Source of the DNA: Candidatus Kapaibacterium sp.
GTDB lineage: Bacteria > Bacteroidota > Ignavibacteria > Palsa-1295
Assembly: GCA_038210275.1 (NCBI GenBank)
Contig: JBBQWV010000002.1
Location: 134,141 to 198,140 of the forward strand
Length of the DNA: 64,000 nucleotides
Direction: 5' to 3'
Shown: one piece after another, positions 1 through 64,000 of the stretch
Layout: each line of letters opens with the position of its first letter
How positions within the stretch are numbered: position 1 is the first letter of the stretch
Notes under the pieces: model-generated
What the model saw: the letters and a program-made list of their open reading frames with translations, nothing else
The model's database searches: none
What the model was told of the DNA's origin: nothing
Position numbers and translations under genes: made by a program

Positions 1-1203
1 ATAGCTCTCGCTTTGACTTTCACTTCATGCGTGGAAAATGATAATCCGCTTCCTATACCGATGCGAGATTCGCTAAAGAGCAGACTTCTCAATTCCACTT
101 CAATTCCAAAACAATCTTTGCATCTTTTGGAAGGCGTTTATAGTGTCGAAGCAGGGAATGCAGAATTCGGCAACCAGATGATCTTAAAACAAACCGGAGA
201 TCATATTTCTCTTTTCGGCGCTAACAGCAGGTACCTTGTATTTGAAACGGGAGATGTTGATACGCTTGCAATCTTCGAAGGCTACTGGCGATTCGATGTT
301 GGCACAGAGACAGGATATGCAACACTTGATGTTGCTAAAACTTTTGACGTAAAAACTATTGATACTAATTTGCTAATAAAAGGATATTACACTGGAAATG
401 GTACAAAGAATATCAATCCCCTGCGATTGCGCTTTAAGCGGAAGTTAAAAGACACAACGAATAATTTTCTTATCCTCGATCATCACGGTGGCTTTAATGG
501 TGCGGGATTTCCATACTCGGAGAATAGCTTAAATAGTATTCGTCTTGCGCAATATGTCGGCGCGAATGGAATTGAGATCGACGTAAAACTTACTGCCGAT
601 AATATCCCTGTTCTTTTCCATGACGATAATCTTGGCACTGACTTAGTCAACGGCGAATTTGCGATCGGACCAATCGGCAACTTCACCCTTGCGCAGCTTC
701 GCGCATTATGCACTCTCAAAGACGGCGAACAAATTCCTACTTTGCAAGAAGCGCTTGATGTAATCTATAATGAAACAGAGTATAAAGCAGTCTGGCTTGA
801 TATAAAAGATGCGACAACTGTTCCATACGTCCTGCCTATTGAAATTAATTTTATCAATAAATTTAAATCCGCGGGACGTGACGTAACGATCTGGGCAGGA
901 TTATCGAGTGCCGATCACATCACAGCATATATGGCTGACTCGCTTCATACAAAAGCGACAAGCATTTGCGAGCTTCTGCCAAGTGATGTGGAGAATGCCG
1001 GTTGTATTGCATGGGGACCTCGGTGGACGGCGGGTGATCAAGTATCATCCGCGCAACCGCTTCGTGCCGAGGGAAAAAAGGTTATTTATTGGACAGTTGA
1101 TAAACCGGAATTCATCAATCCATTTTTAAATCATGGTAATCTCGACGGATTATTAACCGATCATCCGGGCACTGTTGCTTTTTATTACTATATCCGCAAT
1201 TGA
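1..1203 (+). CDS. glycerophosphodiester phosphodiesterase (GDPD) family protein, 5' end probably outside window; lipoprotein-like N-terminus
   Basis: ORF 13..1203 continues open to base 1 (IALALTFTSC lipobox-like). The GDPD core motif LDHHGGFNGAGFPYSENSLNSIRLA...GIEIDVKLTADNIPVLFHDDNL matches the HRG...PENT...E.D...T.DG..V..HD signature. Confidence 0.6.
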   Translation: MALALTFTSCVENDNPLPIPMRDSLKSRLLNSTSIPKQSLHLLEGVYSVEAGNAEFGNQMILKQTGDHISLFGANSRYLVFETGDVDTLAIFEGYWRFDVGTETGYATLDVAKTFDVKTIDTNLLIKGYYTGNGTKNINPLRLRFKRKLKDTTNNFLILDHHGGFNGAGFPYSENSLNSIRLAQYVGANGIEIDVKLTADNIPVLFHDDNLGTDLVNGEFAIGPIGNFTLAQLRALCTLKDGEQIPTLQEALDVIYNETEYKAVWLDIKDATTVPYVLPIEINFINKFKSAGRDVTIWAGLSSADHITAYMADSLHTKATSICELLPSDVENAGCIAWGPRWTAGDQVSSAQPLRAEGKKVIYWTVDKPEFINPFLNHGNLDGLLTDHPGTVAFYYYIRN

Positions 1204-1206
1204 TCG

Positions 1207-1821
1207 TTGAAAAATACCACTGTATATTTTATTTTTATATTAGCACTATCGATGTCAATGCCTTTATATGCGCAGGCACAAAATACAAAGCCGTTTGAGA
1301 TTTGGATTGATGGTGGCGGAGGATATTCGAGGAATATCACACGCGTAGTTCAGGCAACTGCTTCGCCCGGAGGTGATTTTACAAATGGTGGATTTACTGG
1401 ACTGCTTCGTATTCGCGGAAGCAAGAATCATTTTATCACTATAGGAATTGAAACGGGCTTTCAACGAATTTCATCGGTGACTCAGCAGAATGCTCAAGCA
1501 GTCGGGTTTGGAACAACAGATATTACTGCAACACTTTCAGCCATTCCTGTTATGGGAGTTATCACCTTGCAAGATTATAATGTGCAGCTTCATGGATCGG
1601 CAGGAGTGTATCGCCTCATCTCAAAGGCATCACTCTTTGGGAGCTCAGTTTCAAGCTCTGAATGGGATATGGCTTTTTCCATTTCTGCAGGTTACGAAAT
1701 CACCGTAAGTGGAGAATATAAAATCATCCCAGAGTTCCGTTGGTCACGCATTAACGATTTACAGAAATCTTTTCTATCGTTAATGATAAGATTAGAACTA
1801 CCATCCTGGGAGCCTTTTTGA
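1207..1821 (+). CDS. hypothetical secreted/outer-membrane beta-barrel-like protein
   Basis: N-terminal signal peptide MKNTTVYFIFILALSMSMPLYAQA. Gly/Ser/Thr-rich alternating pattern, no recognisable enzyme motif. Confidence 0.4.
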   Translation: MKNTTVYFIFILALSMSMPLYAQAQNTKPFEIWIDGGGGYSRNITRVVQATASPGGDFTNGGFTGLLRIRGSKNHFITIGIETGFQRISSVTQQNAQAVGFGTTDITATLSAIPVMGVITLQDYNVQLHGSAGVYRLISKASLFGSSVSSSEWDMAFSISAGYEITVSGEYKIIPEFRWSRINDLQKSFLSLMIRLELPSWEPF

Positions 1822-1849
1822 TCGTCGTTCGTCTTTCGCCTAATAAAAT

Positions 1850-1961
1850 GTCATTGCGAGGAGTTGCTTGCGAACGACGTGGCAATCTAAAAACTTAAAC
1901 GTTGATTCTACATTTAATATTTTAGATTGCTTCGTCGGGCTAAAGCCTTTCTCGCAATGAC
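1850..1961. repeat. palindromic MITE/REP-like element, family A copy 1 (112 nt)
   Basis: Terminal inverted repeats GTCATTGCGAG...CTCGCAATGAC with a nested inverted repeat GCAATCTAAAA...TTTTAGATTGC. Near-identical copy at 25368..25477. Sits between convergent genes. Confidence 0.8.
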
Positions 1962-1976
1962 ATTATTATATACTAA

Positions 1977-2963
1977 TCACTTGCCGCTAGTAACAAAAAT
2001 TTCTTCTCCGATCGTCCAATTCTTCAAAGGTTCATCAATTTGAGTCATCTGCACTTTCAAGCCATCGGCAGTGCGGATAAGCTTGCAGAAATGATGTCGG
2101 CGTTCAGGACCATCGCGAAACAGGTCTTGCTTTACTGAATTCTTTTTCGGTGCTTCAAGCCGCTGGCTTGGACCTGCACCGCCGGAGACGATAAAATCTT
2201 TTCCACTGATCTTAAAATGCTCATACGAATGACAATGCCCGCTAAAGAAAAGCTTTGCTTTAGGCGTATGAATATACGAAGGAACAAAGTATTTCTGAAC
2301 ATCTTTATCGTCGTTGACAACGCTGCTATTGGTAAATGGCGGCTGATGACAACAAACGATAATTATCGCAACCGAAGAATCTGCTTGCATTTTTTTCATT
2401 TCACCTAGATACCATTTCCTCTCGTCAGTAATATCATCTTTCGATAAATTACTAAAATTCGAATTCAACGTGATGATGCCAATATCCTTCCATTTTTTTG
2501 AATACCATAGCTGCTCCTTAATCTGTGGGAAGCGAGAGAAATACTGAGTAAAGGCAACATTGTGGTTTCCGAAATACTCATGATTGCCGGGAAGCGGAAA
2601 GATCGGAATACCTTTGGTGCGTATTGGCTTTGCAAGGTCATCAAAATCCTGCCATGAGTTAAGCGAACTGCCCGGAAATGTAAAATCTCCTAAAACCAAA
2701 ACAAAGGATGGATCTTCTTCTGAGATCTTTTTTAACAAGGCACGGACAGCATTCTTATTATCTTCACGACCAATGAGAATTTCCGGTGTACCCCGAAGTT
2801 GAACATCACCGATAAAAATAAAACTGGATGCTGTATCAATGCGGGTTGGAGAGCCTGAATAGATAGGGATTTGCGAGCTTGAAAGCCCTGGGGTAAAAGA
2901 AAGTAGAACAAATAAGAGAACAGTTTTTCTCAAAATTTTTCTATAATATTTATGCCTGTTCAA
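1977..2963 (-). CDS. calcineurin-like metallophosphoesterase (secreted)
   Basis: Motifs GDVQ..G, LVLGDFTFPG, GNHEY, SGHCHSYEH are typical of the MPP superfamily. N-terminal signal peptide. Confidence 0.7.
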   Translation of the reverse strand: MNRHKYYRKILRKTVLLFVLLSFTPGLSSSQIPIYSGSPTRIDTASSFIFIGDVQLRGTPEILIGREDNKNAVRALLKKISEEDPSFVLVLGDFTFPGSSLNSWQDFDDLAKPIRTKGIPIFPLPGNHEYFGNHNVAFTQYFSRFPQIKEQLWYSKKWKDIGIITLNSNFSNLSKDDITDERKWYLGEMKKMQADSSVAIIIVCCHQPPFTNSSVVNDDKDVQKYFVPSYIHTPKAKLFFSGHCHSYEHFKISGKDFIVSGGAGPSQRLEAPKKNSVKQDLFRDGPERRHHFCKLIRTADGLKVQMTQIDEPLKNWTIGEEIFVTSGK

Positions 2964-3183
2964 TTCTCTTTATCTCCGGTGCTTCGAACATGATCGCTCG
3001 CTCTATTCCGGCACGAAGCGTCATTAATTTTAGCGGGCACGTTGCACATGCTCCTAAGAAGCGAACATCAACTATGCCTGCACTTTCGTCAATGCTGACG
3101 AGTTCGATGTCACCGCCATCGACTTTCAGAAACGGTCGGCAGAATTCAAGCGCTTTTTCTATGCGTTGGCGAAGATCATTCAT
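2950..3183 (-). CDS. NifU-like Fe-S cluster scaffold domain protein (Nfu-type)
   Basis: 77 aa with GGDIELVSID...VRFLGACATCPLKLMTLRAGIE matching the Nfu/NifU C-terminal CxxC fold. Overlaps the 3' end of the phosphoesterase gene. Confidence 0.6.
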   Translation of the reverse strand: MNDLRQRIEKALEFCRPFLKVDGGDIELVSIDESAGIVDVRFLGACATCPLKLMTLRAGIERAIMFEAPEIKRIEQA

Positions 3184-4310
3184 TAATTCTCAGTGCCAAG
3201 TAGAATTTCAACTGGCTTTTGGTTCGGAGCCAAATTCGCAATACTCACCTGCTGCGCCATTGCCTGTGCAATGTCTCTGAATGAATGCGCTGCCTGCGTC
3301 TCCGGACCGCTAACGACGATAGGCGAACCATCATCGCTTCCGACACGAACCGATGTCTCAAGAGGTAGCTCACCCAAGAAAGGTACTCCGAATTCGGTCG
3401 CTGCTTTCGCCGCTCCGCCATGCGAAAAGATTTCTTCGCGATGATGACAAGCCGAGCAAATAAAATAACTCATGTTCTCGATGATTCCAAGAACAGGCAC
3501 GTGTACTTTCTCGAACATACGAACTGCTTTCCGTGCATCAGCAAGAGCCACATCTTGCGGAGTAGTGACAATCACTGCTCCGGTAAGAGGAATAGTTTGC
3601 ACAAGAGTAAGCTGAATATCCCCTGTTCCGGGAGGAAGATCAAAGATCAGATAATCGAGTTCACCCCAAAGCACATCCGACATAAATTGCTTCAATGCAC
3701 CTGATGCCATGGGACCGCGCCATACGACTGCGGTATTTGGATCAACGAGGAATCCAATCGACATCACCTTCACTCCGTGCGCTTCAAGAGGGATCATCAT
3801 CGCATGACCATTCACTTGTTGTGCCTCAGGTTTTGAATATTCCAAGCCGAACATTAGTGGAATGCTCGGGCCATAAATATCGGCATCAAGTAACCCGACC
3901 TTCGCCCCATCTTTTGCGAGTGCAACAGCGAGATTCGCTGCAACGGTTGACTTCCCTACTCCACCTTTGCCGGAAGCAACAGCGATGGTGTTCCGAACAC
4001 CTAAAAGTGCAGTCGGTTTATTTACCCCTTGCTGCATTGCCACGTTCGATGTCATCGCAACTTTTACATTACCTTCACCGGCAATTTTTTCTACTGTAGT
4101 CCGCGCTTCGAGTTCAAGTTTATCTTTGAGCGGGCATGAGGGTGTAGTAAGTTCAAATGTAAAAGATACTTGATCGCCTGCAATCTTTATATTCTTTATC
4201 ATCCCAAGCGAGACGACATCTTTATGAAGATCGGGGTCAATGACGGCGCGAAGAGCATCAAGCACTTCCGCTTCAGTAAGAGTAGAACTATTTTTTGAAA
4301 AGAATCCCAT
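3183..4310 (-). CDS. apbC: Fe-S cluster carrier ATPase Mrp/ApbC (N-terminal DUF59 plus ParA-type P-loop)
   Basis: Walker A SGKGGVGKSTVAANLA, CxxC near C-terminus (CSAC), N-terminal MIP18/DUF59-like domain. Adjacent to the Nfu gene. Confidence 0.85.
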   Translation of the reverse strand: MGFFSKNSSTLTEAEVLDALRAVIDPDLHKDVVSLGMIKNIKIAGDQVSFTFELTTPSCPLKDKLELEARTTVEKIAGEGNVKVAMTSNVAMQQGVNKPTALLGVRNTIAVASGKGGVGKSTVAANLAVALAKDGAKVGLLDADIYGPSIPLMFGLEYSKPEAQQVNGHAMMIPLEAHGVKVMSIGFLVDPNTAVVWRGPMASGALKQFMSDVLWGELDYLIFDLPPGTGDIQLTLVQTIPLTGAVIVTTPQDVALADARKAVRMFEKVHVPVLGIIENMSYFICSACHHREEIFSHGGAAKAATEFGVPFLGELPLETSVRVGSDDGSPIVVSGPETQAAHSFRDIAQAMAQQVSIANLAPNQKPVEILLGTEN

Positions 4311-4368
4311 TGAAATTTATTTTATGTGGCGCTAAAACAGAATGAGAGGAGCATGGGTTCGGATTCCT

Positions 4369-5058
4369 CTACTCTCTGGCATTATGCGCCACAATGCTAT
4401 CGGCAAATGCATGGATTTCGCGCTTTAATGCGGGCGTCAGGTATTTCGCATTTTTTGATTGCATTTTATTAATGTAACCTGCAATATCATCCGTTGGTAT
4501 ATTATTTTGAGAGATGCTATTAACCCAATATTTGAATGACCATTTATATTGCGGCATTCGGAGCTTCTGATAAAATTCATCAACGAATTGCATACTGTAA
4601 TGTACAGCATATGATGGCAGCAGTTCGGGATCAGTAGCCCAAGGCTCACCAAGTCGATAAAATCTCAGAAAGAGAAAATAATAGAATGGACGTGTCGTAT
4701 CGTTTTGCGTAAGAAGACTATCACATAAATAGTAGGTCTCCGAATTATCAACGCTCGGAATAAATCGAAGCAAATAAAAATTCTTGGCAGTTTGCGATAC
4801 ATCACTTCTATTGAGGTAAAATGAAACCGGTCTACCTTCGATAAGAGAATCCGATAGAGGAAATATTTTCCTCATCTCATCGCTTATACCGACGCTATCA
4901 GTATTCACTTTACCTGTATCAAGTTCACTAAGCGGCACATCCTGATCCGTCCACCGAGCGCTATCGGGCATGAACAGCTTCTTCTTTCCGCCGCCGCAGC
5001 TTTCCATCACCGTTAACAGGATAATAAGTGTATAAATAATTAGAGTAGCTCTATTCAT
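4369..5058 (-). CDS. hypothetical lipoprotein
   Basis: Signal peptide plus lipobox (LTVMESCGGG). No recognised catalytic motifs. Confidence 0.4.
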   Translation of the reverse strand: MNRATLIIYTLIILLTVMESCGGGKKKLFMPDSARWTDQDVPLSELDTGKVNTDSVGISDEMRKIFPLSDSLIEGRPVSFYLNRSDVSQTAKNFYLLRFIPSVDNSETYYLCDSLLTQNDTTRPFYYFLFLRFYRLGEPWATDPELLPSYAVHYSMQFVDEFYQKLRMPQYKWSFKYWVNSISQNNIPTDDIAGYINKMQSKNAKYLTPALKREIHAFADSIVAHNARE

Positions 5059-5132
5059 AGATTACTTTCAACAGCCAACCGCTATTCTTCATTCAACAGG
5101 AATTTTCTTCCCAATCATTCGTTAAATACTCC

Positions 5133-6760
5133 ATGCTCAGGAATGTGGTTTTGGTCATCGCCTTCATGGTTGCAGTTCTCTCAACTGCAAGCGATCTATG
5201 TGCGCAATTATTAATCGTGCCTCCCGCTCGGTTATCGCCTGATAATTTTTTCGATGCCGAAGGAGTATCAATCGTCATCAATCCTTCCAATTCGTCTCAG
5301 ATTGCTGCGGGATCAAACGTAAATTATTATTATTTCTCGACCGACTTAGGACATTCATGGCAAGCGAATGCTTTGAATCCCACGTTCGGTGATGGTGGTG
5401 ATCCCTCGCTTACCTCCGATTCAAAAGGAAATTTCTATTATGCACATCTATCCAGCGAAGTTAATGGCGTAGGATATAATCAAGATAGGATCGTTATTCA
5501 GAAATCAACAGATGGGGGAAAAACATATTCACCCGGGACATTCACCGGACATGACCGTTCTCCAAAACAGCAATTCAAGGAATGGATCACTTGCGATAAT
5601 TCATCTTCCACGCCATACAAAGATAATCTTTATCTTTCTTGGACAGAGTTTGATTCTTATCAAAGTCATTTTCCGCAATTTGATAGCACGAGAATTCTTT
5701 TCTCGGGTTCAACCGATGCAGGCGAAACATGGTCTGATGCCGTGACTGTAAGCGATAAAGAAGGTGATACCATTGATAGCACCAACTCCGTTAATGGCTC
5801 AAGATGTATCACCGGTCCTAACGGCGAAATTTATGTTACGTGGGAAGGACCCGACGGATTGCTATTCGATAAATCAACCGACGGCGGAAAATCTTTTACA
5901 AAAGATAAACTCCTTGAGCAACTTGTGCCGGGCTGGAGGTTTGATATCAAGGGTATTTATCGCGCCAATGGATTTGCTACTCCGCTTTGTGATAACGGTA
6001 ATTCGAAACATCGCGGAAATCTTTATGTACTTTTTTCCGATAAACGCAACGGACCGGATGATTGTGATATTTTTCTGCTTCGCTCAACGAATGGCGGTGA
6101 TTCATGGAGTTCACCTGTTCGTGTGAATGACGATACGTCGCATCTCGAACAATTTTTTCCATCAGCAGCGATTGACGAAACTACCGGATTCATCTATGCA
6201 GTCTTTTATGATCGCAGGGATCATAAAGGTACGAATCTCACAGAAGTATATCTTGCCAGATCTATTGATGGGGGCAGAGTTTTCAAAATTTCAGATTACA
6301 TTCAGCTCCTTTCAATCCAAACAACAAGATTTACATCGGTGATTATACTCATATCGCTGCCCATAATACATTAGTCTATCCGACTTGGACGGACATACAT
6401 ACAAATAACGATGGAGTATCTTATTCTGAAAGTATTTGGATATGCAGAGTTATTGATACCGGCGCGTTTAATTTAGATGTCCCGACTCCGATGGATAGGA
6501 AGCAATCTTTCTCCTTACACGTCGTTCCAAATCCTGCACGATCGGAGATTCAAATCCAATTCAGTCATCCGCTCGAAAGGAATTCTTCCATTCAAATAAC
6601 CGACGTAGTAGGAAGAACTCTCGTAAACAGCATTGAAGGAGAGTACGACAATAAAGACAGAATTACTTATGATATAAGCAACCTTCCAAGCGGCATCTAC
6701 TATTGTTTAGTACAATACGGAACAGAGCACGCCATTCAAAAAATAATCGTGTCACATTAA
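5133..6760 (+). pseudogene. BNR/Asp-box repeat (sialidase-like) T9SS cargo protein, frameshifted at a G5 tract (frames 5133..6374 and about 6269..6760)
   Basis: The upstream frame carries at least four S.D.G.(T/S)(W/F) BNR motifs (STDGGKTY, STDAGETW, STDGGKSF, STNGGDSW). It reads ...ARSIDGG then runs out of frame. The other frame continues ...QSFQNFRLHSAPFNPNNKIYIGDYTHIAAHN... and ends in a T9SS C-terminal domain (GIYYCLVQYGTEHAIQKIIVSH). Joining them at GGGGG (about 6270..6274) recreates a perfect SIDGGQSF BNR motif. Confidence 0.55.
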
Positions 6761-6774
6761 GAGAATTTAAACTT

Positions 6775-6829
6775 AAAAGTCAAAGATCAAAACGTGATTT
6801 CTATTTTTGACTTTTAGCTTTTGACTTTT
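6775..6829. terminator. A/T-rich inverted repeat (AAAAGTCAAAG...CTTTGACTTTT) between convergent genes; terminator-like, overlapping the last codons of the minus-strand CDS
   Basis: About 10-bp arms with flanking A/T runs. Located between the stop of the 5133..6760 gene and the stop of 6801..7256. Confidence 0.4.
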
Positions 6830-7256
6830 GAATTCTCTTAATGCTTTTTCCCATCCGTTCTTTATATTCTTTCGGAGGGTATTCAACCTTTGCCATCTCC
6901 TTCACAAATTTCTCGGCAATATCAAGCGGCATCTGTACTACGTCCTTAAAATTAATGCAGCCCTTTTGGAATTTTGCTTTTGGCATAAGCTTTTCGAATT
7001 TCTCGCGCAAGCCGCTTCCACCAAAACCTTTTGAACTGCCATACATTACCATCGAATGGAATGACATGTGCTCCTTCACCGAGGAAAGTGCATACTTCAT
7101 GATATCGCCTTGCATATACATAAGCATTTCCTTCCCCATCATACTGCTCACGACTTCTTTAACAAGCGGGTCAGATTTTAAAATAAGCTCGCGCAATTTG
7201 GATAAGATCGCCTTGCGATCTTCGGGCAGAGAATCAAGATATTCTTTAGGTGTCAT
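6801..7256 (-). CDS. hypothetical protein, DUF1801 (YdhG-like) resemblance
   Basis: N-terminus MTPKEYLDSLPEDRKAILSKLRELI resembles DUF1801 proteins. Lys-rich C-terminus is encoded partly by the hairpin repeat. Confidence 0.35.
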   Translation of the reverse strand: MTPKEYLDSLPEDRKAILSKLRELILKSDPLVKEVVSSMMGKEMLMYMQGDIMKYALSSVKEHMSFHSMVMYGSSKGFGGSGLREKFEKLMPKAKFQKGCINFKDVVQMPLDIAEKFVKEMAKVEYPPKEYKERMGKSIKRIQKSKAKSQK

Positions 7257-7318
7257 GCGTTTGAAAAAATATGAAATGTGAAAGCTGACTATGGGACTCG
7301 ATATTTTTATTTACAATT

Positions 7319-7723
7319 TTATTCTTCACTTGCAGTTTCAGCTTCTTGCCGAGGGTTTCCATAAGAAGGTCTCTTCTCATTCCTCAAAGTAGTCCAGTCT
7401 TCTTCTCGATAGGCTTTTAAGGTATAATCTATCTGTTCATCAAAGGCAGCAGGGCTATGAGAGAATATGAGTGGGCGGATATCAACGCTCCACCCTTCCA
7501 AATGTTTCGCATTATAAAGAGCTTCGCGCTCTTCGGCAGTCTCGCAAAAAAAAACTGCAATGCCTCCGGGCTTGCCAATAAAATGGTCGTGGAAGATAAC
7601 CAGAGGCAGAGTCCTATCGCCGACAAATTCATTGAATATCCGGTTTACTTCCGAAGGCAGCATAACCACCGGCGCTAAGGCATAGGCGAGGAAGCATCGC
7701 GGTTTTTTAATTGGTGGTATCAT
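7319..7723 (-). CDS. hypothetical protein
   Basis: 134-aa ORF. Its start overlaps the stop of the upstream T9SS gene by 4 nt (translational coupling). No recognisable motif. Confidence 0.4.
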   Translation of the reverse strand: MIPPIKKPRCFLAYALAPVVMLPSEVNRIFNEFVGDRTLPLVIFHDHFIGKPGGIAVFFCETAEEREALYNAKHLEGWSVDIRPLIFSHSPAAFDEQIDYTLKAYREEDWTTLRNEKRPSYGNPRQEAETASEE

Positions 7724-8766
7724 TCTACAATTACCTTCTTCGTCACCACTCCCTCTGCCGTTTCCATTCGAACATAATACATACCCGGCGGAAGCTTAAA
7801 AGAGAAATCGCGATGCAGATCATTCATCATACCATCGAAGACCGTCATCACATCTTTGCCGAGTTCGTTGAAGACGTTGAGGTGGAGATATCCCGTGTAT
7901 TGAGACGAATATGAGACATAGAGCAATCCAATTGCAGGATTAGGGTGAATATAAAGCACTGCTGGCAGTTGCAAAGTCTTAATGACGTTACTCTTAAGTT
8001 TAGGATTAAAAACAAAACTTATTGGAATGGTAATCATAGAATCAATGCTATGATTTTTTATGTGGGTATGGAGCACCCCAAGAAACCTCATAGTATCTAG
8101 GAATACTGATGCTGATGTAACAAAGTGGAATCTCAACGTTTTAAAAGATAAGGGATTCACTATTGTATTTTGAAGAATAATTGAATCTGTACTAGCAATC
8201 ACGGATAATTTGGATTCTGTACCTACATCTAAAGAAAATTTATCGCAAAATAGAGGATCATTAATATTGTTAAAAACTTGTACCTCAATAATTGGTGAAG
8301 GACTCGCAGGAAGGTAATTCAATCCATTCGAATCTGGACGAAAAAATAATCCGTTATTTTTGTGCACCCTCAACTTAACTGTGCTATCGAAATAACTTTC
8401 TACATCGAAATTTCTGACTTCATTCATAGAAAGTTTACAATCACTACAGCTAGGGCTGTAAACATGTGTCCAAGTAAATGTAAAGGTGTCTACATATTTT
8501 CCTACAACCGTTGGATTTACATTAAATGGCGAAAATAGATTCCAACCAAATGGCGCCTGAGGGAATAAAGGATAATGGTTTGTTCTATACACTTCTATAA
8601 ATTGGTAGCTACAGGTATCCAAACCTCTAGAACAAGACTGATAAACAATCTTAATATATTGAGGGGTATACAGGATCGAATCTGAACCTACTGGTACGCG
8701 AATGACTTGAGAAGTGCTCATCCTTACCATACTAAGAACCATCAAAACACAAACCAGAACTTTCAT
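7720..8766 (-). CDS. secreted protein with T9SS C-terminal sorting domain
   Basis: Signal peptide MKVLVCVLMVLSMVRMSTSQ. C-terminus PGMYYVRMETAEGVVTKKVIVE is typical of Por_Secre_tail. Confidence 0.6.
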   Translation of the reverse strand: MKVLVCVLMVLSMVRMSTSQVIRVPVGSDSILYTPQYIKIVYQSCSRGLDTCSYQFIEVYRTNHYPLFPQAPFGWNLFSPFNVNPTVVGKYVDTFTFTWTHVYSPSCSDCKLSMNEVRNFDVESYFDSTVKLRVHKNNGLFFRPDSNGLNYLPASPSPIIEVQVFNNINDPLFCDKFSLDVGTESKLSVIASTDSIILQNTIVNPLSFKTLRFHFVTSASVFLDTMRFLGVLHTHIKNHSIDSMITIPISFVFNPKLKSNVIKTLQLPAVLYIHPNPAIGLLYVSYSSQYTGYLHLNVFNELGKDVMTVFDGMMNDLHRDFSFKLPPGMYYVRMETAEGVVTKKVIVE

Positions 8767-8887
8767 AGTATTTTTAGCAAATGTTTACCATACAAAGATA
8801 CGTCAGAAATCCAAAAATTGTACCAATCAGACAAGGTCAAATACTATTGCCCTATTTCTCATTTAGAATTTCATCTGTGGATACAGC

Positions 8888-11848
8888 TTACCCCACCTGT
8901 ATCTTCAATTTCTCCATCTGCACCCTAAAGCTCTCGAGTTTTTCCTTTTCTTTGATAATGATATGCTCCGGAGCACGGCTGACGAAGTTGTCATCGCTGA
9001 GTTTTGCGTTTAGACTTTCGTATTGCTTTACAATGCGCTCAAGCTCTTTGCGGAGACGGTCTTTTTCTTTCTTGGTATCTTCTTCGCTTTGCGCTTCCTG
9101 TTTAATAAAGATCTGGCCTCTTCCGGCAAGTAATTCAGCAGCATACTCTTTTGAGGACAGCTCTCTCATTGTGTCATTGCGAGGAATCTGCGCAGCAGAC
9201 GACGCGGCAATCTCAAAATTCTCGGTACTATTAGACATTTTAGATTGCTTCGCTGCGCTCGCAATGACGTCCCCAAATGTGTCTTGTTCGATTATGAGTG
9301 ATGAAGCTTTACATATCTTTTCAATGATATTTCGCGAAGCTTCTGTGAGAATTAAATCTTCTTGAGTCTTCAAACGAATAATAAACTCTGCCGACTTGCT
9401 CGGAACAAGTTTTGCATTCGCACGCAAGAGTCTTGCGGCTTCAATAATTTTTTGTATAAAAGCGAATTCCTCTTCCGCTTCATCATCTATCTTTCCTTCA
9501 TCGGCTGTGATGTAGTCATCTCTGCCAATAAGCATATTTTCCGGATTACCCGTTAAGCCATGCCAAAGCTCTTCGGTGACAAATGGCATGATTGGATGGA
9601 TCATTCGGAGAATGCCTTCGAGAATTTCCACAGCAAGCGGAGTTGATTCGGGCTGTAGCTTTACGATCTCCAAATACCAATCGCAATAATCTTTCCAGAT
9701 GAAATCGTAAAGGTATTTTGTAACGTCATTAATGAGATAGGCGTCGAAAGCTTTCTTCACATCTCGCGCAGTTCTATTCGCACGAGAGAGAATCCATTTA
9801 TCAGCGAGGGTAGACGGTGGTTTTGCAGAGAAGCCAGCCTTCTCCAGTGGGACGGACTTTAGTCCATCCGTCTCACGGACTGAAGTCCGTGCCACTGAAT
9901 TGTTATATTCTGTATCTTCAGATTCAAACTTCGGCTCGGGATGAGTTGATTGATATTCATCACGCTTCATTAATATAAAGCGTGTTGCATTATATAATTT
10001 ATTTGCAAAATTCCTGCCTTGTTCACAGCTTTCTTCTCCGAAACGAACATCTTGTCCGAGCGGTGCCAGATAGAGCAATGTAAAACGAACAGCATCCGTA
10101 CCATATTTACGAACGAGATCAATCGGATCGGGCGAGTTGCCGAGCGACTTACTCATTTTCCTTCCCTGCTGGTCACGCAAGATATTATGGAAATACACAT
10201 CGGTGAAAGGAATCAGATCTTCTAACTTTTCACGTTTCGAACCATCGGGCATCTCCATACCTTGCATGAATTCGATGCCGCCCATGATCATTCGCGCAAC
10301 CCAGAAGAAAATAATATCGGGCGCAGTTGAAAGCAGATTGCCGGGATAAAATAATTGCAGATCTTTTGTATTCTCTGGCCAACCGAATGTCGCAAAGGGC
10401 CAGAGCCACGATGAGAACCATGTATCAACGACATCGGGATCTTGACGGAGTTCGCCTTTGTATCCAGCGGCATCGGCTTTAGCTCTTGCTTCGGCATCAT
10501 TACGTCCGACAAATATTTCTCCATCAACTCCATACCAAGCTGGAATGCGCTGCCCCCACCAAAGCTGGCGTGAGATACACCAATCACGAATCCCTGTCAT
10601 CCAATGACGATAGGTATTGATCCAGCGTTCTGGATGAAAATGAATAAGTCCATCTTCAACAACTTTTAGTGCAGGCTCGGCAAGCGGCTTCATCGAAACG
10701 AACCACTGATCAGATAGATATGGCTCGATCATCTCGCCGCCGCGTTCAGAATAGCCTACAGAATGAGTATATTCATCAATCTTCTCAATAAGCCCCATCT
10801 CTTCCAATTCCGCAACGATCTTCTTTCGTGCAACAAAGCGGTCCAGTCCTGCAAATTTTCCACCGAGTTCGTTGATATGGGCTTTTGTATCCATGACATT
10901 GATTTGTGGCAAATCATGTCGCTTTCCGATCTCGAAATCGTTTGGGTCATGGGCAGGAGTAATCTTCACACATCCTGTTCCAAATTCTTTATCGACGTAG
11001 TCATCGGCAATGATCGGGATTTCCCTATCCATAAATGGAAGCTGAAGTTTTCTGCCGATGAGTTTTATGTATCGTTCATCAGTAGGATTGACAGCAACGG
11101 CAACGTCGCCAAGCATTGTCTCAGGGCGCGTTGTTGCAATGACAATAAATTCTGGTTCGCCGGATTTCCTATCGATAAGCGGATAACGGAAATGATAAAG
11201 CTTGCCTTTCGTCTCTTTGTAATTTACTTCTTCGTCGCTAAGAGCAGACTGTGCAACAGGGGACCAATTAATGATACGCTTGCCTTTATAGATCAGCCCT
11301 TTTTCATAAAGTCTGACAAATGCTTCAACGACAGCTTTCTCATAGCTCGCATCCATCGTGAAAGTGAAACGGCGCCAATCTGGTGAGCAGCCGAGAGCAC
11401 GAAGTTGCTTCTCTATAAAATCAGAATGCTCATGCTTCCACTTCCAAACTTCGTCAATAAATTTTTCACGACCCAAATCGTGACGAGTCTTTCCCTCTTC
11501 TTTTAATTTCTTCTCAACTTTCGTCTGCGTTGCAATTCCCGCATGATCGGTGCCCGGCATCCACAGGGCTTCATGCCCAAGCATCCGGTGATAGCGGATA
11601 TAGGTATCCTGAATGGCATTATTGAGCGCATGACCCATGTGCAGAATGCCCGTCACATTCGGCGGCGGCATACAGACTACGAATGGCGGCTTGTCATTGG
11701 CGCGGCGTCCGGTGGGGTCCTGCGGTACTTCATCGGGGCGATTGGCTTCAAAAAGCTTCTCCGCTTCCCAACGCTCGTACCACTGCTGTTCAACATCCTG
11801 CGGCGCATACGCCTTCGGTAATTCCCTTTTCTCTATTTCTGACATCAA
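8888..11848 (-). CDS. valS: valine--tRNA ligase (986 aa)
   Basis: Class I HIGH (ILHMGHALNN) and KMSKS motifs. Editing and anticodon-binding regions align with E. coli ValRS (…NKLYNATRFILM…DKWIL…CDWYLE). C-terminal coiled coil. Confidence 0.95.
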   Translation of the reverse strand: MMSEIEKRELPKAYAPQDVEQQWYERWEAEKLFEANRPDEVPQDPTGRRANDKPPFVVCMPPPNVTGILHMGHALNNAIQDTYIRYHRMLGHEALWMPGTDHAGIATQTKVEKKLKEEGKTRHDLGREKFIDEVWKWKHEHSDFIEKQLRALGCSPDWRRFTFTMDASYEKAVVEAFVRLYEKGLIYKGKRIINWSPVAQSALSDEEVNYKETKGKLYHFRYPLIDRKSGEPEFIVIATTRPETMLGDVAVAVNPTDERYIKLIGRKLQLPFMDREIPIIADDYVDKEFGTGCVKITPAHDPNDFEIGKRHDLPQINVMDTKAHINELGGKFAGLDRFVARKKIVAELEEMGLIEKIDEYTHSVGYSERGGEMIEPYLSDQWFVSMKPLAEPALKVVEDGLIHFHPERWINTYRHWMTGIRDWCISRQLWWGQRIPAWYGVDGEIFVGRNDAEARAKADAAGYKGELRQDPDVVDTWFSSWLWPFATFGWPENTKDLQLFYPGNLLSTAPDIIFFWVARMIMGGIEFMQGMEMPDGSKREKLEDLIPFTDVYFHNILRDQQGRKMSKSLGNSPDPIDLVRKYGTDAVRFTLLYLAPLGQDVRFGEESCEQGRNFANKLYNATRFILMKRDEYQSTHPEPKFESEDTEYNNSVARTSVRETDGLKSVPLEKAGFSAKPPSTLADKWILSRANRTARDVKKAFDAYLINDVTKYLYDFIWKDYCDWYLEIVKLQPESTPLAVEILEGILRMIHPIMPFVTEELWHGLTGNPENMLIGRDDYITADEGKIDDEAEEEFAFIQKIIEAARLLRANAKLVPSKSAEFIIRLKTQEDLILTEASRNIIEKICKASSLIIEQDTFGDVIASAAKQSKMSNSTENFEIAASSAAQIPRNDTMRELSSKEYAAELLAGRGQIFIKQEAQSEEDTKKEKDRLRKELERIVKQYESLNAKLSDDNFVSRAPEHIIIKEKEKLESFRVQMEKLKIQVG
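9173..9268. repeat. family A palindromic element, copy 2, 96 nt, inside the valS ORF and in frame
   Basis: GTCATTGCGAGG...GGCAATCTCAAAA...TTTTAGATTGC...CTCGCAATGAC. Length 96 is 32 codons with no stop in the valS frame. Encodes ...DVIASAAKQSKMSNSTENFEIAASSAAQIPRNDTM... just before the ValRS C-terminal coiled coil. Confidence 0.75.
9845..9897. repeat. family B palindromic element, copy 1, inside the valS ORF
   Basis: CAGTGGGACGGACTTTAGTCC..ACGGACTGAAGTCCGTGCCACTG. Matches the B copies flanking lexA. Encodes ...SVARTSVRETDGLKSVPLEKAGF... within a segment absent from E. coli ValRS at the equivalent position. Confidence 0.65.
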
Positions 11849-11901
11849 ATAATAATTTTATAGTCAGAATATAACGTTTATTGGGACGGGAGGTTCAAAT
11901 T

Positions 11902-12531
11902 TTACTTTATGTGATCAATTGTCCTTACTATCCAGAAACTTAATGCCAGCATCCATAACGTTACTGCGGCAAACCTGTATTTTTTATTTATTGGCTCTTT
12001 ATTCCATAAAAATGCTCCTCCTACAAAAGTCCAAAGCATGGCTACCTCGACGAGAAAAATATTGATCCCTCGCTCTGAAAAAAGTAGAGTCGGCGAAAGC
12101 GGCACGAGCGGTAATGGCGAAGAGAACCAAAAATATTTTGTCATATCGAATGGCGCAAGGTAAGATACGCCATATTTCCAATCGGTGCTGAAGCCATCGA
12201 AAAATGGATGAGAGAAAGTAATAGCAGCAAAAAGAATTGCAAGTTTTAGATATTCATTCGGAGCTATCCATTTCTTACGCTTAAAAAAAAGGGCAGCTAA
12301 AGCTCCGATCATGATTGCAAAGAAAATAGAATGGAAAACTCCGCGATGATCAAAGACTGTTCCGCGCCCAATAATGCTCATAACGATCGTATCGCTATCG
12401 GGAAGTCCGGCAAGTAAAAGCGAAGTAATAACGATCTTCTTTTTATTCTCGAATTGAAAAAAACTTGCAATTCCCGCTCCGACAAGACTGTGACTGATAA
12501 CAGTTGACATAGTAGTATAAATGGTCTTCAT
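11902..12531 (-). CDS. membrane-bound metal-dependent hydrolase, YdjM/DUF457-like
   Basis: N-terminal THSLVGAGIA motif and multiple TM helices resemble the LexA-regulated YdjM family. Weak. Confidence 0.4.
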   Translation of the reverse strand: MKTIYTTMSTVISHSLVGAGIASFFQFENKKKIVITSLLLAGLPDSDTIVMSIIGRGTVFDHRGVFHSIFFAIMIGALAALFFKRKKWIAPNEYLKLAILFAAITFSHPFFDGFSTDWKYGVSYLAPFDMTKYFWFSSPLPLVPLSPTLLFSERGINIFLVEVAMLWTFVGGAFLWNKEPINKKYRFAAVTLWMLALSFWIVRTIDHIK

Positions 12532-12632
12532 TATATAACATCAGCAAGATCGTTACGTGCCAACATGAGATAATAAATAAGAAATAGGTTTATACATTTA
12601 AATGTTCTAAGTTTCTTCATTTTTACTCATTC

Positions 12633-13397
12633 ATGACAATTGAGTTAGTCTTGTTATGCGCTTCGGCATTTTTAGCCGGATTCGTTGATGCTATTGTTGG
12701 TGGCGGCGGGTTGATACAAATTCCTGTTGGGCTGATCTTATTACCGCAATATCCGGTAGCAACCGTTATAGGAACTACGAAAATACCATCCTTCTGCGGA
12801 ACAAGTTTTGCGGCTGCTCAATATTCTCGACACGTCGAGTTGAACTATAAGCATCTTGTACTAATGATGTGTATTGCATTTTGCTCAGCATTTGCAGGAT
12901 CAAGACTTTTGACGCTTGTCAGCAATGACTTCATCAAACCTTTTCTTCTGATCGTTCTAACAGGTGTTGCTCTCTATACCTATCGCAATAAGAATTTCGG
13001 GGTTCATCAGGCAAAAGAACATAGTATTGGAGAGCAAAGGCTTTATGCAGCGATTATTGCTTTAGTTATTGGTTTCTATGATGGATTTATTGGTCCCGGT
13101 GCGGGAAGTTTTTTGGTCTGGGCATTTATTGGAGTGCTTGGATTTGATTTCCTTAGGGCAAGCGCCGATGCCAAATTCGTTAATCTTTCAACAAATCTGG
13201 GATCAATCCTGCTTTTTTCACTAAGCGGCAATATTATTTTCAAGATTGCATTACCGATGGCTGCGTGTAATGCACTTGGCGGATTTTTGGGTGCGAAGCT
13301 TGCGATATTGCGAGGAAATAAATTTATCCGTATTTTTTTCCTCTGCGTCGTAGTGGCGACAATTTTAAGATTAGCCTACGGCTATCTCTTTATTTAG
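12633..13397 (+). CDS. TSUP (TauE/SafE) family sulfite/anion exporter
   Basis: LAGFVDAIVGGGGLIQIPVGL and internal duplication with a second GxxxG-rich segment. 7-8 TM pattern. Confidence 0.8.
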   Translation: MTIELVLLCASAFLAGFVDAIVGGGGLIQIPVGLILLPQYPVATVIGTTKIPSFCGTSFAAAQYSRHVELNYKHLVLMMCIAFCSAFAGSRLLTLVSNDFIKPFLLIVLTGVALYTYRNKNFGVHQAKEHSIGEQRLYAAIIALVIGFYDGFIGPGAGSFLVWAFIGVLGFDFLRASADAKFVNLSTNLGSILLFSLSGNIIFKIALPMAACNALGGFLGAKLAILRGNKFIRIFFLCVVVATILRLAYGYLFI

Positions 13398-13447
13398 ATG
13401 AATTAGAATGAAGACTGATTTGGAATTTCTAAGAATGGGATGAGAAC

Positions 13448-13846
13448 TTATCCCTCAGCCATCGCTTTCCGACGCTGCGCGCCGGTAATTGCCGGAGTAA
13501 AAGCGGGATGCTTTACTTCTGCAATAACTTCAAATACATCGTTATATGGAGTTGCGAATTTATCGCATGCCTCTTGGAGTGATGTAGCTTCGATCACCAC
13601 ATTAATTCCGCTTTCGCCATGATATGGCTGGCGAATTTCCTTGAATCGTTTCGGATCGTCGAGCGCGTAAGGAGGCTGGAGAGCCGATGAAATAAAAGTA
13701 TATTTCTTTACACTGTTCTTCTTTTTCGAAGCAAGATCTGCAGGATCACAGCTAATGCCTAAAAAAACATAGCTAAAATTTTTGTTAAGATAAGAGGTCT
13801 TAACAATTGCCTCTGCCGGGGATTCCATCACTACTTGGTATTTCAT
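13448..13846 (-). CDS. hypothetical protein
   Basis: ORF with likely start at MKYQVVMESP. No diagnostic motif. Confidence 0.35.
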   Translation of the reverse strand: MKYQVVMESPAEAIVKTSYLNKNFSYVFLGISCDPADLASKKKNSVKKYTFISSALQPPYALDDPKRFKEIRQPYHGESGINVVIEATSLQEACDKFATPYNDVFEVIAEVKHPAFTPAITGAQRRKAMAEG

Positions 13847-13955
13847 CGTGATAATACAACACATATTTTCAAGAAAAAGATACAGCAAAGGATACAGCAA
13901 TTATAGCCTTTGCCAATACCCCCTAAAAATCAATCTATTCACCTTCAATTAGTCG

Positions 13956-15539
13956 CTATTCGGGGTCAAGTTTCCAGAGCGCGAGATCAGGCATAATAGG
14001 ATTTCTTATTGCCTTTCTGAAATCAACGACAAGATTTTTATTCAAAAGCCTGAATGAACCTGCGAACGTACGGTAAAGTGGCGAATAAATATCAACCTGC
14101 TGGCTTCCGTCAGAATTAAGTTTATTCACATAGGCAATCGATTCATCCGGATGTTCAGTCGTTTGACCGAGCCAGTATTGCACATTCTTCTCTTTGAGAT
14201 ATGCACCTATCCCCTCTTTTTGCAACCGATCGTTATAGTCATAATCACTAATCAGTCCATCCGAAGGAAGGATATTCATATCAGAATAATAGGCGATCAT
14301 GCCGGGCCAATCATAAATAAAAATATTCGTATGCGATGGTAGATTGCGTTTCAACCAAAAGGCGATTTCTATCTGCCACTTGCGATCCGTTTTGCCATGG
14401 AGATTAAACGGATTGAGGTTTTGTGAGTCACCATTCAAATATTTTCCCCAAGAACGGAATCCTGCACAAACCATTAGCAATGTAAATAAAGAGATAGCAA
14501 GGACTGATTTGAACTGCTTACGGTTTGGTATTATCCACGTCATGAGCAACTCAAAAAGTTGAGCGAGAAGCATTGAAAGCAATAAAATTCCTGCAACATA
14601 ATACCATGCCCATCTTGTATTACCATCAGTGAAGAGGAAAAGATAAAGACAGAGGAGCAGAACTCCACATGAAAGAGTGCAATAAATAAATTTTCTTCCT
14701 ATGTTTTCTTTTGAGAAAACGCCGAAGATCAAACCGACAAGGGCTGCCAGTATTGCAATCTCACCCACGCCCATAACTGCATGAATGTTAGCCGCTACAT
14801 GGGGGAATGTACTCTTAATCGCACCGCTTATGGGGACGAGGTGTCCGAATGAAAAACAATTGTACAAGATATACGGAATTGCAAGCAAGGCAAATGGCAA
14901 CGTCGCCTCAAGGAGGCATCGAATATATCGGCGATCTTTTCCTCGTGAGAGTTTCCACCAAGCAATAACAGCAAAAGCACCGATAACAAATACTGAATCG
15001 AGACGTGCTAAGAAAAGCAATCCGCTCAGAATTCCAATGCTAAACCAACTCTTCGAGGAGTAACTTGGTGACAGTATCTCTTTCGAAAAATAATACGTGA
15101 GCATTAATAACACAAGTCCATTTATATGCGCTTCGGAACCATAAAGACCGGTACAAAGGAAATATAATGTCAAAACAGGAATACAGAGATACCAATACCG
15201 AAGTTTTAAGAATTCATTCAGCCGATAAAGGTAATAAATAATTCCTATAAAAAATAATTGCTGAGTAATGCAAACCAAAAGAAGTGCAATATCTTTATTC
15301 CCTGCAGAAAGAAAAAATATCCCTGTGCAGCAGTATTGCCAAAGCGGATGAAACCCGTTCGTCAGAGTAATTTGGTTGAACGTACTGCCGTAACCACTTA
15401 CGATATTTCTCGCAACCTGTAAATAAAAGAAGGCATCATCAGAGGGATAATGTTCCGGACGCAGCAAAACCGAAATAATGCAGGCGATGACTCCGGCTAT
15501 TCCAAGAATTGCAATCAAAAATTTTTCAGATCTTGGCAT
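13956..15539 (-). CDS. polytopic membrane protein, GT-C-like (ArnT/PMT_2-type glycosyltransferase fold)
   Basis: About 12 predicted TM helices in the N-terminal two thirds with a soluble C-terminal domain. Resembles dolichyl-phosphate-mannose protein mannosyltransferase-like bacterial proteins. Confidence 0.4.
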   Translation of the reverse strand: MPRSEKFLIAILGIAGVIACIISVLLRPEHYPSDDAFFYLQVARNIVSGYGSTFNQITLTNGFHPLWQYCCTGIFFLSAGNKDIALLLVCITQQLFFIGIIYYLYRLNEFLKLRYWYLCIPVLTLYFLCTGLYGSEAHINGLVLLMLTYYFSKEILSPSYSSKSWFSIGILSGLLFLARLDSVFVIGAFAVIAWWKLSRGKDRRYIRCLLEATLPFALLAIPYILYNCFSFGHLVPISGAIKSTFPHVAANIHAVMGVGEIAILAALVGLIFGVFSKENIGRKFIYCTLSCGVLLLCLYLFLFTDGNTRWAWYYVAGILLLSMLLAQLFELLMTWIIPNRKQFKSVLAISLFTLLMVCAGFRSWGKYLNGDSQNLNPFNLHGKTDRKWQIEIAFWLKRNLPSHTNIFIYDWPGMIAYYSDMNILPSDGLISDYDYNDRLQKEGIGAYLKEKNVQYWLGQTTEHPDESIAYVNKLNSDGSQQVDIYSPLYRTFAGSFRLLNKNLVVDFRKAIRNPIMPDLALWKLDPE

Positions 15540-15748
15540 TCAAAAGAATTAAGATTATTGATTTATATCTACCCTATCAGATTTATCCATTTGTATGTTG
15601 TTGTACTTCAACTGTCAAAAATACGGCTTTTCCCCCATGAGATTGACACTATTGAATCATCCTGTTTATGAGATAGTGTAGTGCAGTAAGTTGCAATAAT
15701 TATCAAAAGCTAAAGATAACGTATATTCCCGAGCAGACCTGACGTTTT

Positions 15749-17506
15749 TTATTCTGGAATAATATTCTTACTCGAACATACGTCACACTTCCCGCATTTA
15801 CCTCCACCTTGTTTCTCGCCAAAATAATTCAAGATCATCGCAGCGCGGCATCTCCAATTTGTTGCATAGTTTTGGACTTCACGCAGTTTGCCGAGAGTAT
15901 GATCAAATGAAGTGTGTAGTTTTTCTAAGGGAAGAATTATTTCTTTCGTATGAATTCGATGTCCTAAAAATTTAAGACTATAAATTTTTGAATTGCTTGC
16001 TGCGAATGAAGATAATTTATGGGTAAGAATTTCGTTCGCCTCCAAAAGTCTGATCGCTTTATTAAAAGTAGTTTTATCAATGGAAAGCGTTTCGATTACC
16101 TCATCAGAATTAAAGGAGAATTCCATGCCAACACCTGACTCTTCTTCCAATAAATCAAATCGTTTAAGTAATTGAACTCCTATTCCGTTTCTTGAACGAT
16201 AGATATACTCTTCTCTTTTCTGTTTTGGGATGAGAAATTTAACTGAAGACGTTCTAATTTGCGAAGTATTTTTATCAATCGAGATCAGATTTGCTTCAGC
16301 AAGCAACTCTAAGCCGCGAGTTACTGAGCAGGATAGATCGGGGATAGAATTCAGGATCTGGCCTCGAGTAAAAGTAACAGTTCCTTTATAAAATGAACCG
16401 ACTTTATTCGATACCATTTCATTGATAGCTTCATAAAGAATGAGAAGTTCTTCTTCTGTAGGAAAATTTCGCTGCAATAAAAATTCATGAGTTCGCTCAT
16501 CGCCGGAGTTATACATCAGAATTGCAAATGCTTTGTTGCCATCACGTCCAGCTCTGCCTGATTCCTGATAGTATGCTTCAAGAGTCGCAGGAAGATCGTA
16601 ATGAATGACACATCGAACGTCGGGCTTATCAATTCCCATTCCAAATGCGCTTGTCGCGACAATTATCTGCACTTCACCTGAAAGAAATCCGTCCTGAACT
16701 CTCAGGCGCACTTCATTTCCCATCCCAGCATGATAACTCTCTGCACTGAACCCTAATTGATGAAGATTTAAAGCAAGCTTATCGGCTCTACTACGAGAAG
16801 AGGTATACACGATAATGCTTCCGCCAATAGTATGAGCAAGATCAATAAGCCGGACATCTTTCTCGCATTCTCCGAGAACTGCATAGCAAATATTTGGCCG
16901 CTCGAATCCGGTGACAATTTCAAGTGGCTTATTCAGTTCAAGCTGTTCTTTAATATCTGTCCGAACATCGGGCGTTGCCGTTGCAGTAAGAGCAATAACC
17001 GGCGGACGACCTTCAACGAATGAATGATAAAAATCCGGAATACGGCGATAGCTTTTTCGAAAATCATGCCCCCATTCACTGATGCAATGCGCTTCGTCAA
17101 TTGCAATAAATGAGATATGTAGTTCAGCAATTAATGACTTAAAAGATTCTGTTTCCAAGCGTTCAGGAGAAACATAGAGAAGTTTTAATTCACCAGATCG
17201 TGCTTTATCTAAAACTGCTTTGGAGTCTTCATACGATTGCGAGCTATTCATCGCAGCGGCAGCGATGTTCCGCAAATTTAGCTTATCAACCTGATCTTTC
17301 ATTAATGAAATCAGTGGGGAGATGATCAGAGCAGTACCATCCATGAGCACAGCAGGTAGCTGGAAACAAAGCGATTTTCCTCCGCCCGTTGGCATGACTA
17401 CAAAAATATCTCTTCCACTAATAAGAGCTGCAATAGCCTCTTCCTGCATCGGACGAAATGCAGTGATACCAAAAAATTCTTGAAGTGATTGAAGTAGTTG
17501 GCTCAA
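15749..17506 (-). CDS. recQ: ATP-dependent DNA helicase RecQ
   Basis: FRPMQEEAI...PTGGGKSLCFQLPA, DEAH box IAIDEAHCISEWGHDFR, RecQ-Ct zinc motif, C-terminal CGKCDVC. Confidence 0.9.
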   Translation of the reverse strand: MSQLLQSLQEFFGITAFRPMQEEAIAALISGRDIFVVMPTGGGKSLCFQLPAVLMDGTALIISPLISLMKDQVDKLNLRNIAAAAMNSSQSYEDSKAVLDKARSGELKLLYVSPERLETESFKSLIAELHISFIAIDEAHCISEWGHDFRKSYRRIPDFYHSFVEGRPPVIALTATATPDVRTDIKEQLELNKPLEIVTGFERPNICYAVLGECEKDVRLIDLAHTIGGSIIVYTSSRSRADKLALNLHQLGFSAESYHAGMGNEVRLRVQDGFLSGEVQIIVATSAFGMGIDKPDVRCVIHYDLPATLEAYYQESGRAGRDGNKAFAILMYNSGDERTHEFLLQRNFPTEEELLILYEAINEMVSNKVGSFYKGTVTFTRGQILNSIPDLSCSVTRGLELLAEANLISIDKNTSQIRTSSVKFLIPKQKREEYIYRSRNGIGVQLLKRFDLLEEESGVGMEFSFNSDEVIETLSIDKTTFNKAIRLLEANEILTHKLSSFAASNSKIYSLKFLGHRIHTKEIILPLEKLHTSFDHTLGKLREVQNYATNWRCRAAMILNYFGEKQGGGKCGKCDVCSSKNIIPE

Positions 17507-18543
17507 GCAACTCTAACCTTTCCCATTACAATAGGATCTTCGCCAACGGACTTTAAATGTGAGGTCATATCCTCAACGCGCGAAGCGTTTGCAATGATGA
17601 CAAGACCAATGCCAAGATTCAATGCCTTGCGCATACTTTCTTCCGGCACATTACCGACAGATTGAATTAAATTAAATATCGCTGGACGCTTCCAAGAATT
17701 CCAATCAACATCAAGGGCAAGACCTTCAGAGAGAACTCGTGATGTATTACCAACGATTCCACCGCCTGTGATATGACTGAGTGAATGAATATCTTCACGA
17801 AGAGAAAATTTTTCGAAGAGAGAGAGAACGGGTTTGAGATATGAGCGATGTACTTTTAATAATGCTTCGCCAATTGTTTCACCATCAAGTTCTTTTGGCT
17901 TTGCATCTACTCCTAAAATATCTACTAATGCCATACGTGCAAGGCTATAACCATTCGTATGCAATCCATTACTTCGCAAACCGATCAGCACATCGCCTGC
18001 TTGAACATTTTCACGAGATAAAATTGCATCGCGTTCAACGATACCGACAATAGTACCTGCGAGATCGAAATCATCTTTTGCATAAATGCCGGGCATCTCT
18101 GCTGTCTCGCCACCTATGAGGGCACAGCCATTCTCTTCGCAGCCATTAACGAAACCGGTGACGACAGATACTCCGTGCTCAACATCAAGTTTACCTGATG
18201 CAAAGTAATCAAGAAAAAATATCGGCTTGGCTCCGCAAACTAGAATATCATTCGTACAATGATTAACTAAATCATGTCCAACCGTGTCATACTTCCCTGC
18301 TGCTATTGCAACCTTGATCTTCGTCCCAACTCCATCGGTACTTGAGACCAGCACTGGCTGTTTCATTCCCGGAAATCGAGCGTCATAGAGCCCGCCAAAG
18401 CCACCGATGTCCGTAAGCACATTACTATTGAATGTCTTTCTAACAAGTGGCTTAATCCGCCGCACTACTTCTTCGCCTGCATCAATATTGACACCGGCAG
18501 ATTCATAGGTGATCATTCGTTCTTTCGCTTCGGTAACGATCAT
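17503..18543 (-). CDS. purM: phosphoribosylformylglycinamidine cyclo-ligase (AIR synthase)
   Basis: SAGVNIDAGEE...GGFGGLYD and the downstream AIRS_C pattern. Overlaps the recQ start by 4 nt. Confidence 0.9.
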   Translation of the reverse strand: MIVTEAKERMITYESAGVNIDAGEEVVRRIKPLVRKTFNSNVLTDIGGFGGLYDARFPGMKQPVLVSSTDGVGTKIKVAIAAGKYDTVGHDLVNHCTNDILVCGAKPIFFLDYFASGKLDVEHGVSVVTGFVNGCEENGCALIGGETAEMPGIYAKDDFDLAGTIVGIVERDAILSRENVQAGDVLIGLRSNGLHTNGYSLARMALVDILGVDAKPKELDGETIGEALLKVHRSYLKPVLSLFEKFSLREDIHSLSHITGGGIVGNTSRVLSEGLALDVDWNSWKRPAIFNLIQSVGNVPEESMRKALNLGIGLVIIANASRVEDMTSHLKSVGEDPIVMGKVRVA

Positions 18544-18546
18544 AAA

Positions 18547-19071
18547 TTATTGAAGAGGTCTTGCAGTCAATACTGCTGTCGTAGATACAGTGAAAGAAAA
18601 AGGCACTGAAGGGGGCTTCGATGAATACATCGTTAACCTATATGTTGAATTCTTCGCTTTCCAATATTGCACAAAATCGGCATTAGAATAATACAAACTG
18701 TCGGATGCTCCATTATATGTTGCAAGAACTTCCAATCCTATGGAATCCGCTTGTACCGAAAAGATCAACGAATCAATATTGGTAAATGGAAATGAAGGCT
18801 CTTCAGAAACAAGACGGAGCAAATTCAACTTCAAGGATTTTACCAAAAACATATCCGTCCCATTCGTTGCAAGACTTGTGCTGTCAATGGAAATCGCAAT
18901 GGGCACTATTACCGGCTGATTTTGAAAAAGTCCATTTTCCAAACTCACTCCATGTGCTGATGAAAGATTAAACGTAAAATAATCATCTATACCGCTTGAC
19001 GAACTGCAAGAAGAAAGAGCGAAAAGCAAAACTATTGCAGGAAGAAGAGGCGATTTGAAATTTTTCTTCAT
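18547..19071 (-). CDS. hypothetical lipoprotein, paralog 1
   Basis: Signal peptide plus lipobox LSSCSSSSG. The central segment VKSLKLNLLRLVSEEPSFPFTNIDSLIFSVQADSIGLEVLATYNGASD aligns with the next gene. Confidence 0.5.
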   Translation of the reverse strand: MKKNFKSPLLPAIVLLFALSSCSSSSGIDDYFTFNLSSAHGVSLENGLFQNQPVIVPIAISIDSTSLATNGTDMFLVKSLKLNLLRLVSEEPSFPFTNIDSLIFSVQADSIGLEVLATYNGASDSLYYSNADFVQYWKAKNSTYRLTMYSSKPPSVPFSFTVSTTAVLTARPLQ

Positions 19072-19181
19072 ATGATACTTAGATCGAATCGGCAATAAAT
19101 GAGCAAATCGTAACTAAAGAAAATAAATGTGCAGAGGCAATGCTCTGACAAAAATGGGGATGTCTTCTCATAAACGTTTTT

Positions 19182-19721
19182 CTATAACGGATCAGCGCTG
19201 AACGTTAACGTATAGCTCGTTTGAAGATTCACAGTATGCGACGGATCATTCTTCAACCGGAATTTTGCGAACAACTTATTATTCGAATTTTTTACTTGGG
19301 CTGAGAAGTCAGTATTCGTAAGAGTCTTCGTATCTGTTGCTCCGATATAGGTCGCCAAAAGAATGGTATGTAATGAGTCAAGACCAACTGAAAGCGTCAG
19401 AGTATCTATATTTGTTGGCAGATAATACGGATCATCGGTTGCAAGAGTCATACCAGTCAGTTTCACCGTCTTGACAAGTGAAAGCGATGTTTTCTGCTTT
19501 GCCAGATCAGCGCTATCAATTCCTATTGGCACTCCCGGTGAAGCAAACATAATGCCAGTCGGAGTGTACTGCAATATCGGAATATCCGGAGCTGTTTTCG
19601 TAATTGGAAAAGTCAAAAGATTACTGATGGCTTGGGTTATCTGCTTGCACGATAGGAAGCTAACTGCAAAGATCAGAAGGAGAGAAGGAAAGAAGCGGTT
19701 GATGTGTTGTGATGTTTTCAT
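19182..19721 (-). CDS. hypothetical lipoprotein, paralog 2
   Basis: Signal peptide plus lipobox FLSCKQ. VKTVKLTGMTLATDDPYYLPTNIDTLTLSVGLDSLHTILLATYIGATD is clearly homologous to the upstream gene. Confidence 0.5.
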   Translation of the reverse strand: MKTSQHINRFFPSLLLIFAVSFLSCKQITQAISNLLTFPITKTAPDIPILQYTPTGIMFASPGVPIGIDSADLAKQKTSLSLVKTVKLTGMTLATDDPYYLPTNIDTLTLSVGLDSLHTILLATYIGATDTKTLTNTDFSAQVKNSNNKLFAKFRLKNDPSHTVNLQTSYTLTFSADPL

Positions 19722-19775
19722 AACGGTTTAACGAGTTATTTTAGTACGCTGTTCCACAATTAATCCACAAATTCC

Positions 19776-20954
19776 ATGCCATATCCCGATATTATTGTCA
19801 GTAATCGCCATGAACGCAGACTTCTTAAAGGTCATTTGTGGGCATTTAGTAATGAGTTAAAGGAAGTCCCGAAGAATATTCCGGCTGGGACTATCGTCCG
19901 CCTCGTCCGAGAATTTGATAATAAGCCCTTTGCCCTTGCCTTTTACCATCCTAATTCCCTGATCGCCGCCAGAGTCATCACTAAAGATGCTACGAAAGAA
20001 ATTGGTGAAGCATTTTTCAGATCACGAATTGAAAGAGCTGCCGAACGCAGAGCTTTTATCCTTAAAGAACGTAATGCCGTTCGTCTTATCCACGGCGAAA
20101 GCGATTTCCTTCCGGGACTTATCGTCGAAAAATATAATGATATCCTGACTTTTCAGATCACCTCAGCCGGGATGGAGATGCAAAAAGAAATTATTGTGTC
20201 GCTATTAAAGGACATTTTCTCTCCGAAATCAATCATTGAAAAGAACAAATCGCATCTGCGAAAACTTGAAGGGCTTCCTGAATTGGAATCCGTGATTTAC
20301 GGCTCAGAAACCGATACAACGATTCACGATTCAGGCGGCACGAAATTTGCTGTCTCATTACTGAAAGGACAGAAAACCGGATTCTATCTTGATCAGATGG
20401 ATAATCATACGGCGATCAAGCGATATGTGAAACAAGGAGATCATGTTTTGGATCTCTTTAGTAATGAAGGGGGCTTCACATTAAATGCCGCCGCTGCCCG
20501 GGCGAATGAAGTCATTGCAGTTGATGCTTCCGAAGATGCTTTATTAGCATTATCGAAAAATGCGGTATTGAATAATCTCTCAGAGAAAATCAAGACTGTA
20601 ACGACAGATTGTTTCGACTACTTACGAGATTCGACTGAGAAATTCGATCTCATCGTTCTTGATCCCCCATCGCTTTTGCGATCAAAAAAAGAACTGAATA
20701 CAGCAAAAAAAGCGTACTTCAATTTACATAAAAATGCAATGAAGTTGATAAAACAGGAAGGAATTCTGGCAACGGCATCGTGTTCGCATCACTTCACTCG
20801 TGATTTGTTCTTAGATACAATTCGCGACGCATCGCATGAAGTCGGCAGATCTGTTACGATTCTCGAAGAACGCGGAGCCGGAGCAGATCATCCGATTCTG
20901 GCAATGATGCCCGAAACGGAATATCTGAAAATGTTTATTCTGAGAGTGCATTAG
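19776..20954 (+). CDS. class I SAM-dependent rRNA methyltransferase, RlmI/RlmK-like (PUA-like N-terminus)
   Basis: N-terminal PUA-like region, methyltransferase motif I VLDLFSNEGGFTLNAA, motif LDPP at DLIVLDPPS. Confidence 0.75.
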   Translation: MPYPDIIVSNRHERRLLKGHLWAFSNELKEVPKNIPAGTIVRLVREFDNKPFALAFYHPNSLIAARVITKDATKEIGEAFFRSRIERAAERRAFILKERNAVRLIHGESDFLPGLIVEKYNDILTFQITSAGMEMQKEIIVSLLKDIFSPKSIIEKNKSHLRKLEGLPELESVIYGSETDTTIHDSGGTKFAVSLLKGQKTGFYLDQMDNHTAIKRYVKQGDHVLDLFSNEGGFTLNAAAARANEVIAVDASEDALLALSKNAVLNNLSEKIKTVTTDCFDYLRDSTEKFDLIVLDPPSLLRSKKELNTAKKAYFNLHKNAMKLIKQEGILATASCSHHFTRDLFLDTIRDASHEVGRSVTILEERGAGADHPILAMMPETEYLKMFILRVH

Positions 20955-21010
20955 GCAAGAATGAATGCCCGATGTAACTTTCACCCCACTTCACGGGTTA
21001 TTAATTATAG

Positions 21011-21706
21011 ATGAAGTTCAGAGCTTTACATATTGCGTTTTTCATAGCGGTGCTACTAAGTGCTTCGGCATCCTTTGCCCAAATGCCAACCGGCTCTGTC
21101 AAGACCAGCAGCCCGAAAGATTCTGCGATCATTTTTGAATCACCACGTCCGCTATATGAAGATAACTCGGCAGGGAATAATCTGCTTTATAACTCCTTCG
21201 GTTTTTCGGCAATGATCAGTGATTTCGGTTTCGGACTTGGCCTATACTACCGCCGCAATCTCAGCACTGATCTTAGCGCTCTGGTAACCTTCGATTTCGG
21301 TGGCGCTAAAGATCCGAAAGAATTCGGATTGACCGAAGAAATAAAGATCAACAGAATCTATGTCATGCCGCTCATGGCGTCGCTCCAATACCGACTTTTC
21401 CGAGATGCTCTAAGCGAAGGTCTTCGTCCTTATATCACCGCAGGAGCCGGACCGGCAATTGTTGCAACGACAGATGGATCACAAGGTTTTTTTACTGCGC
21501 TAATCCATCCAAGTTTTTCAGCAACATTCGGCGGCTTCCTTGGAGTTGGGGCTAATTTTGGCTCCGATCCGAAAACAACATTTGGTGCAAGCTTCAAATA
21601 TTATATTATCCCCTACCCTTCTCCGGGAATCGAAAGTATTCAGGGACATCGCCTCACAAATTTCAGCGCCGCAACGCTGATGATCAATTACGGATTTAAT
21701 TTTTAG
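21011..21706 (+). CDS. outer-membrane beta-barrel protein (hypothetical)
   Basis: Signal peptide, amphipathic beta-strand pattern, C-terminal aromatic residue (…YGFNF). Confidence 0.45.
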   Translation: MKFRALHIAFFIAVLLSASASFAQMPTGSVKTSSPKDSAIIFESPRPLYEDNSAGNNLLYNSFGFSAMISDFGFGLGLYYRRNLSTDLSALVTFDFGGAKDPKEFGLTEEIKINRIYVMPLMASLQYRLFRDALSEGLRPYITAGAGPAIVATTDGSQGFFTALIHPSFSATFGGFLGVGANFGSDPKTTFGASFKYYIIPYPSPGIESIQGHRLTNFSAATLMINYGFNF

Positions 21707-21729
21707 GAATTCGCTAAAGAAGAATCCTC

Positions 21730-22323
21730 TTAGTGCTTCACACAAATATCTTCACTTCTTATCATAGCTCCATTCGAGGAGATCGTCAAATGGTATTTAC
21801 CGCTTGAAAGATTTCTGGCGTCAAGTGATAAGCTATGCCCAACCGGTTGAACCACACCCACAACGCTTACTCCGGCTGAATTAAATAATTCGATCGCTAC
21901 ATTCGGATAAAGGGAAATATCCGTATTGATCGTACAAAAATCTTTTGCGGGATTCGGATACGCGGGATGATTAATATATTGATCCTCAGCTTTCCTGACG
22001 GCGCTTGCAACAGGAGCAGTCAATGTGATCGAGGTAAGCGTCGCACCATGAGAATCTTTGATTTGTGCCGAGCGCGTTATACCATCATGCGGAATGATAG
22101 CAATCTTAAAATCAAGCATACCCGATTCGCCCAGATCGTAGGGCATGGGTTTCAGCGATTCAAGACGGAAGTTTACTGTATCATCAATACGCAGTGATTC
22201 AATCCGCATGGCTGCGCCATAAGGATTGCTGATCGAATATATTTTTTCAATGCTCTGTGATAAGGCAGCAGAAGCAAAAAATAACACTCCCAACAGACAA
22301 CAACATTTCATCAATATCTTCAT
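21730..22323 (-). CDS. hypothetical secreted protein, possible T9SS-type C-terminal domain
   Basis: Signal peptide MKILMKCCCLLGVLFFASAALSQ. C-terminus GKYHLTISSNGAMIRSEDICVKH loosely resembles a T9SS sorting domain. Confidence 0.4.
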   Translation of the reverse strand: MKILMKCCCLLGVLFFASAALSQSIEKIYSISNPYGAAMRIESLRIDDTVNFRLESLKPMPYDLGESGMLDFKIAIIPHDGITRSAQIKDSHGATLTSITLTAPVASAVRKAEDQYINHPAYPNPAKDFCTINTDISLYPNVAIELFNSAGVSVVGVVQPVGHSLSLDARNLSSGKYHLTISSNGAMIRSEDICVKH

Positions 22324-22443
22324 TACCGGAAAAAGATAAAAAGATACACAACTAAAATTCACACAAATAAAATATGCATATAATAAAAAGAAAATCCGAG
22401 CGAATAATTCCTAATTTTCGTGGGGATCGGTGGGAATCTGCAT

Positions 22444-22507
22444 CAAGTCAAAAGTCAAAACTTCAAAATAAAATGAGACTCCTCTTATTCTTGACTTGTA
22501 TTTTTTT
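22444..22507 (+). terminator. hairpin CAAGTCAA-N40-TTGACTTG followed by a T8 run, in a 420-nt intergenic region
   Basis: 8-bp stem and long loop followed by TATTTTTTT on the plus strand. There is no annotated plus-strand gene upstream, so it may be a stand-alone small transcript. Confidence 0.3.
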
Positions 22508-22783
22508 ACTTCCCCTGAGCCATAGTTAACTCCTTATAAACCAAACAACTAATATTAACAAGTTGACCGATCAGAGTAAAAATCCCCTAAACGCCCGACC
22601 GCCTAAAACCGATACCCAATTCCCCGGGTGAGCAACTGTAACTCCATATAATTCATGAATATCGCTATGCACATTTGCACTCTTTCTTCCCCCCTAAACT
22701 TTTAGCTTTGAAGTTTAAGCTTGCGTGTCTTTGGCGTGTAGGTGCCCATCATAATGGCTACCAATATACACAATATTTTTTCT

Positions 22784-23962
22784 CTACTGCAAAAGTATCT
22801 TTTTTACCACTACCGAATTTGTGGTTACAAATTTGGCATAATATATTCCGGGCGCTTGCTTCGAAAGATCGATGGTGAAATTTGACGAATGCGGGTTTGT
22901 AAGTTCTAATACTTTCTCCCCAAGAATGTTTGCGATGGTAACTTGGGATGTATTTTCGGGTGCACCATATATAGTTATTACTCCATTGGTCGGATTTGGA
23001 AAAAGCGAAATATTCAACGGGTTTGCAATATATTTTTGCTTCACATCCAGCCCAGCAAGTGGGTGTTTCCAGATACCATCTTTGTCAGTACCTGCAAAGA
23101 AATAGGAGGTGCTTACTCCAAATGTTGTGACACTAATTGAATCTGTCAGACCAGTGTTAAATTTCATCCAACTTGTACCACTATCGGAAGAAAGAAAAAT
23201 TCCGGCATCTGTCCCTGCAAAAAGATTCTTGCCTATCACCGCCAAGGCATAGATAGTGTGAACCTCATTAAAATCTCCTAACATACTGCATACTTTCCAA
23301 GTTATTCCATTGTCCGTTGAATGACAAACTTGATTACTCCTTCCCACAAAAAGATCGGATCCATTTGAGATAATACATTTAAAAATCCCTATGAAGCCAA
23401 GACGTTTCCAACTCGAACCAAAATCGGTCGAAACCAATATACTATCAACCGAAGATGTAGTTGCGAATAGACTCGTACCATTTACAGCAAAACGATTAAA
23501 ATCATTCGTCTGAAAATGAAAATCTAACTCAGTCCAACTCATGCCACTGTCGGATGAAACAAAACTATCATATCCTCCAGCAATAATTTTTGTTCCGATG
23601 ACTGCAAGACAGTGTATATTCCTCATATATTCAACTGTAGTTGTCCAAGTTTTTCCGGTGTCAGATGAGAGGAAGAGTCCTTTCGTTGTGCCTGTAATGA
23701 TAGTATTTCCAATTTTTGTAAAACAGAAGATAGGAATGGTATCAAAAAAACTGTTCCCTATGTCCTTCCAACTTACACCGCTATTGGTTGAAAGCAAAAT
23801 TCCATGATTGCTCGTCCCGGCATAGATATTATCACCATCGACAAAAAAGCAAGTCTCCCAAGCATTATGTGGCGCAGTTGTCTGAACCCATTGGCTCCTA
23901 ACATTTGAAGCCATGAACGTGATCTGGAGAAGGAATGCGATGAGTATTAATTTCTGTTTCAT
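22784..23962 (-). CDS. BNR-repeat (sortilin/Ycf48-like beta-propeller) protein with T9SS C-terminal sorting domain
   Basis: Six S.D.G.(S/T)W motifs (STNSGVSWK, SSDTGKTWT, SSDSGMSWT, STDFGSSWK, STDNGITWK, SSDSGTSWM). C-terminus PGIYYAKFVTTNSVVVKKILLQ. Probable start at MKQKLILIAF (signal peptide). Confidence 0.65.
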   Translation of the reverse strand: MKQKLILIAFLLQITFMASNVRSQWVQTTAPHNAWETCFFVDGDNIYAGTSNHGILLSTNSGVSWKDIGNSFFDTIPIFCFTKIGNTIITGTTKGLFLSSDTGKTWTTTVEYMRNIHCLAVIGTKIIAGGYDSFVSSDSGMSWTELDFHFQTNDFNRFAVNGTSLFATTSSVDSILVSTDFGSSWKRLGFIGIFKCIISNGSDLFVGRSNQVCHSTDNGITWKVCSMLGDFNEVHTIYALAVIGKNLFAGTDAGIFLSSDSGTSWMKFNTGLTDSISVTTFGVSTSYFFAGTDKDGIWKHPLAGLDVKQKYIANPLNISLFPNPTNGVITIYGAPENTSQVTIANILGEKVLELTNPHSSNFTIDLSKQAPGIYYAKFVTTNSVVVKKILLQ

Positions 23963-24065
23963 AATTTTTAATCCCGAATCATTTTTATTGTTATAATATA
24001 GGGATTGATTTGGTAATGTTCTTGAGCCTATAAAGAACTTATTAAATCTGAAATAGTTACACTTT

Positions 24066-24091
24066 ACGGACGGACTAAAGTCCGTCCCACT
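24066..24091. repeat. family B palindromic element, half copy
   Basis: ACGGACGGACTAAAGTCCGTCCCACT, in the divergent promoter region between the BNR gene and lexA. Confidence 0.6.
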
Positions 24092-24212
24092 CACAATACC
24101 AAACTTCGAGAGTCACGCAAAACTTCGACTTATCTCCCAACCCTAAAAATTTCGGATTTTACGCGGAGGCGAAAAAGATTGCTTATATTAGTACGTGCTC
24201 TTATGGGCACCT

Positions 24213-24238
24213 ATGCTATGAGAAATGCCGCTCATAGC
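24213..24238 (+). promoter_or_regulatory. inverted repeat TGCTATGAG-N8-CTCATAGCA about 50 bp upstream of lexA; candidate LexA operator (autoregulation)
   Basis: Perfect 9-bp inverted repeat with an 8-bp spacer, located where SOS boxes are usually found. The motif differs from the E. coli (CTGT-N8-ACAG) and Cheo-box consensus, so the assignment is inference only. Confidence 0.3.
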
Positions 24239-24284
24239 ACATAATAAGGCATCTAAATGATTGATCTATAGAAAGATAACGACG

Positions 24285-24959
24285 ATGTACGCAGAACCAA
24301 AATACGATACTATCGCAATCCGTGATTCCCTTCCGCTCCAACAGGCGAGGGTGCTCGACTATGTCGAGGAGTTCATTGACATCTCCGGCTACCCCCCGAC
24401 CATAGCCGAAATAACCGAATTTCTGGGAGTCTCTTCGACCTTCGGAGTTCGCAAACATATCGAAGCGCTGACCAAAAAAGGCTTCATCGTTCGCGGCGGT
24501 CCCGGACTCTCGCGTTCGATCATGGTGGCGAATAATCACCGCGCAAACTCGGTACCGATCGTCGGCAGAGTCACAGCCGGTGCGCCCATCCTTGCCGTTG
24601 AGCATATCGAAGGCTGGCTGGCATTTCAGCCTATCAAAGATCCACGCAAAATGTTTGCGCTTAAAGTGCAGGGCGAAAGCATGAAGGATAAAGGCATCAT
24701 GGATGGCGACTACGTGATCTGCCGCCAACAGGATGAAGCATCGAACGGCGAGATCATCGTTGCCTTGCTTGATGACTCGGCAACAGTAAAAACTTTCCGC
24801 AAGTACGGCAAGCGTTACGAACTCGAACCGGCGAACGAGCTATTCAAGCCCATCCCCATTACCGAAGACAGCGGCTTCAAAGTGCTTGGGAAAGTTACGA
24901 GCATCTATCGTATGATAGATGATAGGAAGCCGGGGCTATTGCAATTGAAGTATAACTAA
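24285..24959 (+). CDS. lexA: LexA repressor (S24 peptidase)
   Basis: N-terminal winged helix (LPLQQARVLDYVEEFIDISGYPPTIAEI), cleavage region and S24 catalytic domain with VQGESMKD (Ser nucleophile) and the downstream Lys motif. ATG at 24285, 24 nt downstream of the TTG of ORF 24261, is the more plausible start. Confidence 0.85.
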   Translation: MYAEPKYDTIAIRDSLPLQQARVLDYVEEFIDISGYPPTIAEITEFLGVSSTFGVRKHIEALTKKGFIVRGGPGLSRSIMVANNHRANSVPIVGRVTAGAPILAVEHIEGWLAFQPIKDPRKMFALKVQGESMKDKGIMDGDYVICRQQDEASNGEIIVALLDDSATVKTFRKYGKRYELEPANELFKPIPITEDSGFKVLGKVTSIYRMIDDRKPGLLQLKYN

Positions 24960-24965
24960 TTTCTG

Positions 24966-25015
24966 TAGTGGGGCGGACTTCAGTCCGTCCGAACGGACTA
25001 AAGTCCGTTCCACTA
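24966..25015. repeat. family B palindromic element, full copy, 6 nt downstream of the lexA stop
   Basis: TAGTGGGGCGGACTTCAGTCCGTCCGAACGGACTAAAGTCCGTCCCACTA. The two ACGGACT.AAGTCCGT hairpin units lie within a larger palindrome. Confidence 0.7.
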
Positions 25016-25058
25016 CTACCAGAAATAACAAAACAATTTTAGAATAATCAGAACAACC

Positions 25059-25340
25059 ATGCAAACATTAACCACTACACTTCAAGCGCCGCGCAGAGCA
25101 GAAGTTTATACTGCACCAATGCCGCAGCAGAAGGAAATACAAGTTGCCGAAGAGCAGGAGCTATCAGTTCGGCAGATCAGCCATTATATCGGCAAAACAA
25201 AATTCTGCGAGACGGGATACAGCACGACCACCTACGGCAGGATCGGCTTCACCAAAGTCGAAGCTGAGCACGTAACAGCAGATACGCTATTGCAAGCGAG
25301 ATTGGATATATTGTGTGATAAGCTTCGCGCACGCTATTAA
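25059..25340 (+). CDS. hypothetical small protein (93 aa) co-oriented downstream of lexA
   Basis: ORF between repeat B3 and repeat A3. No recognisable domain. Coding status unverified. Confidence 0.3.
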   Translation: MQTLTTTLQAPRRAEVYTAPMPQQKEIQVAEEQELSVRQISHYIGKTKFCETGYSTTTYGRIGFTKVEAEHVTADTLLQARLDILCDKLRARY

Positions 25341-25367
25341 CGTGCATCGTGAAGACTTTAAAACAAT

Positions 25368-25477
25368 GTCATCGCGAAGAGGGCGCAGCCAGACGTGGCG
25401 ATCTAAAAATTTGAGGGCGTGTGTAACGATTAAGATTTTAGATTGCCACGAAAGGCTAAAGCCTTTCTCGCAATGAC
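25368..25477. repeat. family A palindromic element, copy 3 (110 nt)
   Basis: Termini identical to copy 1 and a shared GGC(A/G)ATCTAAAAA...ATTTTAGATTGC core. Between convergent genes. Confidence 0.8.
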
Positions 25478-25520
25478 ATTCATAAAAGAATATTCATCCA
25501 TCCGCCTTCATCCTTACCCG

Positions 25521-26108
25521 TTAGTGTTTATGTACGGTGCTAATATAATGATACTGTGGCTCCCAGTCGTCACTTGCCGATGGCAACAGATCGAAGAGAT
25601 GCCAGATGGAGCAGTAATCATCTCCGGGACCGAAGAAATCTTTCGTAACGTGCGTGATCGTGCCATCCGCTTCTTTTCTGAATATCGAAACGCCGGGCAT
25701 CGGATCGTCTTTTTCATTTGCAAATCCCATGTCGCGTTTGAAGGTTGTGCCTTCAGTTGAATACATTCTGAAATTCCATCCGCGCTCCATCGCAAATTTT
25801 CTCTGTATCTCATAGTTATCCGGTGAAGTGAGAACAAATGCCATTCGGCTTTCGAGATGCTTCGTAAAACCGATAAATCCATCAGCCCAAAGTGTACAGT
25901 AGCGGCATGATCTTCCCATGTTATGCACGAGCATCAGTTCGTTCGATGAGCCGAACATCTCCGAGAGCATTGTCTTCTCGCCGGATGATCCTGTGAAGGA
26001 ATAATCTTTTACCGTTTCAGCAGGAATTTTACGGCGCACTTCTGCGACCTTTGCGCGAAGCTTCATTAAGTCATCACTAAGTTGGAAGAGTTCTTGTTCG
26101 GCTGTCAT
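25521..26108 (-). CDS. DUF899-family thioredoxin-like protein
   Basis: GRSCRYCTLWADG CxxC region and the overall 195-aa architecture are typical of DUF899. Confidence 0.5.
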   Translation of the reverse strand: MTAEQELFQLSDDLMKLRAKVAEVRRKIPAETVKDYSFTGSSGEKTMLSEMFGSSNELMLVHNMGRSCRYCTLWADGFIGFTKHLESRMAFVLTSPDNYEIQRKFAMERGWNFRMYSTEGTTFKRDMGFANEKDDPMPGVSIFRKEADGTITHVTKDFFGPGDDYCSIWHLFDLLPSASDDWEPQYHYISTVHKH

Positions 26109-26205
26109 GATATTTTATGAAATGTTTAGATTGCAAAGATACGAAAAATATAAATAGTAAACGGGCTTGCGCCCGTTTACTACCCCAACAATTTTGGTTA
26201 TCGTT

Positions 26206-28086
26206 TTACTTGATCACGACGATTCTGCCAGTCTCACGCTTCTCACCTATGGATAATTCATAGATGTACACTCCCGGGGCTTTTCCTTTTCCATTCCAAA
26301 CGATGTCGTAATCGTTTGGTGATAGTTGTCCGAGAGTTGACATACTTTCTTGCACTCCGGTAACTCCGAAAACTTTCAGCGAAACCTCAGCAGATTTTGA
26401 GACTGAGAACTTAATATGCGTCTCACCCGTCGATGGATTCGGTGAAACAATACTGTGTAATAATCCACCTTGCGTGGTTGCTACTGATGAAGTACCGCCT
26501 GTAATGAAACTCCAGATGGCGCTTGGTTTTCCTAATCCAATCTCATTCTCGCCACGAGCTCTCCAATAATAGGTAGTGCCCGGTTCAAAATCCACAGCCG
26601 CATACGTGACGGTAGTATCAGTAAGCGTATCGCTCTTGATCGGATTAGCCATTGTTTTGAAAGGCGAGATTTCTATCCAGAAATCATTTGCCCCAGGATT
26701 CGTATTACGCCAGTTCAACATAATATCGTTCAACCCTGTATTCGATCCGTTTGCTGGACCTAAGAGCACAACGGCTCCCAGCGGCAGCGCAACAGAGAAT
26801 GAAACAACGGGAGATGACTGTCCCCAACCGATAGTATTCTTTGCCTGAACGCGCCAGTAATACGTGGTAACATCTTTCAATGTGCCGAATTTCTTTGATG
26901 CAGTTGTAAGCAAAGAATCATTGCTGATGAGTTTTTTCATTGCTGGATCGGTGGCAAGCTGAAAACGGTATTTTGTTGCGCCGGCGACAGCATTCCAGCG
27001 GAAGATCACGGTATCAGAATTCACTACCGTATCCGAGATCGGGAATACAGCTTCTGCTTGAGCAGGAAACCCTGTCGCGCCTTGAATAAAATCAACTTTG
27101 ACATTCACATCACTAAGCGTTACCTGATGCGAGATCGGTGAAGTCAGCAATCCCCCAGAAGCTGTAACAGTAACTGTTCCCTGATCAGTGATCGGAATCG
27201 CATATCCGCCTGACCCTGAACTCACTGCACTTCCTGAACTGCCGGAAACAGTTATAGTCGCACCCGCGAGTCCTTCGCCAACATCATAAAAATTATTATG
27301 ATTATCATCGCCATAAACGACACCTGTAATGAATGTGGTGCTCGGCTTATGACCAAAATCCTCAGTCGTGATGATCGGACCTACATTCGGTGATCCACTT
27401 CCTCCGTGAAGAATCCCGATACCGATCTCGGTATAAACGTATGTCCCAAAATTAATGAGGTTCTCTCTGTGCCCTAAACCGGGATTTCCGAAATCAATTT
27501 CAAATTCCTGATTGATCTCATCAAGATCATTGCCATAAGCAAAAATATTTTCACCTGCAAAATCATATCCAACGTAACCGGCTTGCTGCATACGGGTAAA
27601 AGGCGACGAGCCATCTGTTGGAGAGTCATGAGCCTGATAGTTATGATCAAGCATATCCTGACTATGTCTTCTTGCCGCAGCGATAAGATCTTTATTGAAT
27701 GCAAGCGGCATTTGGGCTGCGTATCCTGCAAAATCAGACTTTACCTGACTACGAGTCGGTGTGCCCCATTGAGTATATTGATTGACAACCCACGGATTCG
27801 TTGTGCTGAATAAGAGATTTCCTTCGGCAGGTGGATTTGCACGGGCGCGGTTGATAAGCTCAAGTTCATACTGCTCTTCGGCTGTCGGATCACCATGATC
27901 ATAGACATTAAGCGCGCTCTGAGGGGTTACGTTGTGTTTTGCCAATACCGGATTACGTTTCGCCGTAACGGCTGTAGGAAGTGTAACACGTTGTCCCTGC
28001 GCAATGGCAGAAGTAGCGGCAATGCTCAGAACGAAAGCGAGAATTAATAAATAATGGAATCTGGTTGTTACCTTCATAAAAGACAA
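26206..28086 (-). CDS. secreted CAP/SCP-domain protein with Fn3-like repeats and T9SS C-terminal sorting domain
   Basis: Signal peptide. YELELINRARANP...GHRENLINFGTYVYTEIGIGIL resembles the CAP (PR-1) domain. Two repeated ...TYYWR... Ig/Fn3-like modules. C-terminus PGVYIYELSIGEKRETGRIVVIK. Confidence 0.5.
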   Translation of the reverse strand: MSFMKVTTRFHYLLILAFVLSIAATSAIAQGQRVTLPTAVTAKRNPVLAKHNVTPQSALNVYDHGDPTAEEQYELELINRARANPPAEGNLLFSTTNPWVVNQYTQWGTPTRSQVKSDFAGYAAQMPLAFNKDLIAAARRHSQDMLDHNYQAHDSPTDGSSPFTRMQQAGYVGYDFAGENIFAYGNDLDEINQEFEIDFGNPGLGHRENLINFGTYVYTEIGIGILHGGSGSPNVGPIITTEDFGHKPSTTFITGVVYGDDNHNNFYDVGEGLAGATITVSGSSGSAVSSGSGGYAIPITDQGTVTVTASGGLLTSPISHQVTLSDVNVKVDFIQGATGFPAQAEAVFPISDTVVNSDTVIFRWNAVAGATKYRFQLATDPAMKKLISNDSLLTTASKKFGTLKDVTTYYWRVQAKNTIGWGQSSPVVSFSVALPLGAVVLLGPANGSNTGLNDIMLNWRNTNPGANDFWIEISPFKTMANPIKSDTLTDTTVTYAAVDFEPGTTYYWRARGENEIGLGKPSAIWSFITGGTSSVATTQGGLLHSIVSPNPSTGETHIKFSVSKSAEVSLKVFGVTGVQESMSTLGQLSPNDYDIVWNGKGKAPGVYIYELSIGEKRETGRIVVIK

Positions 28087-28227
28087 ATTGTAATATTATT
28101 ATAATCAATACACAGCATAATAGTAACCCAATATATGCTAAAAGCATTTCCGAAAAGAAAGAGATTGCCAAGGGAATTATATCTTAATTAATGGCTTTTC
28201 AATGATTATCTTTGTTTATAAAAATAC

Positions 28228-29241
28228 ATGAAATCTCTCTTAGTTGTTCTTCTGGCACTATCCTGCTCGTTTATTTCCGGCTGCGTTTTGGATTATAATC
28301 CGAACTCCAGACTTCCCCCGGAGAACCCTTTCCGAGCATTAACATGGAATGCTGATGGAAGCAGGATATTCGCCATTGTTGATTCGTTTGCTACAGGCAC
28401 TTCGTATAGAATTAAGGAATATGATAAGGACGGTAATCTGCTTCAATCATTTCCACAGCCGGAAGAATTGAGTTATTGGTCAGGAAGATTCATCTGGGGT
28501 ACAAATGACGACTCCACTTTTTATTTTACTTCTCGTAGAGACTTTTATCGTGTAAATAAATATAATCCCGCAAATGGCTTGATCTCAGAGATCGCAGGAG
28601 GCACGGTTTACGGAATATCTCCTGATCGCAATCATGTATTCATTGGTCCTTACGGTCAATCTTCAGGTTCAAGCATCCAAAATGATTTTCTGATCCTTGA
28701 CGTGAGTACATCCAAAACACGTTTACAAAAAAGTTGGCAATCCGCTGTCCCTTCATACTATTATTATAGTGGCGCATGGCTTGGCAATAGCAGCGTCGGG
28801 TATTTTCGATATAATCAATTGAACTTGGTTGACTTTGTTATTGTCGATACGAACGGAGTGCGAGTGGATTCTTTCGACGTTCCTTTCAGTCGGCGAAACG
28901 AGACCAGAATTTATCATGGAAATGGCAATATACTATTTGCAACTCCGGATAGTTTAATCCAATTTGATTCTGTTACGCGAACATTCAAAACATTGATCAA
29001 GGATTATTTCATTGAGTCAAGCGTATCCTCCGACGGTACATTCATTGTTTATTCAACGGGTGGTTATTATGGCGGAAGTCCGTTATTTGTCATTAATACA
29101 AAGACAGGAGTTTCAAAAATGCTTACAGGTCAAGCCTCAGGTCTTGTTGCAATTTCACCTGCGAATGATCATGTTGCATATTTAGATAATAGTGATTCGA
29201 AAACTTATAAACTCACTGTTATACCTGTAAGTGCTCCATAA
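28228..29241 (+). CDS. hypothetical lipoprotein (possible beta-propeller)
   Basis: Lipobox LALSCSFISGC. Ser/Thr/Tyr-rich repetitive sequence. Confidence 0.4.
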   Translation: MKSLLVVLLALSCSFISGCVLDYNPNSRLPPENPFRALTWNADGSRIFAIVDSFATGTSYRIKEYDKDGNLLQSFPQPEELSYWSGRFIWGTNDDSTFYFTSRRDFYRVNKYNPANGLISEIAGGTVYGISPDRNHVFIGPYGQSSGSSIQNDFLILDVSTSKTRLQKSWQSAVPSYYYYSGAWLGNSSVGYFRYNQLNLVDFVIVDTNGVRVDSFDVPFSRRNETRIYHGNGNILFATPDSLIQFDSVTRTFKTLIKDYFIESSVSSDGTFIVYSTGGYYGGSPLFVINTKTGVSKMLTGQASGLVAISPANDHVAYLDNSDSKTYKLTVIPVSAP

Positions 29242-29279
29242 AAAATGCCGCAAGATAAACTTTTGGCATTTTTTGATTT

Positions 29280-31820
29280 TTAAATCTTGACCTGTAGCTG
29301 CAGAACATACATTCTCGGCAATCCGAAATGTGTGCCGCCAAAAACAGATTCAAATTTATAGAGATACTTTGTATCGAGAACATTCAAGATCGTACCGGAT
29401 ATCTTTGCAGGCACTCCGAGCGTTTTATTAAAATCAAATCCTGCAGAGAGATCAAGGATAAAATGGGACGCACTTGATTTATCCGGTGACCCAGGTTTAT
29501 CGACTGCAAGATTTAGAAGATTTATAATATCATCACTATATCCTCGGCGTTTTAATTCAGCTTTTGATTGCGCCTCATCAAGCCCTACGCCATTGGAATC
29601 GGCAATATCAAAAGGTAAGCCTGAATCAAATCTTCCACCAAGCGTAGAAAAAAATCCGGATGGGTGAGCATAGTTTAATGTGAATGATGCTGTCAGAGCT
29701 TGATTGTGCTCGGTTTGGAATGCGTCTTCACCGGCAAAAGGTTTATTGTAATTTTCTCCTTCTTCACCAATGATAAGCCCACCGGCAATAGGAGACGAAC
29801 CATCACTCGGTTTCAAACCTCGCGCATCACACGTTGCAAACGAGAGTGTACCGGAAAAATTATTCCAGTCATGAAGCCGCACTTCAAGTTCGCCGCCAAG
29901 GACTCTTCCTTGTTTGAGATTCACAGGGAAGATCACTCCGGAAACACCAAGTTCGACTTTGACAATATAATTATCAATAAACTTTCCATATCCGTTAAGA
30001 TCAATATCAATGTTCTCGTTAAGCTTGTATGAAGCGCCGATCTCGACGACGTGTTCTTTTTCTGACATGACAGATGTGGGAGTACTTCCCTGTTCTGTTC
30101 CAACAAGTATTTTTGCCTCATCCGAACTTGAAACCAAAATGTTTTCAACCGGAGCTTGCATGATGATTCTGTTATAAGAAGCTTTGAGCCAAAGATCACT
30201 CGTTAAATGATAAGCTGCCGATAGACGCGGAGAAATACCGGATTCATCAGCAAGAAGTTTAAACATATCGTATCGCAAGCCTGCATCAATGATCCAGTCT
30301 TGGAGCGTCAAATGATCCTGTGCATAAACTGAGAATCTTGTTCCAGTCTTTGATTGATTGACAAGAAACGGATGCCCTCCTTGAGTTAAATCATACGGAA
30401 TTAGCCTGTCATCACCACCTGGGAGAGCAGGATTCGATTTATCCGGATTTGTTACCGCAAAAGTAAAAAACTCTTGTAACGGATAGGACTCTCCACCAAC
30501 TCCGAATTTCAAAGCATTCGGTACAGAAAACCATTTTGTAACAGCAGAGAATTCAACTTGTCCACCGATCACTTCATCAATGCGGTGAGCGCCGATAAAG
30601 AAATCTTCGTTTTCTTGCACTGCCTTTATTGAATCGGCAGCGGAATTGATCTGCATTAAGCCTCCGCTCGTATTCATTGCTTCGGTTTGGCGTTTGTAAC
30701 CTAAAATACTCAGAGCAGAATTATCCCCAAGCGTTGCATTTAACCGCGCTGCGAACATATAATCGGAAAGATTTTGTCTTTGGTCCTGCTCCGGAGGTGC
30801 AGGAAGTTGCAATGTTCTGAGACCGGTCTTTCCGCCATTTGCAATACCAAAATTTGCGAGATTGCGAGTGCCAAGGATGACAATATCAATATTATCGGAA
30901 AGAAGAAAATCTGCTTTGGCAAAATAATTATGGGTGTATCCATCAGTATGGTTCGGATCAAAACTTTTTATCGGATCGAGATACCTATCAGTTTCAGAAC
31001 TTGAATACCCTGCAAAGAGGGCAACACGCCCATCAATATTTCCGCCAATAGAAAGCGTTCTAACCATCGTTCCAAAGCTTCCGATGCTTGCCGAACCTTC
31101 AGCGAAAACAGGAGCGTCGAATCCTGATCGAGTATTGATGGAAACAACTGCAGAAGTAGCAACACCATATTCGGCAGGAAGTCCGCCGCGCTGAATATCT
31201 ACCGATTTGATAAGACTTGCGTTAAAAAGGCTCGAATAAATTCGGGATGAATTCGTCGTGACCGGGATGCCATCGATCACATATTGCAATTGGGCATCTT
31301 CCCCTCTGAAATGCATTCTGCCATCTTCATCAGGGACAGCGCCCGGTGTATTGAGAATGATCGCTTCCATCTTTTTTGGTGAAGAAGCCGCAGGCAGATT
31401 TTCTATCTGACGAGAGCTATAATATGTATGTGCTCCGGGTTCGACATCTCCCTTAGACCCTTCAACGATGATCTCACCAGCTTCGACCTTGCGCAATCCC
31501 GCAAGCTCTAAGTGCTGCGGAACGCTTGAATTTATAGTTACAGTGCCTGTTGATATAACGGAATTACCATCAAACAGTCTGACATAATATGATGCAAAAG
31601 GAACATCGTGTATAATAATTTCGTCTGTTGCGCCAACTTTTGCTTCTTGGACAAGAACTCTTGATGACTTTTCAACAAGTTGAATCCTGAACTTACCTTC
31701 GCCCTTTAATGCATCAGGGCTGACTTTAACAACCAATGTTCCTGATGATTGCTGAGCAAGTGTCTCAGAAAAGAAAAATATAAGAAAAGCGAAACAGAGA
31801 AAGAGATTGCGATTCTTCAT
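29280..31820 (-). CDS. TonB-dependent outer-membrane receptor with N-terminal carboxypeptidase-regulatory-like domain
   Basis: Signal peptide, CarbopepD_reg-like N-terminus (GTLVVKVSPD...), plug region (…IILNTPGAVPDEDG…), long beta-barrel. Confidence 0.65.
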   Translation of the reverse strand: MKNRNLFLCFAFLIFFFSETLAQQSSGTLVVKVSPDALKGEGKFRIQLVEKSSRVLVQEAKVGATDEIIIHDVPFASYYVRLFDGNSVISTGTVTINSSVPQHLELAGLRKVEAGEIIVEGSKGDVEPGAHTYYSSRQIENLPAASSPKKMEAIILNTPGAVPDEDGRMHFRGEDAQLQYVIDGIPVTTNSSRIYSSLFNASLIKSVDIQRGGLPAEYGVATSAVVSINTRSGFDAPVFAEGSASIGSFGTMVRTLSIGGNIDGRVALFAGYSSSETDRYLDPIKSFDPNHTDGYTHNYFAKADFLLSDNIDIVILGTRNLANFGIANGGKTGLRTLQLPAPPEQDQRQNLSDYMFAARLNATLGDNSALSILGYKRQTEAMNTSGGLMQINSAADSIKAVQENEDFFIGAHRIDEVIGGQVEFSAVTKWFSVPNALKFGVGGESYPLQEFFTFAVTNPDKSNPALPGGDDRLIPYDLTQGGHPFLVNQSKTGTRFSVYAQDHLTLQDWIIDAGLRYDMFKLLADESGISPRLSAAYHLTSDLWLKASYNRIIMQAPVENILVSSSDEAKILVGTEQGSTPTSVMSEKEHVVEIGASYKLNENIDIDLNGYGKFIDNYIVKVELGVSGVIFPVNLKQGRVLGGELEVRLHDWNNFSGTLSFATCDARGLKPSDGSSPIAGGLIIGEEGENYNKPFAGEDAFQTEHNQALTASFTLNYAHPSGFFSTLGGRFDSGLPFDIADSNGVGLDEAQSKAELKRRGYSDDIINLLNLAVDKPGSPDKSSASHFILDLSAGFDFNKTLGVPAKISGTILNVLDTKYLYKFESVFGGTHFGLPRMYVLQLQVKI

Positions 31821-31908
31821 GTGGGATATCGTATTCCTGAAATTTCATATACGATTGCCGAAACAAACAAGAAGAGATCAAAAAACGACTATGAATAATT
31901 ATTCATAG

Positions 31909-33807
31909 TCAAAAATAACGTTTTTCCCACAACATAAGGTTTAGTAGCGACCAAAGCAGGTCGCCATTCTTTCGCGCGCCTGATTCATGCTCAGATTGCA
32001 AAGTCTTGATATAGTTTTTATCAAGATATTCTTTGACAATTCTACTGGAGTTTAAGCACTCATCAAACAATGGTTTTAGATCTTTCTTCAACCACTCTGC
32101 AACTGGCGCGGCAAAGCCTTGCTTCTTGCGGTAAATATGTTCATTCGGCAAAATTCCTTCACTTGCTTTCTTTAAGATATGCTTCGGTACCATGTTTGGA
32201 CCAAGCTTTATTCGCATCGGCATTCTGAATGCATACTCAACGATACGATGATCAAGAAACGGTACTCGCGCTTCAATACTCGTTGCCATTGATACTTTGT
32301 CAACGCGCATGAGGAGCATTTGCGGAAGACGTTGCTGAAATTCCAGATACATCATCCGTTGCTGATATTCTGCATTTGGATACCGTTCTGAAATTTCTCG
32401 GTGCCACTTCTCCGGAAATTTATAAGTTGAATGATCTTCTTTCGAATAGTTATTGAATAAACTCCTCTTATGTTCTTCCGTGAAAGCCATTGCACCGCCC
32501 CAAAAGAACTCTTCTCCTTCCGAGTAGCGTCTGAGATATTCGCGCATCAAGGGATGCTTAATGAAAGGACTTGAAGCAATATACCCTGCCCGACGAAGTG
32601 GCTTTGGAATAAAACTCTTCCAATACTTTGACCTGAATTTCAGATTACGGATCATCCACGGATAACCCAAAAATTCTTCATCTGAACCTTCGCCAACCTG
32701 TACAACGATCGTCCCGCTATCACGAGCAAGTTTGGAAACGAAATAGAGTGGAATGCAGACGGGGTCGCCATTCGGCTCATCTTCATGCCAGGCAAGATCA
32801 GATAATTTATCTTGCGCAGTTTTTGCATCTATGAGAATTTCGTGATGATCGGTTTTGAATTTCTCGGCGATCTGCCGCGCATAGCCAAGTTCATTGTATT
32901 TTTCAAGTTCGCTAAAACCAACAGTGAATGTTTGCACCGGACGATCCATCAACTCACTCATTAATGCAACATTCAAACTCGAATCAATACCGCCGGAAAG
33001 AAAAACTCCAAATGGCACGTCGCTCATCATCCTATCTTTGATCGCACGACGCAAGAGAAAGCGAAGATCTTCGATAGCTTCTGCTTCGGTCAAAGATTCT
33101 GTCATTGGACCCGCATCGAGCAATGTCCACCAACGCTTCTTCGTAATCTCGCCACTGGCAGTAATGCGCAATGAATGCCCGGCTTCAAGTTTAGATATTC
33201 CCGCAAACATTGTCTCCGGTGCCGGAGGCATTAAGAGCGAAAGATAATGTGGTAAAGCTTGCTCATTCAATTCTCTTTTAATAGCAGGGTGTTCAAGTAA
33301 AACTTTTATTTCACTTGCCCACAAAAATCTACCATCGGGATTTGCGTAATAAAGCGGTTTGATTCCTATGCGATCACGGATAACGAAAAGCTCTTTGGTC
33401 TCTTCATCATAGATTGAGATCGCAAACATTCCAAGAAATTTCTTGAAGCATTCTTCACCCCATTCTTTGTATGCATAAAGAATAGTCTCCGTATCTGAGC
33501 GCGATCTATATTGATAACCTTTCGCCTCAAGCTCTTGACGAACTTCGAGGTGATTATAAATCTCTCCGTTAAAAACAATGGTATATCTTCCATCAGGAGT
33601 TGACATCGGCTGATGCCCGGCCGGAGAGAGATCAACAATTGCAAGGCGGCGGAATGTTAAACCGCATTGTCCGTTGCGAGATATGTGAAAGCCCGCATCA
33701 TCGGGACCTCGATGAATCATACGGTCGGACATGCGCGTCAGCAACTCGGGGGTTACTTGCGGGTTTTTCGAAAATCCGTAATCATATACTCCTGCAATTC
33801 CGCACAT
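31909..33807 (-). CDS. asnB: asparagine synthase (glutamine-hydrolysing)
   Basis: MCGIAG N-terminal nucleophile, GATase-II domain, PP-loop SGGIDSS in the synthetase domain. Confidence 0.9.
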   Translation of the reverse strand: MCGIAGVYDYGFSKNPQVTPELLTRMSDRMIHRGPDDAGFHISRNGQCGLTFRRLAIVDLSPAGHQPMSTPDGRYTIVFNGEIYNHLEVRQELEAKGYQYRSRSDTETILYAYKEWGEECFKKFLGMFAISIYDEETKELFVIRDRIGIKPLYYANPDGRFLWASEIKVLLEHPAIKRELNEQALPHYLSLLMPPAPETMFAGISKLEAGHSLRITASGEITKKRWWTLLDAGPMTESLTEAEAIEDLRFLLRRAIKDRMMSDVPFGVFLSGGIDSSLNVALMSELMDRPVQTFTVGFSELEKYNELGYARQIAEKFKTDHHEILIDAKTAQDKLSDLAWHEDEPNGDPVCIPLYFVSKLARDSGTIVVQVGEGSDEEFLGYPWMIRNLKFRSKYWKSFIPKPLRRAGYIASSPFIKHPLMREYLRRYSEGEEFFWGGAMAFTEEHKRSLFNNYSKEDHSTYKFPEKWHREISERYPNAEYQQRMMYLEFQQRLPQMLLMRVDKVSMATSIEARVPFLDHRIVEYAFRMPMRIKLGPNMVPKHILKKASEGILPNEHIYRKKQGFAAPVAEWLKKDLKPLFDECLNSSRIVKEYLDKNYIKTLQSEHESGARKNGDLLWSLLNLMLWEKRYF

Positions 33808-33813
33808 ATTGTT

Positions 33814-34149
33814 CTATTCGCTTTCGAGAAAGGATATAATATTACGGAAAACGTTAATAAAGCGCTCAGGCTTCATCGAGCCTGCTTTATTAATGATAAG
33901 ATTCTGGTGGAGCGTAAATAGTCTGTTTGGTCTGATGTAACTTTCTTTCAAGAGTCCTCCATCAAAGAAATCTACAGTCGATAATGGAATTGAGAAATTA
34001 TCGTTCTTTAGTTTACTGGTAATTTGGCAAAGAATTAGATCTTCATTATCTATAACTTTAAGGACTAATGCAGGACGACGCTTTGCTTCTCTGAGGTCGG
34101 TAAAGGGAAAGTTGACGACGACAATATCACCTCTCATAAATCTTTCCAT
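33814..34149 (-). CDS. mazF: MazF/PemK-family type II toxin (endoribonuclease)
   Basis: RGDIVVVNFPFTDLREAKRRPALVLKV matches the PemK/MazF signature. Overlaps the upstream small ORF by 16 nt. Confidence 0.7.
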   Translation of the reverse strand: MERFMRGDIVVVNFPFTDLREAKRRPALVLKVIDNEDLILCQITSKLKNDNFSIPLSTVDFFDGGLLKESYIRPNRLFTLHQNLIINKAGSMKPERFINVFRNIISFLESE

Positions 34150-34328
34150 GCTTCATCCTCCTCGGGCGATAACCAATCTTTTGCCAATGCAGCTTCACTT
34201 AAAAGACTTATCTCATTCACATCGATTGCCCGAACAATTTTTAAAGCACGAATAAACTCAAGCACTTCGGAAGAAAATTCCTCCGGCGCTTCATCAATCT
34301 CCTTTAATATAAGTTCTTTAGTACTCAT
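34134..34328 (-). CDS. antitoxin, DUF2281-like (MazE functional analogue)
   Basis: 64-aa acidic protein ending ...SPEEDEAWKDL, as in DUF2281 antitoxins. Gene order antitoxin then toxin with overlap. Confidence 0.5.
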   Translation of the reverse strand: MSTKELILKEIDEAPEEFSSEVLEFIRALKIVRAIDVNEISLLSEAALAKDWLSPEEDEAWKDL

Positions 34329-34381
34329 GCAATGATATAAACGCTTTACGACAGAGAAAGGTCGCGGTTACGTTGGTGCCT

Positions 34382-34906
34382 TTATTTAATTTTCCATTGC
34401 AAGAAACCTAATGAATCAGCAGACTTATTTTTTGGGAGTGTAATAATAGCATGTGTTATAATAAATGTTTCGGGTGCAGGAGTACACTCAATATGAATAG
34501 TATCATCTTTCATTGCTATTTTTGTAGGGTTTGTTTTTTGCTGATTTGAGCCTGCCATATAATCAAAACTCAGCAGAACGGAATCGTGATGCAATGACAC
34601 GTTATTTATTGAGCGAATCGAATTACCATACAAATATAGCCCTGTGATATTCACCGTAACCAAAATGGAATCTGTCAGTAAATCCGAATTTGTGACTTCA
34701 TATTTCGCGGTATCAGGATAGCCATAAGAGTGTGTGTTCACAAAAAGATATGTTGAATCGGAAGAAAGAGGAATTTTTATCGAATCAGTAAAACTCTTTA
34801 CTATCGGTGCTGTTCCATCTGAACCACAGCCGCCAGTTGTACAACCGTGGAAAAGGAATAAAGAAACTCCGAAAGGGAGTATTGCTAAGATTTTAATATA
34901 TTTTTT
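34382..34906 (-). CDS. hypothetical lipoprotein
   Basis: MKKYIKILAILPFGVSLFLFHGCTTGGCGS signal peptide plus lipobox. Confidence 0.4.
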   Translation of the reverse strand, partial: KKYIKILAILPFGVSLFLFHGCTTGGCGSDGTAPIVKSFTDSIKIPLSSDSTYLFVNTHSYGYPDTAKYEVTNSDLLTDSILVTVNITGLYLYGNSIRSINNVSLHHDSVLLSFDYMAGSNQQKTNPTKIAMKDDTIHIECTPAPETFIITHAIITLPKNKSADSLGFLQWKIK

Positions 34907-35024
34907 CATAGTATTGAGGTAGTTCTTCATAGTAAGACACATTTTCTCCGTAATAGTTACAAAATAAATCTTTCGGAATGACAAAGAACATGAATGCGTT
35001 ACTAATCCTGATAATTATATACCC

Positions 35025-36068
35025 ATGTCAGAAGAGCAAAAAACGAGCGCTATTATTCGCGAAGGCGATCTTGAGAAAGTTTATGGAAAGCGAAAGCCGC
35101 GTATTCTATCCGGAATGCGACCTACGGGCAAACTTCATATCGGGCATTTTGCCGGAGCGCTGGAGCCATGGGTAAAATTACAAAATATTGCCGAAAATTT
35201 TCATCTCATCGCCGATTATCATGTCCTGACGACAAAGCTTGATACGTCGGATATTTTGCAGCTTTCGATCGACATGGCAACGGATTGGATAGCATTTGGT
35301 ATTGATCCGGAAAAATCGCCGATATTTAGACAGTCTAAGGTGAAAGAACATGCTGAGTTATTTTTGCTTTTTTCGATGCTTATCTCGAAGGCACGGTTAG
35401 AGCGCAACCCGGCTGTCAAAGATCAGGTTCGCGATCTGGGGATTGGCGAAGCGATGACGTATGGGCATCTCGGCTATCCTGTATTGCAGGCAGCGGATAT
35501 TCTTTTATACAAAGGCGAGCTTGTCCCTGTCGGCGAAGATCAAGTCCCTCATGTTGAGATCACCAGGGAATTCGCTCGTGATTTTAATAATCATTACGGG
35601 CAGGTCTTCCCTATTCCGCGTGCCTATATTTCCGATCATCCGAGACTTCAGGGTTTGGATGGAAAGCGCATGTCAAAATCACTTGGCAATACGATTTTAC
35701 TGAGCGATACTCCTGATGATACTTGGAAGAAAATGAAATCGGCAGTCACCGATCCGTTGAAGGTCAGAAAAAATGATCCCGGTCGTCCGGAAGTATGTCT
35801 GATCTATACATACCATCAAAAATGGAATCCTCTTGAAGTTCAGGAAATTCACGATGGCTGCACAAGCGGCGCACTCGGTTGTGTGGATTGCAAAAAGCGA
35901 GTTACGGAAAAATTAAATGAATCCTTCGCACCCATGCGCGAAAAAAGAACGGAATTAGCAAAAGATCAGGGAGTCGTTCTTAAGATAATGGAACAAGGCG
36001 AAGTTCGTGCCCGTGAAGAAGCCGAGAAAACGATGCGCGATGTTCGCAATGCAATGAAATTCGGATAA
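35025..36068 (+). CDS. trpS: tryptophan--tRNA ligase
   Basis: LSGMRPTGKLHIGHF (HIGH) and KMSKSLGN (KMSKS). 347 aa is typical of bacterial TrpRS. Confidence 0.9.
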   Translation: MSEEQKTSAIIREGDLEKVYGKRKPRILSGMRPTGKLHIGHFAGALEPWVKLQNIAENFHLIADYHVLTTKLDTSDILQLSIDMATDWIAFGIDPEKSPIFRQSKVKEHAELFLLFSMLISKARLERNPAVKDQVRDLGIGEAMTYGHLGYPVLQAADILLYKGELVPVGEDQVPHVEITREFARDFNNHYGQVFPIPRAYISDHPRLQGLDGKRMSKSLGNTILLSDTPDDTWKKMKSAVTDPLKVRKNDPGRPEVCLIYTYHQKWNPLEVQEIHDGCTSGALGCVDCKKRVTEKLNESFAPMREKRTELAKDQGVVLKIMEQGEVRAREEAEKTMRDVRNAMKFG

Positions 36069-36088
36069 AGATTAAACTTGCGCTTTTT

Positions 36089-37798
36089 TTAATGCTGCAC
36101 AATGAATGGGATCTGATTTTTTTTCCCATCTTGGTTGACATACATAAAATAATTTCCGGAAGGTAGTTTGTCAATATGAATTGATATATTATGATCATCA
36201 ATAATTTCGAACTGACATTGAAATTTTCTTCCGAGCATATCAAAGAATTCTGGTTTTGAGAACCTCCCATTGCTATTGGAATGAATCGTCACTTGTGAAT
36301 TTGCAGGGTTCGGGTAAATGTTGAAACTCGGATTATTTGCTTCCGATACTGGAATGGTCTCTGAATTAGAACTACCACTAAGCTTGAAGACCCAAGCATT
36401 TTTACCCGATGAATCCTGATGTTGCCCCAAGAGATCACCGTCATGAGAATTTGAAGATCCGGCGATGGCGAAACCTCCGTCAGAGGTTTTTACAATAGAA
36501 AATGCCCCATCGTCGCCTGTTCCACCAAGGCATTTCTGCCATTGAATGTTGCCTGAAGAACTAAGCTTAATTATCCATGCATCGGACCCACCATGGTTAC
36601 CTGCTATATATTCATCTGTTGATCTTGTGAAGCCCGCTACTGCATACCCGCTATCCGGTGTTTGTATAATACTTGATATTTCCTCTGCATTTATCCCCCC
36701 CAAGCATTTCTGCCATTGGATAGCACCTAATGAAGTGAGTTTAACAAACCATGCGTCGGAATTGCCATGATTACCTGCAACATCTCCATCAATACAATTT
36801 GTTGTTCCTGCGACGGCAAATCCCCCATCAACAGTTTTGATGAGACTATATAACTCTGTATAACCGGAACCTCCGAGGCACTTCTGCCAAATTATTTTTC
36901 CCGTATCGTTCGTTTTTACAACCCAACCGTCAGGATTTTTATAAGATTTGGCATGAAATCCCACAACATCGCCATCAGATGAAGTAGTAGATCCTGCGAT
37001 AACATATCCATGATCATAATCTTCTACGATCGAGTGACCATAGTCTTGGTCTGTTCCGCCCAGACATTTTTGCCATTTAATCCTTCCGGATGAATCAAGA
37101 TGAACGATCCAGACATCAGAAAAATAATCTGGATAGATGCCCGAATGAAATCCCATAACATCTCCATCAAAAGAAGTCGTGTATCCAACGAAAGTATATC
37201 CTCCTTCTTTACCGGAGTTTTCAATAATCGAAGTTGCATACTCGGAATATTCTCCACCAATACATTTCTGCCATTCTATAATCCCTGAATTCGTCAGTTT
37301 TACTATCCATGCGTCCGAACAAGGATATTCGATCGAAGGACTTACTCCTCCATGCTGCCCTTTAACATCTCCATCAAATGAAGTTGTGTAGCCAGAGGCT
37401 ATATACCCACCATCACGTGTGTGAATAATGCATGAAAATGCTTCATCACCCGATCCTCCAAGACATTTCTGCCATTCGATAATACCCAAAGAATCAAATT
37501 TTGCGATCCAGGCATCAATGCCTTCGACTCCACGAACACCGTCTTTGCCATGGTTATCAATGAAATCTCCATCGGAAGAATACGTACCACCTACAGCAAT
37601 ATACCCGCCATCAGAAGTCTGAAGAATGGAACTTGCCCAATCATCATGAGTACCACCAAGAACTTCCTGCCATTGAATTCCGGGAACCATCTGTGAATAA
37701 ACTGCGCAAGGCGAAATGATAAAAATAACAATACACAATTGCGCAATTCGAATTTTGCAATTCAGGATCGCGTCTTTTAATTGTTCATTCATTGCCAT
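36089..37798 (-). CDS. tandem-repeat (beta-propeller-type, about 47-aa unit x8-9) secreted protein with T9SS C-terminal domain
   Basis: Repeating unit ...GGT.DD.A.SI..T.DGGY..AG.T.S.DGD..G.HG.SDAWI.KL...G.I.WQKC.GG... C-terminus PSGNYFMYVNQDGKKNQIPFIVQH. Confidence 0.6.
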   Translation of the reverse strand: MAMNEQLKDAILNCKIRIAQLCIVIFIISPCAVYSQMVPGIQWQEVLGGTHDDWASSILQTSDGGYIAVGGTYSSDGDFIDNHGKDGVRGVEGIDAWIAKFDSLGIIEWQKCLGGSGDEAFSCIIHTRDGGYIASGYTTSFDGDVKGQHGGVSPSIEYPCSDAWIVKLTNSGIIEWQKCIGGEYSEYATSIIENSGKEGGYTFVGYTTSFDGDVMGFHSGIYPDYFSDVWIVHLDSSGRIKWQKCLGGTDQDYGHSIVEDYDHGYVIAGSTTSSDGDVVGFHAKSYKNPDGWVVKTNDTGKIIWQKCLGGSGYTELYSLIKTVDGGFAVAGTTNCIDGDVAGNHGNSDAWFVKLTSLGAIQWQKCLGGINAEEISSIIQTPDSGYAVAGFTRSTDEYIAGNHGGSDAWIIKLSSSGNIQWQKCLGGTGDDGAFSIVKTSDGGFAIAGSSNSHDGDLLGQHQDSSGKNAWVFKLSGSSNSETIPVSEANNPSFNIYPNPANSQVTIHSNSNGRFSKPEFFDMLGRKFQCQFEIIDDHNISIHIDKLPSGNYFMYVNQDGKKNQIPFIVQH

Positions 37799-37817
37799 AG
37801 TATTCAGTTATTAATAC

Positions 37818-40790
37818 CTATTTTAATACACTGACATTCCGGCTCATCACTTTGCCATTGCAATCAACTCGCAAGGTATAATGTCCTGCCGGAATATTGC
37901 GCAGATCAAGCGGCAGATCATACGAGCCTTGATAGAGTTCGCCGTTTACAACATTCGCAACTTCTCTTCCAAGATCATCAAAGAGAGAAATTTTTACTTC
38001 GCCGAAATTTGCAAGAGTCAGTTTTACTTTTGCATCGGTTTGCGCAGGGTTCGGCATGATACTCACGCTTGTTACTGAATTCCCATCTGCGGTGACTCCA
38101 TTATTCGGTGTATTCATCGTTTCGATATAATACCAAGGAGTATTGATGACTGATTGGTCTATCGCAATTTTAAATGTATTAGTGCCGGTGATCTTGATCC
38201 CCTCGATTGAAGAAGCCATCATATTTCCAGTTTGATCGAGCGGGTGAACGATGAGGCGATTCGAATCAGAATTCACAAAAAATTCAAATTTTCCGGCACT
38301 CATGATCGTCGGTGCTGCTCCCCAATGATTGCCGATACTGGAATCTCCGTATTGCCAAATAGCACGGGAGTTTTGAGAGCGAGTAGCCGTTGTCAAAAGC
38401 ATAGTCGATGATGAAAGCTGTGAAAGCAATATCGACTGCAAATCTCCGGCATTATCCAATCTTCGAAACTTGAGCGCTCCGTCTTTGACTGTATCAGCGC
38501 CAAATACTCCAACGGCAGCATTGAATCCATTTGAATTGGCTAAGAAATATCTACCAGTTTGGCTCCAGCGGAGTTCGCCGGTTGCGGATATTTTTGTTGA
38601 GGTATCGGTGGTATATGGATATTCAGCAGCCACCTTCGGTGTCGTTACATCAAACTTCTGACGGACAAGATCCTGAGTAGCAATATTGGGGTCAAGATAT
38701 CCTTCGACTCCGAAGGGTCCTTGATAATGACCCGGCACACTTTCGAGCAAAACATCATCAGCAACGTGAGTCACGGTATCAACCGACGTAGCAGCTTTTA
38801 TTTTCTGATTTCTGAATGCATCGCTTGCCTGTGGCATTTGGATAAGAAGCGACGGACTGCCTGCTATACTCCACCAACTACCGGCACGGGCGATGTTTGC
38901 GAAAAGATCTTCATAGTATGTTGCATAATTGACAAAGAAAAGCCCGTCCCAATCTTGTAATGAAGCATAAGAAGTAAAGAATGGTACTACTTCTGCGGAT
39001 TGTTGATTAGTCACAAGATTCATAAACCTCCCGACAAACGGCTTTCCTGCTATGCTTGCCGCAGCGAGACTTCCCATAGTCCCATTTCCAGCATCGGAAA
39101 GAATATTATTATTGAGCATCACCCAAGTTGAGTCTGAGTACGCTGGTCCACCAGGTCGGGTATGTGGATAATCGGTATTAATGTGCGACTGAGCAAAATC
39201 ACTATACCTATTTGCATAATGATCCTGCAACGTTCCCCAATACTCTGGTGCATAAAAGTTTACGAGTACAGGTGATTTTAATGTATCGGTAATACATTTT
39301 TTTATCGCCGTGAAATAATCATTTTGTAAAGAATCGTAAAAGAGAGCCAAATCACGCGGTCTCTGACGTGGAAGCAGATCAGTTTCGCCAAATTTAATTC
39401 GGACAATAGATGAAGTTGAACTGGCTTCACCGGGGAAGAGTCCATATTCCACTTTTCGCTTGATCGAAACTGCATCGAACATCACATCACCTAATTGCTG
39501 TCCTAAAGCGAAGTATAATGTATGCAAACCACCTGCCTTCGCTCTGAACGGAAAAGTATATTTTTTCCATGATGTATCAATTGTCTGGCTCACTCCAAGA
39601 GAGTTGATGCCGGTTTGATATTGTGAAAGGTATGCATAGATCGATCTGGTAAGTACCGGATTTGCAGGACTATAACGAATCTTCGCATAGAACGATAATT
39701 CATAAAGAGTATCTTTTCCTAAACGTGGAGTAGTGTTCTGCAAGTAAGCGTCGAAGGAACTTGGTGTAGCACTTAGACTGCTTATAATAGCAAGCATACA
39801 ATATTGCGAATCAATGGCTGGTGAAAAAATTGTTTTATCACCTGTCGCTCCATTTCCTACAGCAAATGACCAGATTGCCGATCCTACTTGCTCAAAACTT
39901 CCGTTACCAATTAAATTCGGTGGGTTTGGCGGCGCTCCCCCAGCCCAAGCATTATTGATTCCAACATCACTTCCATATTTATGCAAGAGATATTGCGAGA
40001 ACAGAGTATCCAATCGGCGCGAGCGATTCCAGCCTATAGATTGTCCATTCCGGTAAGTACTATTGTCAACCCAATTTATCATTCCGGCACGCCAACCCGT
40101 AAGAAGACTAAAGCCAGGTGAAGTAACTTCGACTGCCGCAAGAACGGGGTCATCGGCAAGCCTTAAACCTGTTAAAGGATTAATATGTGTCAGAATGGTT
40201 TTTACCCATTGGCGATGGAGTTCCGCTGCACGTCTATCAATAAAGTGGGTATATTGTGCACCCATTGTGCTATCAGGCTGTGCGACACCATCTGCCGCAA
40301 TAAAAGTATGTTGGGAATTTAAGACAAGGAATACATAGATACCTTGCTTTTTAAATTCGTTGAGCAGTGTATCAAACCGAGCAACTTGAACAGGATTGAC
40401 ATTATATGACGTAGTCGCATTCGGATAATCGAGAAAGCTTCCTTGCGCCCACCATACTTCATCGTTATCGATCAAACGGATAGCATTGAAACCAAGTTTA
40501 TGCAAACGCTTTGCAAGAACTCTTGCATCTGTTGCACTTAAGAATTGCGATGTATATTCTAACTCCGTTCCGAAGAAACGGATTCGCTCAGAGTTCTTAC
40601 CGCCAACATCAAAATGTCCGCCGTTCAGCGTCACTCTCCGTATAACAGTCGGCGGCTCAGGAAGTATTGAAGATTTTGATGTATCGCTTCCATCTTGTAC
40701 AAAAACATACGGCGATCTGATCGGCTGTGCAGAAATTGAACCTACACAAAGGATAATAATTATCGCAACAGAAGTAAAATATCGTTTCAT
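37818..40790 (-). CDS. large secreted protein with GH5-like TIM-barrel N-terminal region and T9SS C-terminal domain; putative glycoside hydrolase
   Basis: Signal peptide MKRYFTSVAIIIILCVGSISAQ. ...LHKLGFNAIRL... resembles the GH5 GFN(A/T)VR motif. C-terminus GHYTLRVDCNGKVMSRNVSVLK. Catalytic assignment uncertain. Confidence 0.45.
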   Translation of the reverse strand: MKRYFTSVAIIIILCVGSISAQPIRSPYVFVQDGSDTSKSSILPEPPTVIRRVTLNGGHFDVGGKNSERIRFFGTELEYTSQFLSATDARVLAKRLHKLGFNAIRLIDNDEVWWAQGSFLDYPNATTSYNVNPVQVARFDTLLNEFKKQGIYVFLVLNSQHTFIAADGVAQPDSTMGAQYTHFIDRRAAELHRQWVKTILTHINPLTGLRLADDPVLAAVEVTSPGFSLLTGWRAGMINWVDNSTYRNGQSIGWNRSRRLDTLFSQYLLHKYGSDVGINNAWAGGAPPNPPNLIGNGSFEQVGSAIWSFAVGNGATGDKTIFSPAIDSQYCMLAIISSLSATPSSFDAYLQNTTPRLGKDTLYELSFYAKIRYSPANPVLTRSIYAYLSQYQTGINSLGVSQTIDTSWKKYTFPFRAKAGGLHTLYFALGQQLGDVMFDAVSIKRKVEYGLFPGEASSTSSIVRIKFGETDLLPRQRPRDLALFYDSLQNDYFTAIKKCITDTLKSPVLVNFYAPEYWGTLQDHYANRYSDFAQSHINTDYPHTRPGGPAYSDSTWVMLNNNILSDAGNGTMGSLAAASIAGKPFVGRFMNLVTNQQSAEVVPFFTSYASLQDWDGLFFVNYATYYEDLFANIARAGSWWSIAGSPSLLIQMPQASDAFRNQKIKAATSVDTVTHVADDVLLESVPGHYQGPFGVEGYLDPNIATQDLVRQKFDVTTPKVAAEYPYTTDTSTKISATGELRWSQTGRYFLANSNGFNAAVGVFGADTVKDGALKFRRLDNAGDLQSILLSQLSSSTMLLTTATRSQNSRAIWQYGDSSIGNHWGAAPTIMSAGKFEFFVNSDSNRLIVHPLDQTGNMMASSIEGIKITGTNTFKIAIDQSVINTPWYYIETMNTPNNGVTADGNSVTSVSIMPNPAQTDAKVKLTLANFGEVKISLFDDLGREVANVVNGELYQGSYDLPLDLRNIPAGHYTLRVDCNGKVMSRNVSVLK

Positions 40791-40950
40791 AGCGAGATAA
40801 TAAATTTTGTAATGATCAAGACACAAACGCAGGTAGTCTTTTTGACCCCTTTGTAACTCTGGCGGATTTACAATTGGGCAACAATTGTTGCAAAATGTAA
40901 CATTGAGCTTTTAGAAAGCGTTACCCAAAAGTATATGCAAAAAGAGGCTA

Positions 40951-41658
40951 TTGCCAAGATTGAAAATTAGAAAATTAATTATATTCTTCCATAGAGCAAG
41001 CCTCCGTTCGTTGCGGAGTCCTGTCGCGATGATTTTGTTTTTGATTGCAGGAGTAGCGGCTTCTCCGCTTGATGCTCAAGTATTGCCTGATAGCGGCAAA
41101 CCACTTCCGGATATTGTCCTCTTCGCAGAAGGAGCAGGATTTATTCCCTTTCAACAAAGTTACCGTATCAATTATCAGACAAGCCTTGCAGGGCTTCCAA
41201 TCGAAATCGCAACAGGGGTTTGTTTCCCGGTAAATAGCTCTTTATCTGCAATGTGCGAATTTCGGTATAAACGGCGTACGGCAGCATTTGTATCAGATTT
41301 TAGAATTAAGACTCTGGAAATTGAATTAGGAGTTCGTGATTATCTCGAAAAAGAACATGAGAAAGATCTTCGACTTTATGGAAGTGCTGGCTTGATCTTG
41401 GCTAAATCAACAGCCGCCGGAATTATAAATGCAACTTCGGACGGAATAAACGTAATACCTTCTGAGGTGAGTCAGGACTACTTTAATATCGGCATTGCCT
41501 TAGGTCTTGGTGTTGAATATGCTCTCACCAATGCTTCAAGTATTTATTTAGGCATCCATATGGGCATTTATTTTGCCGATCCGATAAAGAGCGGCGGGCT
41601 TGGAAATATCGGCGGACTTTCGATTGGATTGGGATACCGTATAGCATTAGGAAATTAA
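40951..41658 (+). CDS. hypothetical outer-membrane beta-barrel protein
   Basis: Signal peptide (…AGVAASPLDAQ) then alternating hydrophobic pattern with Gly-rich C-terminus. Start may be the internal ATG at about 41029. Confidence 0.4.
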   Translation: MPRLKIRKLIIFFHRASLRSLRSPVAMILFLIAGVAASPLDAQVLPDSGKPLPDIVLFAEGAGFIPFQQSYRINYQTSLAGLPIEIATGVCFPVNSSLSAMCEFRYKRRTAAFVSDFRIKTLEIELGVRDYLEKEHEKDLRLYGSAGLILAKSTAAGIINATSDGINVIPSEVSQDYFNIGIALGLGVEYALTNASSIYLGIHMGIYFADPIKSGGLGNIGGLSIGLGYRIALGN

Positions 41659-41660
41659 AT

Positions 41661-42152
41661 ATGAAGAGTAAAAATCTTTTTTTGAATGAACGAAATCTTT
41701 GGCTTTTAGCATTTTGCTTCTTGCCCTGTTTTCTTGCGTGCCGGGATTTCCAAACTCCCGATCAATCCATTCACATTCAAGGAACAGCACAATACTCAAT
41801 TCGTAAAACATTCCGCATTCAAAGTTCAGGCATATTTCCTGATTCACTTGCTCCTATTTATCCGAATCCTTTCAATCACAATATCGGTGATAGTGCCGAG
41901 ACGATCAATTTTACATTGAAGGATACCGGAGAAGTGAAGATTATTATTCAAAATCCTCTCGGAGATTCAGTTGCTATTTTCCGCGATAGCGTTCTGCTGC
42001 CAGGTAGTTTTACCGGCGCTTGGGAGCCTGTGAGTTCAAGTGGGATAAGGCTTCGCGCCGGTCTATATTTCATTACCATCCGCATCGCACCGAATGATCC
42101 GAATAGAAATTACATCAACTCTCGTTTATTACAAATCCAATCCAATGATTAA
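41661..42152 (+). CDS. hypothetical lipoprotein
   Basis: Cys-containing signal region LLAFCFLPCFLACRD. Overlaps the next gene by 8 nt. Confidence 0.35.
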   Translation: MKSKNLFLNERNLWLLAFCFLPCFLACRDFQTPDQSIHIQGTAQYSIRKTFRIQSSGIFPDSLAPIYPNPFNHNIGDSAETINFTLKDTGEVKIIIQNPLGDSVAIFRDSVLLPGSFTGAWEPVSSSGIRLRAGLYFITIRIAPNDPNRNYINSRLLQIQSND

Positions 42153-43089
42153 GAAAATTTTTGCAACAAATAAATTCATTCTGCTTATTGCCATCGTTGT
42201 TTTAACCTCTTCTTTGTATGGACAGAATAAATCCACATACTTGAAAAACGGTGTCCTGATTGCACGATTTCCGATGCATTTCACGAATGGATTTATGTTC
42301 ATCACCGTTCCGGTTATTGATACGGATATCTTCGGCAAGGCGATTACTCTGAGCAGAAGTTTTATCCTCGATCCGGCTGCCTCAAATGATGGAAGTTTTA
42401 TGCCCGATGATTCTTTGGTTAATGTCACAGGAAATAGAAAATTCTATTTCCCGGTTTCACCTCAACGAACTCTTACAGCAGAACTTGTCCCTACTCTTGC
42501 TAAGGGAATTTACAAAAGAACAGATACCTCATTTTATGGCGTTCTTGGGTATGCCTTTATTCGCAAATACATCACGATCATTAATTTCTTTGAACGCTCG
42601 GTTTCGTTCTATTCGCTTTCCGAAGGAGCGTCTGATTGGGATGCGCGTTTAGATACTGCTGCGATTCATGTTCCATATCTTGACGATGCGATCTTAGATC
42701 ATTGCAATTGTTCATTCCCTACTATGTGGTTCGAAGTAAAAGCTCCGCCGCTCAAAGAAGGCCGAGTTCATTTCTCACTTGCAGAGCGACAATCGGTTAT
42801 CTTCAAACAAGCACTTGAACCAAAAACTCAAAAATTTATTGATGACGATTGGCGGAAGGATTCGCTTTCGGGTAAGAAGACAAGTCTGGGCGGTATAGAA
42901 GTGGCAAAATTCGAACTTGGAGGCATCAATATTGCGGACCGTAGTCCACGACGAGCCATAAATAATTTACCGCCGATCTTCCGTAATCTAAATATTTTTA
43001 TCACCGGCACTGTTGCTGTTGATGTGCTCCGGCATTTCCATGCCGTCATTATTGATCCGACAAGATCACGAGTGATGCTGGTTAAGTAG
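42145..43089 (+). CDS. secreted protein with two retropepsin-like (clan AA) lobes, catalytic motifs degenerate
   Basis: GVLGYAFIRKYITIINFFERSVSF and TGTVAVDVLRHFHAVIIDPTRSRVML match the C-terminal LG.DFL..F...ID pattern of Asp_protease_2 domains. The first lobe has ILDPAAS in place of LDTGAS. Confidence 0.3.
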   Translation: MIKKIFATNKFILLIAIVVLTSSLYGQNKSTYLKNGVLIARFPMHFTNGFMFITVPVIDTDIFGKAITLSRSFILDPAASNDGSFMPDDSLVNVTGNRKFYFPVSPQRTLTAELVPTLAKGIYKRTDTSFYGVLGYAFIRKYITIINFFERSVSFYSLSEGASDWDARLDTAAIHVPYLDDAILDHCNCSFPTMWFEVKAPPLKEGRVHFSLAERQSVIFKQALEPKTQKFIDDDWRKDSLSGKKTSLGGIEVAKFELGGINIADRSPRRAINNLPPIFRNLNIFITGTVAVDVLRHFHAVIIDPTRSRVMLVK

Positions 43090-43108
43090 TTATTTTATAA
43101 ATAACTAC

Positions 43109-43681
43109 TTAAAAAATAGCAACAGATAATGAAAATCCCACAATTGCTTGGGCGATCAGTGAACTTCTTGCTATTGGGCTATCTTTTTTTCTCAAGAGAC
43201 CGATAGGAGTCCACCATGCCCAAGTTATTTCCCTCTGCTGAAGACCGTTATTAACCCTATTATCTCTTGCCCATCCAGGATTTAGTGCATTTGCCCAACC
43301 ATAGTAACCAATATCTGTCCCCCAAGTCCACCAAATTAAATTAAAGGAAACGGCAGAATTAATACCACATTCTTTATAAAGAAAATACGTGATCGCAGCT
43401 TGAACGGTAGTTTGTAGGATACGGTAAGAAAATGGTGCTTTGTTATTACCCCTTACCAAATTATAACCGACATAATCAAAAAGTGAAAAAAGAAGTGTCG
43501 CACCCAAAACATAACCGCCATTCTCAAGTTTTGTAGAAAAAGACTCTCTTGGAGGAAAACGAAAAACCGTCAATGAATCGCTTTGACCAGACAATACCGC
43601 AGAAGAATCAACTTGTCCAAACACAACTCCTTTTGTGGCAAGCACAAGAAGACCGTACACTACAATATTCTTAAACAACAT
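43109..43681 (-). CDS. hypothetical secreted/membrane protein
   Basis: Signal peptide MLFKNIVVYGLLVLATKGVVFGQ. Trp/Tyr-rich. Confidence 0.35.
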   Translation of the reverse strand: MLFKNIVVYGLLVLATKGVVFGQVDSSAVLSGQSDSLTVFRFPPRESFSTKLENGGYVLGATLLFSLFDYVGYNLVRGNNKAPFSYRILQTTVQAAITYFLYKECGINSAVSFNLIWWTWGTDIGYYGWANALNPGWARDNRVNNGLQQREITWAWWTPIGLLRKKDSPIARSSLIAQAIVGFSLSVAIF

Positions 43682-43696
43682 TATAGATAGTATCTC

Positions 43697-44413
43697 CTAC
43701 ATTTCACCCGCAACCAGTCTCTTCTTCAATTGCGAAATATGCCAAGTAATATTAATCTCCTTCGGACAGGCTTCAACGCAGTTGAAAATCGTATGACAGC
43801 GCCAAATACCATCGGCAGAATCAAGCGCATCCATGTGCTCTTCAGGAGCTTCATCGCGTGTATCAAAAGCAAAGCGGTAGCCTTTTAAAATGGCTGCAGG
43901 TCCGAGGTAATTTTCATTCGACCAAAGCGAGGGACAGCTTGTCGTGCAACATGCACACATGATGCACTTCGATGACTCCATCAGAAGCTCAGCATCTGGG
44001 CTTGATTGATACCGCTCCATTTCAGGAGGTGGAGTCTTCGTAATCAGATACGGCTTCACCAACTCATATTTCTTATAAAAATCCGTCATCTCGATCACGA
44101 GATCTTTGACGATCGGCAAATATGGCAAAGGCTCAATTGTGACAACCTTGCCGTCACCAATGCCTTTAATATCTTTAAGCAAAAGTGAACAGGCAAGAGT
44201 ATTCTTTCCGTTAATCTTCATCCCGTCCGAGCCGCACACGCCATGGGCACAAGAACGGCGAAAGGTCAGGGTACCATCGATCTTCCATTTAATATCATGA
44301 AGCGCATCGAGGACACGGTATGTGCCATCGAGATTGTCGAGAGTATAGTCCTGAAAATATGGCTTGGCATCCTTCTCAGGATTATAGCGCTGAATACGGA
44401 AAGTTACTTTCAT
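43697..44413 (-). CDS. sdhB: succinate dehydrogenase/fumarate reductase iron-sulfur subunit
   Basis: 2Fe-2S Cys cluster (CAHGVCGSDGMKING), 4Fe-4S CIMCACCTTSCP and 3Fe-4S CHTIFNCVEACPK. Confidence 0.9.
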   Translation of the reverse strand: MKVTFRIQRYNPEKDAKPYFQDYTLDNLDGTYRVLDALHDIKWKIDGTLTFRRSCAHGVCGSDGMKINGKNTLACSLLLKDIKGIGDGKVVTIEPLPYLPIVKDLVIEMTDFYKKYELVKPYLITKTPPPEMERYQSSPDAELLMESSKCIMCACCTTSCPSLWSNENYLGPAAILKGYRFAFDTRDEAPEEHMDALDSADGIWRCHTIFNCVEACPKEINITWHISQLKKRLVAGEM

Positions 44414-44523
44414 GTACAGTACAACAAATTTATTTCTGCAAAATTACGGCTTTTTTCGCGCTTACGAGAATTATATTCGAAAAAGACGTATTTTTGTACG
44501 ATTTCACAAACACAAAAATCACC

Positions 44524-45624
44524 ATGAAATACTTTGTTACATTATTATTTGTTATTCTTTCATCTACTATTGCCTGTGCGCAGATCACAATCTCTGCAGA
44601 TGATTTCATTGCCGGATTTTCGAAGATCGGAAGTGCTGAACGTACTTCTTATAGCATTTCTTCATTGACGGGTTCAGGGATAGGGATGATTGCAAAAAAA
44701 ACCGGGGCTGGATTGGATTGGGATTTCTCTCCCTTCACGTTCGATCAGGAGACTACCGCCTCGCTACAAGTGATGGCTTATCCTGGTGGAGCGCCCTTTG
44801 CCAACGATCCTGACTTCACTACTGCAACTCATGTCATAAAAGTCGCACCGAAAAATCAAGGCGGTGCAACGATCTACCAATTCGTAAAAATCGATCAGAA
44901 CGGTTTCTTTAATCTCGGCTCTTCATCCGATACATTAGGCGGCAAGAAATTATTGTCTTATATTCCACCTTTGCAGGAATACAAATTCCCTATCACCTTT
45001 CAATCTTCGTGGGATAGTTACGGAAATTGGACCAATACTCCTGTAGCCGGGGTACTTGCATCGGATTCGATCCATGTTACCGTCGATGGATATGGTAGCC
45101 TTACAACCCCTATAGCAACTCATCAGAAGAAAGGCGCTTCTCCAATGGCATCCATAAATGATGCCCTTCGCATTACGACGAAAAAAACAAATACTATTAC
45201 TTATGGTACTTTCTCACAGTCCGTCGTTACATATAAGTATGAATGGCTTACAAAAGCCGACCACCGAGTAATTGCGAATGCTGACAAAGATCAAAAAATT
45301 ACAAGCTTTACCTATAGCGCCGGAACAAGCAGTTCCGTCGAAGAAGACTTCAGCCCCGAATCATCTTTGAATCTCCATCTCTCTGTCAACCCTGTATCAA
45401 ATTCTGAAACAAGATTTTTCTATACCTTGAAAAAAGGTGGCAATGCTCAAGTCAGTATCGTGAATATGCTTGGCAATGAAGTTTCGATGCTTCATAATGG
45501 TCCAGCTGAAGCGGGTCAGAATATCATCCCCATTGACCCCACAAAGTTTACTGCAGGAACATACTTCCTTCGAGTCAATGCCGAAGGAATGTCAGAAATG
45601 AGGAAACTTATCATTACAAAATAA
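44524..45624 (+). CDS. secreted protein with T9SS C-terminal sorting domain
   Basis: Signal peptide MKYFVTLLFVILSSTIACAQ. C-terminus AGTYFLRVNAEGMSEMRKLIITK. Confidence 0.55.
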   Translation: MKYFVTLLFVILSSTIACAQITISADDFIAGFSKIGSAERTSYSISSLTGSGIGMIAKKTGAGLDWDFSPFTFDQETTASLQVMAYPGGAPFANDPDFTTATHVIKVAPKNQGGATIYQFVKIDQNGFFNLGSSSDTLGGKKLLSYIPPLQEYKFPITFQSSWDSYGNWTNTPVAGVLASDSIHVTVDGYGSLTTPIATHQKKGASPMASINDALRITTKKTNTITYGTFSQSVVTYKYEWLTKADHRVIANADKDQKITSFTYSAGTSSSVEEDFSPESSLNLHLSVNPVSNSETRFFYTLKKGGNAQVSIVNMLGNEVSMLHNGPAEAGQNIIPIDPTKFTAGTYFLRVNAEGMSEMRKLIITK

Positions 45625-45644
45625 TCAATCTTATATCGGATCAG

Positions 45645-45673
45645 AAAGGCGGAGAGATCTCCGCCTTTTTTTA
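45645..45673 (+). terminator. rho-independent terminator (GGCGGAGAGATCTCCGCC then T7)
   Basis: Perfect 8-bp GC-rich stem flanked by AAA and TTTTTTT, between convergent genes. Confidence 0.6.
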
Positions 45674-45677
45674 TGCC

Positions 45678-47033
45678 CTAAGTTCTCTCAACCATTGGCA
45701 CATGGATCTCGACCGGCTCTAACCCGCCTTTACGCAAGGCATGGACTTTGTTTACTTCTCGGTGAGGACGTTCTGCCGAAACTTTGGCGGCAAACTCTTC
45801 TGGGAATCGCTGAATAGTAAATTTTACGGGCCATGCAGCTGCTTCGCCTAAAGCGCAGATCGTTCTGCCTTCAATATTTTTTGCAACATCTTCAAGTAGT
45901 GCAACATCTGCCGTCGAGCCTTCACCTGCATTGATGCGTTTTAAAACTTTATGAAGCCAGCCTGTTCCCTCTCGGCATGGAGTACACTGTCCGCAGGATT
46001 CATGCCAATAAAATTTTGAAATGCGCTGTAAGACTTTTACAATATCGGTATCTTCATCCATCACCATGATGCCACCTGTTCCGATGGATGAACCTACAGC
46101 CTTCAAACTTTCTGCATCCATCTTCACACCTTCAAGCGCATCACCACGCAACGGTGGCATTGATGATCCACCCGGAATTACCATCTTGATCTTTTTATTT
46201 CCCGGCACTCCTCCGCCATATTTATAGATCATATCAGTCAACAAAGTACCAGATGGTACTTCATAAACTCCTGGACGATTCACATGACCACTTACTCCAA
46301 GAAGTAAAGTACCCGGATGCTTCGCCTCCCCAATCTTAGAATATGCTTCAGCTCCCATCTTGAGTATTGGCGGAATGTTGGCGATAGTCTCGACATTATT
46401 GATCGTTGTCGGGTATCCCCAAAGCCCGTAGTTCGCTGGAAACGGCGGCTTGACTCGAGGATAACCGCGCTGACCTTCGAGCGAATTCATCAACGCTGAT
46501 TCTTCACCAACGATATATGCTCCGGCACCCTTGTGAACAGTTATATCAACAGAATAAGGAACGCCATCACCGGAAGCAGGAAAAGTCTGCTTCATCTTTT
46601 CGCCGATGAAACCGTGGGAATAAGCATCTGCAACAGCTTTTTCAACCATCTTCACCCAAGCCGCATATTCGCCGCGAATATAAACGTAAGCATGATTGAC
46701 CTGCATTGCATACGCAGCAAGCAACATCCCTTCGATCATCTGATGCGGATTGAACTCGAATATCTGCCGATCTTTAAATGATCCCGGCTCAGATTCATCG
46801 CCATTGATGAGCAAGAATTTTTTACGGTCAGTGCCTTTTGGCATGAACGTCCATTTTAATCCCGTAGGAAATGCAGCGCCGCCTCTTCCACGAAGACCGG
46901 ATTTTTTGACTTCTTCAGTAACCTCTTCAGGCTTCATCGAAAATGCTTTGCGCATCACCTCGCCATAGCCGCCATTTTTAATATAGACGTCAATGTCGCC
47001 GAGATTTGGAATATTTGGTAATACTAAGTTCAC
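45678..47033 (-). CDS. nuoF: NADH-quinone oxidoreductase subunit F (51-kDa, FMN/NADH-binding)
   Basis: GLRGRGGAAFPTGLKW FMN/NADH motif and C-terminal 4Fe-4S CGQCTPCREG. Confidence 0.9.
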   Translation of the reverse strand: MNLVLPNIPNLGDIDVYIKNGGYGEVMRKAFSMKPEEVTEEVKKSGLRGRGGAAFPTGLKWTFMPKGTDRKKFLLINGDESEPGSFKDRQIFEFNPHQMIEGMLLAAYAMQVNHAYVYIRGEYAAWVKMVEKAVADAYSHGFIGEKMKQTFPASGDGVPYSVDITVHKGAGAYIVGEESALMNSLEGQRGYPRVKPPFPANYGLWGYPTTINNVETIANIPPILKMGAEAYSKIGEAKHPGTLLLGVSGHVNRPGVYEVPSGTLLTDMIYKYGGGVPGNKKIKMVIPGGSSMPPLRGDALEGVKMDAESLKAVGSSIGTGGIMVMDEDTDIVKVLQRISKFYWHESCGQCTPCREGTGWLHKVLKRINAGEGSTADVALLEDVAKNIEGRTICALGEAAAWPVKFTIQRFPEEFAAKVSAERPHREVNKVHALRKGGLEPVEIHVPMVERT

Positions 47034-47056
47034 TGTTTGTTTTGTGTTACTTTCAT

Positions 47057-47094
47057 GTCATCGCGAGGAGTCCGCCGCGGCGAATTGCAATGAC
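47057..47094. repeat. family A-related short hairpin (terminal repeats only) between nuoE and nuoF
   Basis: GTCATCGCGAGGAGTCCGCCGCGGCGAATTGCAATGAC shares both A-family termini but lacks the internal region. Confidence 0.5.
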
Positions 47095-47104
47095 ACTATA
47101 AAAT

Positions 47105-47629
47105 TTACTCTAAATTTAACTCCGGCATCTGAGCATATCGCTTTGGCTCCGGAACGGATTTTGTTGTCTTAATAGTATTGACTATATTAATCGCTTCATC
47201 GCTTGATACTCGTTCAAAGAACGTCTCCCCAACTGCGATCATCGGTGCGCCGCCGCAAGCTCCCATACACTCGACTTCTTCGAGAGAGAACATACCGTCA
47301 CTTGTCCGCTCTAAATGTCCACAGCCAAGTTGAGCTTTGAGGTCTTCATAGATCTTTTCGCCTCCGCGCAGCATACAGCTTACGTTCGTGCAAACCTGAA
47401 CGTGGTAACGCCCCATCGGCTTTTCGAAATACATCGTATAAAAACTAACGACACCCAAGACATGACTTTTTGGCACGTCACAAAGACGTGCTGCTTCCTC
47501 CATCCCACGCTGATCGATCCAGCCATTCTTCTCCTGAATTTTCCAAAGGATAGGAAGTAGCGCTGCCTGAGGTTTTTCATAGCGCAGTTTAAGCGCTGCT
47601 ATTTCTGAGAGTTCTTGTTCGGTAAACAT
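47105..47629 (-). CDS. nuoE: NADH-quinone oxidoreductase subunit E (24-kDa, 2Fe-2S)
   Basis: Thioredoxin-like 2Fe-2S pattern C..C...CMGACGGAPM. Confidence 0.85.
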   Translation of the reverse strand: MFTEQELSEIAALKLRYEKPQAALLPILWKIQEKNGWIDQRGMEEAARLCDVPKSHVLGVVSFYTMYFEKPMGRYHVQVCTNVSCMLRGGEKIYEDLKAQLGCGHLERTSDGMFSLEEVECMGACGGAPMIAVGETFFERVSSDEAINIVNTIKTTKSVPEPKRYAQMPELNLE

Positions 47630-47751
47630 AGTTTATAATGCAAAAATACGACGGAATTTTCACCTAAACCGTTCTTTTCAAGGATTTAACTTTTTTTTGC
47701 GTATCTTTGAACAATTTATTTCACTATTTAATAACTAATCGGAATAATTTT

Positions 47752-48852
47752 ATGAAAGAACTCCGCCTTTTCCTCACACTCCTTTTAGTATGTTGTACTA
47801 TATCGAGAGTTTCCGCTCAGGACGGACGGCTTGAACCAAAACCTGCAAGTGAAGATGAACTTGCAGTGATCAAGCGCGGAGCCGACCTTAATGATGAGGG
47901 AAAGTATGGTGACGCGATTGAAGAGTTCAATAAGGTGCTTGTAAAAAATCCTGATTGCGTTCAGGTAATGTATGAAATGGCAAATACCTATTATGCTAAA
48001 GGAGATTCCAAAAAATCAATGGAATTTGCAGATAAGGGTTTGAAGTACAAATCTCAATATTTGCCGCTTTTTTATGTATTAGAAGGCAGTATTGAAGACG
48101 ACAACAAAAACCCCGACGGAGCGATCGCAGATTATAAAAAAGCTATAGCTGTCTCCCCTAAATTCCAATCTGCATATTTTAATCTGGGCATTACCCTCCG
48201 AAGAATGGGAAAAACTGAGGAGGCGTTAGATAATCTCAAGCAATCGGTAAAACTTAAACCAGAGCATTCTTCATCGAATTTGCAGATAGCAGATATTTAC
48301 CGGATGAGGAATCAGAAAATCCCGGCATTCATGGCATACATGTCTTATCTCTATTTTGCAGATGACGAAGATAAACGCATTCCGCGTGTTATTGAAGAGC
48401 TCAGAAAATTGGCAGGTGGCGGAGAAAAAAATGCAAGCGGTGGAATGAATATCTCCTTATCTATGGATTCGACAGAAGGAAATTTCTTTGGCTCTGAACT
48501 GATGATGGGCCTCGATGCTGCAAGTGATTTAGATAAAGCGATAGATTCTGCTAATAAAACTCAAACTACTCCATTCGAAAAGGAAATTCATAGATATAAT
48601 ATGATCATTCGTTCGATATATGTTGATGCTTCTAAATATGTTGATCCTTCTAAAGAACATCATGAAGGATTTGCAATGCAATTTTATGCTCCATTTCTTC
48701 GATCAATGCAAGAATCCGGTAATACAGATACATACTGCCATATCATTGGCATCCGTATTGATAAAGAAGAAGCGAAAGAGTGGTTTGACAAACATACAGA
48801 TGATTTCAAAAAATACTGGGCATGGGAAAAAGAATATTACTCCAAGAAATAA
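47752..48852 (+). CDS. tetratricopeptide-repeat (TPR) protein, secreted
   Basis: Signal peptide MKELRLFLTLLLVCCTISRVSAQ. Several TPR units (…AYFNLGITLRRMGKTEEALDNLKQSVKL…). Confidence 0.6.
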   Translation: MKELRLFLTLLLVCCTISRVSAQDGRLEPKPASEDELAVIKRGADLNDEGKYGDAIEEFNKVLVKNPDCVQVMYEMANTYYAKGDSKKSMEFADKGLKYKSQYLPLFYVLEGSIEDDNKNPDGAIADYKKAIAVSPKFQSAYFNLGITLRRMGKTEEALDNLKQSVKLKPEHSSSNLQIADIYRMRNQKIPAFMAYMSYLYFADDEDKRIPRVIEELRKLAGGGEKNASGGMNISLSMDSTEGNFFGSELMMGLDAASDLDKAIDSANKTQTTPFEKEIHRYNMIIRSIYVDASKYVDPSKEHHEGFAMQFYAPFLRSMQESGNTDTYCHIIGIRIDKEEAKEWFDKHTDDFKKYWAWEKEYYSKK

Positions 48853-48897
48853 ATCTTACTCCTCTTATTGAAAAATACCTATTAGGAAGCGAATCCT

Positions 48898-48935
48898 TTA
48901 AAAGTTGAAAACCCGACGAAATTGCTTTCGGCGGG
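48898..48935 (-). terminator. minus-strand intrinsic terminator (hairpin CCCGCCGAAAGCAATTTCGTCGGG then TTTTCAACTTTT), about 190 nt downstream of nusG
   Basis: 10-bp stem with one mismatch, followed by a T-rich tract on the minus strand. Confidence 0.4.
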
Positions 48936-49122
48936 CTTCCAGGAGGTCACTATGAAACACACAGAACGTGAGACTGAAGTGTTGGTGAGACACTAACCAA
49001 TATATATGCAATTGGTGTGCCAAACTTCTTCAACTCAGAAAATTATTTTGAGCCATAGGTAACTCTATATAAATCAACGAACTAAGTTTATATTTTCCGT
49101 ATCTCCTATTACCCATCTTCCC

Positions 49123-49674
49123 TTACTCAGGCTCAACCTGACCATAATCCAGTTCAACAGGTGTCTTCCTGCCGAAGATAGAAACCTCGACTTTGAGCTT
49201 TTGCTTATCGTCATTGATCTCTTTGATCTGCCCTTGGAATCCGTTAAAAGGTCCATCAATGACCTTAACAGGCTGTCCTAAGAAGTACTTCACCTCCGGA
49301 GACTCCGTATCCTTCTTTTCTTCGACCTTACCCAAGATGCGACGCATCTCATCGGCATGAAGAGCTGTCGGGCGATCTTTTGAAGGACCAACGAAGCTCA
49401 CGACACTTGGAATCGAGAGGATAATATCAATGATCTTCTTATCAATCGCGGCTTCCAAAAGGATGTAGCCGGGAAGAAAGCTCTTTGTTTTGACGCGTTT
49501 TTTTCCATCGCGCACTTCGAACACTTTCTCGACGGGGATAACCACTTCCAAAACACGGTCAGCAAGCCCACGGCGCTTCATCTCATCTTCGATGTATGCC
49601 TTGACCTTATTTTCATGCCCGGTGAAACACCTAAGGGCATACCATTTCATTTGTGTCGCTTGCAGTTCGCTCAT
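49123..49674 (-). CDS. nusG: transcription termination/antitermination factor NusG
   Basis: NGN domain (KWYALRCFTGHENKVK) and C-terminal KOW (GQPVKVIDGPFNGFQGQIKEI). Confidence 0.9.
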   Translation of the reverse strand: MSELQATQMKWYALRCFTGHENKVKAYIEDEMKRRGLADRVLEVVIPVEKVFEVRDGKKRVKTKSFLPGYILLEAAIDKKIIDIILSIPSVVSFVGPSKDRPTALHADEMRRILGKVEEKKDTESPEVKYFLGQPVKVIDGPFNGFQGQIKEINDDKQKLKVEVSIFGRKTPVELDYGQVEPE

Positions 49675-49689
49675 TTGTGGAGTTCGGTC

Positions 49690-49926
49690 TTAGAGTGAAT
49701 AAACAAGGCGCAGGACGACTTCGAAGATCTTATCCACGCCAAAGACGAATGCCGAAAAAAGAACGCATAATCCAAGCGTCACAAGCGTTGCGTCAAGAAG
49801 CTCTTCGCGCGTCGGCCATGTAACCTTCTTCATCTCCTTGTTTACGTCGATGAAGAAACCAATGGTCTTGTCTTTAAGACTCTTTCGCTCAGGAGCGAGT
49901 TGTGTTGAAACGAGTGTATCTGCCAT
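49690..49926 (-). CDS. secE: preprotein translocase subunit SecE
   Basis: 78 aa with a single C-terminal TM helix (TLVTLGLCVLFSAFVFGVD). Conserved position between tRNA-Trp and nusG. Confidence 0.85.
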   Translation of the reverse strand: MADTLVSTQLAPERKSLKDKTIGFFIDVNKEMKKVTWPTREELLDATLVTLGLCVLFSAFVFGVDKIFEVVLRLVYSL

Positions 49927-49930
49927 AATC

Positions 49931-50019
49931 CTTGATAAAAAAGCTAAAAGCTAGAAGCTAAAAGCTAAAAAAAATAGATCGTTGGGCGTCAAACTTTTAG
50001 CTTTTGGCTTCTAGCTCTT
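49931..50019. repeat. long A/T-rich inverted repeat (about 30-bp arms of AGCTAAAAGCT-type units) between tRNA-Trp and secE
   Basis: AAAAGCTAAAAGCTAGAAGCTAAAAGCTAAAA ... TTTTAGCTTTTGGCTTCTAGCTCTTCGCTTTT. Could form a stem of about 30 bp in the minus-strand transcript. Confidence 0.55.
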
Positions 50020-50032
50020 CGCTTTTGTATCG

Positions 50033-50105
50033 CACGTCAGGAGGGAATTGAACCCCCAACCAACGGTTTTGGAGACCGCTACTCTACCAATTGAGCTACT
50101 GACGT
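50033..50105 (-). tRNA. tRNA-Trp (anticodon CCA)
   Basis: Minus-strand sequence ...AGCTCAATTGGTAGAGT.GCGGTCTCCAAAACCGT..GGGGGTTCAATTCCC... Cloverleaf with CCA anticodon. No encoded 3' CCA. Confidence 0.8.
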
Positions 50106-50142
50106 GTCTGAAAGCTGACAGCAACCGCTGGCAGCCTACAGC

Positions 50143-50292
50143 TTATTTGGTCTCTTTGTGGATCTGACGCTTTCTGCAGCGCGAGCAAAACTTCTTGTAC
50201 TCCACACGTCCTGATTGCTTGCGCTTGTTTTTGGTCGCAGAGTAGTTACGCTCTTTGCACTCAGTACATTCTAACGTTATAATGTCTCTCAT
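50143..50292 (-). CDS. rpmG: 50S ribosomal protein L33 (zinc-ribbon type; below the 60-aa ORF-track cutoff)
   Basis: Translation [49 protein letters not shown] closely resembles Bacillus-type L33 ([24 protein letters not shown]...KKYCPRC..HT.HKE.K). AGGA Shine-Dalgarno sequence 8 nt upstream. Confidence 0.85.
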
Positions 50293-50355
50293 TGTCGTAT
50301 TCCTTTCGTAAAAAAAATCTTTGGTAGAGACGCACCATGGCGCGTCTCTACGTAG

Positions 50356-50428
50356 AGCGGGAGACGAGACTCGAACTCGCGACCAACAGCTTGGAAGGCT
50401 GTGACTCTACCAACTGAGTTACTCCCGC
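50356..50428 (-). tRNA. tRNA-Gly (anticodon TCC)
   Basis: Minus strand GCGGGAGTAACTCAGTTGGTAGAGTCACAGCCTTCCAAGCTGTTGGTCGCGAGTTCGAGTCTCGTCTCCCGC. Anticodon loop CTTCCAA. Confidence 0.8.
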
Positions 50429-50507
50429 AAAAACAAACTTAAACTTTAATGCTTAAAAAACTTCTTCCCCATTTCAGCATTAAACTTTCGAGGCGTAGCC
50501 TCGGCAG

Positions 50508-50580
50508 AGCTCACGATCGGGATTGAACCGACGACCTCGTCCTTACCAAGGACGTGCTCTACCAACTGAGCTACGTGAGC
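50508..50580 (-). tRNA. tRNA-Thr (anticodon GGT)
   Basis: Minus strand GCTCACGTAGCTCAGTTGGTAGAGCACGTCCTTGGTAAGGACGAGGTCGTCGGTTCAATCCCGATCGTGAGC. Confidence 0.8.
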
Positions 50581-50586
50581 GACTTG

Positions 50587-50650
50587 GCAAGGATGAAGGA
50601 TGAATGATGAATGATGATTTTTTTTTCATCTTTCATCCTTCATCCTTCAT
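50587..50650. repeat. hairpin built from tandem heptamers (GGATGAA/TGATGAA)n with a T9 loop between tRNA-Tyr and tRNA-Thr
   Basis: GGCAAGGATGAAGGATGAATGATGAATGATGATTTTTTTTTCATCTTTCATCCTTCATCCTTCATCCTTGCC. Near-perfect arms of about 20 bp. Confidence 0.7.
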
Positions 50651-50657
50651 CCTTGCC

Positions 50658-50740
50658 CACGAAGTGGGCAGAGAAGGACTCGAACCTTCGTAGACGTAAG
50701 TCAGCAGATTTACAGTCTGCCCTCGTTGACCGCTTGAGTA
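50658..50740 (-). tRNA. tRNA-Tyr (anticodon GTA, long variable arm)
   Basis: Minus strand GGGCAGATACTCAAGCGGTCAACGAGGGCAGACTGTAAATCTGCTGACTTACGTCTACGAAGGTTCGAGTCCTTCTCTGCCCA. Confidence 0.8.
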
Positions 50741-50843
50741 TCTGCCCATGTTAGCTTCAAAAATAAACTTAAAGCTAAAAAACAAATCCATATCATTTTT
50801 TTACGCTCTTCCCTATCAAACCCATGAGACAAAAGCCTCAATG

Positions 50844-50916
50844 AGCCGGCAGACGGACTCGAACCGACGACCTGCTGATTACAAATCAGCTGCTCTACCA
50901 ACTGAGCTATGCCGGC
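50844..50916 (-). tRNA. tRNA-Thr (anticodon TGT)
   Basis: Minus strand GCCGGCATAGCTCAGTTGGTAGAGCAGCTGATTTGTAATCAGCAGGTCGTCGGTTCGAGTCCGTCTGCCGGC. Confidence 0.8.
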
Positions 50917-50968
50917 GTAAAAAATCAAATTCTCTCCCACCAATGTTGGCGGAAGAGAATTTAGCCCG

Positions 50969-50974
50969 ATTATA
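50969..50974 (-). promoter_or_regulatory. candidate -10 element (TATAAT) about 50 nt upstream of the tRNA cluster, with an adjacent imperfect palindrome abutting the tRNA-Thr 5' end
   Basis: CATTATAATC on the minus strand. Palindrome CTCTCCCACCAATGTTGGCGGAAGAG lies between it and the tRNA. Weak, no clear -35. Confidence 0.2.
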
Positions 50975-51071
50975 ATGATTTTCAGGCGTTTCTGGTTCCC
51001 AAAATCGGGTTTTTAACCAAAATAGCCGTAATAATTAAGACATCAACTATGAAAATCTATTGTCAGGATAG

Positions 51072-51788
51072 TTACTGAAAAAGGTTGTATTTTATTATGC
51101 ACCGTATAGCACTGAATCCATCCTTCCAGCCAATTTTTTTTCCTTCTTCGTACCTTCTTCCGTTATAGGATATACCAACTTCAAAGATTCTAAGATTCTC
51201 TTTTTTTGCTAGTCTTGCAATTTTTGCTGTTATCTCAGGTTCAAATCCAAATCTATTCTCCTGTAAAGTGATTCTCCGAAGAATTTCGATGCGAAATGCT
51301 TTATAGCAGGTTTCCATATCAGTAAGATTCAAATTACTGAGCATATTTGAAAGTCTTGTGAGAAACTGATTACCGAGATAATGCCAATAATAAAGCACTC
51401 GATGTGCCTCTCCCCCAACAAAACGAGATCCAAAAACAACATCAGCCTTCCCCTCGACAATGGGTTTAAGAATTTTCAAATATTCTCGTGGGTCATATTC
51501 TAAATCTGCATCTTGAATAATTGCTATGTCCCCTGTTACAGCTTCAAACCCTGTTTGCAAAGCAGCCCCTTTGCCACGATTGACATTGTGGCTGATTATT
51601 CTAACATTCGGAATATCCTTGAACACCGCCAATGACAGTAAGGTGTTATCAGTCGAAGCATCATTCACGACGACAACTTCTTTTTCAAGACCTAATGCAC
51701 TCAGATCTTGCGACAAGACAGTTTTAAGAAGTTCAGCAACTGAGCTTTCTTCGTTGTAAACCGGAATAATAATTGATAATAATTTCAT
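51072..51788 (-). CDS. GT2 polyprenol-phosphate glycosyltransferase (dolichol-P-mannose/glucose synthase-like; CsbB/GtrB type)
   Basis: [29 protein letters not shown] (DxD) motifs of GT2 Dpm1/GtrB-type enzymes. Confidence 0.75.
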
Positions 51789-51853
51789 CGCTTTTGCAAT
51801 TAGTTGCCGTCTTAACAAATACAAACATAAGCAATGTTTGTATCAATACTTCC

Positions 51854-54307
51854 TTACAATAATGTTCGGCGGTTTTTTTGCTTTCGCCGAATTAAGAAAA
51901 TTCCTGATATACTCAAAAGAAATGTGATGGCACTGATGCTATAGCCTGCAGTATAAATATCCGGTTCGAAAATAAAAGTGATCGTTGATTTGCCGGAATT
52001 GATAGGAACTCCGCGCATACAGTAGTTGACTCTATAAATAGGCGTTTCTTCTCCATTAACATAACATTTCCAACCTGGATAATAAGAGTCTGTAATAATT
52101 AATAACCCCTTAGTGCTCGATTCGGCTAGAATTTCAACTTTCTCATTCTCATTTGTAGAAATGCGTACAGAATTTGATCCGGCTTGCCCTAAACTTGTAT
52201 CAAGAGGAGCATCTCCCTTTGTAAAAATGGCTGTTGTCCCATCAAAATTATTCTGTAATAATTCATCTTTGATTTCATTCTCGGTATTTAATATTTTACA
52301 TTTATATGCAATATAGGCACGGGGCTTAGAAAGAAGATTCTCATAGATCTTTACACCATCTGCGGAATAAACCGGGCGAAGAAAAGGCGAAGGAAGTTCT
52401 TTCTTTCCAGCAACAATATATTTTACGTTTACCAAACCAAGTAAATGCAAATCAAGTGAATCATAGCCTACATTTTTGAGATAGAAAGTAATAAAAGAAC
52501 GGCTCGTTAGGCTTTCATATCCATGTATATCATTAATTTTATAAACATTAGAACTATTTCGAATTAAAATGAAAGGATCTTTAGAAGCATCTCGCCACAC
52601 AATAAATCTGCTATCCGAAGAATCGCTACGCAAAAAATTGGAGATTGGGTTTTGAGGGTAAATAGGAAATTTTCCTTGGTCTATAGTTGGAAGCCAGATC
52701 CTTGAAAAAGTAAAAAGATCGACAATAGTCAGGAGTAAAATTATAGGGATAGCTTTTTTTTCAGCGAGTTTTCCACGGAGAAAATATGTAAGTGTAAGTA
52801 AAGAAACAATTCCTAATACGATCGGAAGCCATAACGCCAATGATGGTGTCGAATAGTAATCCAAGGTCTTGCTAATTCTTTCCATCATCCAACTTTCATT
52901 TCCCGCTCCGAATGCAGATTCTTGTATTTTCGGAATAAGGATATTTGAATACTTTCTGAGGAGCATTTCATAATTAAGATTAATATATACTGCTACTCCA
53001 AATAAAACAACAACCATACCGATAAATAAAAATTTTGTCCATCGGAAAAATCTTTTAAATGAATTTCGCAATTCCTGATTGCTAAGTAGGGATTGGAAAG
53101 CAACCGCCCCAATTATTGAGAGCGCAAAAGAGGCAACAATAAAGATTCTGTGGTATAAATAATAGTAAAGCGGTGTAGCGATCGGAAGTAAAATGGCACT
53201 AATACCAAGAACAATGAACGGACGTATTGATTTATTTTTCCAAAGAATAAAACACCCCCAAATTGCAAACAGGAATGGAAGGAAGCTGATAGCGCCATTA
53301 AAATTCATGGGGTCAAGATTTGCGATCTTCTTAAGATTAAATATTTGTGCATCGCCACTGAGAGTCGGGAATGCAAGAGTTGCAAGAAAAGGGATGCTCA
53401 GAATACGATGAAGAATTGTATATTCAGAATAAATACTCGAAGAGTTCAAACTTCCCCCACCAGTGATCGTCCTGAAAAATAACTCCAGTGTAGGAAGCCA
53501 CATTATTGCGGATAATCCAAACGAGACAGCACCGATTAGGACGAAAAGACCAACTCGTCGAAAGAATTTATTTTCATTAGTTCTATCAGGATATAGTAAT
53601 AGCACTCCTCCGACAATAAGAAGGGCATAAAAAGCAGTTTGTAGGGTACCTCCAAAAAAACAAAATGCAAGGAAAATAGATGAATAAATAATATTTTTAT
53701 TATCTCCGGTATTAAAATATCTCAGTATCATTAATACGACAAATGGCACCCAGCAAAAAGAGGCAATGATCCAACGATTTGCTGCAGTTGAGATAAACAT
53801 ACTGTTCAGCATATATGCTGAAGAGAAAAGCAGATTAATTAATTGATGAACTCCAAAAAATCGTAAAAGAAAAAGCATTCCAATGCCTGCAATCAACAAT
53901 TCAAGTACTGTTTCCCAATGAATTGCATCAACAGCATTCAGCCAGAATAAAAGGATATTAAACACATCAAAATTATTTGCCATCGTTTCCGCATATTCCG
54001 GGTACCCTGCAAGAATATGAGGATTCCAATAGGCAAGTTTTCCACGCTTGAGAGCTTCTTGAGTCTCAATCTTGTATGGATAGGTCTGTGCGAGTCCGTC
54101 TAAAAAATAATGGTTTTGAGATTGTGGGTTATGATATTCTCCGTTAAAAGGAGCAGTCATCGTATCAAATAGATCTGACGGAAGAAATGTCTTGCCGGCA
54201 AAAAGATAAGGTAAGAAAGTCAAACAAAGCAATGCAATAAGAGCAACAATAAGCCACCGAAGTGGATACGGTCTGTAATTTGTACCGGGGAAAATACTGG
54301 TTGTCAT
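51854..54307 (-). CDS. YfhO-family polytopic membrane protein (putative GT-C glycosyltransferase), paralog 1, 817 aa
   Basis: About 13 TM segments with a large C-terminal extracytoplasmic domain. Conserved N-terminal block DLFDTMTAPFN..Y...Q.HY..DGLAQ..PYKIET..A..RG.LAYWNPHIL.GYPEYAE is shared with the next gene. Confidence 0.6.
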   Translation of the reverse strand: MTTSIFPGTNYRPYPLRWLIVALIALLCLTFLPYLFAGKTFLPSDLFDTMTAPFNGEYHNPQSQNHYFLDGLAQTYPYKIETQEALKRGKLAYWNPHILAGYPEYAETMANNFDVFNILLFWLNAVDAIHWETVLELLIAGIGMLFLLRFFGVHQLINLLFSSAYMLNSMFISTAANRWIIASFCWVPFVVLMILRYFNTGDNKNIIYSSIFLAFCFFGGTLQTAFYALLIVGGVLLLYPDRTNENKFFRRVGLFVLIGAVSFGLSAIMWLPTLELFFRTITGGGSLNSSSIYSEYTILHRILSIPFLATLAFPTLSGDAQIFNLKKIANLDPMNFNGAISFLPFLFAIWGCFILWKNKSIRPFIVLGISAILLPIATPLYYYLYHRIFIVASFALSIIGAVAFQSLLSNQELRNSFKRFFRWTKFLFIGMVVVLFGVAVYINLNYEMLLRKYSNILIPKIQESAFGAGNESWMMERISKTLDYYSTPSLALWLPIVLGIVSLLTLTYFLRGKLAEKKAIPIILLLTIVDLFTFSRIWLPTIDQGKFPIYPQNPISNFLRSDSSDSRFIVWRDASKDPFILIRNSSNVYKINDIHGYESLTSRSFITFYLKNVGYDSLDLHLLGLVNVKYIVAGKKELPSPFLRPVYSADGVKIYENLLSKPRAYIAYKCKILNTENEIKDELLQNNFDGTTAIFTKGDAPLDTSLGQAGSNSVRISTNENEKVEILAESSTKGLLIITDSYYPGWKCYVNGEETPIYRVNYCMRGVPINSGKSTITFIFEPDIYTAGYSISAITFLLSISGIFLIRRKQKNRRTLL

Positions 54308-56760
54308 TAAATCGTATTTCTCTGCCGTTTTTTAAATATCAGAATACCTCCGAAAAGAAGCAGCGCTGTGATCGAGCTAATGCCTATGCCAGCCATAAAA
54401 ATATTCGGTTCAAATTTAAAAATGATCTCCGATTTACCGGCATCAACAATCACGCCTCGCATACAATGATTAACTCGGTAAATAGGCGCGGGCTTCCCGT
54501 TAATAGAACATTTCCAACCGGGGTAATAGGTATCGGTAAGAATAAGAATACCTTTCGTTTGGGTTTCGGTATTAATCCTAATCTCTTCATTTTCTGATCT
54601 GTCGAAGTGAATGCTGTTCTTTCCATCGGAATATTCTCCGAGATCATTCGGCGCATCTTCTTTTGTAAATACCGCTTCGGAGCCATCAAAATCTGAGCGA
54701 AGTAATTCGCTTGCCGCATCAATTTCTGTAGCAGCTACTTTAGTTTTAAATGCAAAATACGCTCTGGGTTTACAACGCAAGTTCTCATAGATGGTCATAC
54801 TATCAGCAGAAAACACCGGTTTCAGATTTGAAGTGGTAATCTGCCTTTTTCCGATAATCACATATTTTAGATTTGCAAGACCGAGCAGACGCAGATCAAG
54901 TGAATCACTCATGTTATGAAATCTATGAAAAAGACTCATACTTCGGTTTGAGCAGACTTCATATCCGTGAATATCATTTATTCCGTAGATATTCGAAGCA
55001 TTTGATGCAAGAATATAGGGATCCTTTGATGCGTCACGCCAAACGGTAAACCTGCTGCCTGATGAATCATTCTGTATGAATGAGACAATCGGATTCTTCG
55101 GATAAATTGGAAACTTCTCTGTATCAATGTTTGGCAGCCACGTTCTTGCTGAAACAGAAAGCTGCATCATTGTCAACACTAATAATAGCAGCAGTAAATT
55201 TCTTTGTGTGATTTTATTGTTCTGATAATATGCAATAGCTATAACAATAGCTATTGCTCCCAAGATCGGAAGCCACAGAGCCGGAGAGAAGGAGGAGTAA
55301 TAATGCAATGTCTTCGGGATTCTCCCATACATCCACGATTCATTTCCACTTCCGAAAGCTGAGCCGGGTACTTGTGGAGCAACATACTGAGTAAATTTGG
55401 AGAGAACCGTTGTGTAGTTGAGCGCGATATAAGCCCATACAAGTGCAAGAGCTGCGAATAATATTCCGAGAGTAACTTTTATCCATCGAAAGAACGCAGA
55501 GAATGAAGCTCGTACAATTGCGTTTCGAATAAACGATTGAAATGCTACTGCGCCGATAACACAAAATGCAAAACTTGAGACAATAAAAAACCGATGATAT
55601 ACAAATGAGAAAAGCGGTGTTGCGATTGGAAATAATACTCCGCAAAGTGCAATAATAATAAATGGGCGCATTGTTTTATTCTTCCATAAAGAATAACAGC
55701 CCCATAGCGCGAACAAAGCAGGTAAAAAAGCTATCGCACCATTGAAATTAATAATATCAACTCCGGCTATTTTCCGAAGATTATAGGATTGCGAATTCCC
55801 TAGCACTTCCGGAAAAAAGAACATAATGAGAAGCGGCAACGATAGCAGACGCTGCTTAATCGTGTAAGCATCATAGATATTTGTAGAGTTTAAACTTCCT
55901 CCTCTAAAAATAGTTTGGAAAAGCAGCTCTAACGTAGGCAGCCATATTATCGCGGAAAGAGCAAAAGAAACTATGCCAACAAAAGAAAGTATCCCAACCC
56001 GACCGAAGAATTTATATTTTAAATTACTTGAAGGATAGAATAAAATAATAATGGCTACAATGAATGCTGCAAAGACGGATGTTTGGAAATTACCTCCTAA
56101 AAAAGTCAGCGCAAGAAATAGTGATGCATATAATATATTTTGTTTTTGTGAGGTATAGAAATACCGCAGCAACATTAATACGACAAATGGAATCCAGCAG
56201 AATGATGCAATCGGACACCGGTAATGTGCGCTGGAAATGAACATACTGTTAAGCATATACGCACTTGCAAAGATCAGATTCACCAAGGGATCAACTCCGA
56301 TAAATCGCAAGAGGAGAAGCATACCGATCCCGGCAAGGAGTAATTCAAGCACTGTCTCCCAATGAATCACATCAACTGGACTAAACCAAAGAAGCAAGAT
56401 ATTAAAAACGTCGTAATTATTTGCCAGCGACTCAGCATACTCGGGATAACCACCTAATATATGAGGATTCCAATATGCAAGTGTTCCTCGCTCAAATGCT
56501 TTCTTAGTCTCTATCTTGTAAGGAAGTTCTTGGGCAAGTCCGTCAAAGACGTAATGATTTTGTGCTTGAGATGGAGCGTATTCCGTATTGAAAGGTGCTG
56601 TCATCGTATCGAAAAGATCGGCGGGCAGCATTGTCATCCCACCGAAAAGATACGGAAAAAAAGTAATGCAGATCAAACCTGCAAGTCCTGCGACGAGCCA
56701 TCGCAGTCTATACTGTTGGGGTTTAATCCCAGCTATTAATTCAGGCTCTCTCACTTCCAT
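54307..56760 (-). CDS. YfhO-family polytopic membrane protein, paralog 2, 817 aa
   Basis: Same length and collinear similarity to the downstream paralog (for example ...NGKPAPIYRVNHCMRGVIV... versus ...NGEETPIYRVNYCMRGVPI...). Stop overlaps the paralog start by 1 nt. Confidence 0.6.
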   Translation of the reverse strand: MEVREPELIAGIKPQQYRLRWLVAGLAGLICITFFPYLFGGMTMLPADLFDTMTAPFNTEYAPSQAQNHYVFDGLAQELPYKIETKKAFERGTLAYWNPHILGGYPEYAESLANNYDVFNILLLWFSPVDVIHWETVLELLLAGIGMLLLLRFIGVDPLVNLIFASAYMLNSMFISSAHYRCPIASFCWIPFVVLMLLRYFYTSQKQNILYASLFLALTFLGGNFQTSVFAAFIVAIIILFYPSSNLKYKFFGRVGILSFVGIVSFALSAIIWLPTLELLFQTIFRGGSLNSTNIYDAYTIKQRLLSLPLLIMFFFPEVLGNSQSYNLRKIAGVDIINFNGAIAFLPALFALWGCYSLWKNKTMRPFIIIALCGVLFPIATPLFSFVYHRFFIVSSFAFCVIGAVAFQSFIRNAIVRASFSAFFRWIKVTLGILFAALALVWAYIALNYTTVLSKFTQYVAPQVPGSAFGSGNESWMYGRIPKTLHYYSSFSPALWLPILGAIAIVIAIAYYQNNKITQRNLLLLLLVLTMMQLSVSARTWLPNIDTEKFPIYPKNPIVSFIQNDSSGSRFTVWRDASKDPYILASNASNIYGINDIHGYEVCSNRSMSLFHRFHNMSDSLDLRLLGLANLKYVIIGKRQITTSNLKPVFSADSMTIYENLRCKPRAYFAFKTKVAATEIDAASELLRSDFDGSEAVFTKEDAPNDLGEYSDGKNSIHFDRSENEEIRINTETQTKGILILTDTYYPGWKCSINGKPAPIYRVNHCMRGVIVDAGKSEIIFKFEPNIFMAGIGISSITALLLFGGILIFKKRQRNTI

Positions 56761-56772
56761 GCATATTTCTTT

Positions 56773-58233
56773 TTATTGCATTCCAACAAAAAACTTTCTT
56801 TCCTTTTGTTTATTCAAAAACGCTTGAACGCTAAGAAGAGCGTCAGTATTTTTATCGACATACTCTTGATGCAATTTTTCGCTTACTTCAGAAGTAAATT
56901 CATCCGCAACAAATTTTGTCGAGAACTCCCCATTTTGAAATTTTTTATTTTCCATCACGAATCGTGCAAATGGTATAGTCGTTGAAACTCCAACGATTCG
57001 CATCTCAGCAAGCGCGCGCTCCATACGCTTAATTGCTTTTGCACGATCTATATCCCATACAATTAACTTGCTCAAAAGCGAGTCGTAATAACCCGATACT
57101 TCCAAGCCTGAAAAAAGTCCGCTGTCATTGCGAACAAATGCTCCGCCCGGATGACGAACATACGCGATCTTTCCTAAACTCGGAAGGAAATCATTCCAGA
57201 CATCTTCGGCTTGAATTCGTGCCTCGATTGAATGACCTCGCGCTATTATATTTTTCTGCTGCAATCCGAGTTTCTCGCCTTCAGCTATGCGGAATTGCTC
57301 GCGTACAAGATCCATACCTGTGACAAATTCTGTAACCGGATGCTCGACCTGCAATCTTGTATTTACCTCAAGGAAATAATATTTTCCTTTATCGTCAACA
57401 AGAAACTCGACTGTTCCTGCTCCCTCATACTTTGCTTCGCGAATAAGCGAGATCGCGGCTTCTCCCATTTCTTTTCGCATTGCCTCATTCAAAGTAACTG
57501 ACGGCGATTCTTCGATCAGCTTTTGATTGCGTCTCTGTATCGAGCATTCACGTTCGCCGAGATGAACAGCATTACCATGAGAATCAGCAAGTATCTGAAA
57601 TTCGATATGTCGCGGACTGGTAATATATTTTTCTATATATACTCGGTCGTCACCGAATGAACTCAGCGCTTCGCTCTTTGCGCGTGTTAGACCTTCGCTA
57701 ATTCCCTCTTCCGATTCAACTATTCGCATTCCCTTTCCGCCGCCGCCTGCTGCGGCTTTAAGCATTACCGGGTAGCCGATCTTCTTTGCTACTTCTTTTG
57801 CTTCTGCTTCACCCTGCAATGCTTCTGTTGTTCCGCCCGGAGTTGGTACGCCGAGTCTCTTTGCAAGAGTACGTGCTTTGGTTTTATCACCGAGCAAGTC
57901 AATTGCATCGGGGGTCGGACCAATAAATTTTATTCCAGCCTTTGCACATTCCTCGGAGAAAAGTGCATTCTCCGAAAGAAACCCATATCCGGGATGCACA
58001 GCATCTGCTTTTGTTTTTTTGGCGATTGCAAGAACTTGAGCATGATCAAGATAGGATTCTTTCGGAAGATTTCCCGACAGAACGTGAGGCTCTTCTGCTT
58101 CTCGCACATAAAGAGCATTCGCGTCATGCGGCGAATGAATCGCAATCGAATGATAGCCGCATTCATGCGCTGAACGAATGACACGTCTAGCGATCTCAGA
58201 ACGATTGGCAATGAGAATATTTTTGAGTTTCAT
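56773..58233 (-). CDS. accC: biotin carboxylase (acetyl-CoA carboxylase AccC / two-subunit pyruvate carboxylase PycA-type), 486 aa
   Basis: MKLKNILIANRSEIARRVIRSAHECG, ATP-grasp domain, C-terminal biotin carboxylase domain. No biotinyl (BCCP) domain. Confidence 0.85.
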   Translation of the reverse strand: MKLKNILIANRSEIARRVIRSAHECGYHSIAIHSPHDANALYVREAEEPHVLSGNLPKESYLDHAQVLAIAKKTKADAVHPGYGFLSENALFSEECAKAGIKFIGPTPDAIDLLGDKTKARTLAKRLGVPTPGGTTEALQGEAEAKEVAKKIGYPVMLKAAAGGGGKGMRIVESEEGISEGLTRAKSEALSSFGDDRVYIEKYITSPRHIEFQILADSHGNAVHLGERECSIQRRNQKLIEESPSVTLNEAMRKEMGEAAISLIREAKYEGAGTVEFLVDDKGKYYFLEVNTRLQVEHPVTEFVTGMDLVREQFRIAEGEKLGLQQKNIIARGHSIEARIQAEDVWNDFLPSLGKIAYVRHPGGAFVRNDSGLFSGLEVSGYYDSLLSKLIVWDIDRAKAIKRMERALAEMRIVGVSTTIPFARFVMENKKFQNGEFSTKFVADEFTSEVSEKLHQEYVDKNTDALLSVQAFLNKQKERKFFVGMQ

Positions 58234-60735
58234 TTATTTCAATTCTACGATTGTTACCCCCATTCCGCCCTCTGTTCGTTCGCCAAATCGGAATGTTGCC
58301 ACAACGGGATTGGATTTTAGCGATTGATGAATTCGTCTGCCGAGCGCTCCTGTTCCGGTGCCGTGAAGTATTTCTACTTTATCCAAGCCCCGCGCGTTCG
58401 CCGTTGCAATAAATTTTTCTACTTCCACTACGCCTTCATCACCATACTTGCCGCGTAAGTCAATTCGCGGACTGAATGCCTCGTCGTAAAAAGTACCGAA
58501 TTGCTTCATCTTTCGCTCGTCGTGCCTCGCTTCTTTATGGGAGATCACTTCAAGCTGTGAAAGCTTTGCTTTCAGTTTCATTGAGCCAAAAGCAACTTCG
58601 GCTTCATTACCTTTTACTGATAGTACTTCGCCGGTTTGTGCGGGATTTGAAAGAAGTCTTACGTTTGCTCCAATTTTTAATTCAAGATTCTTTTCTACCG
58701 TTGGTGCACTCGCTGTTTTATGCTCATCAACTTCCTTTACGATCTCTGCCAACTCCATCTTTTGCTTCGCGCGTAAATCCGAAAGTTCGGCTGTCTGTTC
58801 TTTTACATACTCTTTCGCAACCGGAGCAGCAGCTTCACGCGCTTCGCGGATCGCTCGTTCAACAAAACTATTTGCTTTTGTCAAGAGCGCATCTGCCTGA
58901 TTTGAGGCTTCTGCAAGAATCTTTTTCTTTTGAGAAGTAATCTCTCCGCTTAACCTCTCATATTCAATTCGTTCGATGCGCGATCTGCCAAGTTCTTTTT
59001 CTATTTCTGCTTTCTTTGCTGAAAGCTCCTGCTCTTTCACGCTCATCGAATGGATAAGGTCTTCAAGCCTCGACGATTTCCCTCCTGCAATCTCTCTTGC
59101 ATGAGTGATGATACGTTTCGGAAGTTCATAACGCTCTGCAATATCGAATGCATGAGATGAACCGGGTATGCCAATACGAAAACGGTACGTTGGCTTGAGA
59201 TCGCTTTCACTGAATTCCATAGAGCCGTTAATAGCTCCCTTATATGTCTCAGCAAATGCAGCAAGTCTTCCGTAATGAGTTGTAGCAATGGTAAAACCTG
59301 CGTTTTTTGTGAGATGCTCAAGAATACTTTCTGCGAGTGCGCCACCTTCTTCCGGCGCCGTTCCGCTTCCGATCTCATCAAGAAGCACAACGCTATACTC
59401 ATTCGCCTGCTCAATGATTTCTTTTAATGAACGGATATGCGAACTGAAGGTGGAAAGATCATCGGCGATAGATTGCGCGTCGCCGATGTCAACATAAAGT
59501 CCATCAATTGAAGGAAGGACAGCATCAGGCATTGCAGGAATCGGAAGACCTGCATGACTCATCAATAAAATTATTCCAAGTGTTTTAAGAAGAACTGTCT
59601 TTCCTCCGGCATTCGGTCCTGTCAAAACGACTGTTCTCTTTTCGTCATCAAGTGTAATTGAGAACGGTACTGTCTTCTCTCTTCCAAGTTTTGTAATCAG
59701 GAAAGGATGCCGCGCTTCATGAAGCACGATAGTACTATCTTTCGGATCACGATGCGATTGGATGGTTGGCGTCGATGACTCTATAGAGATCGCATAGCGG
59801 CTTTTTGCTGTCACTGCTTCAAGATGCCCTGCCACTTCAAGTGAATGCAGCATCACAGGCACTGAGGAGCGAATACGTTCAGTAAGTTCACGGAGGATTC
59901 GATCGATCTCGCGCTGCTCTGCAAACTCATAAGAACGCAGTTCATTGTTGAGTTCGATAGTTTCCGCCGGCTCGATGTATATCGTTTGTCCTGTCTGCGA
60001 AGCAGAGTGAATCATGCCCGCTACTCTTCGTTTATGCTCACTCTTGACCGGAATTACCGATCTTCCATCACGCTGAGTGATAATATTTTCCTGAAGCAAG
60101 TCGTCTTCGGTAAATTTCTTTATCAGCGATGCAAGTTTAGTACGAAGGCGTTCACCTGTAGTGACAATGTCGCGGCGAATGCGATTGAGTTCAGAACTTG
60201 CAGAATCTCTAATTGATCCATTCTCTTCAAAGACAGAATCAAATGCCATTTCAATTAAACGGTCTTCGAAGAGATGCACTGCTGACCGCCAAATCGTTGG
60301 TGCAACCTTTGTTCTTTTTGCAAAAAAATCACGAAGTAATCGCATCCCTTTCAATGTTCGGAGAAGCGGCAGACCTTCATCTATATAGATGGTGCTTCCA
60401 TCAATATCAACTTTATGAAGAATGCTGCGAATATCATGGATTCCATCGAAGTTCGGAATTTCACCTGAGCCGATCAGTATCCGAATCTCATCTATCTCCG
60501 CAAATGAGTCCGTGATCTTCTCGCGATCACGTTTGGGAACAAGTTCTTTCGCAAGCGATAATCTTCCAAGAGATGAATGCGCAAACCGCAAGTGTGCGGC
60601 AAGGATTTCATCATACTGTAGAACCTGCGCAGCACGTCTGAACTGATGCGGAATGTCCCGCAAAAGCTGTGTGCGCAATTGATCGGTTGGGATATTTACG
60701 CGATCTTGTTCGGAGAAATCTGTTTCGTCTGCCAT
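58234..60735 (-). CDS. mutS2: endonuclease MutS2 (MutS domain III/IV ATPase plus C-terminal Smr)
   Basis: Walker A VLTGPNAGGKTVLLKT. C-terminal Smr domain IDLRGKYGDEG...ILHGTGTGALG. Confidence 0.9.
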   Translation of the reverse strand: MADETDFSEQDRVNIPTDQLRTQLLRDIPHQFRRAAQVLQYDEILAAHLRFAHSSLGRLSLAKELVPKRDREKITDSFAEIDEIRILIGSGEIPNFDGIHDIRSILHKVDIDGSTIYIDEGLPLLRTLKGMRLLRDFFAKRTKVAPTIWRSAVHLFEDRLIEMAFDSVFEENGSIRDSASSELNRIRRDIVTTGERLRTKLASLIKKFTEDDLLQENIITQRDGRSVIPVKSEHKRRVAGMIHSASQTGQTIYIEPAETIELNNELRSYEFAEQREIDRILRELTERIRSSVPVMLHSLEVAGHLEAVTAKSRYAISIESSTPTIQSHRDPKDSTIVLHEARHPFLITKLGREKTVPFSITLDDEKRTVVLTGPNAGGKTVLLKTLGIILLMSHAGLPIPAMPDAVLPSIDGLYVDIGDAQSIADDLSTFSSHIRSLKEIIEQANEYSVVLLDEIGSGTAPEEGGALAESILEHLTKNAGFTIATTHYGRLAAFAETYKGAINGSMEFSESDLKPTYRFRIGIPGSSHAFDIAERYELPKRIITHAREIAGGKSSRLEDLIHSMSVKEQELSAKKAEIEKELGRSRIERIEYERLSGEITSQKKKILAEASNQADALLTKANSFVERAIREAREAAAPVAKEYVKEQTAELSDLRAKQKMELAEIVKEVDEHKTASAPTVEKNLELKIGANVRLLSNPAQTGEVLSVKGNEAEVAFGSMKLKAKLSQLEVISHKEARHDERKMKQFGTFYDEAFSPRIDLRGKYGDEGVVEVEKFIATANARGLDKVEILHGTGTGALGRRIHQSLKSNPVVATFRFGERTEGGMGVTIVELK

Positions 60736-61248
60736 CTATTTTCTGAGTGTATCGTTCGGCGTCATATCATCATAGACTTCGCTTGATAATTGGCCGACAA
60801 GCGGCTTCAATTGCGAGACCATCAGTGTCGATGATCTTAGAACCATCGGATAAACAATGGATGAGTTTGCAGATCTTGTGGAAGGCAATTGAAAGATTCG
60901 TAGAAATCCAAAAAGCAAGCCAAGCAAAAGAACAGCTCTGAGAAATCCGAAGATCGCACCAAATATTTTATCAGCGCCAGCGAGAAATCCTTTTTTCGGT
61001 TTGATCCATCTCTTGATGAAACTTGCGATAATCAGGATAATAATAAACAGGATAAAAAATCCTGTTACTGGATGAAGCAACGTGGGACCAACGCCAATTG
61101 CTTTTCCGAACGGAGTTGCAAAAAGTGTCGCAATAATGATCGCCGTGACAAGTACGAGAATTGAAACGAACATAGTGATCGCTCCTTTTTTCCACCCGCG
61201 ATATACCGCGAATAGAAGAAGAGCGACGATTAGGAAATCAAGAATCAT
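60736..61248 (-). CDS. cvpA: CvpA-family membrane protein
   Basis: MILDFLIVALLLFAVYRGWKKGA and four TM helices are characteristic of CvpA. Confidence 0.7.
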   Translation of the reverse strand: MILDFLIVALLLFAVYRGWKKGAITMFVSILVLVTAIIIATLFATPFGKAIGVGPTLLHPVTGFFILFIIILIIASFIKRWIKPKKGFLAGADKIFGAIFGFLRAVLLLGLLFGFLRIFQLPSTRSANSSIVYPMVLRSSTLMVSQLKPLVGQLSSEVYDDMTPNDTLRK

Positions 61249-61697
61249 AACGCTGCTAATTTTTCTTTAACAATTTCCTGAACTAACTTTCCATCGGCTT
61301 TGCCTTTCAGCTCTTTCATCAGAACAGGAATAACCTTATTCGTATCCGCAGCTCCGGTCGCTCCGACTTCAGCGATCACTTCAACTACGCGCTTTTCGAC
61401 TTCTTCGCGAGTCATTTGCTTTGGCAAATACTCTGCGATGATCTCATATTCTGCTTTTTCTTTTTCAGCAAGTTCTGGGCGGTTGTTCGTTTGGAAAAGC
61501 TCCTGCGCCTCCTTGCGCTTTTTTGCAGCAGAGAGAAGCAGCTTTAACTCTTCATCTGCTGTCATTGCGCGGTCTGTTCCACTTTTTTCAAAATCCAAAA
61601 TAAGCGCGCGCAAGCTGCGCAGCGTTTCGGTGCGTAGCTTATCTCCTGATTTCATTGAGGCTGTCAGGTCAGCCGTAATTGTCTCTTTTAATGCCAT
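61245..61697 (-). CDS. yqeY: GatB/YqeY domain protein
   Basis: MALKETITADLTASMKSGDKLRTETLRSLRA matches the YqeY N-terminal motif. 150 aa. Confidence 0.7.
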   Translation of the reverse strand: MALKETITADLTASMKSGDKLRTETLRSLRALILDFEKSGTDRAMTADEELKLLLSAAKKRKEAQELFQTNNRPELAEKEKAEYEIIAEYLPKQMTREEVEKRVVEVIAEVGATGAADTNKVIPVLMKELKGKADGKLVQEIVKEKLAAL

Positions 61698-61731
61698 AAT
61701 TTTTTTTGATTCGAAATCCTAAATTAAAATT

Positions 61732-62406
61732 TTAGAGTCCATTTGGTACGCGAAGTACTGATCCGTTCACTGCTTTGCCTTCATCCGATGCTAAGAACAA
61801 ACAAAGAGCCGCAATATCTTCCGGCTTCGTCCATTTGGGAATATCTTCCGGTGCGCCCCACGATTCATTTGCTTTTGTATGAATCACCGTCGGCACAATA
61901 CAATTCGCATTCACTCCGTACTCTTTCGTTTCAAGTGCAATAGTTTGCGTGAATACAATCACAGCGGCTTTGGCAGCAACATAAGCCGCTTTCTTTGGTT
62001 CGGGCTTTAACGCAGTTTCAGCCCCCATTGTTACTATTGAGCCTACTCCAACCGGTTTCATTAATTTCGTCGCTTGCTTGACGCAATGAAATGTTGCAAG
62101 GATATTCAGATCCATCACATAACGAAAATCCTCTGTTGAAATTTCCTCATGCGGCGCCCACGGCTTTAAGCCGCCGATCGTTGCAAAGAGCAATCGCGGC
62201 GCACCAAACTTTTGGTTTGCATAATTAAATGCAGCCTCAACTGACGATTCATTTGCACTATCAATTTTCTGAAAAAGGAAGTGCTCATCTCTGAATCCGT
62301 CATCAAATGCATCCATTCCTGCCACGTTCCAGCCCTTACCCAAAAAATACTTTCGCGTGGCGCTTCCGAGTCCGCCGGATGATCCGGTTAAATATAATGT
62401 ATTCAT
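61732..62406 (-). CDS. SDR-family NAD(P)-dependent oxidoreductase
   Basis: TGSSGGLG Rossmann glycine motif. Downstream YVAAKAA (YxxxK) catalytic motif. Confidence 0.65.
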   Translation of the reverse strand: MNTLYLTGSSGGLGSATRKYFLGKGWNVAGMDAFDDGFRDEHFLFQKIDSANESSVEAAFNYANQKFGAPRLLFATIGGLKPWAPHEEISTEDFRYVMDLNILATFHCVKQATKLMKPVGVGSIVTMGAETALKPEPKKAAYVAAKAAVIVFTQTIALETKEYGVNANCIVPTVIHTKANESWGAPEDIPKWTKPEDIAALCLFLASDEGKAVNGSVLRVPNGL

Positions 62407-62549
62407 AATATGCAAAGTTACGGAAGAAGTACGACTCCCCATCTCAAAAAAAACATCCTATTCAATTAAAGCGATGGTGCATTGTTCAGGTAGTATTCCA
62501 AAAAATGTAGTAAATTGCATAAATTATCACGTACGCATCTCGCACAATA

Positions 62550-63827
62550 ATGCTAAACTCGCAGGAAAACTCAATTATCTTGACTTCCGATCATCCTGAT
62601 CCGCAGTCCGCTATTTCCGAGATCAAGCATGCATCCCGCTTCGATGGAATCGCAATTGCATTAGGTGGACTGGCGCTTGTCGTGCTCGTAGCATTTATTA
62701 TTGAAGGCTTTTGGCCCTTCGTGATCGCTGCTGCTCTTTTTCTTCTTCTCTTTCCTTTCCGGGAATACCGCGCTTCTCGGACGATCATGTTTGCCGCTGG
62801 AATTCTTACAGGTCTTTGGCTTTTTATCACGCTCGCAAGTCTGATGCTTCCTTTTATTATCGGACTTCTGATCGCCTATCTCTTTAATCCGGTAGTAACG
62901 CGGATCGAATCTAAATGGAAAATTGCGCGAGGTTGGAGTTCGCTTGTAATCGTCATTCTTTTATGCACCATCGTTTTCATACTGGGTTGGCTGCTTATTC
63001 CTATCATTATCGATCAATTACAAACATTGCTTATGACGATCTCCGATTATTTTCAACATTCAAAGTTAACGTTTGATGAGAAAGGAATTCGTAATTTCTT
63101 TTTATCGCTTGGGTTGCCGCAGAAATTTACCGATCAATATCTGACAACACAGATCAATCAACAGTTAAAAATACTCTATACTGGGCTTCCGGAAGTTATG
63201 GTCACCATACTTTCTGCTTTACCGGGATATGCGGCACGTATGCTTGATCTTATTATTATTCCTATCGCCGCGATCTACTTTCTCAAAGATTGGCAGGTGA
63301 TGGTAGAGAGTATAGAATCACTCGTCTCACAACGACATAGACCGGCATTTATTACAACATTCCGCAATATAGATAAAGTACTTTACGGATATATTCGTGG
63401 ACAATCAACGGTTGCTGCGATCATCGGATTATTGGCAGCCATTGCTTTCACAATTCTCGGTATTCCTTATGGCGCACTACTAGGGCTTGTCGTCGCGCTC
63501 TTCGATCTTATCCCGTTCATCGGACTTATCGTCAGCATCATTGTTGTCGAAGTTGTGATATTACTCACGATGCCAATAACTTTCGGCTCGCTTGCAAGCG
63601 GATTTTTAGTGATTGCCGGATTGCATACATTCGAGAATTATTATTTGGGTCCAAAAATTGTCGGCAAAGGAGTGGGCATTCCACCGGTACTTATTATTAT
63701 TTCGATATTCGTCTTTGGCTACTTCATGGGATTTATCGGAATGATTATCGCCGTGCCACTGACAGGTATTATCTTGCTCTTTGTCCGCGAATATAGGCAA
63801 GCACTTGTCGAACATCCTTTACAATAA
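62550..63827 (+). CDS. AI-2E (UPF0118/PerM) family transporter
   Basis: Eight TM pattern with conserved ...YGYIRGQ... and C-terminal ...PLTGIILLFVREY... typical of AI-2E transporters. Confidence 0.7.
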   Translation: MLNSQENSIILTSDHPDPQSAISEIKHASRFDGIAIALGGLALVVLVAFIIEGFWPFVIAAALFLLLFPFREYRASRTIMFAAGILTGLWLFITLASLMLPFIIGLLIAYLFNPVVTRIESKWKIARGWSSLVIVILLCTIVFILGWLLIPIIIDQLQTLLMTISDYFQHSKLTFDEKGIRNFFLSLGLPQKFTDQYLTTQINQQLKILYTGLPEVMVTILSALPGYAARMLDLIIIPIAAIYFLKDWQVMVESIESLVSQRHRPAFITTFRNIDKVLYGYIRGQSTVAAIIGLLAAIAFTILGIPYGALLGLVVALFDLIPFIGLIVSIIVVEVVILLTMPITFGSLASGFLVIAGLHTFENYYLGPKIVGKGVGIPPVLIIISIFVFGYFMGFIGMIIAVPLTGIILLFVREYRQALVEHPLQ

Positions 63828-63830
63828 CTG

Positions 63831-64000
63831 ATGAAGGGCACGCTGCATATTGTCTCTACTCCGATTGGAAATATTACAGATATTTCTGCTCGTGCAATCG
63901 AGGCAATAAGAAATTGCGACATCCTTCTATGCGAAGAAGCAAAACCTGCAAGGCGGCTTCTCTCGCAATTACAAATTCAAAAAGAATTTATTCTACTCAA
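63831..64000 (+). CDS. rsmI: 16S rRNA (cytidine1402-2'-O)-methyltransferase RsmI, 3'-truncated by window end
   Basis: MKGTLHIVSTPIGNITDISARAIEAIRNCDILLCEE matches the RsmI N-terminus (GTLY.V.TPIGNL.D...RA...L). Confidence 0.6.
   Translation, partial: MKGTLHIVSTPIGNITDISARAIEAIRNCDILLCEEAKPARRLLSQLQIQKEFILL

Follow-up and report, generated by a model that had tools for sequence, protein, structure and literature searches.

The 64-kb stretch of DNA analysed here (the window) carries seven copies of two families of small palindromic repeats, four of family A (A1 to A4) and three of family B (B1 to B3), a density comparable to that of two related metagenome contigs. All seven were recovered at the positions reported by the first-pass annotation, far above chance expectation. 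Its figure of hundreds of copies genome-wide is an extrapolation from this density. That annotation placed the intergenic copies almost exclusively downstream of stop codons or in the gap between convergent genes, and this holds for A1, A3, B2, and A4. A1 (1850..1961, 112 nt), in which two 'long' TGTC-tagged units are joined as a dimer with the tags outward, is flanked by convergent genes at 1207-1821 (+) and 1977-2963 (-), and A3 (25368..25477, 110 nt) lies between a 93-aa ORF at 25059-25340 (+) and a convergent DUF899 gene at 25521-26108 (-). B2 (24965..25016), a REP dimer whose abutting units bear GTAG and CTAC tags, starts 6 nt past the lexA stop codon. A4 (47057..47094, 38 nt), probably a family A remnant reduced to its termini, sits within the nuoE-nuoF operon spacer, 10 nt past the nuoE stop and 23 nt ahead of the nuoF GTG start. 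The description fails for B3 (24066..24091), a singleton of one REP unit in the divergent region between lexA and a T9SS-tailed gene, located ~105 nt upstream of that gene's probable start (~23962). The two remaining copies are not intergenic: A2 (9173..9268, (-) strand) and B1 (9845..9897, (-) strand) lie in frame inside valS (8888..11848, (-) strand), the essential gene for valyl-tRNA synthetase.

The 11-mer GTCATTGCGAG has five exact occurrences, as inverted pairs at 1850/1951 and 9173/9258 and once more at 25467, where chance would give ~0.03; A3 at its left end and A4 at both ends carry variants of it with one or two mismatches. Similarly, the family B unit ACGGACTNNAGTCCGT occurs five times at two mismatches or fewer (0.07 expected). 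RNA folding, suggested earlier as a check, yielded strong hairpins (z −5.0 to −9.4) for every copy except A4. The long hairpins of family A fold at −52.3 kcal/mol for A1 (z −9.4), −37 for A2 (z −5.0), and −53 for A3 (z −8.0), and the family B copies have z scores of −8.2 and −6.3 (B1), −7.9 and −8.7 (B2), and −5.6 (B3). A4 is weak when taken alone, with a fold z of −0.7 and no nhmmer hit with the family model; it is supported by a comparable short form in the relative L121 (5967-6005) and by the length of the nuoE-nuoF spacer, which is 71 nt in the window and 9 nt in the relative L244. A family A HMM run over the whole window returned zero additional copies.

Insertions in valS

What do the repeats do to an essential gene? 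The main point overlooked earlier is that one copy of each family is in frame in valS. The 986-aa ORF is uninterrupted, and both copies fall in linkers between its Pfam domains (tRNA-synt_1, 22-603; Anticodon_1, 683-822; Val_tRNA-synt_C, 924-982). A2, a heterodimer that joins a long arm to a short one (CGCAGCGAA), is 96 nt long, exactly 32 codons, and occupies residues 861-892 with the peptide VIASAAKQSK...AQIPRND. B1 is a REP dimer that occupies residues 651-668 (SVARTSVRETDGLKSVPL). A2 is open in four of the six reading frames; A1 and A3 have internal stops in most of the six. We infer that both inserts are translated as peptide loops. In the AlphaFold2 model, which is poor overall (mean pLDDT 58), the insert blocks score 33-48 and the adjoining blocks 76-89.

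In the ValS alignment A2 forms a 36-column insertion that is missing in all 15 orthologues compared (51-84% identity). Likewise, blastn of the window against the relatives L121 and L122 breaks near 9165-9286, at A2, with a net gain of 108 nt and approximate edges. A second breakpoint, at 9842-9898, coincides with B1 and is the site of a family A element in L121: the L121 valS gene contains a 108-nt element with the same VIAS...PRND frame at the window's B1 site and not at its A2 site. These comparisons suggest that A2 is a mobile element inserted recently into valS. The linker at the B1 site is hypervariable in all orthologues, and length comparison alone is therefore ambiguous there.

Could the two valS segments instead be native, lineage-specific ValS loops whose likeness to the repeats is accidental, or assembly artefacts? 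The hypervariability of the B1 site is what a native loop would have in its favor. However, A2 contains both perfect 11-nt termini together with the GCAATC/GATTGC motif and matches the family HMM at E = 8e-21, B1 holds two units that match the family B core, valS of the independently assembled L121 holds an A element, and the valS ORF of the window is unbroken. We regard this explanation as highly improbable.

Architecture and distribution of family A

In family A, two REP-like units form an inverted dimer with outward tags, a REPIN-like layout. Each unit consists of a (C/T)GTC tag, ATTGCGAG, a variable segment that is often a mini-hairpin such as GCGAAGC, GCAAT, and a C(C/T)A tail. The tag is read as (C/T)GTC because most copies are immediately preceded by Y and followed by R; these two bases are complementary in 98 of 126. 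Canonical pairing in the stem is confined to ATTGC/GCAAT (5 bp), around an interior of 9-25 nt. The arms in the window parse as GTCATTGCGAG, an inner segment, GCAAT, and CTA or CTC, and 252 arms from other phyla parse in the same way, with a CCA tail in 107 and CTC in 49.

Among the matches listed, at least 120 genome stretches, spread over about ten phyla, carry the family A termini together with the inner GCAATC/GATTGC motif, as do 111 viral contig stretches (IMG/VR). The hosts among these listed matches include Alpha-, Beta-, and Gammaproteobacteria, Bacteroidota, Ignavibacteriota, Patescibacteria, Chloroflexota, Planctomycetota, Desulfobacterota, Clostridia, Zixibacteria, and Margulisbacteria. 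Stop-free frames make up 46% in copies of the superfamily and 30% when the interior is shuffled. Window-type A and window-type B co-occur on two contigs of the same lineage, at 43.5% GC (L128 and L158). Copy density of A and B contrasts sharply between sister lineages: the relatives L122 and L244 have neither within 35 kb. One apparent long family A element was rejected as a chance match.

Architecture of family B and its link to RayT

Family B is an inverted dimer, likewise REPIN-like and with one singleton in addition, of a hairpin with a 9-bp stem and an AGTGG head. The hairpin reads AGTGG-nn-CGGACTTYAGTCCG-nn, with a GTAG tag in front of the head in B2. This hairpin is widespread in metagenomes, where many matches are inverted dimers at a spacing of 35-38 nt, the tags are mainly TTAG, ATAG, and GAAG and sometimes GTAG, and the stem changes are compensatory. 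At two stem positions left unconstrained by the search pattern, both pairs are intact in 94 of 109 units, against a mean of 38 and a maximum of 55 in shuffled controls.

In two acidobacteria-like contigs of ~60% GC (L133 and L187), B-type REPs, including GTAGTGGCGCGGACTTTAGTCCGCG, flank the gene for a 230-aa protein, and a REP of the same type lies inside its ORF. The protein has the motifs NHVH, WQ, and YIENNP, matches the NCBIfam model REP_Tyr_transpos at E = 2e-17, and has homologues named RayT. A REP-flanked RayT gene with a REP within its ORF is a trait of TnpAREP subclass 2.4 (PMC6006769). Judged by these likenesses, family B belongs to the GTAG-type REP class, which co-evolves with RayT (TnpAREP) tyrosine transposases. 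The linkage is seen solely in the acidobacteria-like contigs, outside the host lineage, and RayT is absent from ~80 kb of low-GC contigs that carry family B. The window itself is free of transposases, as originally stated: no transposase domain was detected among its 50 ORFs, and tblastn found no RayT homologue.

Discussion

We propose that families A and B are hairpin elements of the REP type and not classical MITEs, spread in trans and tolerated near and inside genes, and we consider this reading probable as a whole. The REP/BIME-like character assigned to the repeats at the outset was borne out for both families. An HUH/Y1 enzyme supplied in trans would copy them as single-stranded DNA hairpins, leaving no target-site duplication. 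For family B the enzyme would most likely be a RayT of subclass 2.4; our proposal assigns RayT to family B alone. To judge from their positions, most surviving copies would be those just downstream of genes, where they could serve as 3' hairpins at the RNA level rather than as true terminators. Within a gene, a copy may occasionally survive where it falls in a surface linker, has a length that is a multiple of three, and is stop-free; it would then be read as a peptide loop, the situation proposed for valS.

The repeats could alternatively be classical MITEs, that is, insertion sequences that have lost their interior and depend on a DDE transposase encoded at another genomic locus. The perfect 11-bp terminal inverted repeats and ~100-nt length of family A agree with such an origin, as do the identical 2-nt flanks (AT/AT, AT/AT, GT/GT) in three of the five A copies from the window and the L121 valS gene. 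However, in 126 family A copies no target-site duplication was found and no direct-repeat flank of any length exceeded chance, so that the MITE-like label does not stand in its strict sense. Complementarity extends to the first flanking base (Y...R), making that base part of the palindrome, which also counts against MITEs. Furthermore, across 231 loci no transposase lies between or beside the copies and no neighboring gene is enriched beside family A, the termini are conserved over about ten phyla (among the matches listed) without an associated IS, and each family A arm is in itself a REP-like unit, complete with tag and tail. We therefore consider a MITE origin quite unlikely. Somewhat less doubtful, though still unlikely, is that the repeats are now immobile and are kept by the host because they usefully terminate transcription, stabilise the 3' ends of mRNAs, or bind proteins at the DNA level. 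Four intergenic copies lie 6-30 nt past stops or between convergent genes, the hairpins are very stable, and REPs in E. coli, which have roles of this type (cited in PMC3733652 and PMC5082802), offer a precedent. Against this, the hairpin-plus-T-tract signature of a canonical terminator, a role suggested for these copies earlier, was found at no intergenic copy, valS contains two of the copies and a promoter region a third, the orthologous places in close relatives are without copies, and copy density differs sharply among sister lineages. An exapted stabiliser role for some copies is compatible with the REP-type reading that we favor.

How do the repeats compare with known systems? The label 'novel' given by the first-pass annotation is not supported: both hairpin REP classes to which the families are assigned, CGTC-tagged and GTAG-tagged, are already known and very widespread in bacteria. 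Bacterial MITEs such as Correia, ERIC/IRU, RUP, and Nezha (reviewed in PMC10969869) are likewise small, non-coding, and multi-copy, have terminal inverted repeats, and can sit in frame in ORFs; the window repeats differ in having neither a target-site duplication nor a related autonomous IS, and in having tagged REP units as arms. Family B resembles the GTAG-tagged REPs and REPINs that accompany the RAYT (TnpAREP) of subclass 2.4, or group 4 (Quentin et al. 2018, PMC6006769), in its short hairpin, which is rich in G+C and has a conserved head at the 5' end and a covarying stem, its inverted dimers and singleton, and the REP-flanked RayT gene (NHVH, WQ, YIENNP) with one REP inside the ORF. It differs in that TTAG, ATAG, or GAAG, with TGG next to it, usually stands in place of the GTAG tag, in that the RayT link comes from another phylum-level lineage than the host, and in that one dimer, B1, is probably translated inside valS.

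Family A fits as a local branch of a CGTC-tagged REP-like superfamily found across bacteria, described as CGTC-1 to CGTC-4 by Di Nocera, De Gregorio, and Rocco (2013, BMC Genomics 14:522, PMC3733652). In that description, CGTC REPs have a tag that is sometimes TGTC, a stem opened by A-T pairs, and a CCA tail, occur predominantly as dimers, include intragenic units, and have no known transposase. They share with family A the terminal (C/T)GTC tag, the stem opening ATT...AAT, and the 3-nt CCA-type tail. In both, most elements are inverted dimers with the tags outward, capable of folding as a single long hairpin; copies lie downstream of genes, a few are intragenic and in frame, with tRNA synthetase genes among those hit, and no transposase flanks them. 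CGTC-3 in particular shares the GTCATTGC...GCAATCCA frame, and its peptide is VIAGLDPAI. The published CGTC stems are 8-9 bp with a 4-5 nt loop and those of family A 5 bp around a 9-25 nt interior, the family A peptides VIAS, ARND, and LAMT are missing from the intragenic list of that paper, and the hosts span five phyla for CGTC REPs and about ten (among the matches listed), in addition to viral contigs, for family A.

The CGTC superfamily takes in the Rickettsia elements RPE-4 and RPE-6 (PMC3733652). On sequence likeness, family A is of the same class as these two, and its ATGAC ends are common also to RPE-7; the RPE protein-domain models of NCBIfam and Pfam gave no match. The hosts differ, a free-living FCB-group bacterium here and an obligate intracellular alphaproteobacterium there, and the window copies are mostly intergenic, unlike the RPEs. 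The RPEs (PMC3767692) are palindromic with ATGAC/GTCAT ends, measure 68-192 nt, and can differ in type at one orthologous site, likenesses to the repeats described here. They are reported in solvent-exposed regions, a further likeness to the valS inserts, and they lie in frame in housekeeping genes, including those for Ile- and Phe-tRNA synthetase, as A2 does in valS.

Repeat Copies in the Window

What are the two palindromic repeat families of the window, and where do their copies lie? The first-pass annotation had presented families A and B as novel, with REP-like behavior (REP, a short palindromic repeat with a terminal tag). All seven copies that it listed are present: A1 (1850-1961), A2 (9173-9268, minus strand), A3 (25368-25477) and A4 (47057-47094) of family A, and B1 (9845-9897, minus strand), B2 (24965-25016) and B3 (24066-24091) of family B. 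The REP-like reading is borne out for both families by their hairpin architecture and their dimers. The novelty is not, as both belong to known classes, family A to the CGTC-tagged REPs and family B to the REPs associated with the tyrosine transposase RayT.

Five exact occurrences of the 11-mer GTCATTGCGAG are present in the window, each as an end of a listed family A copy, against approximately 0.03 occurrences expected by arithmetic on both strands of 64 kb; with up to two mismatches it is found 26 times against 18.5 expected, which is not significant. A search with a family HMM found no further family A copies in the window. For the family B unit ACGGACTNNAGTCCGT the window has five matches, with 0.07 expected. 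RNA folding, which had been put forward as a check, gave −52, −37 and −53 kcal/mol for A1, A2 and A3, respectively, with z-scores from −4 to −9.6 on either strand. A4 consists of an imperfect pair of termini only, folds with a z-score of −0.7 and is missed by the HMM. We retain it as a probable family A remnant because the related contig L121 has a comparable 39-nt form at 5967-6005, and because the nuoE-nuoF spacer, in which A4 lies, measures 71 nt in the window versus 9 nt in the relative L244. At the gathering score, Rfam matched only tRNAs in the window, L121 and the metagenome contigs L128 and L158, and neither repeat family.

A1 and A3 lie between convergent genes, B2 lies 6 nt past the lexA stop, and B3 lies in a divergent promoter region. 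A4 lies inside an operon, in the spacer that separates the nuoE stop from the nuoF GTG start (region 47033-47105), and could therefore affect nuoF translation or mRNA processing. A role as canonical intrinsic terminators, suggested earlier, fails, in that the scanned regions (1500-2400 and 23900-25700) show no hairpin followed by a T-tract at the copies.

Two Element Classes in One Synthetase Gene

The first-pass annotation missed that A2 and B1 are both in frame within valS. The ORF at 8888-11848 on the minus strand encodes a complete valyl-tRNA synthetase and is open through both copies without a stop. A2 supplies exactly 32 codons, V861-D892 (VIASAAKQSKMSNSTENFEIAASSAAQIPRND), with the anticodon-binding domain on one side and the C-terminal coiled-coil arm on the other, and B1 supplies residues 651-668 (SVARTSVRETDGLKSVPL) of the linker between the catalytic and anticodon-binding domains. 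An alignment of 16 sequences shows the A2 region as a clean insertion, 36 columns wide, that none of the 15 orthologues has, and blastn alignments of the window with two valS-bearing relatives, L121 and L122, are interrupted at around 9165-9286, the net gain being 108 nt.

The orthologue encoded on L121, which is syntenic with the window, contains a 108-nt (36-codon) family A element with perfect termini (P0005). Its frame, VIAS...PRND, matches that of A2, but it occupies a different valS site, which blastn identifies as the B1 breakpoint of the window. The extra sequence at this common breakpoint is 57 nt in the window (9842-9898) and 111 nt in L121 (11969-12079), both multiples of three. At the same linker, orthologue P0006 has a B-like peptide, seen at the protein level, L122 has a different hairpin (CCCCCTCTC...GAGAGGG), and L244 has a GGGAAT-type simple repeat. 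Judged by these comparisons, the linker between the catalytic and anticodon-binding domains of ValS is a hot spot for inserted elements, and most of it may derive from them.

Copies are tolerated in frame in valS linkers, each insert lying between two Pfam domains. Four of the six frames of A2 are free of stops, and the intergenic copies A1 (112 nt) and A3 (110 nt) have internal stops in most of their six frames. Across superfamily copies, 46% of frames are stop-free versus 30% after shuffling of the interior, a modest bias that aids intragenic survival. In an AF2 model of ValS built from 16 sequences, the insert blocks have pLDDT values of 33-48 and their neighbors 76-89; the model is poor overall (pLDDT 58, pTM 0.39), so that its compatibility with extruded loops is no more than a hint. 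We infer that the inserts are translated.

Architecture and Distribution of Family A

A scan of one genome per species with the pattern GTCATTGCGAG-N60-90-CTCGCAATGAC returned at least 120 stretches. Among the matches listed, the pattern occurs in Alpha-, Beta- and Gammaproteobacteria, including Rickettsiales, Legionellales and many Bradyrhizobium, as well as in Bacteroidota, Ignavibacteriota, Patescibacteria, Chloroflexota, Planctomycetota, Desulfobacterota, Clostridia, Zixibacteria and Margulisbacteria. The arms follow a common plan: a pyrimidine before GTC, ATTGCGAG, an inner segment of one of two kinds, short (CGAAGCGAA-like) or long (in which GAG-minihairpin-CGACGAA is frequent), GCAAT, and a tail. 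Among the matches listed, the tail is CCA in 107 of 219 arms, CTC in 49, CCC in 18 and CTA in 6; the arms in the window end in CTA or CTC and fit the plan exactly. A1-A3 are inverted dimers with their tags outward, A2 being a heterodimer of a long and a short arm. The base before GTC is T at most family A ends in the window. In the 126 copies from other genomes among the matches listed, the left outer base is nearly always C or T, the right one G or A, and the first flanking bases are complementary (Y...R) in 98.

The stem of the unit opens ATT...AAT, its canonical pairing is limited to the 5 bp of ATTGC/GCAAT, and the interior spans 9-25 nt (for example, CGAAGCGAA or GAGCGAAGCGACGAA). In an alignment of eight copies of the Kapabacteria/Ignavibacteriota type, an invariant outer stem of 11-13 bp and an inner stem of 16 bp lead to a variable apex, and a small side hairpin in the right arm is maintained by compensatory changes. 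This side hairpin is GGCTAAAGCC in A1 (1934-1949) and A3 (25448-25463), and CGGACTAAAGTCC, identical to the family B core, in L128 (11693-11803). It may be a B-like module nested in A, or the resemblance may be convergent.

In IMG/VR, A-type dimers occur in 111 stretches (L245-L355) and B-type repeats in none. Nearby ORFs resemble alphaproteobacterial GTA or prophage structural genes, and the contigs look like alphaproteobacterial prophage or GTA regions.

Family B and RayT

A metagenome scan with AGTGG-NN-CGGACTTYAGTCCG returned at least 120 stretches. Many of the matches listed are plus/minus pairs 35-38 nt apart, that is, inverted dimers, the arrangement of B1 and B2 in the window. Two positions on the 3′ side of the stem, left free in the pattern, form pairs with the NN in 94 of the 109 distinct units among the matches listed, against a mean of 38 and a maximum of 55 in shuffled controls, and seven different pair combinations occur at these covarying positions. 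The four tag bases in the metagenome matches listed are TTAG (67 units), ATAG (about 26), GAAG (about 21) and GTAG (4); in the window, B2 is bounded by GTAG and CTAC, B1 has CCAG and B3 has TGAG.

B-type REPs are associated with RayT in one lineage. Two acidobacteria-like contigs of about 58-60% G+C, outside the host lineage, encode a 230-aa ORF with NHVH, WQ and YIENNP motifs (L133, 1142-2010; L187, 6295-7006). Three B-type REPs lie upstream of it, one of them GTAGTGGCGCGGACTTTAGTCCGCG; another lies directly 3′ and shares the TAG stop; and one more lies within the ORF and encodes ARTEVRAT. The ORF product matches Pfam Y1_Tnp weakly; against NCBIfam REP_Tyr_transpos it reaches E = 2e-17, which falls short of the equivalog cut-off, and its homologues are named 'REP element-mobilizing transposase RayT'. 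It is an exact parallel to TnpAREP subclass 2.4, in which the same motifs occur, which abounds among Cyanobacteria and Bacteroidetes, and in which REPs are inserted within tnpAREP (Quentin et al. 2018, PMC6006769). The window and the low-GC contigs carrying B encode no RayT homologue, and the best 120 RayT homologues, acidobacterial where named, yielded none for the host lineage. Family B shares with REPIN-RAYT systems the covarying hairpin, the inverted doublets (REPINs) and, in L133 and L187, a RAYT gene flanked by the same REPs. By these features it belongs to the RayT-associated REP/REPIN class.

Host Lineage and Other Features of the Window

The closest ValS relatives (74-84% identity) come from MAGs labelled Candidatus Kapabacteria, Ignavibacteriota or Bacteroidota. 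The window has 42% G+C and encodes many T9SS C-terminal sorting domains; Pfam assigns its 50 ORFs to ordinary housekeeping and cell-surface genes, with no transposase among them. In another metagenome, L128 and L158 (43.5% G+C) contain window-type A (GCAATCTAAAA...TTTTAGATTGC) together with window-type B (GGGACGGACT), with an element every 7-15 kb or so. Neither family occurs in L122 or L244, the valS-anchored relatives (35 kb). Copy presence thus varies between sister lineages, and this pattern of presence and absence marks the families as lineage-specific expansions. The earlier estimate of hundreds genome-wide extrapolates reasonably from four A and three B copies per 64 kb, a density that would predict roughly 200 A and 160 B copies with a wide Poisson range, from tens to about 500.

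Palindromes of a third kind lie between tRNA genes, where two long low-complexity hairpins with arms of (AAAGCT)n and (GGATGAA)n occupy 49934-50031 and 50586-50657 (−43 and −50 kcal/mol); shorter related tracts lie at 6799-6834, 22445-22473 and 25492-25518. Direct repeats at 36419-37678 and 23167-23803, whose periods are roughly 198 nt and 120 nt, were rejected as mobile elements, being internal coding repeats of T9SS-tailed surface proteins (BNR/Sortilin-like). For the adjacent 817-aa ORFs at 51854-54307 and 54307-56760 (minus strand), the first YfhO-like by Pfam, the DNA repeats D9 and D14, with a spacing of 2444 nt and an identity of 72-73%, suggest tandem paralogues. A 42-nt stretch (22516-22557 versus 49049-49090, 81% identical) has TGAGCCAT at its end; read on the minus strand this is ATGGCTCA, hence a possible gene start, and the stretch may be a 5′ leader common to two minus-strand genes. 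A MazF/PemK-type toxin ORF lies at 33814-34149 on the minus strand (Pfam PemK_toxin, E = 1e-11).

Proposed Mobilization of the Repeats

How might these elements be copied? The MITE-like reading, in which family A would be a non-autonomous DDE transposon, fails on target-site duplication. Flanking direct repeats of 1-8 nt are no commoner than chance in the 126 copies among the matches listed, hence there is no target-site duplication in family A, and the flanks of the window copies are inconsistent as such duplications. No related autonomous IS with family A terminal repeats is found in 231 listed loci of at most about 15 kb; a candidate longer element bounded by A termini (L014, 1847-2520) proved to be a chance one-mismatch match inside ordinary genes. 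All-against-all ORF clustering revealed no enriched or transposase gene within 1.5 kb of the 231 listed A-type loci; its clusters held only structural genes of prophage or GTA-like type and high-GC ORFs that are spurious. We propose that both families would be copied as single-strand DNA by a trans-acting Y1/HUH enzyme, in the case of B a RayT and in the case of A some such enzyme, and that intergenic copies may serve as RNA-level 3′ hairpins.

A bolder reading, which we regard as improbable, is that the ATTGCGAG-type CGTC element is a distinct, uncatalogued pan-bacterial hairpin element, captured in frame at the ValS linker. On this reading, the missing duplications and the missing flanking transposase point to copying by an enzyme that acts in trans on single-strand DNA and is perhaps domesticated or encoded by the host. 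The 11-nt ends and GCAATCC motif of this element are conserved from Patescibacteria to Proteobacteria and also in viral contigs. If this reading were true, such linkers, by capturing the element in frame again and again in alternation with RayT-type REPs, would steadily supply new peptide loops.

With family A read as a CGTC-tagged REP and family B as a RayT-associated REP, the range of two REP superfamilies now takes in a lineage that is Kapabacteria/Ignavibacteriota-like and has T9SS. With two copies in frame, valS would be a clean case outside Rickettsia of 'selfish' hairpin DNA translated within an essential aminoacyl-tRNA synthetase; also noteworthy are the hot spot common to a sister lineage, where two unrelated element classes struck one linker site, and the great breadth over which the ATTGCGAG-type element is distributed. 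The motif is precise, the loci number in the hundreds across phyla and viral contigs, and target-site duplication is lacking, all of which is material for the 2013 question of what mobilizes CGTC-type REPs. For annotation, such repeats account for many short ORFs that are spurious and for odd insertions within conserved proteins.

Family A and Known Repeat Classes

In a string search of the literature, the DNA termini and typical peptides gave chance primer matches or nothing. The 'nucleotide-conserved sORF' of a Bradyrhizobium sORF/REP paper is unrelated, the repeats there being Br-REP1/2, and a Coxiella QMITE paper is only tangential. Peptides of the window, L121, Rickettsiales and Bradyrhizobium elements have no NCBIfam or Pfam match at E up to 10, and the RPE families (Rickettsia palindromic elements) are likewise linked to family A by no domain model.

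The closest class is that of the CGTC-tagged REPs. As described by Di Nocera et al. 2013 (PMC3733652), these have an unpaired terminal CGTC tag, often TGTC (CCTC is also allowed), an 8-9 bp stem opening with two A-T pairs, a 4-5 nt loop and an unpaired 3-nt CCA tail; dimers are mostly inverted and form one large hairpin, intragenic copies include tRNA synthetase genes, and there is no dedicated transposase. Family A shares the terminal tag, the CCA-type tail and the inverted dimers. For family A, the window has no transposase gene and none is enriched near the 231 listed loci. It departs from the class in its stem and loop, with 5 canonical bp around a 9-25 nt interior. The VIAG...GHD dimer peptides in the supplement suggest that the 'HH' dimers have their tags outward, and the CGTC-3 peptides there (VIAGLDPAI) imply GTCATTGCC...GGCAATCCA, the outer frame of family A. 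The published intragenic list contains no VIAS, ARND or LAMT peptides.

The same source equates CGTC-1 with RPE-6 and CGTC-4 with RPE-4 of Rickettsia conorii (PMC3733652), and the R. japonica genome paper reports that RPE-4, -6 and -7 have in common ATGAC, the complement of the tag (PMC3767692). According to the latter, RPEs occur in Ile- and Phe-tRNA synthetase genes, and orthologues hold different RPE types at the same site (PMC3767692). The valS linker behaves likewise, with different element types at one orthologous site, and A2 and the L121 valS element are, like RPE-4, -6 and -7, palindromes with ATGAC ends in frame in a coding gene, the likeness to RPE-7 being in these described ends. 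On these sequence features, family A belongs to the CGTC-tagged REP and RPE-4/-6/-7 class, with an unusual stem.

Follow-up and report, generated by a model that had tools for sequence, protein, structure and literature searches.

A one-base frameshift in an Asp-box poly-G tract probably inactivates a sialidase-fold T9SS cargo gene of Candidatus Kapaibacterium

Two consecutive open reading frames (ORFs) that lie in different frames at positions 5133 to 6760 of a 64,000-nucleotide stretch of Candidatus Kapaibacterium DNA (contig JBBQWV010000002.1; hereafter, the window) raise the question of whether they are two genes or the halves of one and, if the latter, what separated them. The first-pass annotation had treated them as a single secreted protein split by a frameshift in a short poly-G tract, and it had offered three readings of that frameshift: slipped-strand phase variation, a recent inactivating mutation, or a homopolymer sequencing error. 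We examined the reading frames, the homologs, the predicted fold of the restored protein, and a second assembly of the locus in order to weigh these readings.

Two reading frames of one gene meet at a GGGGG tract

In frame 0, the ORF list and its translation give a 413-amino-acid ORF (5133..6374, + strand). Frame 2 has no stop codon over 6269..6757 and closes with the stop codon at 6758-6760; the earliest start codon in this open stretch is the ATG at 6491. Around the tract, frame 0 reads ...VYLARSIDGG|RVFKISDY..., and frame 2 reads ...W(G)QSFQNFRLHSAPFNPNNKIYIGDYTHIAA.... When homologs were aligned to both, they matched frame 0 up to ...ARSIDGG and frame 2 onward from (G)QSFQNFRL.... Since the two frames match homologs on either side, the missing base must lie between GAT (which ends at 6269) and CAG (which starts at 6275), that is, in the G tract. 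The junction had previously been put at GGGGG at about 6270..6274; the tract occupies exactly 6270-6274, and homology places the frame switch there. The gene can thus be described by the following features.

5133..6274, + strand: upstream portion of the gene, read in frame 0, which codes for a putative signal peptide (about residues 1-25), for blades 1-5, and for the first residues of Asp-box 6 (S377 I D G G), from the ORF list, motif scan, Pfam, alignment, and AlphaFold2 (AF2) model.
6270..6274, + strand: GGGGG tract and frameshift site, five bases long although its two Gly codons require six, from the sequence, the G-length series, and the homologs.
6275..6760, + strand: downstream portion of the gene, read in frame 2, which completes Asp-box 6 (QSF) and codes for the last blade, a linker, and the T9SS sorting domain, from the frame-2 translation.
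6527..6751, + strand: C-terminal sorting domain of T9SS type A (residues 466-540 of the restored protein), from PF18962, TIGR04183, and PDB profile matches.
6276..6374, + strand: out-of-frame tail of the present truncated product, RVFKISDYIQLLSIQTTRFTSVIILISLPIIH, with its stop at 6372-6374 and no counterpart in the aligned homologs.

We replaced the tract in silico with G2 to G10 and read the resulting ORF each time. An ORF of 541 to 543 amino acids was obtained only with G3, G6, and G9. G6 yields a single ORF of 542 amino acids with the junction SIDGGQSF; the 541-amino-acid ORF from G3 loses an invariant Gly, and the 543-amino-acid ORF from G9 carries an extra Gly, both of which alter the motif. 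G4 and G7 are dead ends of 402-403 amino acids, the G4 product being 402 amino acids long and reading ...SIDGAEF.... The first-pass annotation held that removing or adding one G produces SIDGGQSF, which is true of the addition but not of the removal. It had likewise named a uniform G4 or G6 in the reads as the finding that would restore a single ORF; G6 would do so, but G4 leaves the frame broken. The restored junction, SIDGGQSFQNFRL, agrees with the homolog consensus ARS-x-DGGESFQNFRL, and the junction peptide expected of the restored, full-length protein is SIDGGQSFQNFR.

The gene contains two G5 runs, one at 5514 and the other at 6270-6274, and each codes for the Gly-Gly of a DGG Asp-box. 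Because both runs encode this dipeptide, the location of the frameshift inside an Asp-box, although correctly noted before, is not a separate coincidence.

The restored protein is a predicted sialidase-fold propeller with a T9SS tail

A homolog search of the restored protein against 5.8 billion protein clusters (E ≤ 1e-5) returned 874 matches. More than 100 homologs, roughly 520-560 amino acids long, carry both halves in one ORF, and most of the best 120 matches are single proteins of about that length that cover more than 90% of the query. The top match is the truncated 413-amino-acid ORF itself, from the NCBI contig (269,336 bp) and from Logan. The next is the best intact relative, which is 63% identical; no intact 542-amino-acid allele was found among the clusters searched. 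Ignavibacteriae and Candidatus Kapaibacterium metagenome-assembled genomes (MAGs) supplied the closest relatives, and the family as a whole, a sialidase-fold propeller with a T9SS tail, comprises more than 870 homologs and is widespread in Ignavibacteria and Bacteroidota MAGs. At the repaired Asp-box, residues S377, D379, G380, G381, and F384 were invariant in a 16-sequence alignment.

A motif scan with S-x-[DN]-x-G-x-[TS]-[WFY] located six Asp-boxes in the restored protein, starting at residues 69, 125, 193, 248, 318, and 377, the first five of which begin at nucleotides 5337, 5505, 5709, 5874, and 6084. The domain matches, in residues of the restored protein, are as follows.

Residues 300-387: Pfam BNR_2, 44.4 bits against a curated cut-off of 31.4.
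Residues 466-540: Pfam Por_Secre_tail (PF18962), 49.6 bits against a cut-off of 27, E = 5.1e-13.
Residues 465-540: TIGR04183, 37.8 bits against a cut-off of 23, E = 1.4e-9.

In a PDB profile search, the sorting domain also matched the Por C-terminal domain (CTD) chains 8glj_D and 8glk_D. The N terminus, MLRNVVLVIAFMVAVLSTASDLCAQ, has a hydrophobic core and a helix at residues 2-19 in the AF2 model, and it appears signal-peptide-like. Pfam, NCBIfam, the homolog alignment, and the predicted fold agree with the earlier view that the two ORFs make up one secreted, sialidase-like T9SS protein.

The AlphaFold2 model of the restored sequence is all-beta (pLDDT 79.6, pTM 0.75). Its top Foldseek matches in the PDB are six-bladed sialidase propellers, namely NEU1 (8du5) and those of M. 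viridifaciens (1eus) and P. gingivalis (8t1y), with E values of 1e-12 to 1e-9, TM scores of 0.4-0.59, identities of 11-17%, and a probability of 1.00 for the top match. The same list also holds PL25 ulvan lyase, the DAIP inhibitor, and sortilin, so the fold leaves the activity unfixed. The protein shares six Asp-boxes, BNR_2, and its best Foldseek matches with the sialidase-superfamily propellers but differs from them in its low identity and in its sequence-level matches to PDB sialidases, which are weak (best E 1.6e-5) and partial, most having no stretch that passes alone. In addition, the RIP tripeptide is absent from the restored sequence, which has a conserved DR[IV]V instead. The catalytic set of GH33 exo-alpha-sialidases consists of an Arg triad that includes the (F/Y)RIP motif, a nucleophile Tyr paired with Glu, and an acid/base Asp; in the restored protein, R119, R187, R362, and R376 are invariant in the 16-sequence alignment, and several Tyr, Glu, and Asp residues are present. 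We considered and rejected the name GH33 sialidase, since the fold and the Asp-boxes alone are shared. On the sequence and the model, we classify the protein as a predicted sialidase-fold propeller of the BNR/Asp-box type that ends in a T9SS type A tail, and we do not assign it to the GH33 sialidases.

Consequence and probable origin of the frameshift

As encoded, translation from the ATG at 5133 leaves the frame after Gly381 and ends at 6372-6374, giving a product of 413 amino acids that consists of 381 native residues and a 32-residue nonsense tail. Judged from the translation and the AF2 model, this product is without strands 385-445 of the last blade and without the whole T9SS sorting domain. 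A six-bladed propeller truncated in this way would be unable to close and, having no sorting signal, would be expected neither to fold nor to be exported by the T9SS; with no closed propeller and no T9SS signal, the allele would be null. The gene shares with T9SS type A cargos a signal-peptide-like N terminus and a sorting domain that scores above both curated cut-offs. It differs from them in that the sorting domain is out of frame as encoded and cannot be attached to the propeller.

The frame runs on without a stop for 163 codons downstream of the junction, with no sign of decay. Against the six closest orthologs, the post-junction propeller is 62.5-70.3% identical (67.2% in four of the six), versus 68-71% before the junction. 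Because these codons have stayed open and match the upstream part in conservation, the event, if real, is recent; an undecayed downstream frame is equally expected of an artefact or of an OFF phase variant.

We favor the reading that the one-base frameshift is an ordinary, recent inactivating mutation that is genuine in the dominant genotype, and we put its probability at roughly 60%. Loss of one base from the Gly-Gly codon pair of Asp-box 6 would have left GGGGG in place of six bases. That base may have been a G that replication slippage removed from a former G6; it may just as well have been the wobble base in GGN GGG or GGG GGN. Among the Gly codons of the window, GGG is used least (11%), and GGG GGG accounts for 1 of 128 Gly-Gly dicodons there when the assumed restoration is excluded, while GGN GGG or GGG GGN occurs 19 times. 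Given this rarity, the lost base may have been a non-G wobble base and not a G that slipped from G6.

Of the three readings offered by the first-pass annotation, the recent inactivating mutation agrees best with the evidence: the frame beyond the junction is still intact, the same G5 is present in a second assembly, and the window has no other homopolymer frameshifts. The locus resembles the ordinary frameshifted pseudogenes and null alleles of bacterial genomes and MAGs in its single indel, its truncated N-terminal ORF, its intact but unreachable downstream frame, and its intact orthologs, and we found no feature here that distinguishes it from them. It is properly annotated as one frameshifted gene (a pseudogene or null allele) and not as a 413-amino-acid "exo-alpha-sialidase" followed by a hypothetical ORF. 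The significance of the break extends little beyond annotation, and the protein family is more worth study than this broken copy.

Alternative explanations for the interrupted frame

If the true genome had G6 (or GGN GGG), the gene would be intact and the base would have been dropped in base-calling or polishing. Such an error is suggested by the position of the break in a homopolymer, by the perfectly open and undecayed frame that follows it, and by the source, a metagenome assembly with a 269-kb contig, as such contigs sometimes come from long reads. A run of 5 or 6 nucleotides is, however, short for an indel error at the consensus level. Homopolymer runs of at least 5 nucleotides number 378 in the window, of which about 290 lie well inside long ORFs and are all in frame; these coding runs include one A9, four A/T8, and one C7, some of them longer than the G tract, and an assembly prone to homopolymer errors is therefore unlikely. 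The A9 at 7546..7554, which with the T9 at 50618-50626 is the longest homopolymer of the window, is in frame in a 134-amino-acid ORF (7319..7723, - strand) and serves as an internal control of accuracy. Furthermore, a Logan contig of run SRR19962015, an independent k-mer assembly made with a different assembler, has no mismatches over 5054 bp against window positions 4213..9266, with both the G5 and the A9 included. The Logan and NCBI assemblies probably share their reads, and both would therefore be compatible with a read error that is systematic or with a mixture of G5 and G6 genotypes that bubble-popping resolved to G5. When the truncated ORF and the two genes beside it were looked up by exact match, this one Logan contig came back and no second sample of the strain, and our literature search on run SRR19962015 found no publication. 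Taken together, a homopolymer sequencing error, one of the readings offered before, is a possible account but is disfavored by the Logan G5 and the in-frame homopolymers of the window, and we consider it unlikely.

Phase variation would make the G tract a contingency locus at which slipped-strand mispairing switches a secreted or surface protein between ON (G6) and OFF (G5) at high frequency. As in the poly-G contingency loci of Campylobacter, Neisseria, and Haemophilus, the tract is a coding poly-G whose length sets the frame of a secreted protein, here a T9SS cargo, and one added G restores that frame; an in-frame G7 is also found in another T9SS cargo of the window (36089..37798, - strand). 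Unlike those loci, however, the tract falls short of the usual length and is not kept in orthologs, and no length variation was seen between the two assemblies of the one sample that carries the strain. PhasomeIt calls phase-variable G/C tracts at a length of at least 7, a cut-off based on experimentally variable tracts (PMC6321876), and both the present length of 5 and the ON length of 6 fall below it. The three closest orthologs have GGC GGT, GGC GGT, and GGT GGC at the Gly-Gly site, and among 80 loci with the orthologous Asp-box, most have a G run of 2 and a few distant ones have an in-frame G5 to G7. The comparison of ortholog tract lengths that the first-pass annotation had proposed as a check thus shows that the tract is not kept. 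No G6 allele was found in the protein clusters or metagenome contigs searched, and no other tract length was found in DNA of the same species by a variable-gap pattern in genome and metagenome contigs or by a protein-guided scan of metagenome contigs. The G runs here instead arise from the Gly-Gly codons of DGG or LGG motifs. On these grounds, we regard an evolved slipped-strand switch as improbable. The broader idea that this G5/G6 tract and the G7 of the other cargo belong to a homopolymer phase-variation repertoire for T9SS proteins in an environmental Ignavibacteria/Kapabacteria-like lineage appears more doubtful still. We know of no description of simple sequence repeat (SSR) contingency loci in this group, and G5/G6 heterogeneity, if it appeared in the reads, would give a first, modest indication that SSR switching occurs in the lineage.

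Programmed recoding would instead produce the full-length protein from the G5 template, either by a -1 ribosomal frameshift or by transcriptional insertion of a G at the tract. A -1 shift at GGG GGC would yield exactly ...DGGQSF.... The heptamer, however, is U GGG GGC and not a slippery X XXY YYZ; the 100 nucleotides downstream (6276-6375) fold at -7.3 kcal/mol (z = +0.26), no better than shuffles; and the orthologs are all unshifted single ORFs, so nothing of a shift is conserved. To our knowledge, the known cases of bacterial transcriptional slippage involve long A/T runs. With no slippery heptamer, no downstream structure, and no shift in any ortholog, programmed recoding is extremely improbable, and the recent inactivating mutation remains our preferred reading.

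Neighboring genes and other T9SS cargo in the window

Beyond the full-length stop, the broken gene (5133..6760, + strand) converges on a gene at 6801..7256 (- strand), and one further element lies between the two.

6774..6816, no strand assigned: AU-rich hairpin with arms AAAAGUCAAAG ... CUUUGACUUUU-like, at -15.3 kcal/mol and a modest z of -1.84.

On its predicted folding, this hairpin may be a bidirectional terminator. A scan for consensus promoters and terminators gave results at or below shuffle expectation and did not call the hairpin.

The window is rich in T9SS cargo. The gene at 36089..37798 (- strand) encodes a cargo of 569 amino acids with Por_Secre_tail (E = 1.6e-10) and about seven repeats that end in WQKCLGG. 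Its G7 at 36695-36701 (coding strand TTG GGG GGG) is in frame and is the longest G/C homopolymer of the window; one G added or removed leads to truncation at residue 383 or 369. Although this run reaches the poly-G cut-off of at least 7, Gly-Gly codons are its probable source. The gene at 22784..24094 (- strand) encodes a second BNR/Asp-box T9SS cargo, which is intact and 436 amino acids long, with Por_Secre_tail and sub-threshold Sortilin-Vps10 and BNR matches; it may be functionally related to the broken gene. The gene at 7720..8766 (- strand) encodes a secreted protein of 348 amino acids with Por_Secre_tail and no further Pfam domain. At 41661..42152 (+ strand) lies a small secreted protein of 163 amino acids that has no Pfam match and whose C terminus resembles a sorting domain by eye. 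Two other predicted proteins, of 1002 amino acids (37818..40826, - strand) and 527 amino acids (13956..15539, - strand), had no Pfam match at E ≤ 1e-5.

We also considered whether the window contains other frameshifts. The overlap candidates at 40915-43086 and 7322-8784 proved to be normal adjacent genes. A 1.4-kb ORF-free gap at 49675-51071 was rejected as a trace of a frameshift, as it is occupied by a cluster of tRNAs and by the short genes rpmG and secE. This region (49123..50916, - strand) comprises tRNAs Thr(TGT)-Tyr-Thr(GGT)-Gly(TCC), a 49-amino-acid L33-like ORF (50143..50292), tRNA-Trp, a secE-like ORF (49690..49926), and nusG (49123..49674). The tRNAs and small genes thus explain the sole long ORF-free gap of the window. 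In contrast to the classical tufB arrangement, tuf is absent between these tRNAs. A glycosyltransferase-like gene, named from its sequence (51072..51824), lies next to two tandem paralogs of 817 amino acids (51854..54307 and 54307..56760, - strand), each with a C-terminal match to YfhO.

Follow-up and report, generated by a model that had tools for sequence, protein, structure and literature searches.

Two dispersed hairpin-forming repeat families, probably copied in frame into the chromosomal valyl-tRNA synthetase gene of a Kapaibacteriaceae bacterium

In a bacterium of the family Kapaibacteriaceae (Bacteroidota), the chromosomal valS gene contains two segments that belong to dispersed, hairpin-forming repeat families, here called A and B and unrelated to each other, and the best explanation of the evidence presented below, which we hold to be highly probable, is that both were copied into the gene in frame. 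Protein-coding palindromes, long held to be a Rickettsia curiosity, would then also shape essential enzymes in free-living Bacteroidota. The features of the 64-kb stretch of DNA that was analysed (the window) are collected in Table 1, together with the metagenomic genes found to carry family A copies in frame.

Table 1. Features of the window and metagenomic host genes of family A elements
Feature	Position	Strand	Evidence
valS, valine--tRNA ligase, 986 aa, intact host gene	8888..11848	-	single ORF without interruption, NCBIfam equivalog, Pfam
Family A palindromic element inside valS, 96 nt, orientation as in intergenic copies	9173..9268	+	nhmmer, alignment, folding; without counterpart in orthologues
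Extra 12 nt encoding TFGD, adjoining the A element, likewise missing from orthologues	9269..9280	-	orthologue alignments
Inter-domain ValRS linker, aa 637-677, recurrent hairpin-forming segments across the clade	9818..9940	-	AlphaFold pLDDT <50, Pfam gap, linker survey
Family B inverted doublet (REPIN-like) in valS, 53 nt, encodes (S)VARTSVRETDGLKSVPL, aa ~651-668	9845..9897		repeat comparison, folding
Family A copy in intergenic DNA, 112-113 nt; flanking genes 1207-1821 (+) and 1977-2963 (-) converge, their 3' ends facing the copy	1850..1961/1962	+	alignment, folding, nhmmer
Family A copy in intergenic DNA, 110-111 nt; flanking genes 25059-25340 (+) and 25521-26108 (-) converge, their 3' ends facing the copy	25368..25477/25478	+	alignment, folding, nhmmer
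Short family A derivative, termini only, 41 nt, intergenic	47056..47096	+	nhmmer E=0.004, gene layout
Family B single unit, upstream of lexA-like gene	24067..24091		repeat comparison, folding
Intergenic family B doublet, directly downstream of lexA-like gene	24967..25014		repeat comparison, folding
In-frame A host gene: methyltransferase	metagenome		Pfam-verified
In-frame A host gene: NTPase	metagenome		Pfam-verified
In-frame A host gene: PFL-like (pyruvate formate-lyase-like) protein	metagenome		Pfam-verified
In-frame A host gene: class I lysyl-tRNA synthetase, LysRS-B3_4 junction	metagenome		Pfam-verified
In-frame A host gene: DAO (FAD-dependent oxidoreductase)-Pyr_redox_2 junction	metagenome		Pfam-verified

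The valS gene and its two repeat segments

The valS product scores 1146 bits against the ValRS equivalog NF004349 of NCBIfam (cutoff 704), has both the HMGH and the KMSKS motifs and displays the Pfam domains tRNA-synt_1 (residues 22-603), Anticodon_1 (683-822) and Val_tRNA-synt_C (924-982). With its class Ia catalytic core, anticodon-binding domain, C-terminal coiled coil and a score above the equivalog cutoff, it qualifies as a valyl-tRNA synthetase, in agreement with the first-pass annotation, which had described valS as one unbroken ORF.

Family A can be described from the sequences at hand as a putative element of ~85-113 nt with conserved GTCATTGCGAG...CTCGCAATGAC termini. In the valS copy these termini enclose the inner arms GGCAATCT.AAAA and TTTTAGATTGC, and its minus-strand reading is VIASAAKQSKMSNSTENFEIAASSAAQIPRND (residues 861-892). 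The perfect 11-nt termini of the family can be extended by one Y/R pair, and the flanks of 135 copies are of the Y/R type. Three full copies and one short copy occur in the window, all of them intergenic except the one in valS, which aligns end to end with the copies at 1850 and 25368; the alignment bears out both the exact length first given for the valS element and its terminal inverted repeats and nested arms. The similarity holds at the nucleotide level over the full length, since an nhmmer profile built from the two intergenic copies alone recovered the valS copy with E=1.3e-11 on the plus strand (7.5e-5 on the minus strand), as its one full-length match in the window besides the two source copies, and a profile derived from 132 unrelated metagenome copies also had the valS copy as its top match in the window (E=4.6e-13). 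The intergenic copies had further been said to carry stops and the valS copy to preserve the frame. As read from the sequence, the copy at 1850 has a stop within the loop in the frame equivalent to that of valS, neither intergenic copy contains a long open VIA-frame segment, and deletions of 7 and 11 nt set the valS copy apart from both.

Family B is built on a palindromic unit of ~25 nt, (A)GTGG.ACGGACT..AGTCCGT, which is also found as inverted doublets, and the valS segment holds such an inverted pair. This segment matches the single unit at 24067-24091 over 26 nt (96%, E=3e-7) as well as the doublet at 24967-25014, so that the first-pass identification of the two valS segments as copies of repeats found in non-coding positions elsewhere in the window stands for A and B alike. 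Of the five family B units in the window, valS holds two; the closest relative, L010, has one, which is intergenic, and none was found in 1.7 Mb of other loci. Family B is apparently young and lineage-restricted. All A and B copies fold into long hairpins, with DNA z-scores of -4.6 to -9.2 (-5 to -9 for the three family B loci, a singlet and two doublets), and the hairpins in the valS sense mRNA amount to -35.1 kcal/mol for the A element and -32.5 kcal/mol for the B doublet.

The inserts in orthologues and in the protein fold

The A segment is missing from 35 of 35 aligned ValRS orthologues (50-84% identity), and its DNA is missing from L001 and L002, two close relatives that were DNA-aligned across the site. 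The adjoining 12 nt encoding TFGD also have no counterpart in orthologues, so that the full indel at the A site comprises residues 857-892 (36 aa). The 32 codons initially proposed for this insert therefore describe the element itself but fall short of the indel relative to orthologues (108 nt; TFGD plus VIAS...PRND); the extra 12 nt may be due to an element end that reaches further or to rearrangement at the junction. The B segment was likewise first taken for an insertion in ValRS, and it does lie in a hypervariable linker, ~12 aa long in Thermus ValRS and 53 aa here, but it is no clean addition, as it takes the place of a variable core of ~11 aa in a linker whose expansion is shared by the whole clade. 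The lineage specificity expected of both segments is borne out, by the absence of the A segment from the orthologues and by the hypervariable linker at the B site, and distant orthologues did not show the same peptides encoded by unrelated DNA. Ancestral peptides with an accidental DNA similarity were dropped as an explanation, given that no orthologue has the A segment and that the DNA matches over its full length (E=1e-11).

Both inserts fall between Pfam domains. The AlphaFold model has only two internal segments with pLDDT <50, residues 637-677 and 859-894, and these coincide with the two inserts; mapping onto a structure model, as suggested at the outset, accordingly placed both in low-confidence inter-domain segments. 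The model is consistent with surface or loop positions compatible with the fold, at which the added residues are probably exposed, and this inter-domain, low-pLDDT location matches the surface-loop behaviour of Rickettsia palindromic elements (RPEs) (PMC3767692).

Hairpin types at the valS linker across the clade

Ten of 17 clade genomes have a hairpin-forming segment in the valS linker, and at least six types (A, B, C, D, E and F) are represented. The linker of L011 holds a decayed B, that of the P0006 protein shows a B-like peptide (known from the protein alone), and six of the 17 genomes have a linker without hairpin. The CP1 region holds a third permissive site, where L015 has a type C hairpin that its sister genome lacks. 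A second copy of types D and E was not found in the flanks searched, type C has one second copy, in L015, and type F has an orthologous copy in the L031 valS linker and one partial copy elsewhere in L031; the case for mobility is therefore weaker for these four types than for A and B. The frame breaks in the valS genes of L031 and L012 were considered as out-of-frame element insertions but are due to a simple indel and to a stretch of N.

In all genomes the left boundary of the linker element is constant within ~3 nt, directly after the conserved ..DTE-x-N codon (AAT), and the elements substitute for the variable core instead of adding to it. Both features would fit a single ancient insertion in the valS linker of the clade ancestor, of which types A-F and the "empty" variants would be diverged descendants, and divergence in place has been proposed as an explanation for Rickettsia RPE-4/6/7 under the term "extended RPE-4" (PMC3767692). 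We nevertheless regard this explanation as unlikely. Unrelated elements occupy the linkers of the sister genomes L015 (type A) and L013 (type E), whose valS genes are 90-97% identical over most of the 5' two-thirds but 32% at the linker, and the same kind of contrast is seen between L001 (A) and L011 (B), in which similar valS genes carry different linker types. Furthermore, it can be demonstrated for A as for B that the same element has copies at other places in the genome, the present genome alone carries the A insert that precedes the coiled coil, and the elements of L010 and L004 have identical arms (29/29) and unrelated loops in genes whose third-codon positions are 45% identical. Turnover between unrelated families, together with the near-identity of the sister genomes, favours repeated insertion over divergence in place.

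It could also be that the hairpins have been domesticated and are kept for a useful RNA or DNA structure, such as an inter-domain translational pause aiding co-translational folding, or mRNA stabilisation or attenuation. Strong sense-RNA hairpins in the coding copies (-35 and -32 kcal/mol) are in line with this idea, as is the folding of nine clade linkers, seven of which have z-scores of -3.5 to -10 (L006 and L005 being weaker, at -2.4 and -1.9). Both sites lie exactly at domain boundaries, and stems are more conserved than synonymous sites, the elements of L004 and L015 being identical at 79 of 83 positions, with changes mostly in the loop, compared with 0.62 at third positions. Recent insertion would explain the conservation of the stems equally well, however, and the hairpin is absent from the linkers of the six genomes mentioned above and from the A site of all orthologues, the occupants resemble each other neither in sequence nor in size, and the same families reside in ordinary intergenic positions, all of which makes domestication quite unlikely.

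Metagenome mis-assembly or a decaying valS paralogue is very improbable: repeats are a classic source of assembly errors and the collections searched do not contain this genome, their best valS match being 84% identical, but valS is collinear on both sides of both inserts in one frame without a stop, the catalytic motifs and equivalog score are intact, and other studies have yielded independent assemblies that show the same phenomenon (L001, L004, L010, L015, L016/L031 and P0036). That the inserts are not translated, being removed from the mRNA or skipped by the ribosome in the manner of yeast mitochondrial byps or T4 gene 60, is suggested by stable RNA hairpins within the coding sequence and yet has a negligible probability, given that both inserts are in frame and stop-free where intergenic copies carry stops in the same frame, and that orthologous coding copies differ by in-frame indels (15 nt between L001 and L010), a pattern expected only if the ribosome reads the inserts.

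Family A elements in metagenomes

Elements with family A termini were found in at least 120 metagenome stretches, and the 11-nt termini are kept across very different contigs of high and low GC. Among 132 sampled metagenome copies, 97% of those folded had z < -3, and five lie in frame inside Pfam-verified genes (Table 1), indicating that this abundant superfamily behaves as in-gene palindromes. The arms are asymmetric, with an internal loop, and a mirrored complementarity test on 128 metagenome copies could not score covariation. Two inverted A copies that bracket 3.4 kb in L095 were examined as a composite transposon; they enclose no transposase and look like an inverted duplication.

Peptides encoded by the elements (VIASEAKQS..., ...PRND and ...LAMT) appear in predicted ORFs around element copies. 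Such peptides can produce apparent gene fusions.

No description of the family A superfamily was found in the searchable literature, where the terminal 11-mers and typical encoded peptides returned unrelated primers and words only. Families A and B correspond to no Rfam family, and the A and B peptides, in all open frames, had no match in NCBIfam at E<=10. A profile of the A peptide searched against a set of 5.8 billion proteins, a method insensitive for 40-aa queries, scored 10 candidates, all tiny ORFs, and a BLAST search of plasmids with the A consensus, a query too short for a database of such size, gave no match.

Possible mode of insertion

Both families are putatively mobile, judging from their distribution. 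Insertion is probably blind to the reading frame, and the survivors would be those copies that keep the frame, are free of stops and lie in structurally permissive places, here disordered inter-domain loops. Such copies would be transcribed, and their translation would add loop residues to a ValRS that is normal in other respects; they are presumably neutral with respect to function. The B copy sits in the linker that joins the catalytic body to the anticodon-binding helical bundle, a site that seems to have been repeatedly occupied in the clade by different hairpin types displacing one another; the A copy, which follows the anticodon-binding domain and precedes the C-terminal coiled-coil arm, is private and probably a recent event. 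No target-site duplication was apparent in 135 family A copies, in which no 3-9-nt direct repeat exceeded expectation, and the 38 window ORFs scanned contain no transposase domain, Y1_Tnp included. Since target-site duplications were not seen, the copying would be better ascribed to an enzyme that recognises hairpins or single-stranded DNA, such as those of REP/RAYT or IS200-like systems, than to a DDE transposase.

A bolder reading, which we offer tentatively and consider somewhat doubtful, is that the Kapaibacteriaceae valS linker is an actively targeted landing pad, where unrelated hairpin elements are guided to one and the same spot of a few nucleotides, probably through recognition of the hairpin already present there or its single-stranded DNA, and newcomers replace their predecessors, such that selfish DNA continually rewrites a protein linker. 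The superfamily with GTCAT...ATGAC ends would form a widespread, hitherto undescribed class among protein-coding palindromes and may be mobilised in the same way as RPE-4/6/7. The clade amounts to a natural experiment, with one gene, three permissive sites, at least six hairpin types and swaps between near-identical genomes, in which it becomes testable whether such elements target sites or structures or are merely filtered by selection, and how selfish DNA makes new protein linker sequence.

Comparison with known systems

Homology of A or B to published elements was not found in the Rfam, NCBIfam and literature searches described above. Family B resembles REPs and REPINs in being a short (20-40 nt) imperfect palindrome, of ~25 nt in this case, present singly or as inverted doublets that fold into one long hairpin, in its restriction to a lineage, in the lack of target-site duplication and in the position of its intergenic copies beside gene ends. 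REPs and REPINs are reportedly mobilised by RAYT transposases (Nunvar 2010; Bertels and Rainey 2011), and REPs are, to our knowledge, extragenic by definition. The B doublet at 9845-9897 departs from this in lying within valS, unlike the two remaining loci and the copy in L010, which are extragenic. A RAYT gene, which together with tens to hundreds of repeat copies is part of the REP system, was not found within the 64-kb window.

Family A shares its terminal inverted repeats and small size with MITEs, of which ERIC, BOX and the Anabaena and Coxiella MITEs are examples; these are small, non-autonomous elements occasionally fused in frame to host ORFs, as are the inserts here (Delihas 2007; PMC10969869), and a 2024 review terms such in-frame fusions "not unusual" (PMC10969869). 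It differs from them in the lack of a target-site duplication in its 135 copies and in keeping its 11-nt termini on contigs of both high and low GC. A parent insertion sequence with matching ends is not known, and neither the 38 window ORFs nor the stretch between the L095 copies contains a transposase. Coding palindromes of Nematomorpha mitochondria (PMC6649704) and the byps of yeast mitochondria likewise place hairpin-forming inverted repeats in essential protein-coding genes, but they are organellar and have no sequence relationship to A or B, and byps are bypassed, not translated.

By analogy, the closest counterparts of the valS inserts are the RPEs (RPE-1 to RPE-7 and others), dispersed palindromes of ~70-190 bp that occur both between genes and in frame in housekeeping genes (Ogata et al. 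2000, 2002; Matsutani et al. 2013, PMC3767692). Their hosts are Rickettsiales, whereas the host here belongs to a free-living Bacteroidota lineage, and no homology of A or B to RPE domain models was found in a comparison of their peptides, in any open frame, with such RPE models as NCBIfam may contain. Turnover at the valS site also involves clearly unrelated families in near-identical sister genomes, unlike the RPE case. The resemblance is otherwise close: family A (96-113 nt) is a dispersed palindrome of similar size with genic and intergenic copies, the valS inserts enter an ORF in frame without disrupting it and are missing outside the lineage, RPE peptides are solvent-exposed as the valS inserts would be at their predicted loops, different RPE types occur at the same site in orthologues as they do at the valS linker, and ATGAC, in which family A ends, lies within the palindromes of RPE-4/6/7. 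The RPE-like behaviour proposed at first pass, that of in-frame palindromes adding peptide segments, is thus supported by frame, lineage specificity and loop location. The accompanying suggestion that aminoacyl-tRNA synthetases offer no precedent was mistaken, as RPE-7 has been reported inside the Rickettsia isoleucyl-tRNA synthetase (ileS) and the beta subunit of phenylalanyl-tRNA synthetase (pheT) (PMC3767692).

Two palindromic repeats within one intact valS gene

Both repeats lie in a single ORF that matches the NCBIfam equivalog NF004349 with 1146 bits (cutoff 704) and aligns with Thermus thermophilus ValRS (1GAX) at E=2e-204; these matches identify its product as a genuine valine--tRNA ligase. 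The closest homologues, of at most 80-84% identity, come from 'Candidatus Kapaibacterium'/Kapabacteria and 'Ignavibacteriae' MAGs, Kapaibacterium being assigned to Bacteroidota in NCBI. The 64 kb around valS is ordinary chromosome, with NusG, five tRNA genes, nuoE/F-like genes, a second synthetase of the Trp/Tyr class and lexA, and none of the 38 window ORFs scanned has a transposase domain.

The two intergenic copies of family A align end to end with the valS copy, whose main differences from them are two deletions, of 7 nt in the loop and of 11 nt that remove a side hairpin. A profile built from these two copies alone matched the valS copy at E=1.3e-11 and found no further full-length match in the window, and an independent profile of 132 metagenome copies ranked it first (E=4.6e-13). 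The family B copy is a doublet made of two inverted ~25-nt palindromic units, matching a singlet over 26 nt (96%, E=3e-7) as well as a second doublet. The nucleotide-level alignment of the intergenic A and B copies held on re-inspection and, together with the profile E-values, confirms the first-pass annotation in placing both repeats in frame within an intact valS. Its further point, that the valS A copy keeps the frame while the intergenic ones carry stops, was also borne out by the two deletions and by the stops of the intergenic copies in the equivalent frame; both valS copies are stop-free. All A and B copies fold to long hairpins, far beyond shuffled controls, with sense-mRNA fold energies of -35.1 (A) and -32.5 kcal/mol (B) for those in valS. 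Family B, with five units in the window, one (intergenic) in the closest relative and none in 1.7 Mb of other loci, is narrow in spread, unlike family A.

Coordinates of genes and repeats in the window, in related genomes and in metagenome contigs (L handles)
Feature	Position	Remarks
valS	8888-11848 (-)	986 aa, single ORF
ValRS Pfam domains	aa 22-603; 683-822; 924-982	tRNA-synt_1; Anticodon_1; Val_tRNA-synt_C
valS A copy	9173-9268	96 nt; termini GTCATTGCGAG / CTCGCAATGAC; inner arms GGCAATCT.AAAA / TTTTAGATTGC
valS B copy (linker)	9845-9897	53-nt doublet
Intergenic A copies	1850-1961; 25368-25477	
A derivative	47056-47096	41 nt, termini only
B singlet	24067-24091	
B doublet	24967-25014	
lexA-like gene	24261-24959	LexA_DNA_bind + Peptidase_S24
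Three-element cluster	24067-25478	1.4 kb
Antisense ORF	8781-9365 (+)	194 aa
Palindrome	6755-6843	AAAAGTCAAAG.../...CTTTTGACTTTT
Related arms	22445-22473	
DUF1801 gene	6801-7256 (-)	
tRNA cluster	50033-50916 (-)	five genes
tRNA-cluster hairpins	49934-50031; 50586-50657	AAAAGCTAAAAGC...; GGATGAAGGATGAATGA...
Linker, A-type	L001, L010, L004, L015	108, 93, 83, 83 nt
Linker, decayed B	L011	shares TCAGTGGCACGGACT with window
Linker, type C	L006	hairpin CCCCCTCTC...GAGAGGG+GGGGTGAGG
Linker, type D	L005	inverted repeat GCGAGTGGCGAG...
Linker, type E	L013	palindrome ATAGTGGATAGT...
Linker, type F	L016, L031	hairpin CCCCCGCCTT...
Linker, plain	L007, L008, L009, L014, L018, L019	78-84 nt, no hairpin
CP1/editing-region type C hairpin	L015 ~820-880 (aa ~217-236)	in frame; CCCCTCTCCTTGGTAAGGAGAGGGGAGTTGAGG
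A elements at domain junctions	L184:1661-1751; L124:1688-1780	
A-type tandem array	L108:3908-4975	8.8 copies x 121 nt
Inverted A-type copies	L095:900-981; 4425-4506	3.4 kb between

Alignment with 35 orthologues (50-84% identity) showed the A-site segment (aa 857-892, TFGD + VIASAAKQSKMSNSTENFEIAASSAAQIPRND) to be private to the window protein. The 32 codons first ascribed to this insert hold for the element, which is exactly 96 nt; the indel is counted as 36 codons, an extra 12 nt being included, because the DNA of two relatives (L001 and L002) has a clean 108-nt gap at this site. The conserved blocks ...FESEDTE-x-N and TLADKWILS enclose the linker that contains the B segment. The linker has 53 aa in the window against ~12 aa in Thermus and is short in Ignavibacteria outside the clade; within it the B segment takes the place of a hypervariable ~11-aa core and is no clean addition. 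By these alignments both segments are lineage-specific, and both fall in gaps between Pfam domains. In an AlphaFold2 model computed from the 36-sequence alignment (mean pLDDT 81), internal values below 50 occur only at 637-677 and 859-894, the linker with B and the A insert, and the two copies are thereby shown, as modelled, to occupy disordered inter-domain loops. Judged from class Ia synthetases and the 1GAX complex, the B linker would be a loop where the chain enters the anticodon-binding helical bundle, and the A insert a flexible tether preceding the coiled-coil arm that reaches the tRNA elbow.

Other repeats were met alongside these. An antisense ORF stays open through the valS A element, which is stop-free in four of six frames, and illustrates the spurious ORF calls to which such repeats give rise. 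The lexA-like gene has B units on both sides and is followed 3' by a 93-aa ORF without a Pfam family and then by an A copy. Two long, near-perfect hairpins at the tRNA cluster, one just beyond one of its ends and one between two genes, are a further type of hairpin repeat with no relation to A or B. Another palindrome, with related arms elsewhere in the window, overlaps the 3' end of the DUF1801 gene, whose C-terminal tail ...KSKAKSQK it appears to encode.

The linker is a recurrent insertion site across the clade

Survey of valS DNA from 17 clade genomes revealed family A, family B and four further hairpin types (C-F) at this linker (see table), and protein-only homologues supply further examples of A, B, D, E and F. 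In a neighbour-joining tree built from the catalytic core, sister genomes carry different linker types. Over most of the first two-thirds of valS, counted from its 5' end, L015 (A) and L013 (E) show 90-97% nucleotide identity, but 32% in the linker; L001 (A) and L011 (B) likewise diverge at the linker in otherwise similar genes. L010 and L004 belong to two deep subclades (gene identity 69%, third-codon positions 45%), and the left arms of their elements are identical at 29/29 nt, with the same junction, AAT|GTCAT, and unrelated loops. Since these arms are identical despite the deep divergence, the sequences argue for separate insertions of family members rather than a single ancient one. Orthologous coding copies vary through in-frame indels, L001 and L010 for instance differing by 15 nt. 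The hairpin in the CP1 region of L015, of the type found in the L006 linker, is missing from its sister L013 and from L004, its peptide recurs in the protein homologue P0053, and this region is a third permissive site of valS.

The last ~450 nt of L015 valS are ~40% identical to L013 and L004, against 83-97% for the remainder, and may reflect recombination or an assembly chimera. Another homologue, P0019 (1179 aa), has a predicted 230-aa N-terminal extension (~2-231) of tandem VIPAKAGIH...MDPRLRGDD repeats, taken as another repeat family upstream of valS that the gene caller read through; back-translation suggests that these repeats, too, may have GTCAT...ATGAC ends.

Family A is widespread in metagenomes

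An exact-pattern scan of metagenome contigs for two 11-nt A termini 60-90 nt apart matched at least 120 stretches, with at least 132 copies of 82-112 nt. Among the matches listed, nearly all folded copies form strong hairpins (median z -6.7), and their flanks show no target-site duplication and do no more than lengthen the inverted repeat by a Y/R pair. Eighteen of the copies listed are spanned by open frames that extend 60 codons or more to both sides, many of these frames being spurious and GC-rich; five copies are Pfam-verified in-frame insertions in real genes, within SAM (S-adenosylmethionine-dependent) methyltransferase, NTPase_1 and PFL-like (pyruvate formate-lyase-like) domains, at a class I lysyl-tRNA synthetase/B3_4 junction, and where a DAO (FAD-dependent oxidoreductase)/BFD module joins a Pyr_redox_2 module. 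In the last gene the terminal ATGAC of the element gives the Met of MTYDVLIVGAG, and A-type elements may fuse neighbouring genes. One contig carries a tandem array whose 97%-identical units consist of an 88-nt A-type element and a constant 33-nt spacer. Another has two inverted copies with mutually inverted flanks and no transposase between them, an arrangement that suggests an extensive inverted duplication or a fault of assembly.

Origin and maintenance of the inserts

We propose that an enzyme supplied in trans copies the elements. As these lack target-site duplications and are built as hairpins, it would probably use a REP/RAYT-like or IS200-like ssDNA route rather than be a DDE transposase. 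Insertion would be blind to the reading frame, purifying selection on the essential gene sparing only in-frame, stop-free copies in permissive loops, where they would be translated as additional residues. The precise, repeated use of the linker may arise because a resident hairpin is targeted, or through this selection filter alone. Domestication of the hairpins for some function would accord with stem conservation above that of synonymous sites and with positions at domain boundaries, but six of the 17 genomes have no linker hairpin, and the A site is free of hairpins in all orthologues. A single ancient linker insertion that diverged in place, as in the 'extended RPE-4' idea (PMC3767692), could explain the linker boundary common to the genomes; it is contradicted by the element swaps between sister genomes and by the fact that A and B are the same as repeats at other places in the genome. 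An assembly artefact or pseudogene is unlikely, valS being collinear and intact and the phenomenon recurring in several independent assemblies. Excision of the inserts, or their bypass in translation, is unnecessary and contradicted by the frame and stop-codon pattern.

Comparison with known systems

Repeated in-frame insertion of this kind is already known, and the finding is real and was correctly interpreted in its essentials. Rickettsia palindromic elements (RPEs) insert in frame at surface loops of housekeeping genes, and different types can occupy the same site in orthologues (PMC3767692); the valS elements behave alike, and the first-pass annotation had recognized the likeness in in-frame insertion. 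Its suggestion that synthetases offered no precedent was wrong, RPE hosts including isoleucyl-tRNA synthetase and the phenylalanyl-tRNA synthetase beta subunit (PMC3767692). A 2024 review calls in-frame MITE fusions 'not unusual', with RPEs the extreme case (PMC10969869). Membership of A and B in RPE families is not supported by sequence, with no NCBIfam model match in any frame and no Rfam match. Family B resembles REP/REPIN elements, from which it differs in having a doublet inside a gene and no known RAYT; family A resembles MITEs, but lacks target-site duplications. Family A emerges as a widespread superfamily, repeatedly in frame within genes, whose termini we did not find described in the searchable literature. 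New with respect to these systems are the presence of two unrelated families within one essential gene and a clade-wide insertion site with element turnover between near-identical genomes.

What the first reader, a model, noticed from the sequence alone, without database searches (positions are those of the whole stretch)
24066..25477. The lexA locus is bracketed by palindromic elements and carries a candidate non-canonical SOS box and a downstream orphan small ORF
lexA (24285..24959) has three notable neighbours:
- a B half-element about 190 bp upstream, in the divergent promoter region;
- a full B element 6 nt after its stop codon;
- about 100 nt further downstream, a co-oriented 93-aa ORF (25059..25340), followed by an A element.

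About 50 bp upstream of lexA there is a perfect 9-bp inverted repeat, TGCTATGAG-N8-CTCATAGCA (24213..24238). It is positioned like an autoregulatory LexA operator but matches neither the E. coli nor the Cheo-box consensus. If it is real, it would define the SOS box of this lineage and allow regulon prediction. The downstream small ORF could be an SOS-induced effector, by analogy with sulA/yneA-type inhibitors, which are often lexA-adjacent.
Basis: partly seen in the sequence, partly recalled or inferred. Interest (0 to 1): 0.55.

Follow-up and report, generated by a model that had tools for sequence, protein, structure and literature searches.

The report
Kapabacterial lexA operon: operator, leader hairpin, partner gene
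The palindrome proposed as the LexA binding site is more likely a folded RNA hairpin in the lexA leader. The probable binding site is a different, strictly conserved palindrome 19 bp upstream, and the small gene after lexA is a real, lineage-wide partner gene of unknown function.

Summary
The window comes from a Candidatus Kapaibacterium-like genome.

**The proposed SOS box is not supported.**
- In 10 distinct related lexA leaders the arms of that repeat change sequence but stay complementary. Five of nine pairs show compensatory changes.
- That pattern fits an RNA hairpin, not a protein-binding site.

**A better operator candidate lies just upstream.**
- GTGCTCTTATGGGCAC (24195..24210; RTGC-N8-GCAC) is invariant in its half-sites upstream of lexA in about 20 distinct loci.
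- It always starts 5 nt after the -10 hexamer.
- It is the only such site in the 64-kb window.
- I could not test it at recA, uvrA or other SOS genes.

**The 93-aa ORF (25059..25340) is a real gene.**
- It lies directly downstream of lexA wherever the downstream sequence is available.
- dN/dS is about 0.06-0.28.
- The family has about 100 members, with no Pfam, NCBIfam, PDB, PHROGs or PADLOC match.
- The predicted structure is disordered apart from a conserved C-terminal helix.

**The A and B elements are incidental.** They are dispersed palindromic repeats, variable between relatives, and not part of the conserved lexA architecture.

Overall this is a standard autoregulated lexA operon with an apparently undescribed operator motif and an uncharacterised partner protein.

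The parts
24067..24091 (.). Single B-type palindromic unit (GGACGGACT-AA-AGTCCGTCC) in the divergent intergenic region. It is a dispersed repeat and is not conserved at this place in relatives.
   Evidence: -14.7 kcal/mol; absent from relatives' upstream regions
24184..24189 (+). Inferred -10 hexamer TATATT of the lexA promoter. The -35 is weak in this clade. More distant relatives have TTGACA-N17-TAnnTT in the same register.
   Evidence: Box-anchored comparison of about 20 loci. Inferred: no transcription start data, and the simple consensus scan does not call it.
24195..24210 (.). Candidate LexA operator GTGCTCTTATGGGCAC (RTGC-N8-GCAC), starting 5 nt after the -10 and so overlapping the expected transcription start.
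   Evidence: Only match in the 64-kb window (0.36 expected). One per locus, always upstream of lexA. Half-sites are invariant and never covary.
24214..24239 (+). It is restricted to the window's subclade.
   Evidence: Covariation: 5 of 9 pairs changed on both sides, 88% of cells paired against 19-40% in slid controls. RNA fold -12.5 kcal/mol. RNAalifold recovers it.
24225..24240 (.). Weak second box-like site ATGCCGCTCATAGCAC (ATGC-N8-GCAC), 30 bp from the first and overlapping the loop and 3' arm of the hairpin. Possible auxiliary operator.
   Evidence: The left half degenerates in relatives (TTGC, CTGC, TAGC, AAGC) and the right half is GCAC or GCAT. Uncertain.
24248..24252 (+). GGCAT, complementary to loop bases ATGCC (24225..24229). 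A possible pseudoknot partner, weakly supported.
   Evidence: one covarying pair, three mismatches; the 4-bp core is invariant, with no covariation.
24260..24278 (+). Conserved non-coding leader segment ATTGATCTATAGAAAGATA just upstream of the start codon. The TTG at 24261 is out of frame with lexA in L001 and L002, so conservation is at the nucleotide level.
   Evidence: nearly invariant columns; frame check by reading the sequences.
24285..24959 (+). lexA, canonical LexA repressor (224 aa; Ala97-Gly98, Ser132, Lys169), with a conserved 13-aa C-terminal tail beyond the TIGR00498 model.
24965..25016 (.). Full B element (two palindromic units nested in a 24-bp-arm hairpin) between lexA and the small ORF, with no T-run. 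It is strain-specific.
   Evidence: -39.5 kcal/mol, z = -8.3. No terminator call. Relatives have no element, another hairpin, or an A element here.
25059..25340 (+). Conserved lexA-linked small protein gene (93 aa). The N-terminal part is predicted disordered; the conserved C-terminal helix ends ...LQARLDILCDKLRARY.
25366..25477 (.). A element: a MITE-like palindromic repeat of about 112 nt with terminal inverted repeats, lying between the convergent small ORF and the DUF899 gene.
   Evidence: -57.4 kcal/mol, z = -8.9
25521..26108 (-). Convergent DUF899 (thioredoxin-like) gene. It is a frequent syntenic neighbour and marks the end of the lexA operon.

Best explanation
The locus is an autoregulated two-gene SOS operon, lexA plus a small protein gene, in a Kapabacteria genome.

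1. Transcription starts from a promoter whose -10 is TATATT (24184..24189).
2. A LexA dimer binds the palindrome GTGCTCTTATGGGCAC (24195..24210). This site starts 5 nt after the -10 and covers the transcription start, so binding blocks initiation.
3. After DNA damage, RecA-stimulated self-cleavage of LexA at Ala97-Gly98 derepresses both genes.
4. It forms a 9-bp stem-loop about 20 nt into the leader RNA. It most likely tunes mRNA stability or translation, and it exists only in the window's subclade.
5. The 93-aa protein is therefore SOS-induced by construction. Its conserved C-terminal amphipathic helix and disordered N-terminus suggest it works by binding a partner. That partner could be LexA or RecA (as with DdrR, gp7 or DinI) or a division protein (as with SulA).
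6. The A and B palindromic elements are dispersed REP/MITE-like repeats that happened to land in the intergenic spaces.

Shown here: gene identities, conservation, synteny, covariation and purifying selection. Inferred: LexA binding to the box, the transcription start, co-transcription, and any function of the hairpin or the small protein.
For: **Operator**
- RTGC-N8-GCAC occurs once in the window, in the lexA promoter.
- It occurs once per locus in 8-kb loci from 13 GTDB species, and in further metagenome loci, always upstream of lexA.
- Its register to the -10 is fixed. Distant relatives show TTGACA-N17-TAnnTT-N5-box.
- The half-sites are invariant while the spacer varies, as expected for a protein site.
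- An unrelated LexA locus (L015, 35% identity) lacks it.

**Hairpin**
- 10 distinct sequences give 5 of 9 pairs with changes on both sides, including AU/GC/UA/GU at a single pair.
- 88% of cells are paired, against 19-40% when partners are slid. 0 of 500 shuffles reach the observed covariation score.

**Small gene**
- It is present after lexA in 12 of 12 GTDB loci that have downstream DNA, and in all contexts fetched through distant members.
- dN/dS is 0.06-0.28.
- The family has 107 members, 41 representatives among 1.84 billion proteins.
- AlphaFold predicts a helix at residues 73-92, with pLDDT of about 89 for residues 81-90.

**LexA identity:**
Against: - No LexA-binding experiment or transcription start data exist.
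- The one non-lexA gene of known kind carrying the box, comM in L018, lacks it in L002.
- The other non-lexA hit (L017) precedes a secreted protein gene, which is not an SOS-type function.
- Extra GGGCACCTAT half-sites, and 16-bp phased GCAC repeats in relatives, are not explained by a single dimer site.
- The window's own -35 is poor, and the simple promoter scan does not call this promoter.
- No terminator separates lexA from the small ORF, but a very stable B hairpin does. Co-transcription in this strain is therefore assumed.
Confidence: 0.7

Rival explanations
1. One reading: TGCTATGAG-N8-CTCATAGCA (24214..24239) is the autoregulatory LexA operator of this lineage.
For: It is a perfect palindrome about 50 bp upstream of lexA and is unlikely by chance. 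Its outer TGC...GCA bases are invariant in the subclade.
Against: - The arm sequences differ between close relatives (TATGAG, TGCGAA, AGCCGA, TTTGGG and others) while staying complementary.
- The element is absent from lexA promoters of more distant Kapabacteria, which still carry RTGC-N8-GCAC.
- LexA DNA-binding domains in these relatives are highly similar, so a changing operator sequence is not expected.
Confidence: 0.04
2. The hairpin region doubles as a second, weaker LexA operator: ATGC-N8-GCAC at 24225..24240, 30 bp from the first. This would match the tandem 16-bp units (CTRC-N8-GCAC) that follow the main box in distant relatives, so that two or three LexA dimers occupy the promoter-proximal leader.
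For: - Box-like matches at +30 in the window, L016, L020 and L035.
- A conserved GCAC/GCAT at the 3' end of the stem and TGCC in the loop.
- Phased GCAC repeats in L011, L012, L029 and L030.
Against: - The left half-site degenerates (TTGC, CTGC, TAGC, AAGC).
- The site falls below the cut-off (9 bits) used in the scan with the weight matrix built from the primary boxes.
- It does not explain the covariation of the 5' arm with the 3' arm.
Confidence: 0.2
3. The GTGC-N8-GCAC element is not a LexA site. It would instead be the binding site of another regulator, or a conserved promoter-proximal or 5'-terminal RNA element shared by several genes.
For: - The same -10 plus box module precedes two non-lexA genes in metagenome contigs L017 and L018.
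- Lone GGGCACCTAT half-sites occur upstream of lexA in L002, L003, L005-L007 and L033.
- As RNA, the box can fold into a small 5' hairpin.
Against: - The stem positions never covary, and the half-sites are invariant across 58-100% LexA identity, which fits a protein site.
- The dyad-N8-dyad geometry is that of E. coli CTGT-N8-ACAG (PMC8565304).
- Strict linkage to lexA, an autoregulated gene in essentially all studied bacteria (established knowledge).
- The metagenome pattern forced the -10 and spacer, so the module similarity is partly imposed by the query.
Confidence: 0.12
4. The 24214..24239 palindrome is a remnant of a small mobile palindromic element, like the A and B families, with no function of its own.
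For: The genome is rich in palindromic repeats, and these have even inserted into coding sequence.
Against: - There is no other copy in the window, even allowing 3 mismatches.
- It sits at an orthologous position with conserved flanks in 10 distinct relatives.
- Pairing is maintained through multiple independent double substitutions.
Confidence: 0.08

Closest known systems
E. coli-type LexA autoregulation through an SOS box (CTGT-N8-ACAG)
   Same: - Canonical LexA with an HTH domain, an S24 domain, an Ala-Gly site and a Ser/Lys dyad.
- A 16-bp palindrome made of 4-bp half-sites separated by 8 bp.
- The site overlaps the core promoter of lexA itself.
   Different: The half-site is GTGC/GCAC rather than CTGT/ACAG. 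It matches neither the Cheo box (GAAC-N4-GTTC) nor the motifs reported for neighbouring lineages. Those are GGA-N5-TCC and CTAA-N5-TTAG in Bacteroidetes (PMC8565304) and the direct repeat TTACACATATTTTWTACATA in Balneolaeota (PMC7739468).
Fibrobacter succinogenes LexA box TGCNC-N4-GTGCA (Mazon et al. 2004, recalled from memory; not retrievable here)
   Same: If my recollection is right, both read TGC-N8-GCA with the same spacing. Fibrobacteres and Kapabacteria both belong to the FCB group, so the motif could be inherited.
   Different: The Kapabacteria site has an extra conserved outer base pair (G...C) and a T-rich/ATGR spacer. The comparison rests on memory only: no paper in the library gave the motif.
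Pseudomonas lexA-sulA operon; Acinetobacter umuDAb-ddrR; phage GIL01 gp7 (small proteins encoded with, or acting on, the SOS repressor)
   Same: A small gene tightly linked to the SOS repressor gene and expected to be co-induced. DdrR (PMC11332147) and gp7 (PMC4551915) are short, lineage-restricted proteins that act by binding the repressor.
   Different: There is no sequence similarity to SulA, DinI, DdrR, gp7 or any Pfam, NCBIfam, PDB, PHROGs or PADLOC entry. The function is untested.
REP/BIME and MITE-like extragenic palindromes; Rickettsia palindromic elements (RPE)
   Same: The A and B elements are short, highly structured, dispersed palindromic repeats in intergenic regions. Two copies sit in frame inside valS, as RPEs do in Rickettsia genes.
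   Different: The sequence families are different and specific to this lineage. No transposase or RAYT-type partner was looked for.

Membership tests
LexA repressor (TIGR00498) | N-terminal LexA winged-helix DNA-binding domain plus C-terminal S24 peptidase domain | tested here: met
   PF01726 1.1e-14, PF00717 9.1e-31, TIGR00498 192 bits against a cut-off of 111
LexA repressor (TIGR00498) | Ala-Gly cleavage site and Ser/Lys catalytic dyad | tested here: met
   VTA97-G98AP, GES132M, TVK169TF, read from the translation
LexA repressor (TIGR00498) | RecA-stimulated self-cleavage and binding to its own promoter | not testable with these tools
   Needs biochemistry
SOS box (LexA operator): candidate RTGC-N8-GCAC at 24195..24210 | Palindromic motif conserved in sequence upstream of lexA orthologues, overlapping the promoter | tested here: met
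   About 20 distinct loci, fixed 5-nt distance from the -10
SOS box (LexA operator): candidate RTGC-N8-GCAC at 24195..24210 | The same motif upstream of other SOS genes (recA, uvrA, dinB/umuDC, imuAB) | tested here: inconclusive
   - No such genes are in the DNA held.
- recQ-like and mutS2 genes in the window have no box.
- The box precedes comM in L018 but not in L002.
SOS box (LexA operator): candidate RTGC-N8-GCAC at 24195..24210 | Specific binding by the cognate LexA | not testable with these tools
   EMSA or ChIP needed
   The arms vary and covary. The element is absent outside the closest subclade.
Known structured RNA families (Rfam 15), including riboswitch pseudoknots | Match to a covariance model | tested here: not met
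   No hit at 24190..24290 even at E <= 5. The gathering-threshold scan finds only tRNAs.
SulA / DinI / YneA-type SOS effectors | Homology to the family profile | tested here: not met
   No Pfam or NCBIfam hit for the 93-aa protein. No PDB hit with the family profile at E <= 5. No hit in PHROGs or PADLOC.
SulA / DinI / YneA-type SOS effectors | SOS-dependent induction and inhibition of division, or modulation of RecA | not testable with these tools
   Only operon linkage to lexA is shown
Intrinsic terminator (for the B element after lexA and the A element after the small ORF) | GC-rich hairpin followed by a T-run | tested here: not met
   0 terminator-like sites in 23900..25600. The hairpins are very stable but lack a T-run.

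The most novel reading that the evidence does not exclude
Kapabacteria have their own SOS circuit design, with three parts:
- a previously undescribed LexA operator (RTGC-N8-GCAC);
- a lineage-wide, always co-encoded small protein that is a new SOS component acting directly on LexA or RecA, as a co-repressor or cleavage modulator in the manner of DdrR or gp7, possibly docking on the conserved LexA C-terminal tail;
- in one subclade, a structured leader RNA (a hairpin, possibly an H-type pseudoknot with an A-rich third loop) that adds post-transcriptional control of the repressor.
Probability: 0.25. Interest if true: 0.65.

Novelty: new variant of a known kind. Interest (0 to 1): 0.45.

Why it matters
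- LexA-binding motifs differ sharply between phyla, and each newly defined motif opens regulon prediction for a whole lineage. A defined Kapabacteria operator would allow that for a group known only from metagenomes. It would also help trace motif evolution across the Fibrobacteres-Chlorobi-Bacteroidetes group, where Bacteroidetes use non-canonical LexA proteins and Balneolaeota use a direct repeat (PMC8565304, PMC7739468).
- The strictly lexA-linked small protein is a concrete candidate for a new SOS effector or repressor partner.
- The case also carries a methodological caution. The most eye-catching perfect palindrome near lexA was not the operator, and only comparison with relatives separated an RNA stem (covarying) from a protein site (invariant).

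Tried and rejected
1. **Literature.** Six searches and several look-ups found no description of a Kapabacteria or Ignavibacteria LexA motif. None gave the text of the Fibrobacter motif. The Fibrobacter comparison therefore stays a recollection.
2. **Metagenome scan.** The -10 plus box pattern returned only three loci. One is lexA. The other two carry the module before other genes (comM-like; a secreted protein). The comM link is not conserved, so it is not used as regulon evidence.
3. **Other sites in the window.** A weight-matrix and regex scan of the window and all loci found none convincing.
4. **recA.** It was sought by tblastn in all DNA held and not found.
5. **Pseudoknot.** The pairing of loop ATGCC with GGCAT looked attractive in four sequences. 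With ten, only the invariant 3-4 bp core holds and the covarying position fails in about half. It is kept only as a possibility.
6. **TTG start at 24261.** Rejected as the lexA start because it is out of frame with lexA in L001 and L002.
7. **Structure prediction of the small protein.** Mean pLDDT was only 60, so no fold search was run.
8. **Known families.** Rfam, PDB, PHROGs and PADLOC gave nothing.
9. **Sigma-54 promoter reading of GGGCAC...TGC.** Rejected because the spacing is wrong.
Full report
**Origin and observation**

LexA-based retrieval from GTDB genomes places the window in Candidatus Kapaibacterium (Kapabacteria). The closest loci share 77-80% LexA identity.

lexA at 24285..24959 is a canonical LexA:
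- TIGR00498 at 6.8e-57, with LexA_DNA_bind and Peptidase_S24 domains;
- Ala97-Gly98, Ser132 and Lys169 present.

Three corrections apply:
- The 9-bp inverted repeat is at 24214..24239, one base off.
- The upstream 'half' B element is a complete single hairpin unit.
- The A element spans about 25366..25477.

The repeat is unlikely to be chance. However, perfect 9-bp inverted repeats are about nine times enriched across the whole window (27 against 3.1 in shuffles). A perfect palindrome is therefore not in itself remarkable in this genome.

**The operator**

I lined up the lexA upstream regions of 13 GTDB loci, and later of further metagenome loci.
- The pattern GTGC-N8-GCAC occurs once in the 64-kb window, with 0.36 expected.
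- It occurs once in each of 11 loci, always before lexA.
- Allowing RTGC brings in L008, L009 and L024.
- Loci reached through distant small-ORF homologues carry it too.

Anchoring on the box shows a fixed geometry:
- Distant relatives have a textbook TTGACA-N17-TAnnTT promoter, then exactly 5 nt, then the box.
- The window's clade keeps TATATT-N5-box, with a weaker -35.
- The box therefore covers the expected transcription start, which is a classic repressor position.

The half-sites are invariant over 58-100% LexA identity, the 8-bp spacer drifts (T-rich/ATGR), and no pair covaries. That is the signature of a protein-binding site.

The dyad-N8-dyad layout equals that of E. coli CTGT-N8-ACAG (PMC8565304), with different half-sites. 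It differs from:
- the Bacteroidetes motifs GGA-N5-TCC and CTAA-N5-TTAG (PMC8565304);
- the Balneolaeota direct repeat (PMC7739468).

From memory it resembles the Fibrobacter succinogenes box TGCNC-N4-GTGCA. I could not retrieve that paper, so this is a lead and not a test.

**Limits of the operator call**

- I could not examine recA, uvrA or polymerase genes of Kapabacteria.
- The window's recQ-like and mutS2 genes have no site.
- A metagenome scan with the -10 plus box pattern gave three loci: one lexA, one upstream of a comM/yifB-family gene, and one upstream of a secreted protein gene.
- comM in L002 lacks the box, so this is not conserved regulon evidence.
- Relatives also show lone GGGCACCTAT half-sites upstream, and GCAC repeats phased at 16 bp downstream of the main box.
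- The window clade has a weak second box-like site at +30 (24225..24240).
- These may be auxiliary LexA sites. They are unexplained by a single-dimer model.

In ten distinct sequences of the window's subclade, the arms differ in sequence but remain complementary (alignments A3 and A5).
- Five of nine pairs carry changes on both sides. One pair shows AU, GC, UA and GU.
- 88% of cells are paired, against 19-40% when the 3' partners are slid.
- No shuffle in 500 reaches the observed covariation score.
- RNAalifold recovers the stem.
- Outside this subclade the element is absent, and the leader is short or different.

It fits a stem-loop in the lexA 5' leader, beginning about 20 nt after the inferred start (-12.5 kcal/mol).

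A possible pseudoknot pairs loop ATGCC with GGCAT at 24248..24252, with an A-rich connecting loop. It looked promising in the first sequences. With ten, only an invariant 3-4 bp core remains, so it stays speculative. No Rfam family matches.

A further leader segment, ATTGATCTATAGAAAGATA (24260..24278), is almost invariant. It is non-coding, because the TTG inside it is out of frame with lexA in L001 and L002.

**The small ORF**

- tblastn finds a homologue directly after lexA, on the same strand, in all 12 GTDB loci with downstream sequence.
- A profile search finds 107 proteins. All are unnamed and without Pfam domains. Those with organism labels are from Kapabacteria or Bacteroidota MAGs.
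- An exhaustive HMM search of 1.84 billion representatives finds only 41, essentially all 73-145 aa.
- Contexts fetched through both close and distant members always show lexA immediately upstream.
- In L032 the gene is present, but the assembly carries a frameshift and an A element lies between it and lexA.
- Nei-Gojobori dN/dS is 0.06-0.28.
- Conservation concentrates in ...DFGTTTxGxVTFRRV...D..LQxRLxxLCxxLRA(K/R)Y at the C-terminus.
- AlphaFold2 gives a confident helix only for residues 73-92 (mean pLDDT 60).
- There is no match to Pfam, NCBIfam, PDB, PHROGs or PADLOC.

It is thus a genuine, lineage-restricted gene whose expression is tied to lexA. What it does is open. It could be a partner-binding modulator of LexA or RecA, or a division inhibitor, by analogy with DdrR (PMC11332147), gp7 (PMC4551915) or Pseudomonas sulA. 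None of these is homologous.

**A and B elements**

Both are dispersed, very stable palindromic repeats (z = -8.3 and -8.9).
- The window holds three B sites and four A sites. Relatives carry copies as well.
- At the lexA/small-ORF junction, relatives have nothing (L002, L013, L020), a different perfect hairpin (L001, L014) or an A element (L032).
- The upstream B unit is not seen in relatives.
- None has a T-run, and the scan calls no terminator.

They are therefore not part of the conserved lexA control region. A stable intercistronic hairpin could still shift the lexA to small-protein expression ratio in this strain, in the way REP elements do in E. coli (established knowledge, untested here).

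**Verdict**

This is a conventional autoregulated lexA operon.

Confidence by component:
- about 0.75 that RTGC-N8-GCAC is the operator;
- about 0.8 that the palindrome acts as an RNA stem;
- about 0.95 that the small ORF is a real gene, and about 0.6 that it is co-induced with lexA;
- low for any specific function of the small protein.

Noticed in passing
window 8888..11848 (-), elements at 9849..9896 and 9173..9268: The valS ORF (986 aa) is intact, yet it contains one B element and one A element in frame. The B element encodes ...VARTSVRETDGLKSVP.... Aligned to T. thermophilus ValRS (1gax), the query has insertions at residues about 639-669 and about 824-918, which is where the elements lie. 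This looks like Rickettsia-RPE-style insertion of palindromic repeats into an essential gene.
   Followed up: partly
window 1850..1961, 9173..9268, 25366..25477, about 47055..47095; also L019, L023, L028, L030-L032: The A element is a MITE-like unit of about 100-115 nt, bounded by the terminal inverted repeats GTCATTGCGAG...CTCGCAATGAC. It is shared across Kapabacteria genomes. It recurs just downstream of the small ORF in L019 and L028, and lies between lexA and the small ORF in L032.
   Followed up: partly
L003/L005/L007 about 3760..3790; L017 about 5365..5390; L018 about 8065..8090 (-): The motif TGGGGAAAAGTGGGGAAATT(C/A)AT is conserved upstream of lexA in one clade. It also lies 60-110 nt downstream of the box in the two non-lexA loci. 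There is no Rfam match, and its meaning is unknown.
   Followed up: partly
L002, L003, L005, L006, L007, L033/L034, about 60 nt upstream of the main box: A second promoter-like copy, TTTAATATTACGGGCACCTAT, carries only the right half of the box. In distant relatives (L010-L012, L029, L030) GCAC or GTAC recurs at 16-bp phasing after the main box. These could be auxiliary LexA half-sites.
   Followed up: partly
window 24921..24956 (LexA residues 213-224): Kapabacteria LexA proteins carry a conserved tail of about 13 aa beyond the TIGR00498 model. It reads DDRKPGLLQLKYN here and DEKRPGIFQLKFH in L029. It could be a docking site for a partner protein.
   Followed up: no
L001 4700..4740, L014 about 335..375: A different perfect 13-bp-stem hairpin, GGTAGGCGCAGGC-TTTA-GCCTGCGCCTACC, occupies the lexA/small-ORF intergenic space where the window has the B element. 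These appear to be independent insertions of palindromes at the same junction.
   Followed up: no
L018 8170..8210 (-) and 6350..7981 (-): In a related metagenome contig the same -10 plus GTGC-N8-GCAC module lies about 270 nt upstream of a comM/yifB-family gene, which is 73% identical to the L002 orthologue. The L002 orthologue has no such site.
   Followed up: yes
window 50033..50916 (-); 51854..56760 (-); 15749..17506 (-); 58234..60735 (-): The window also holds a cluster of five tRNA genes, two tandem YfhO-family membrane protein paralogues, a RecQ-like helicase and a MutS2/Smr gene. The two DNA-metabolism genes have no LexA-box-like site.
   Followed up: no
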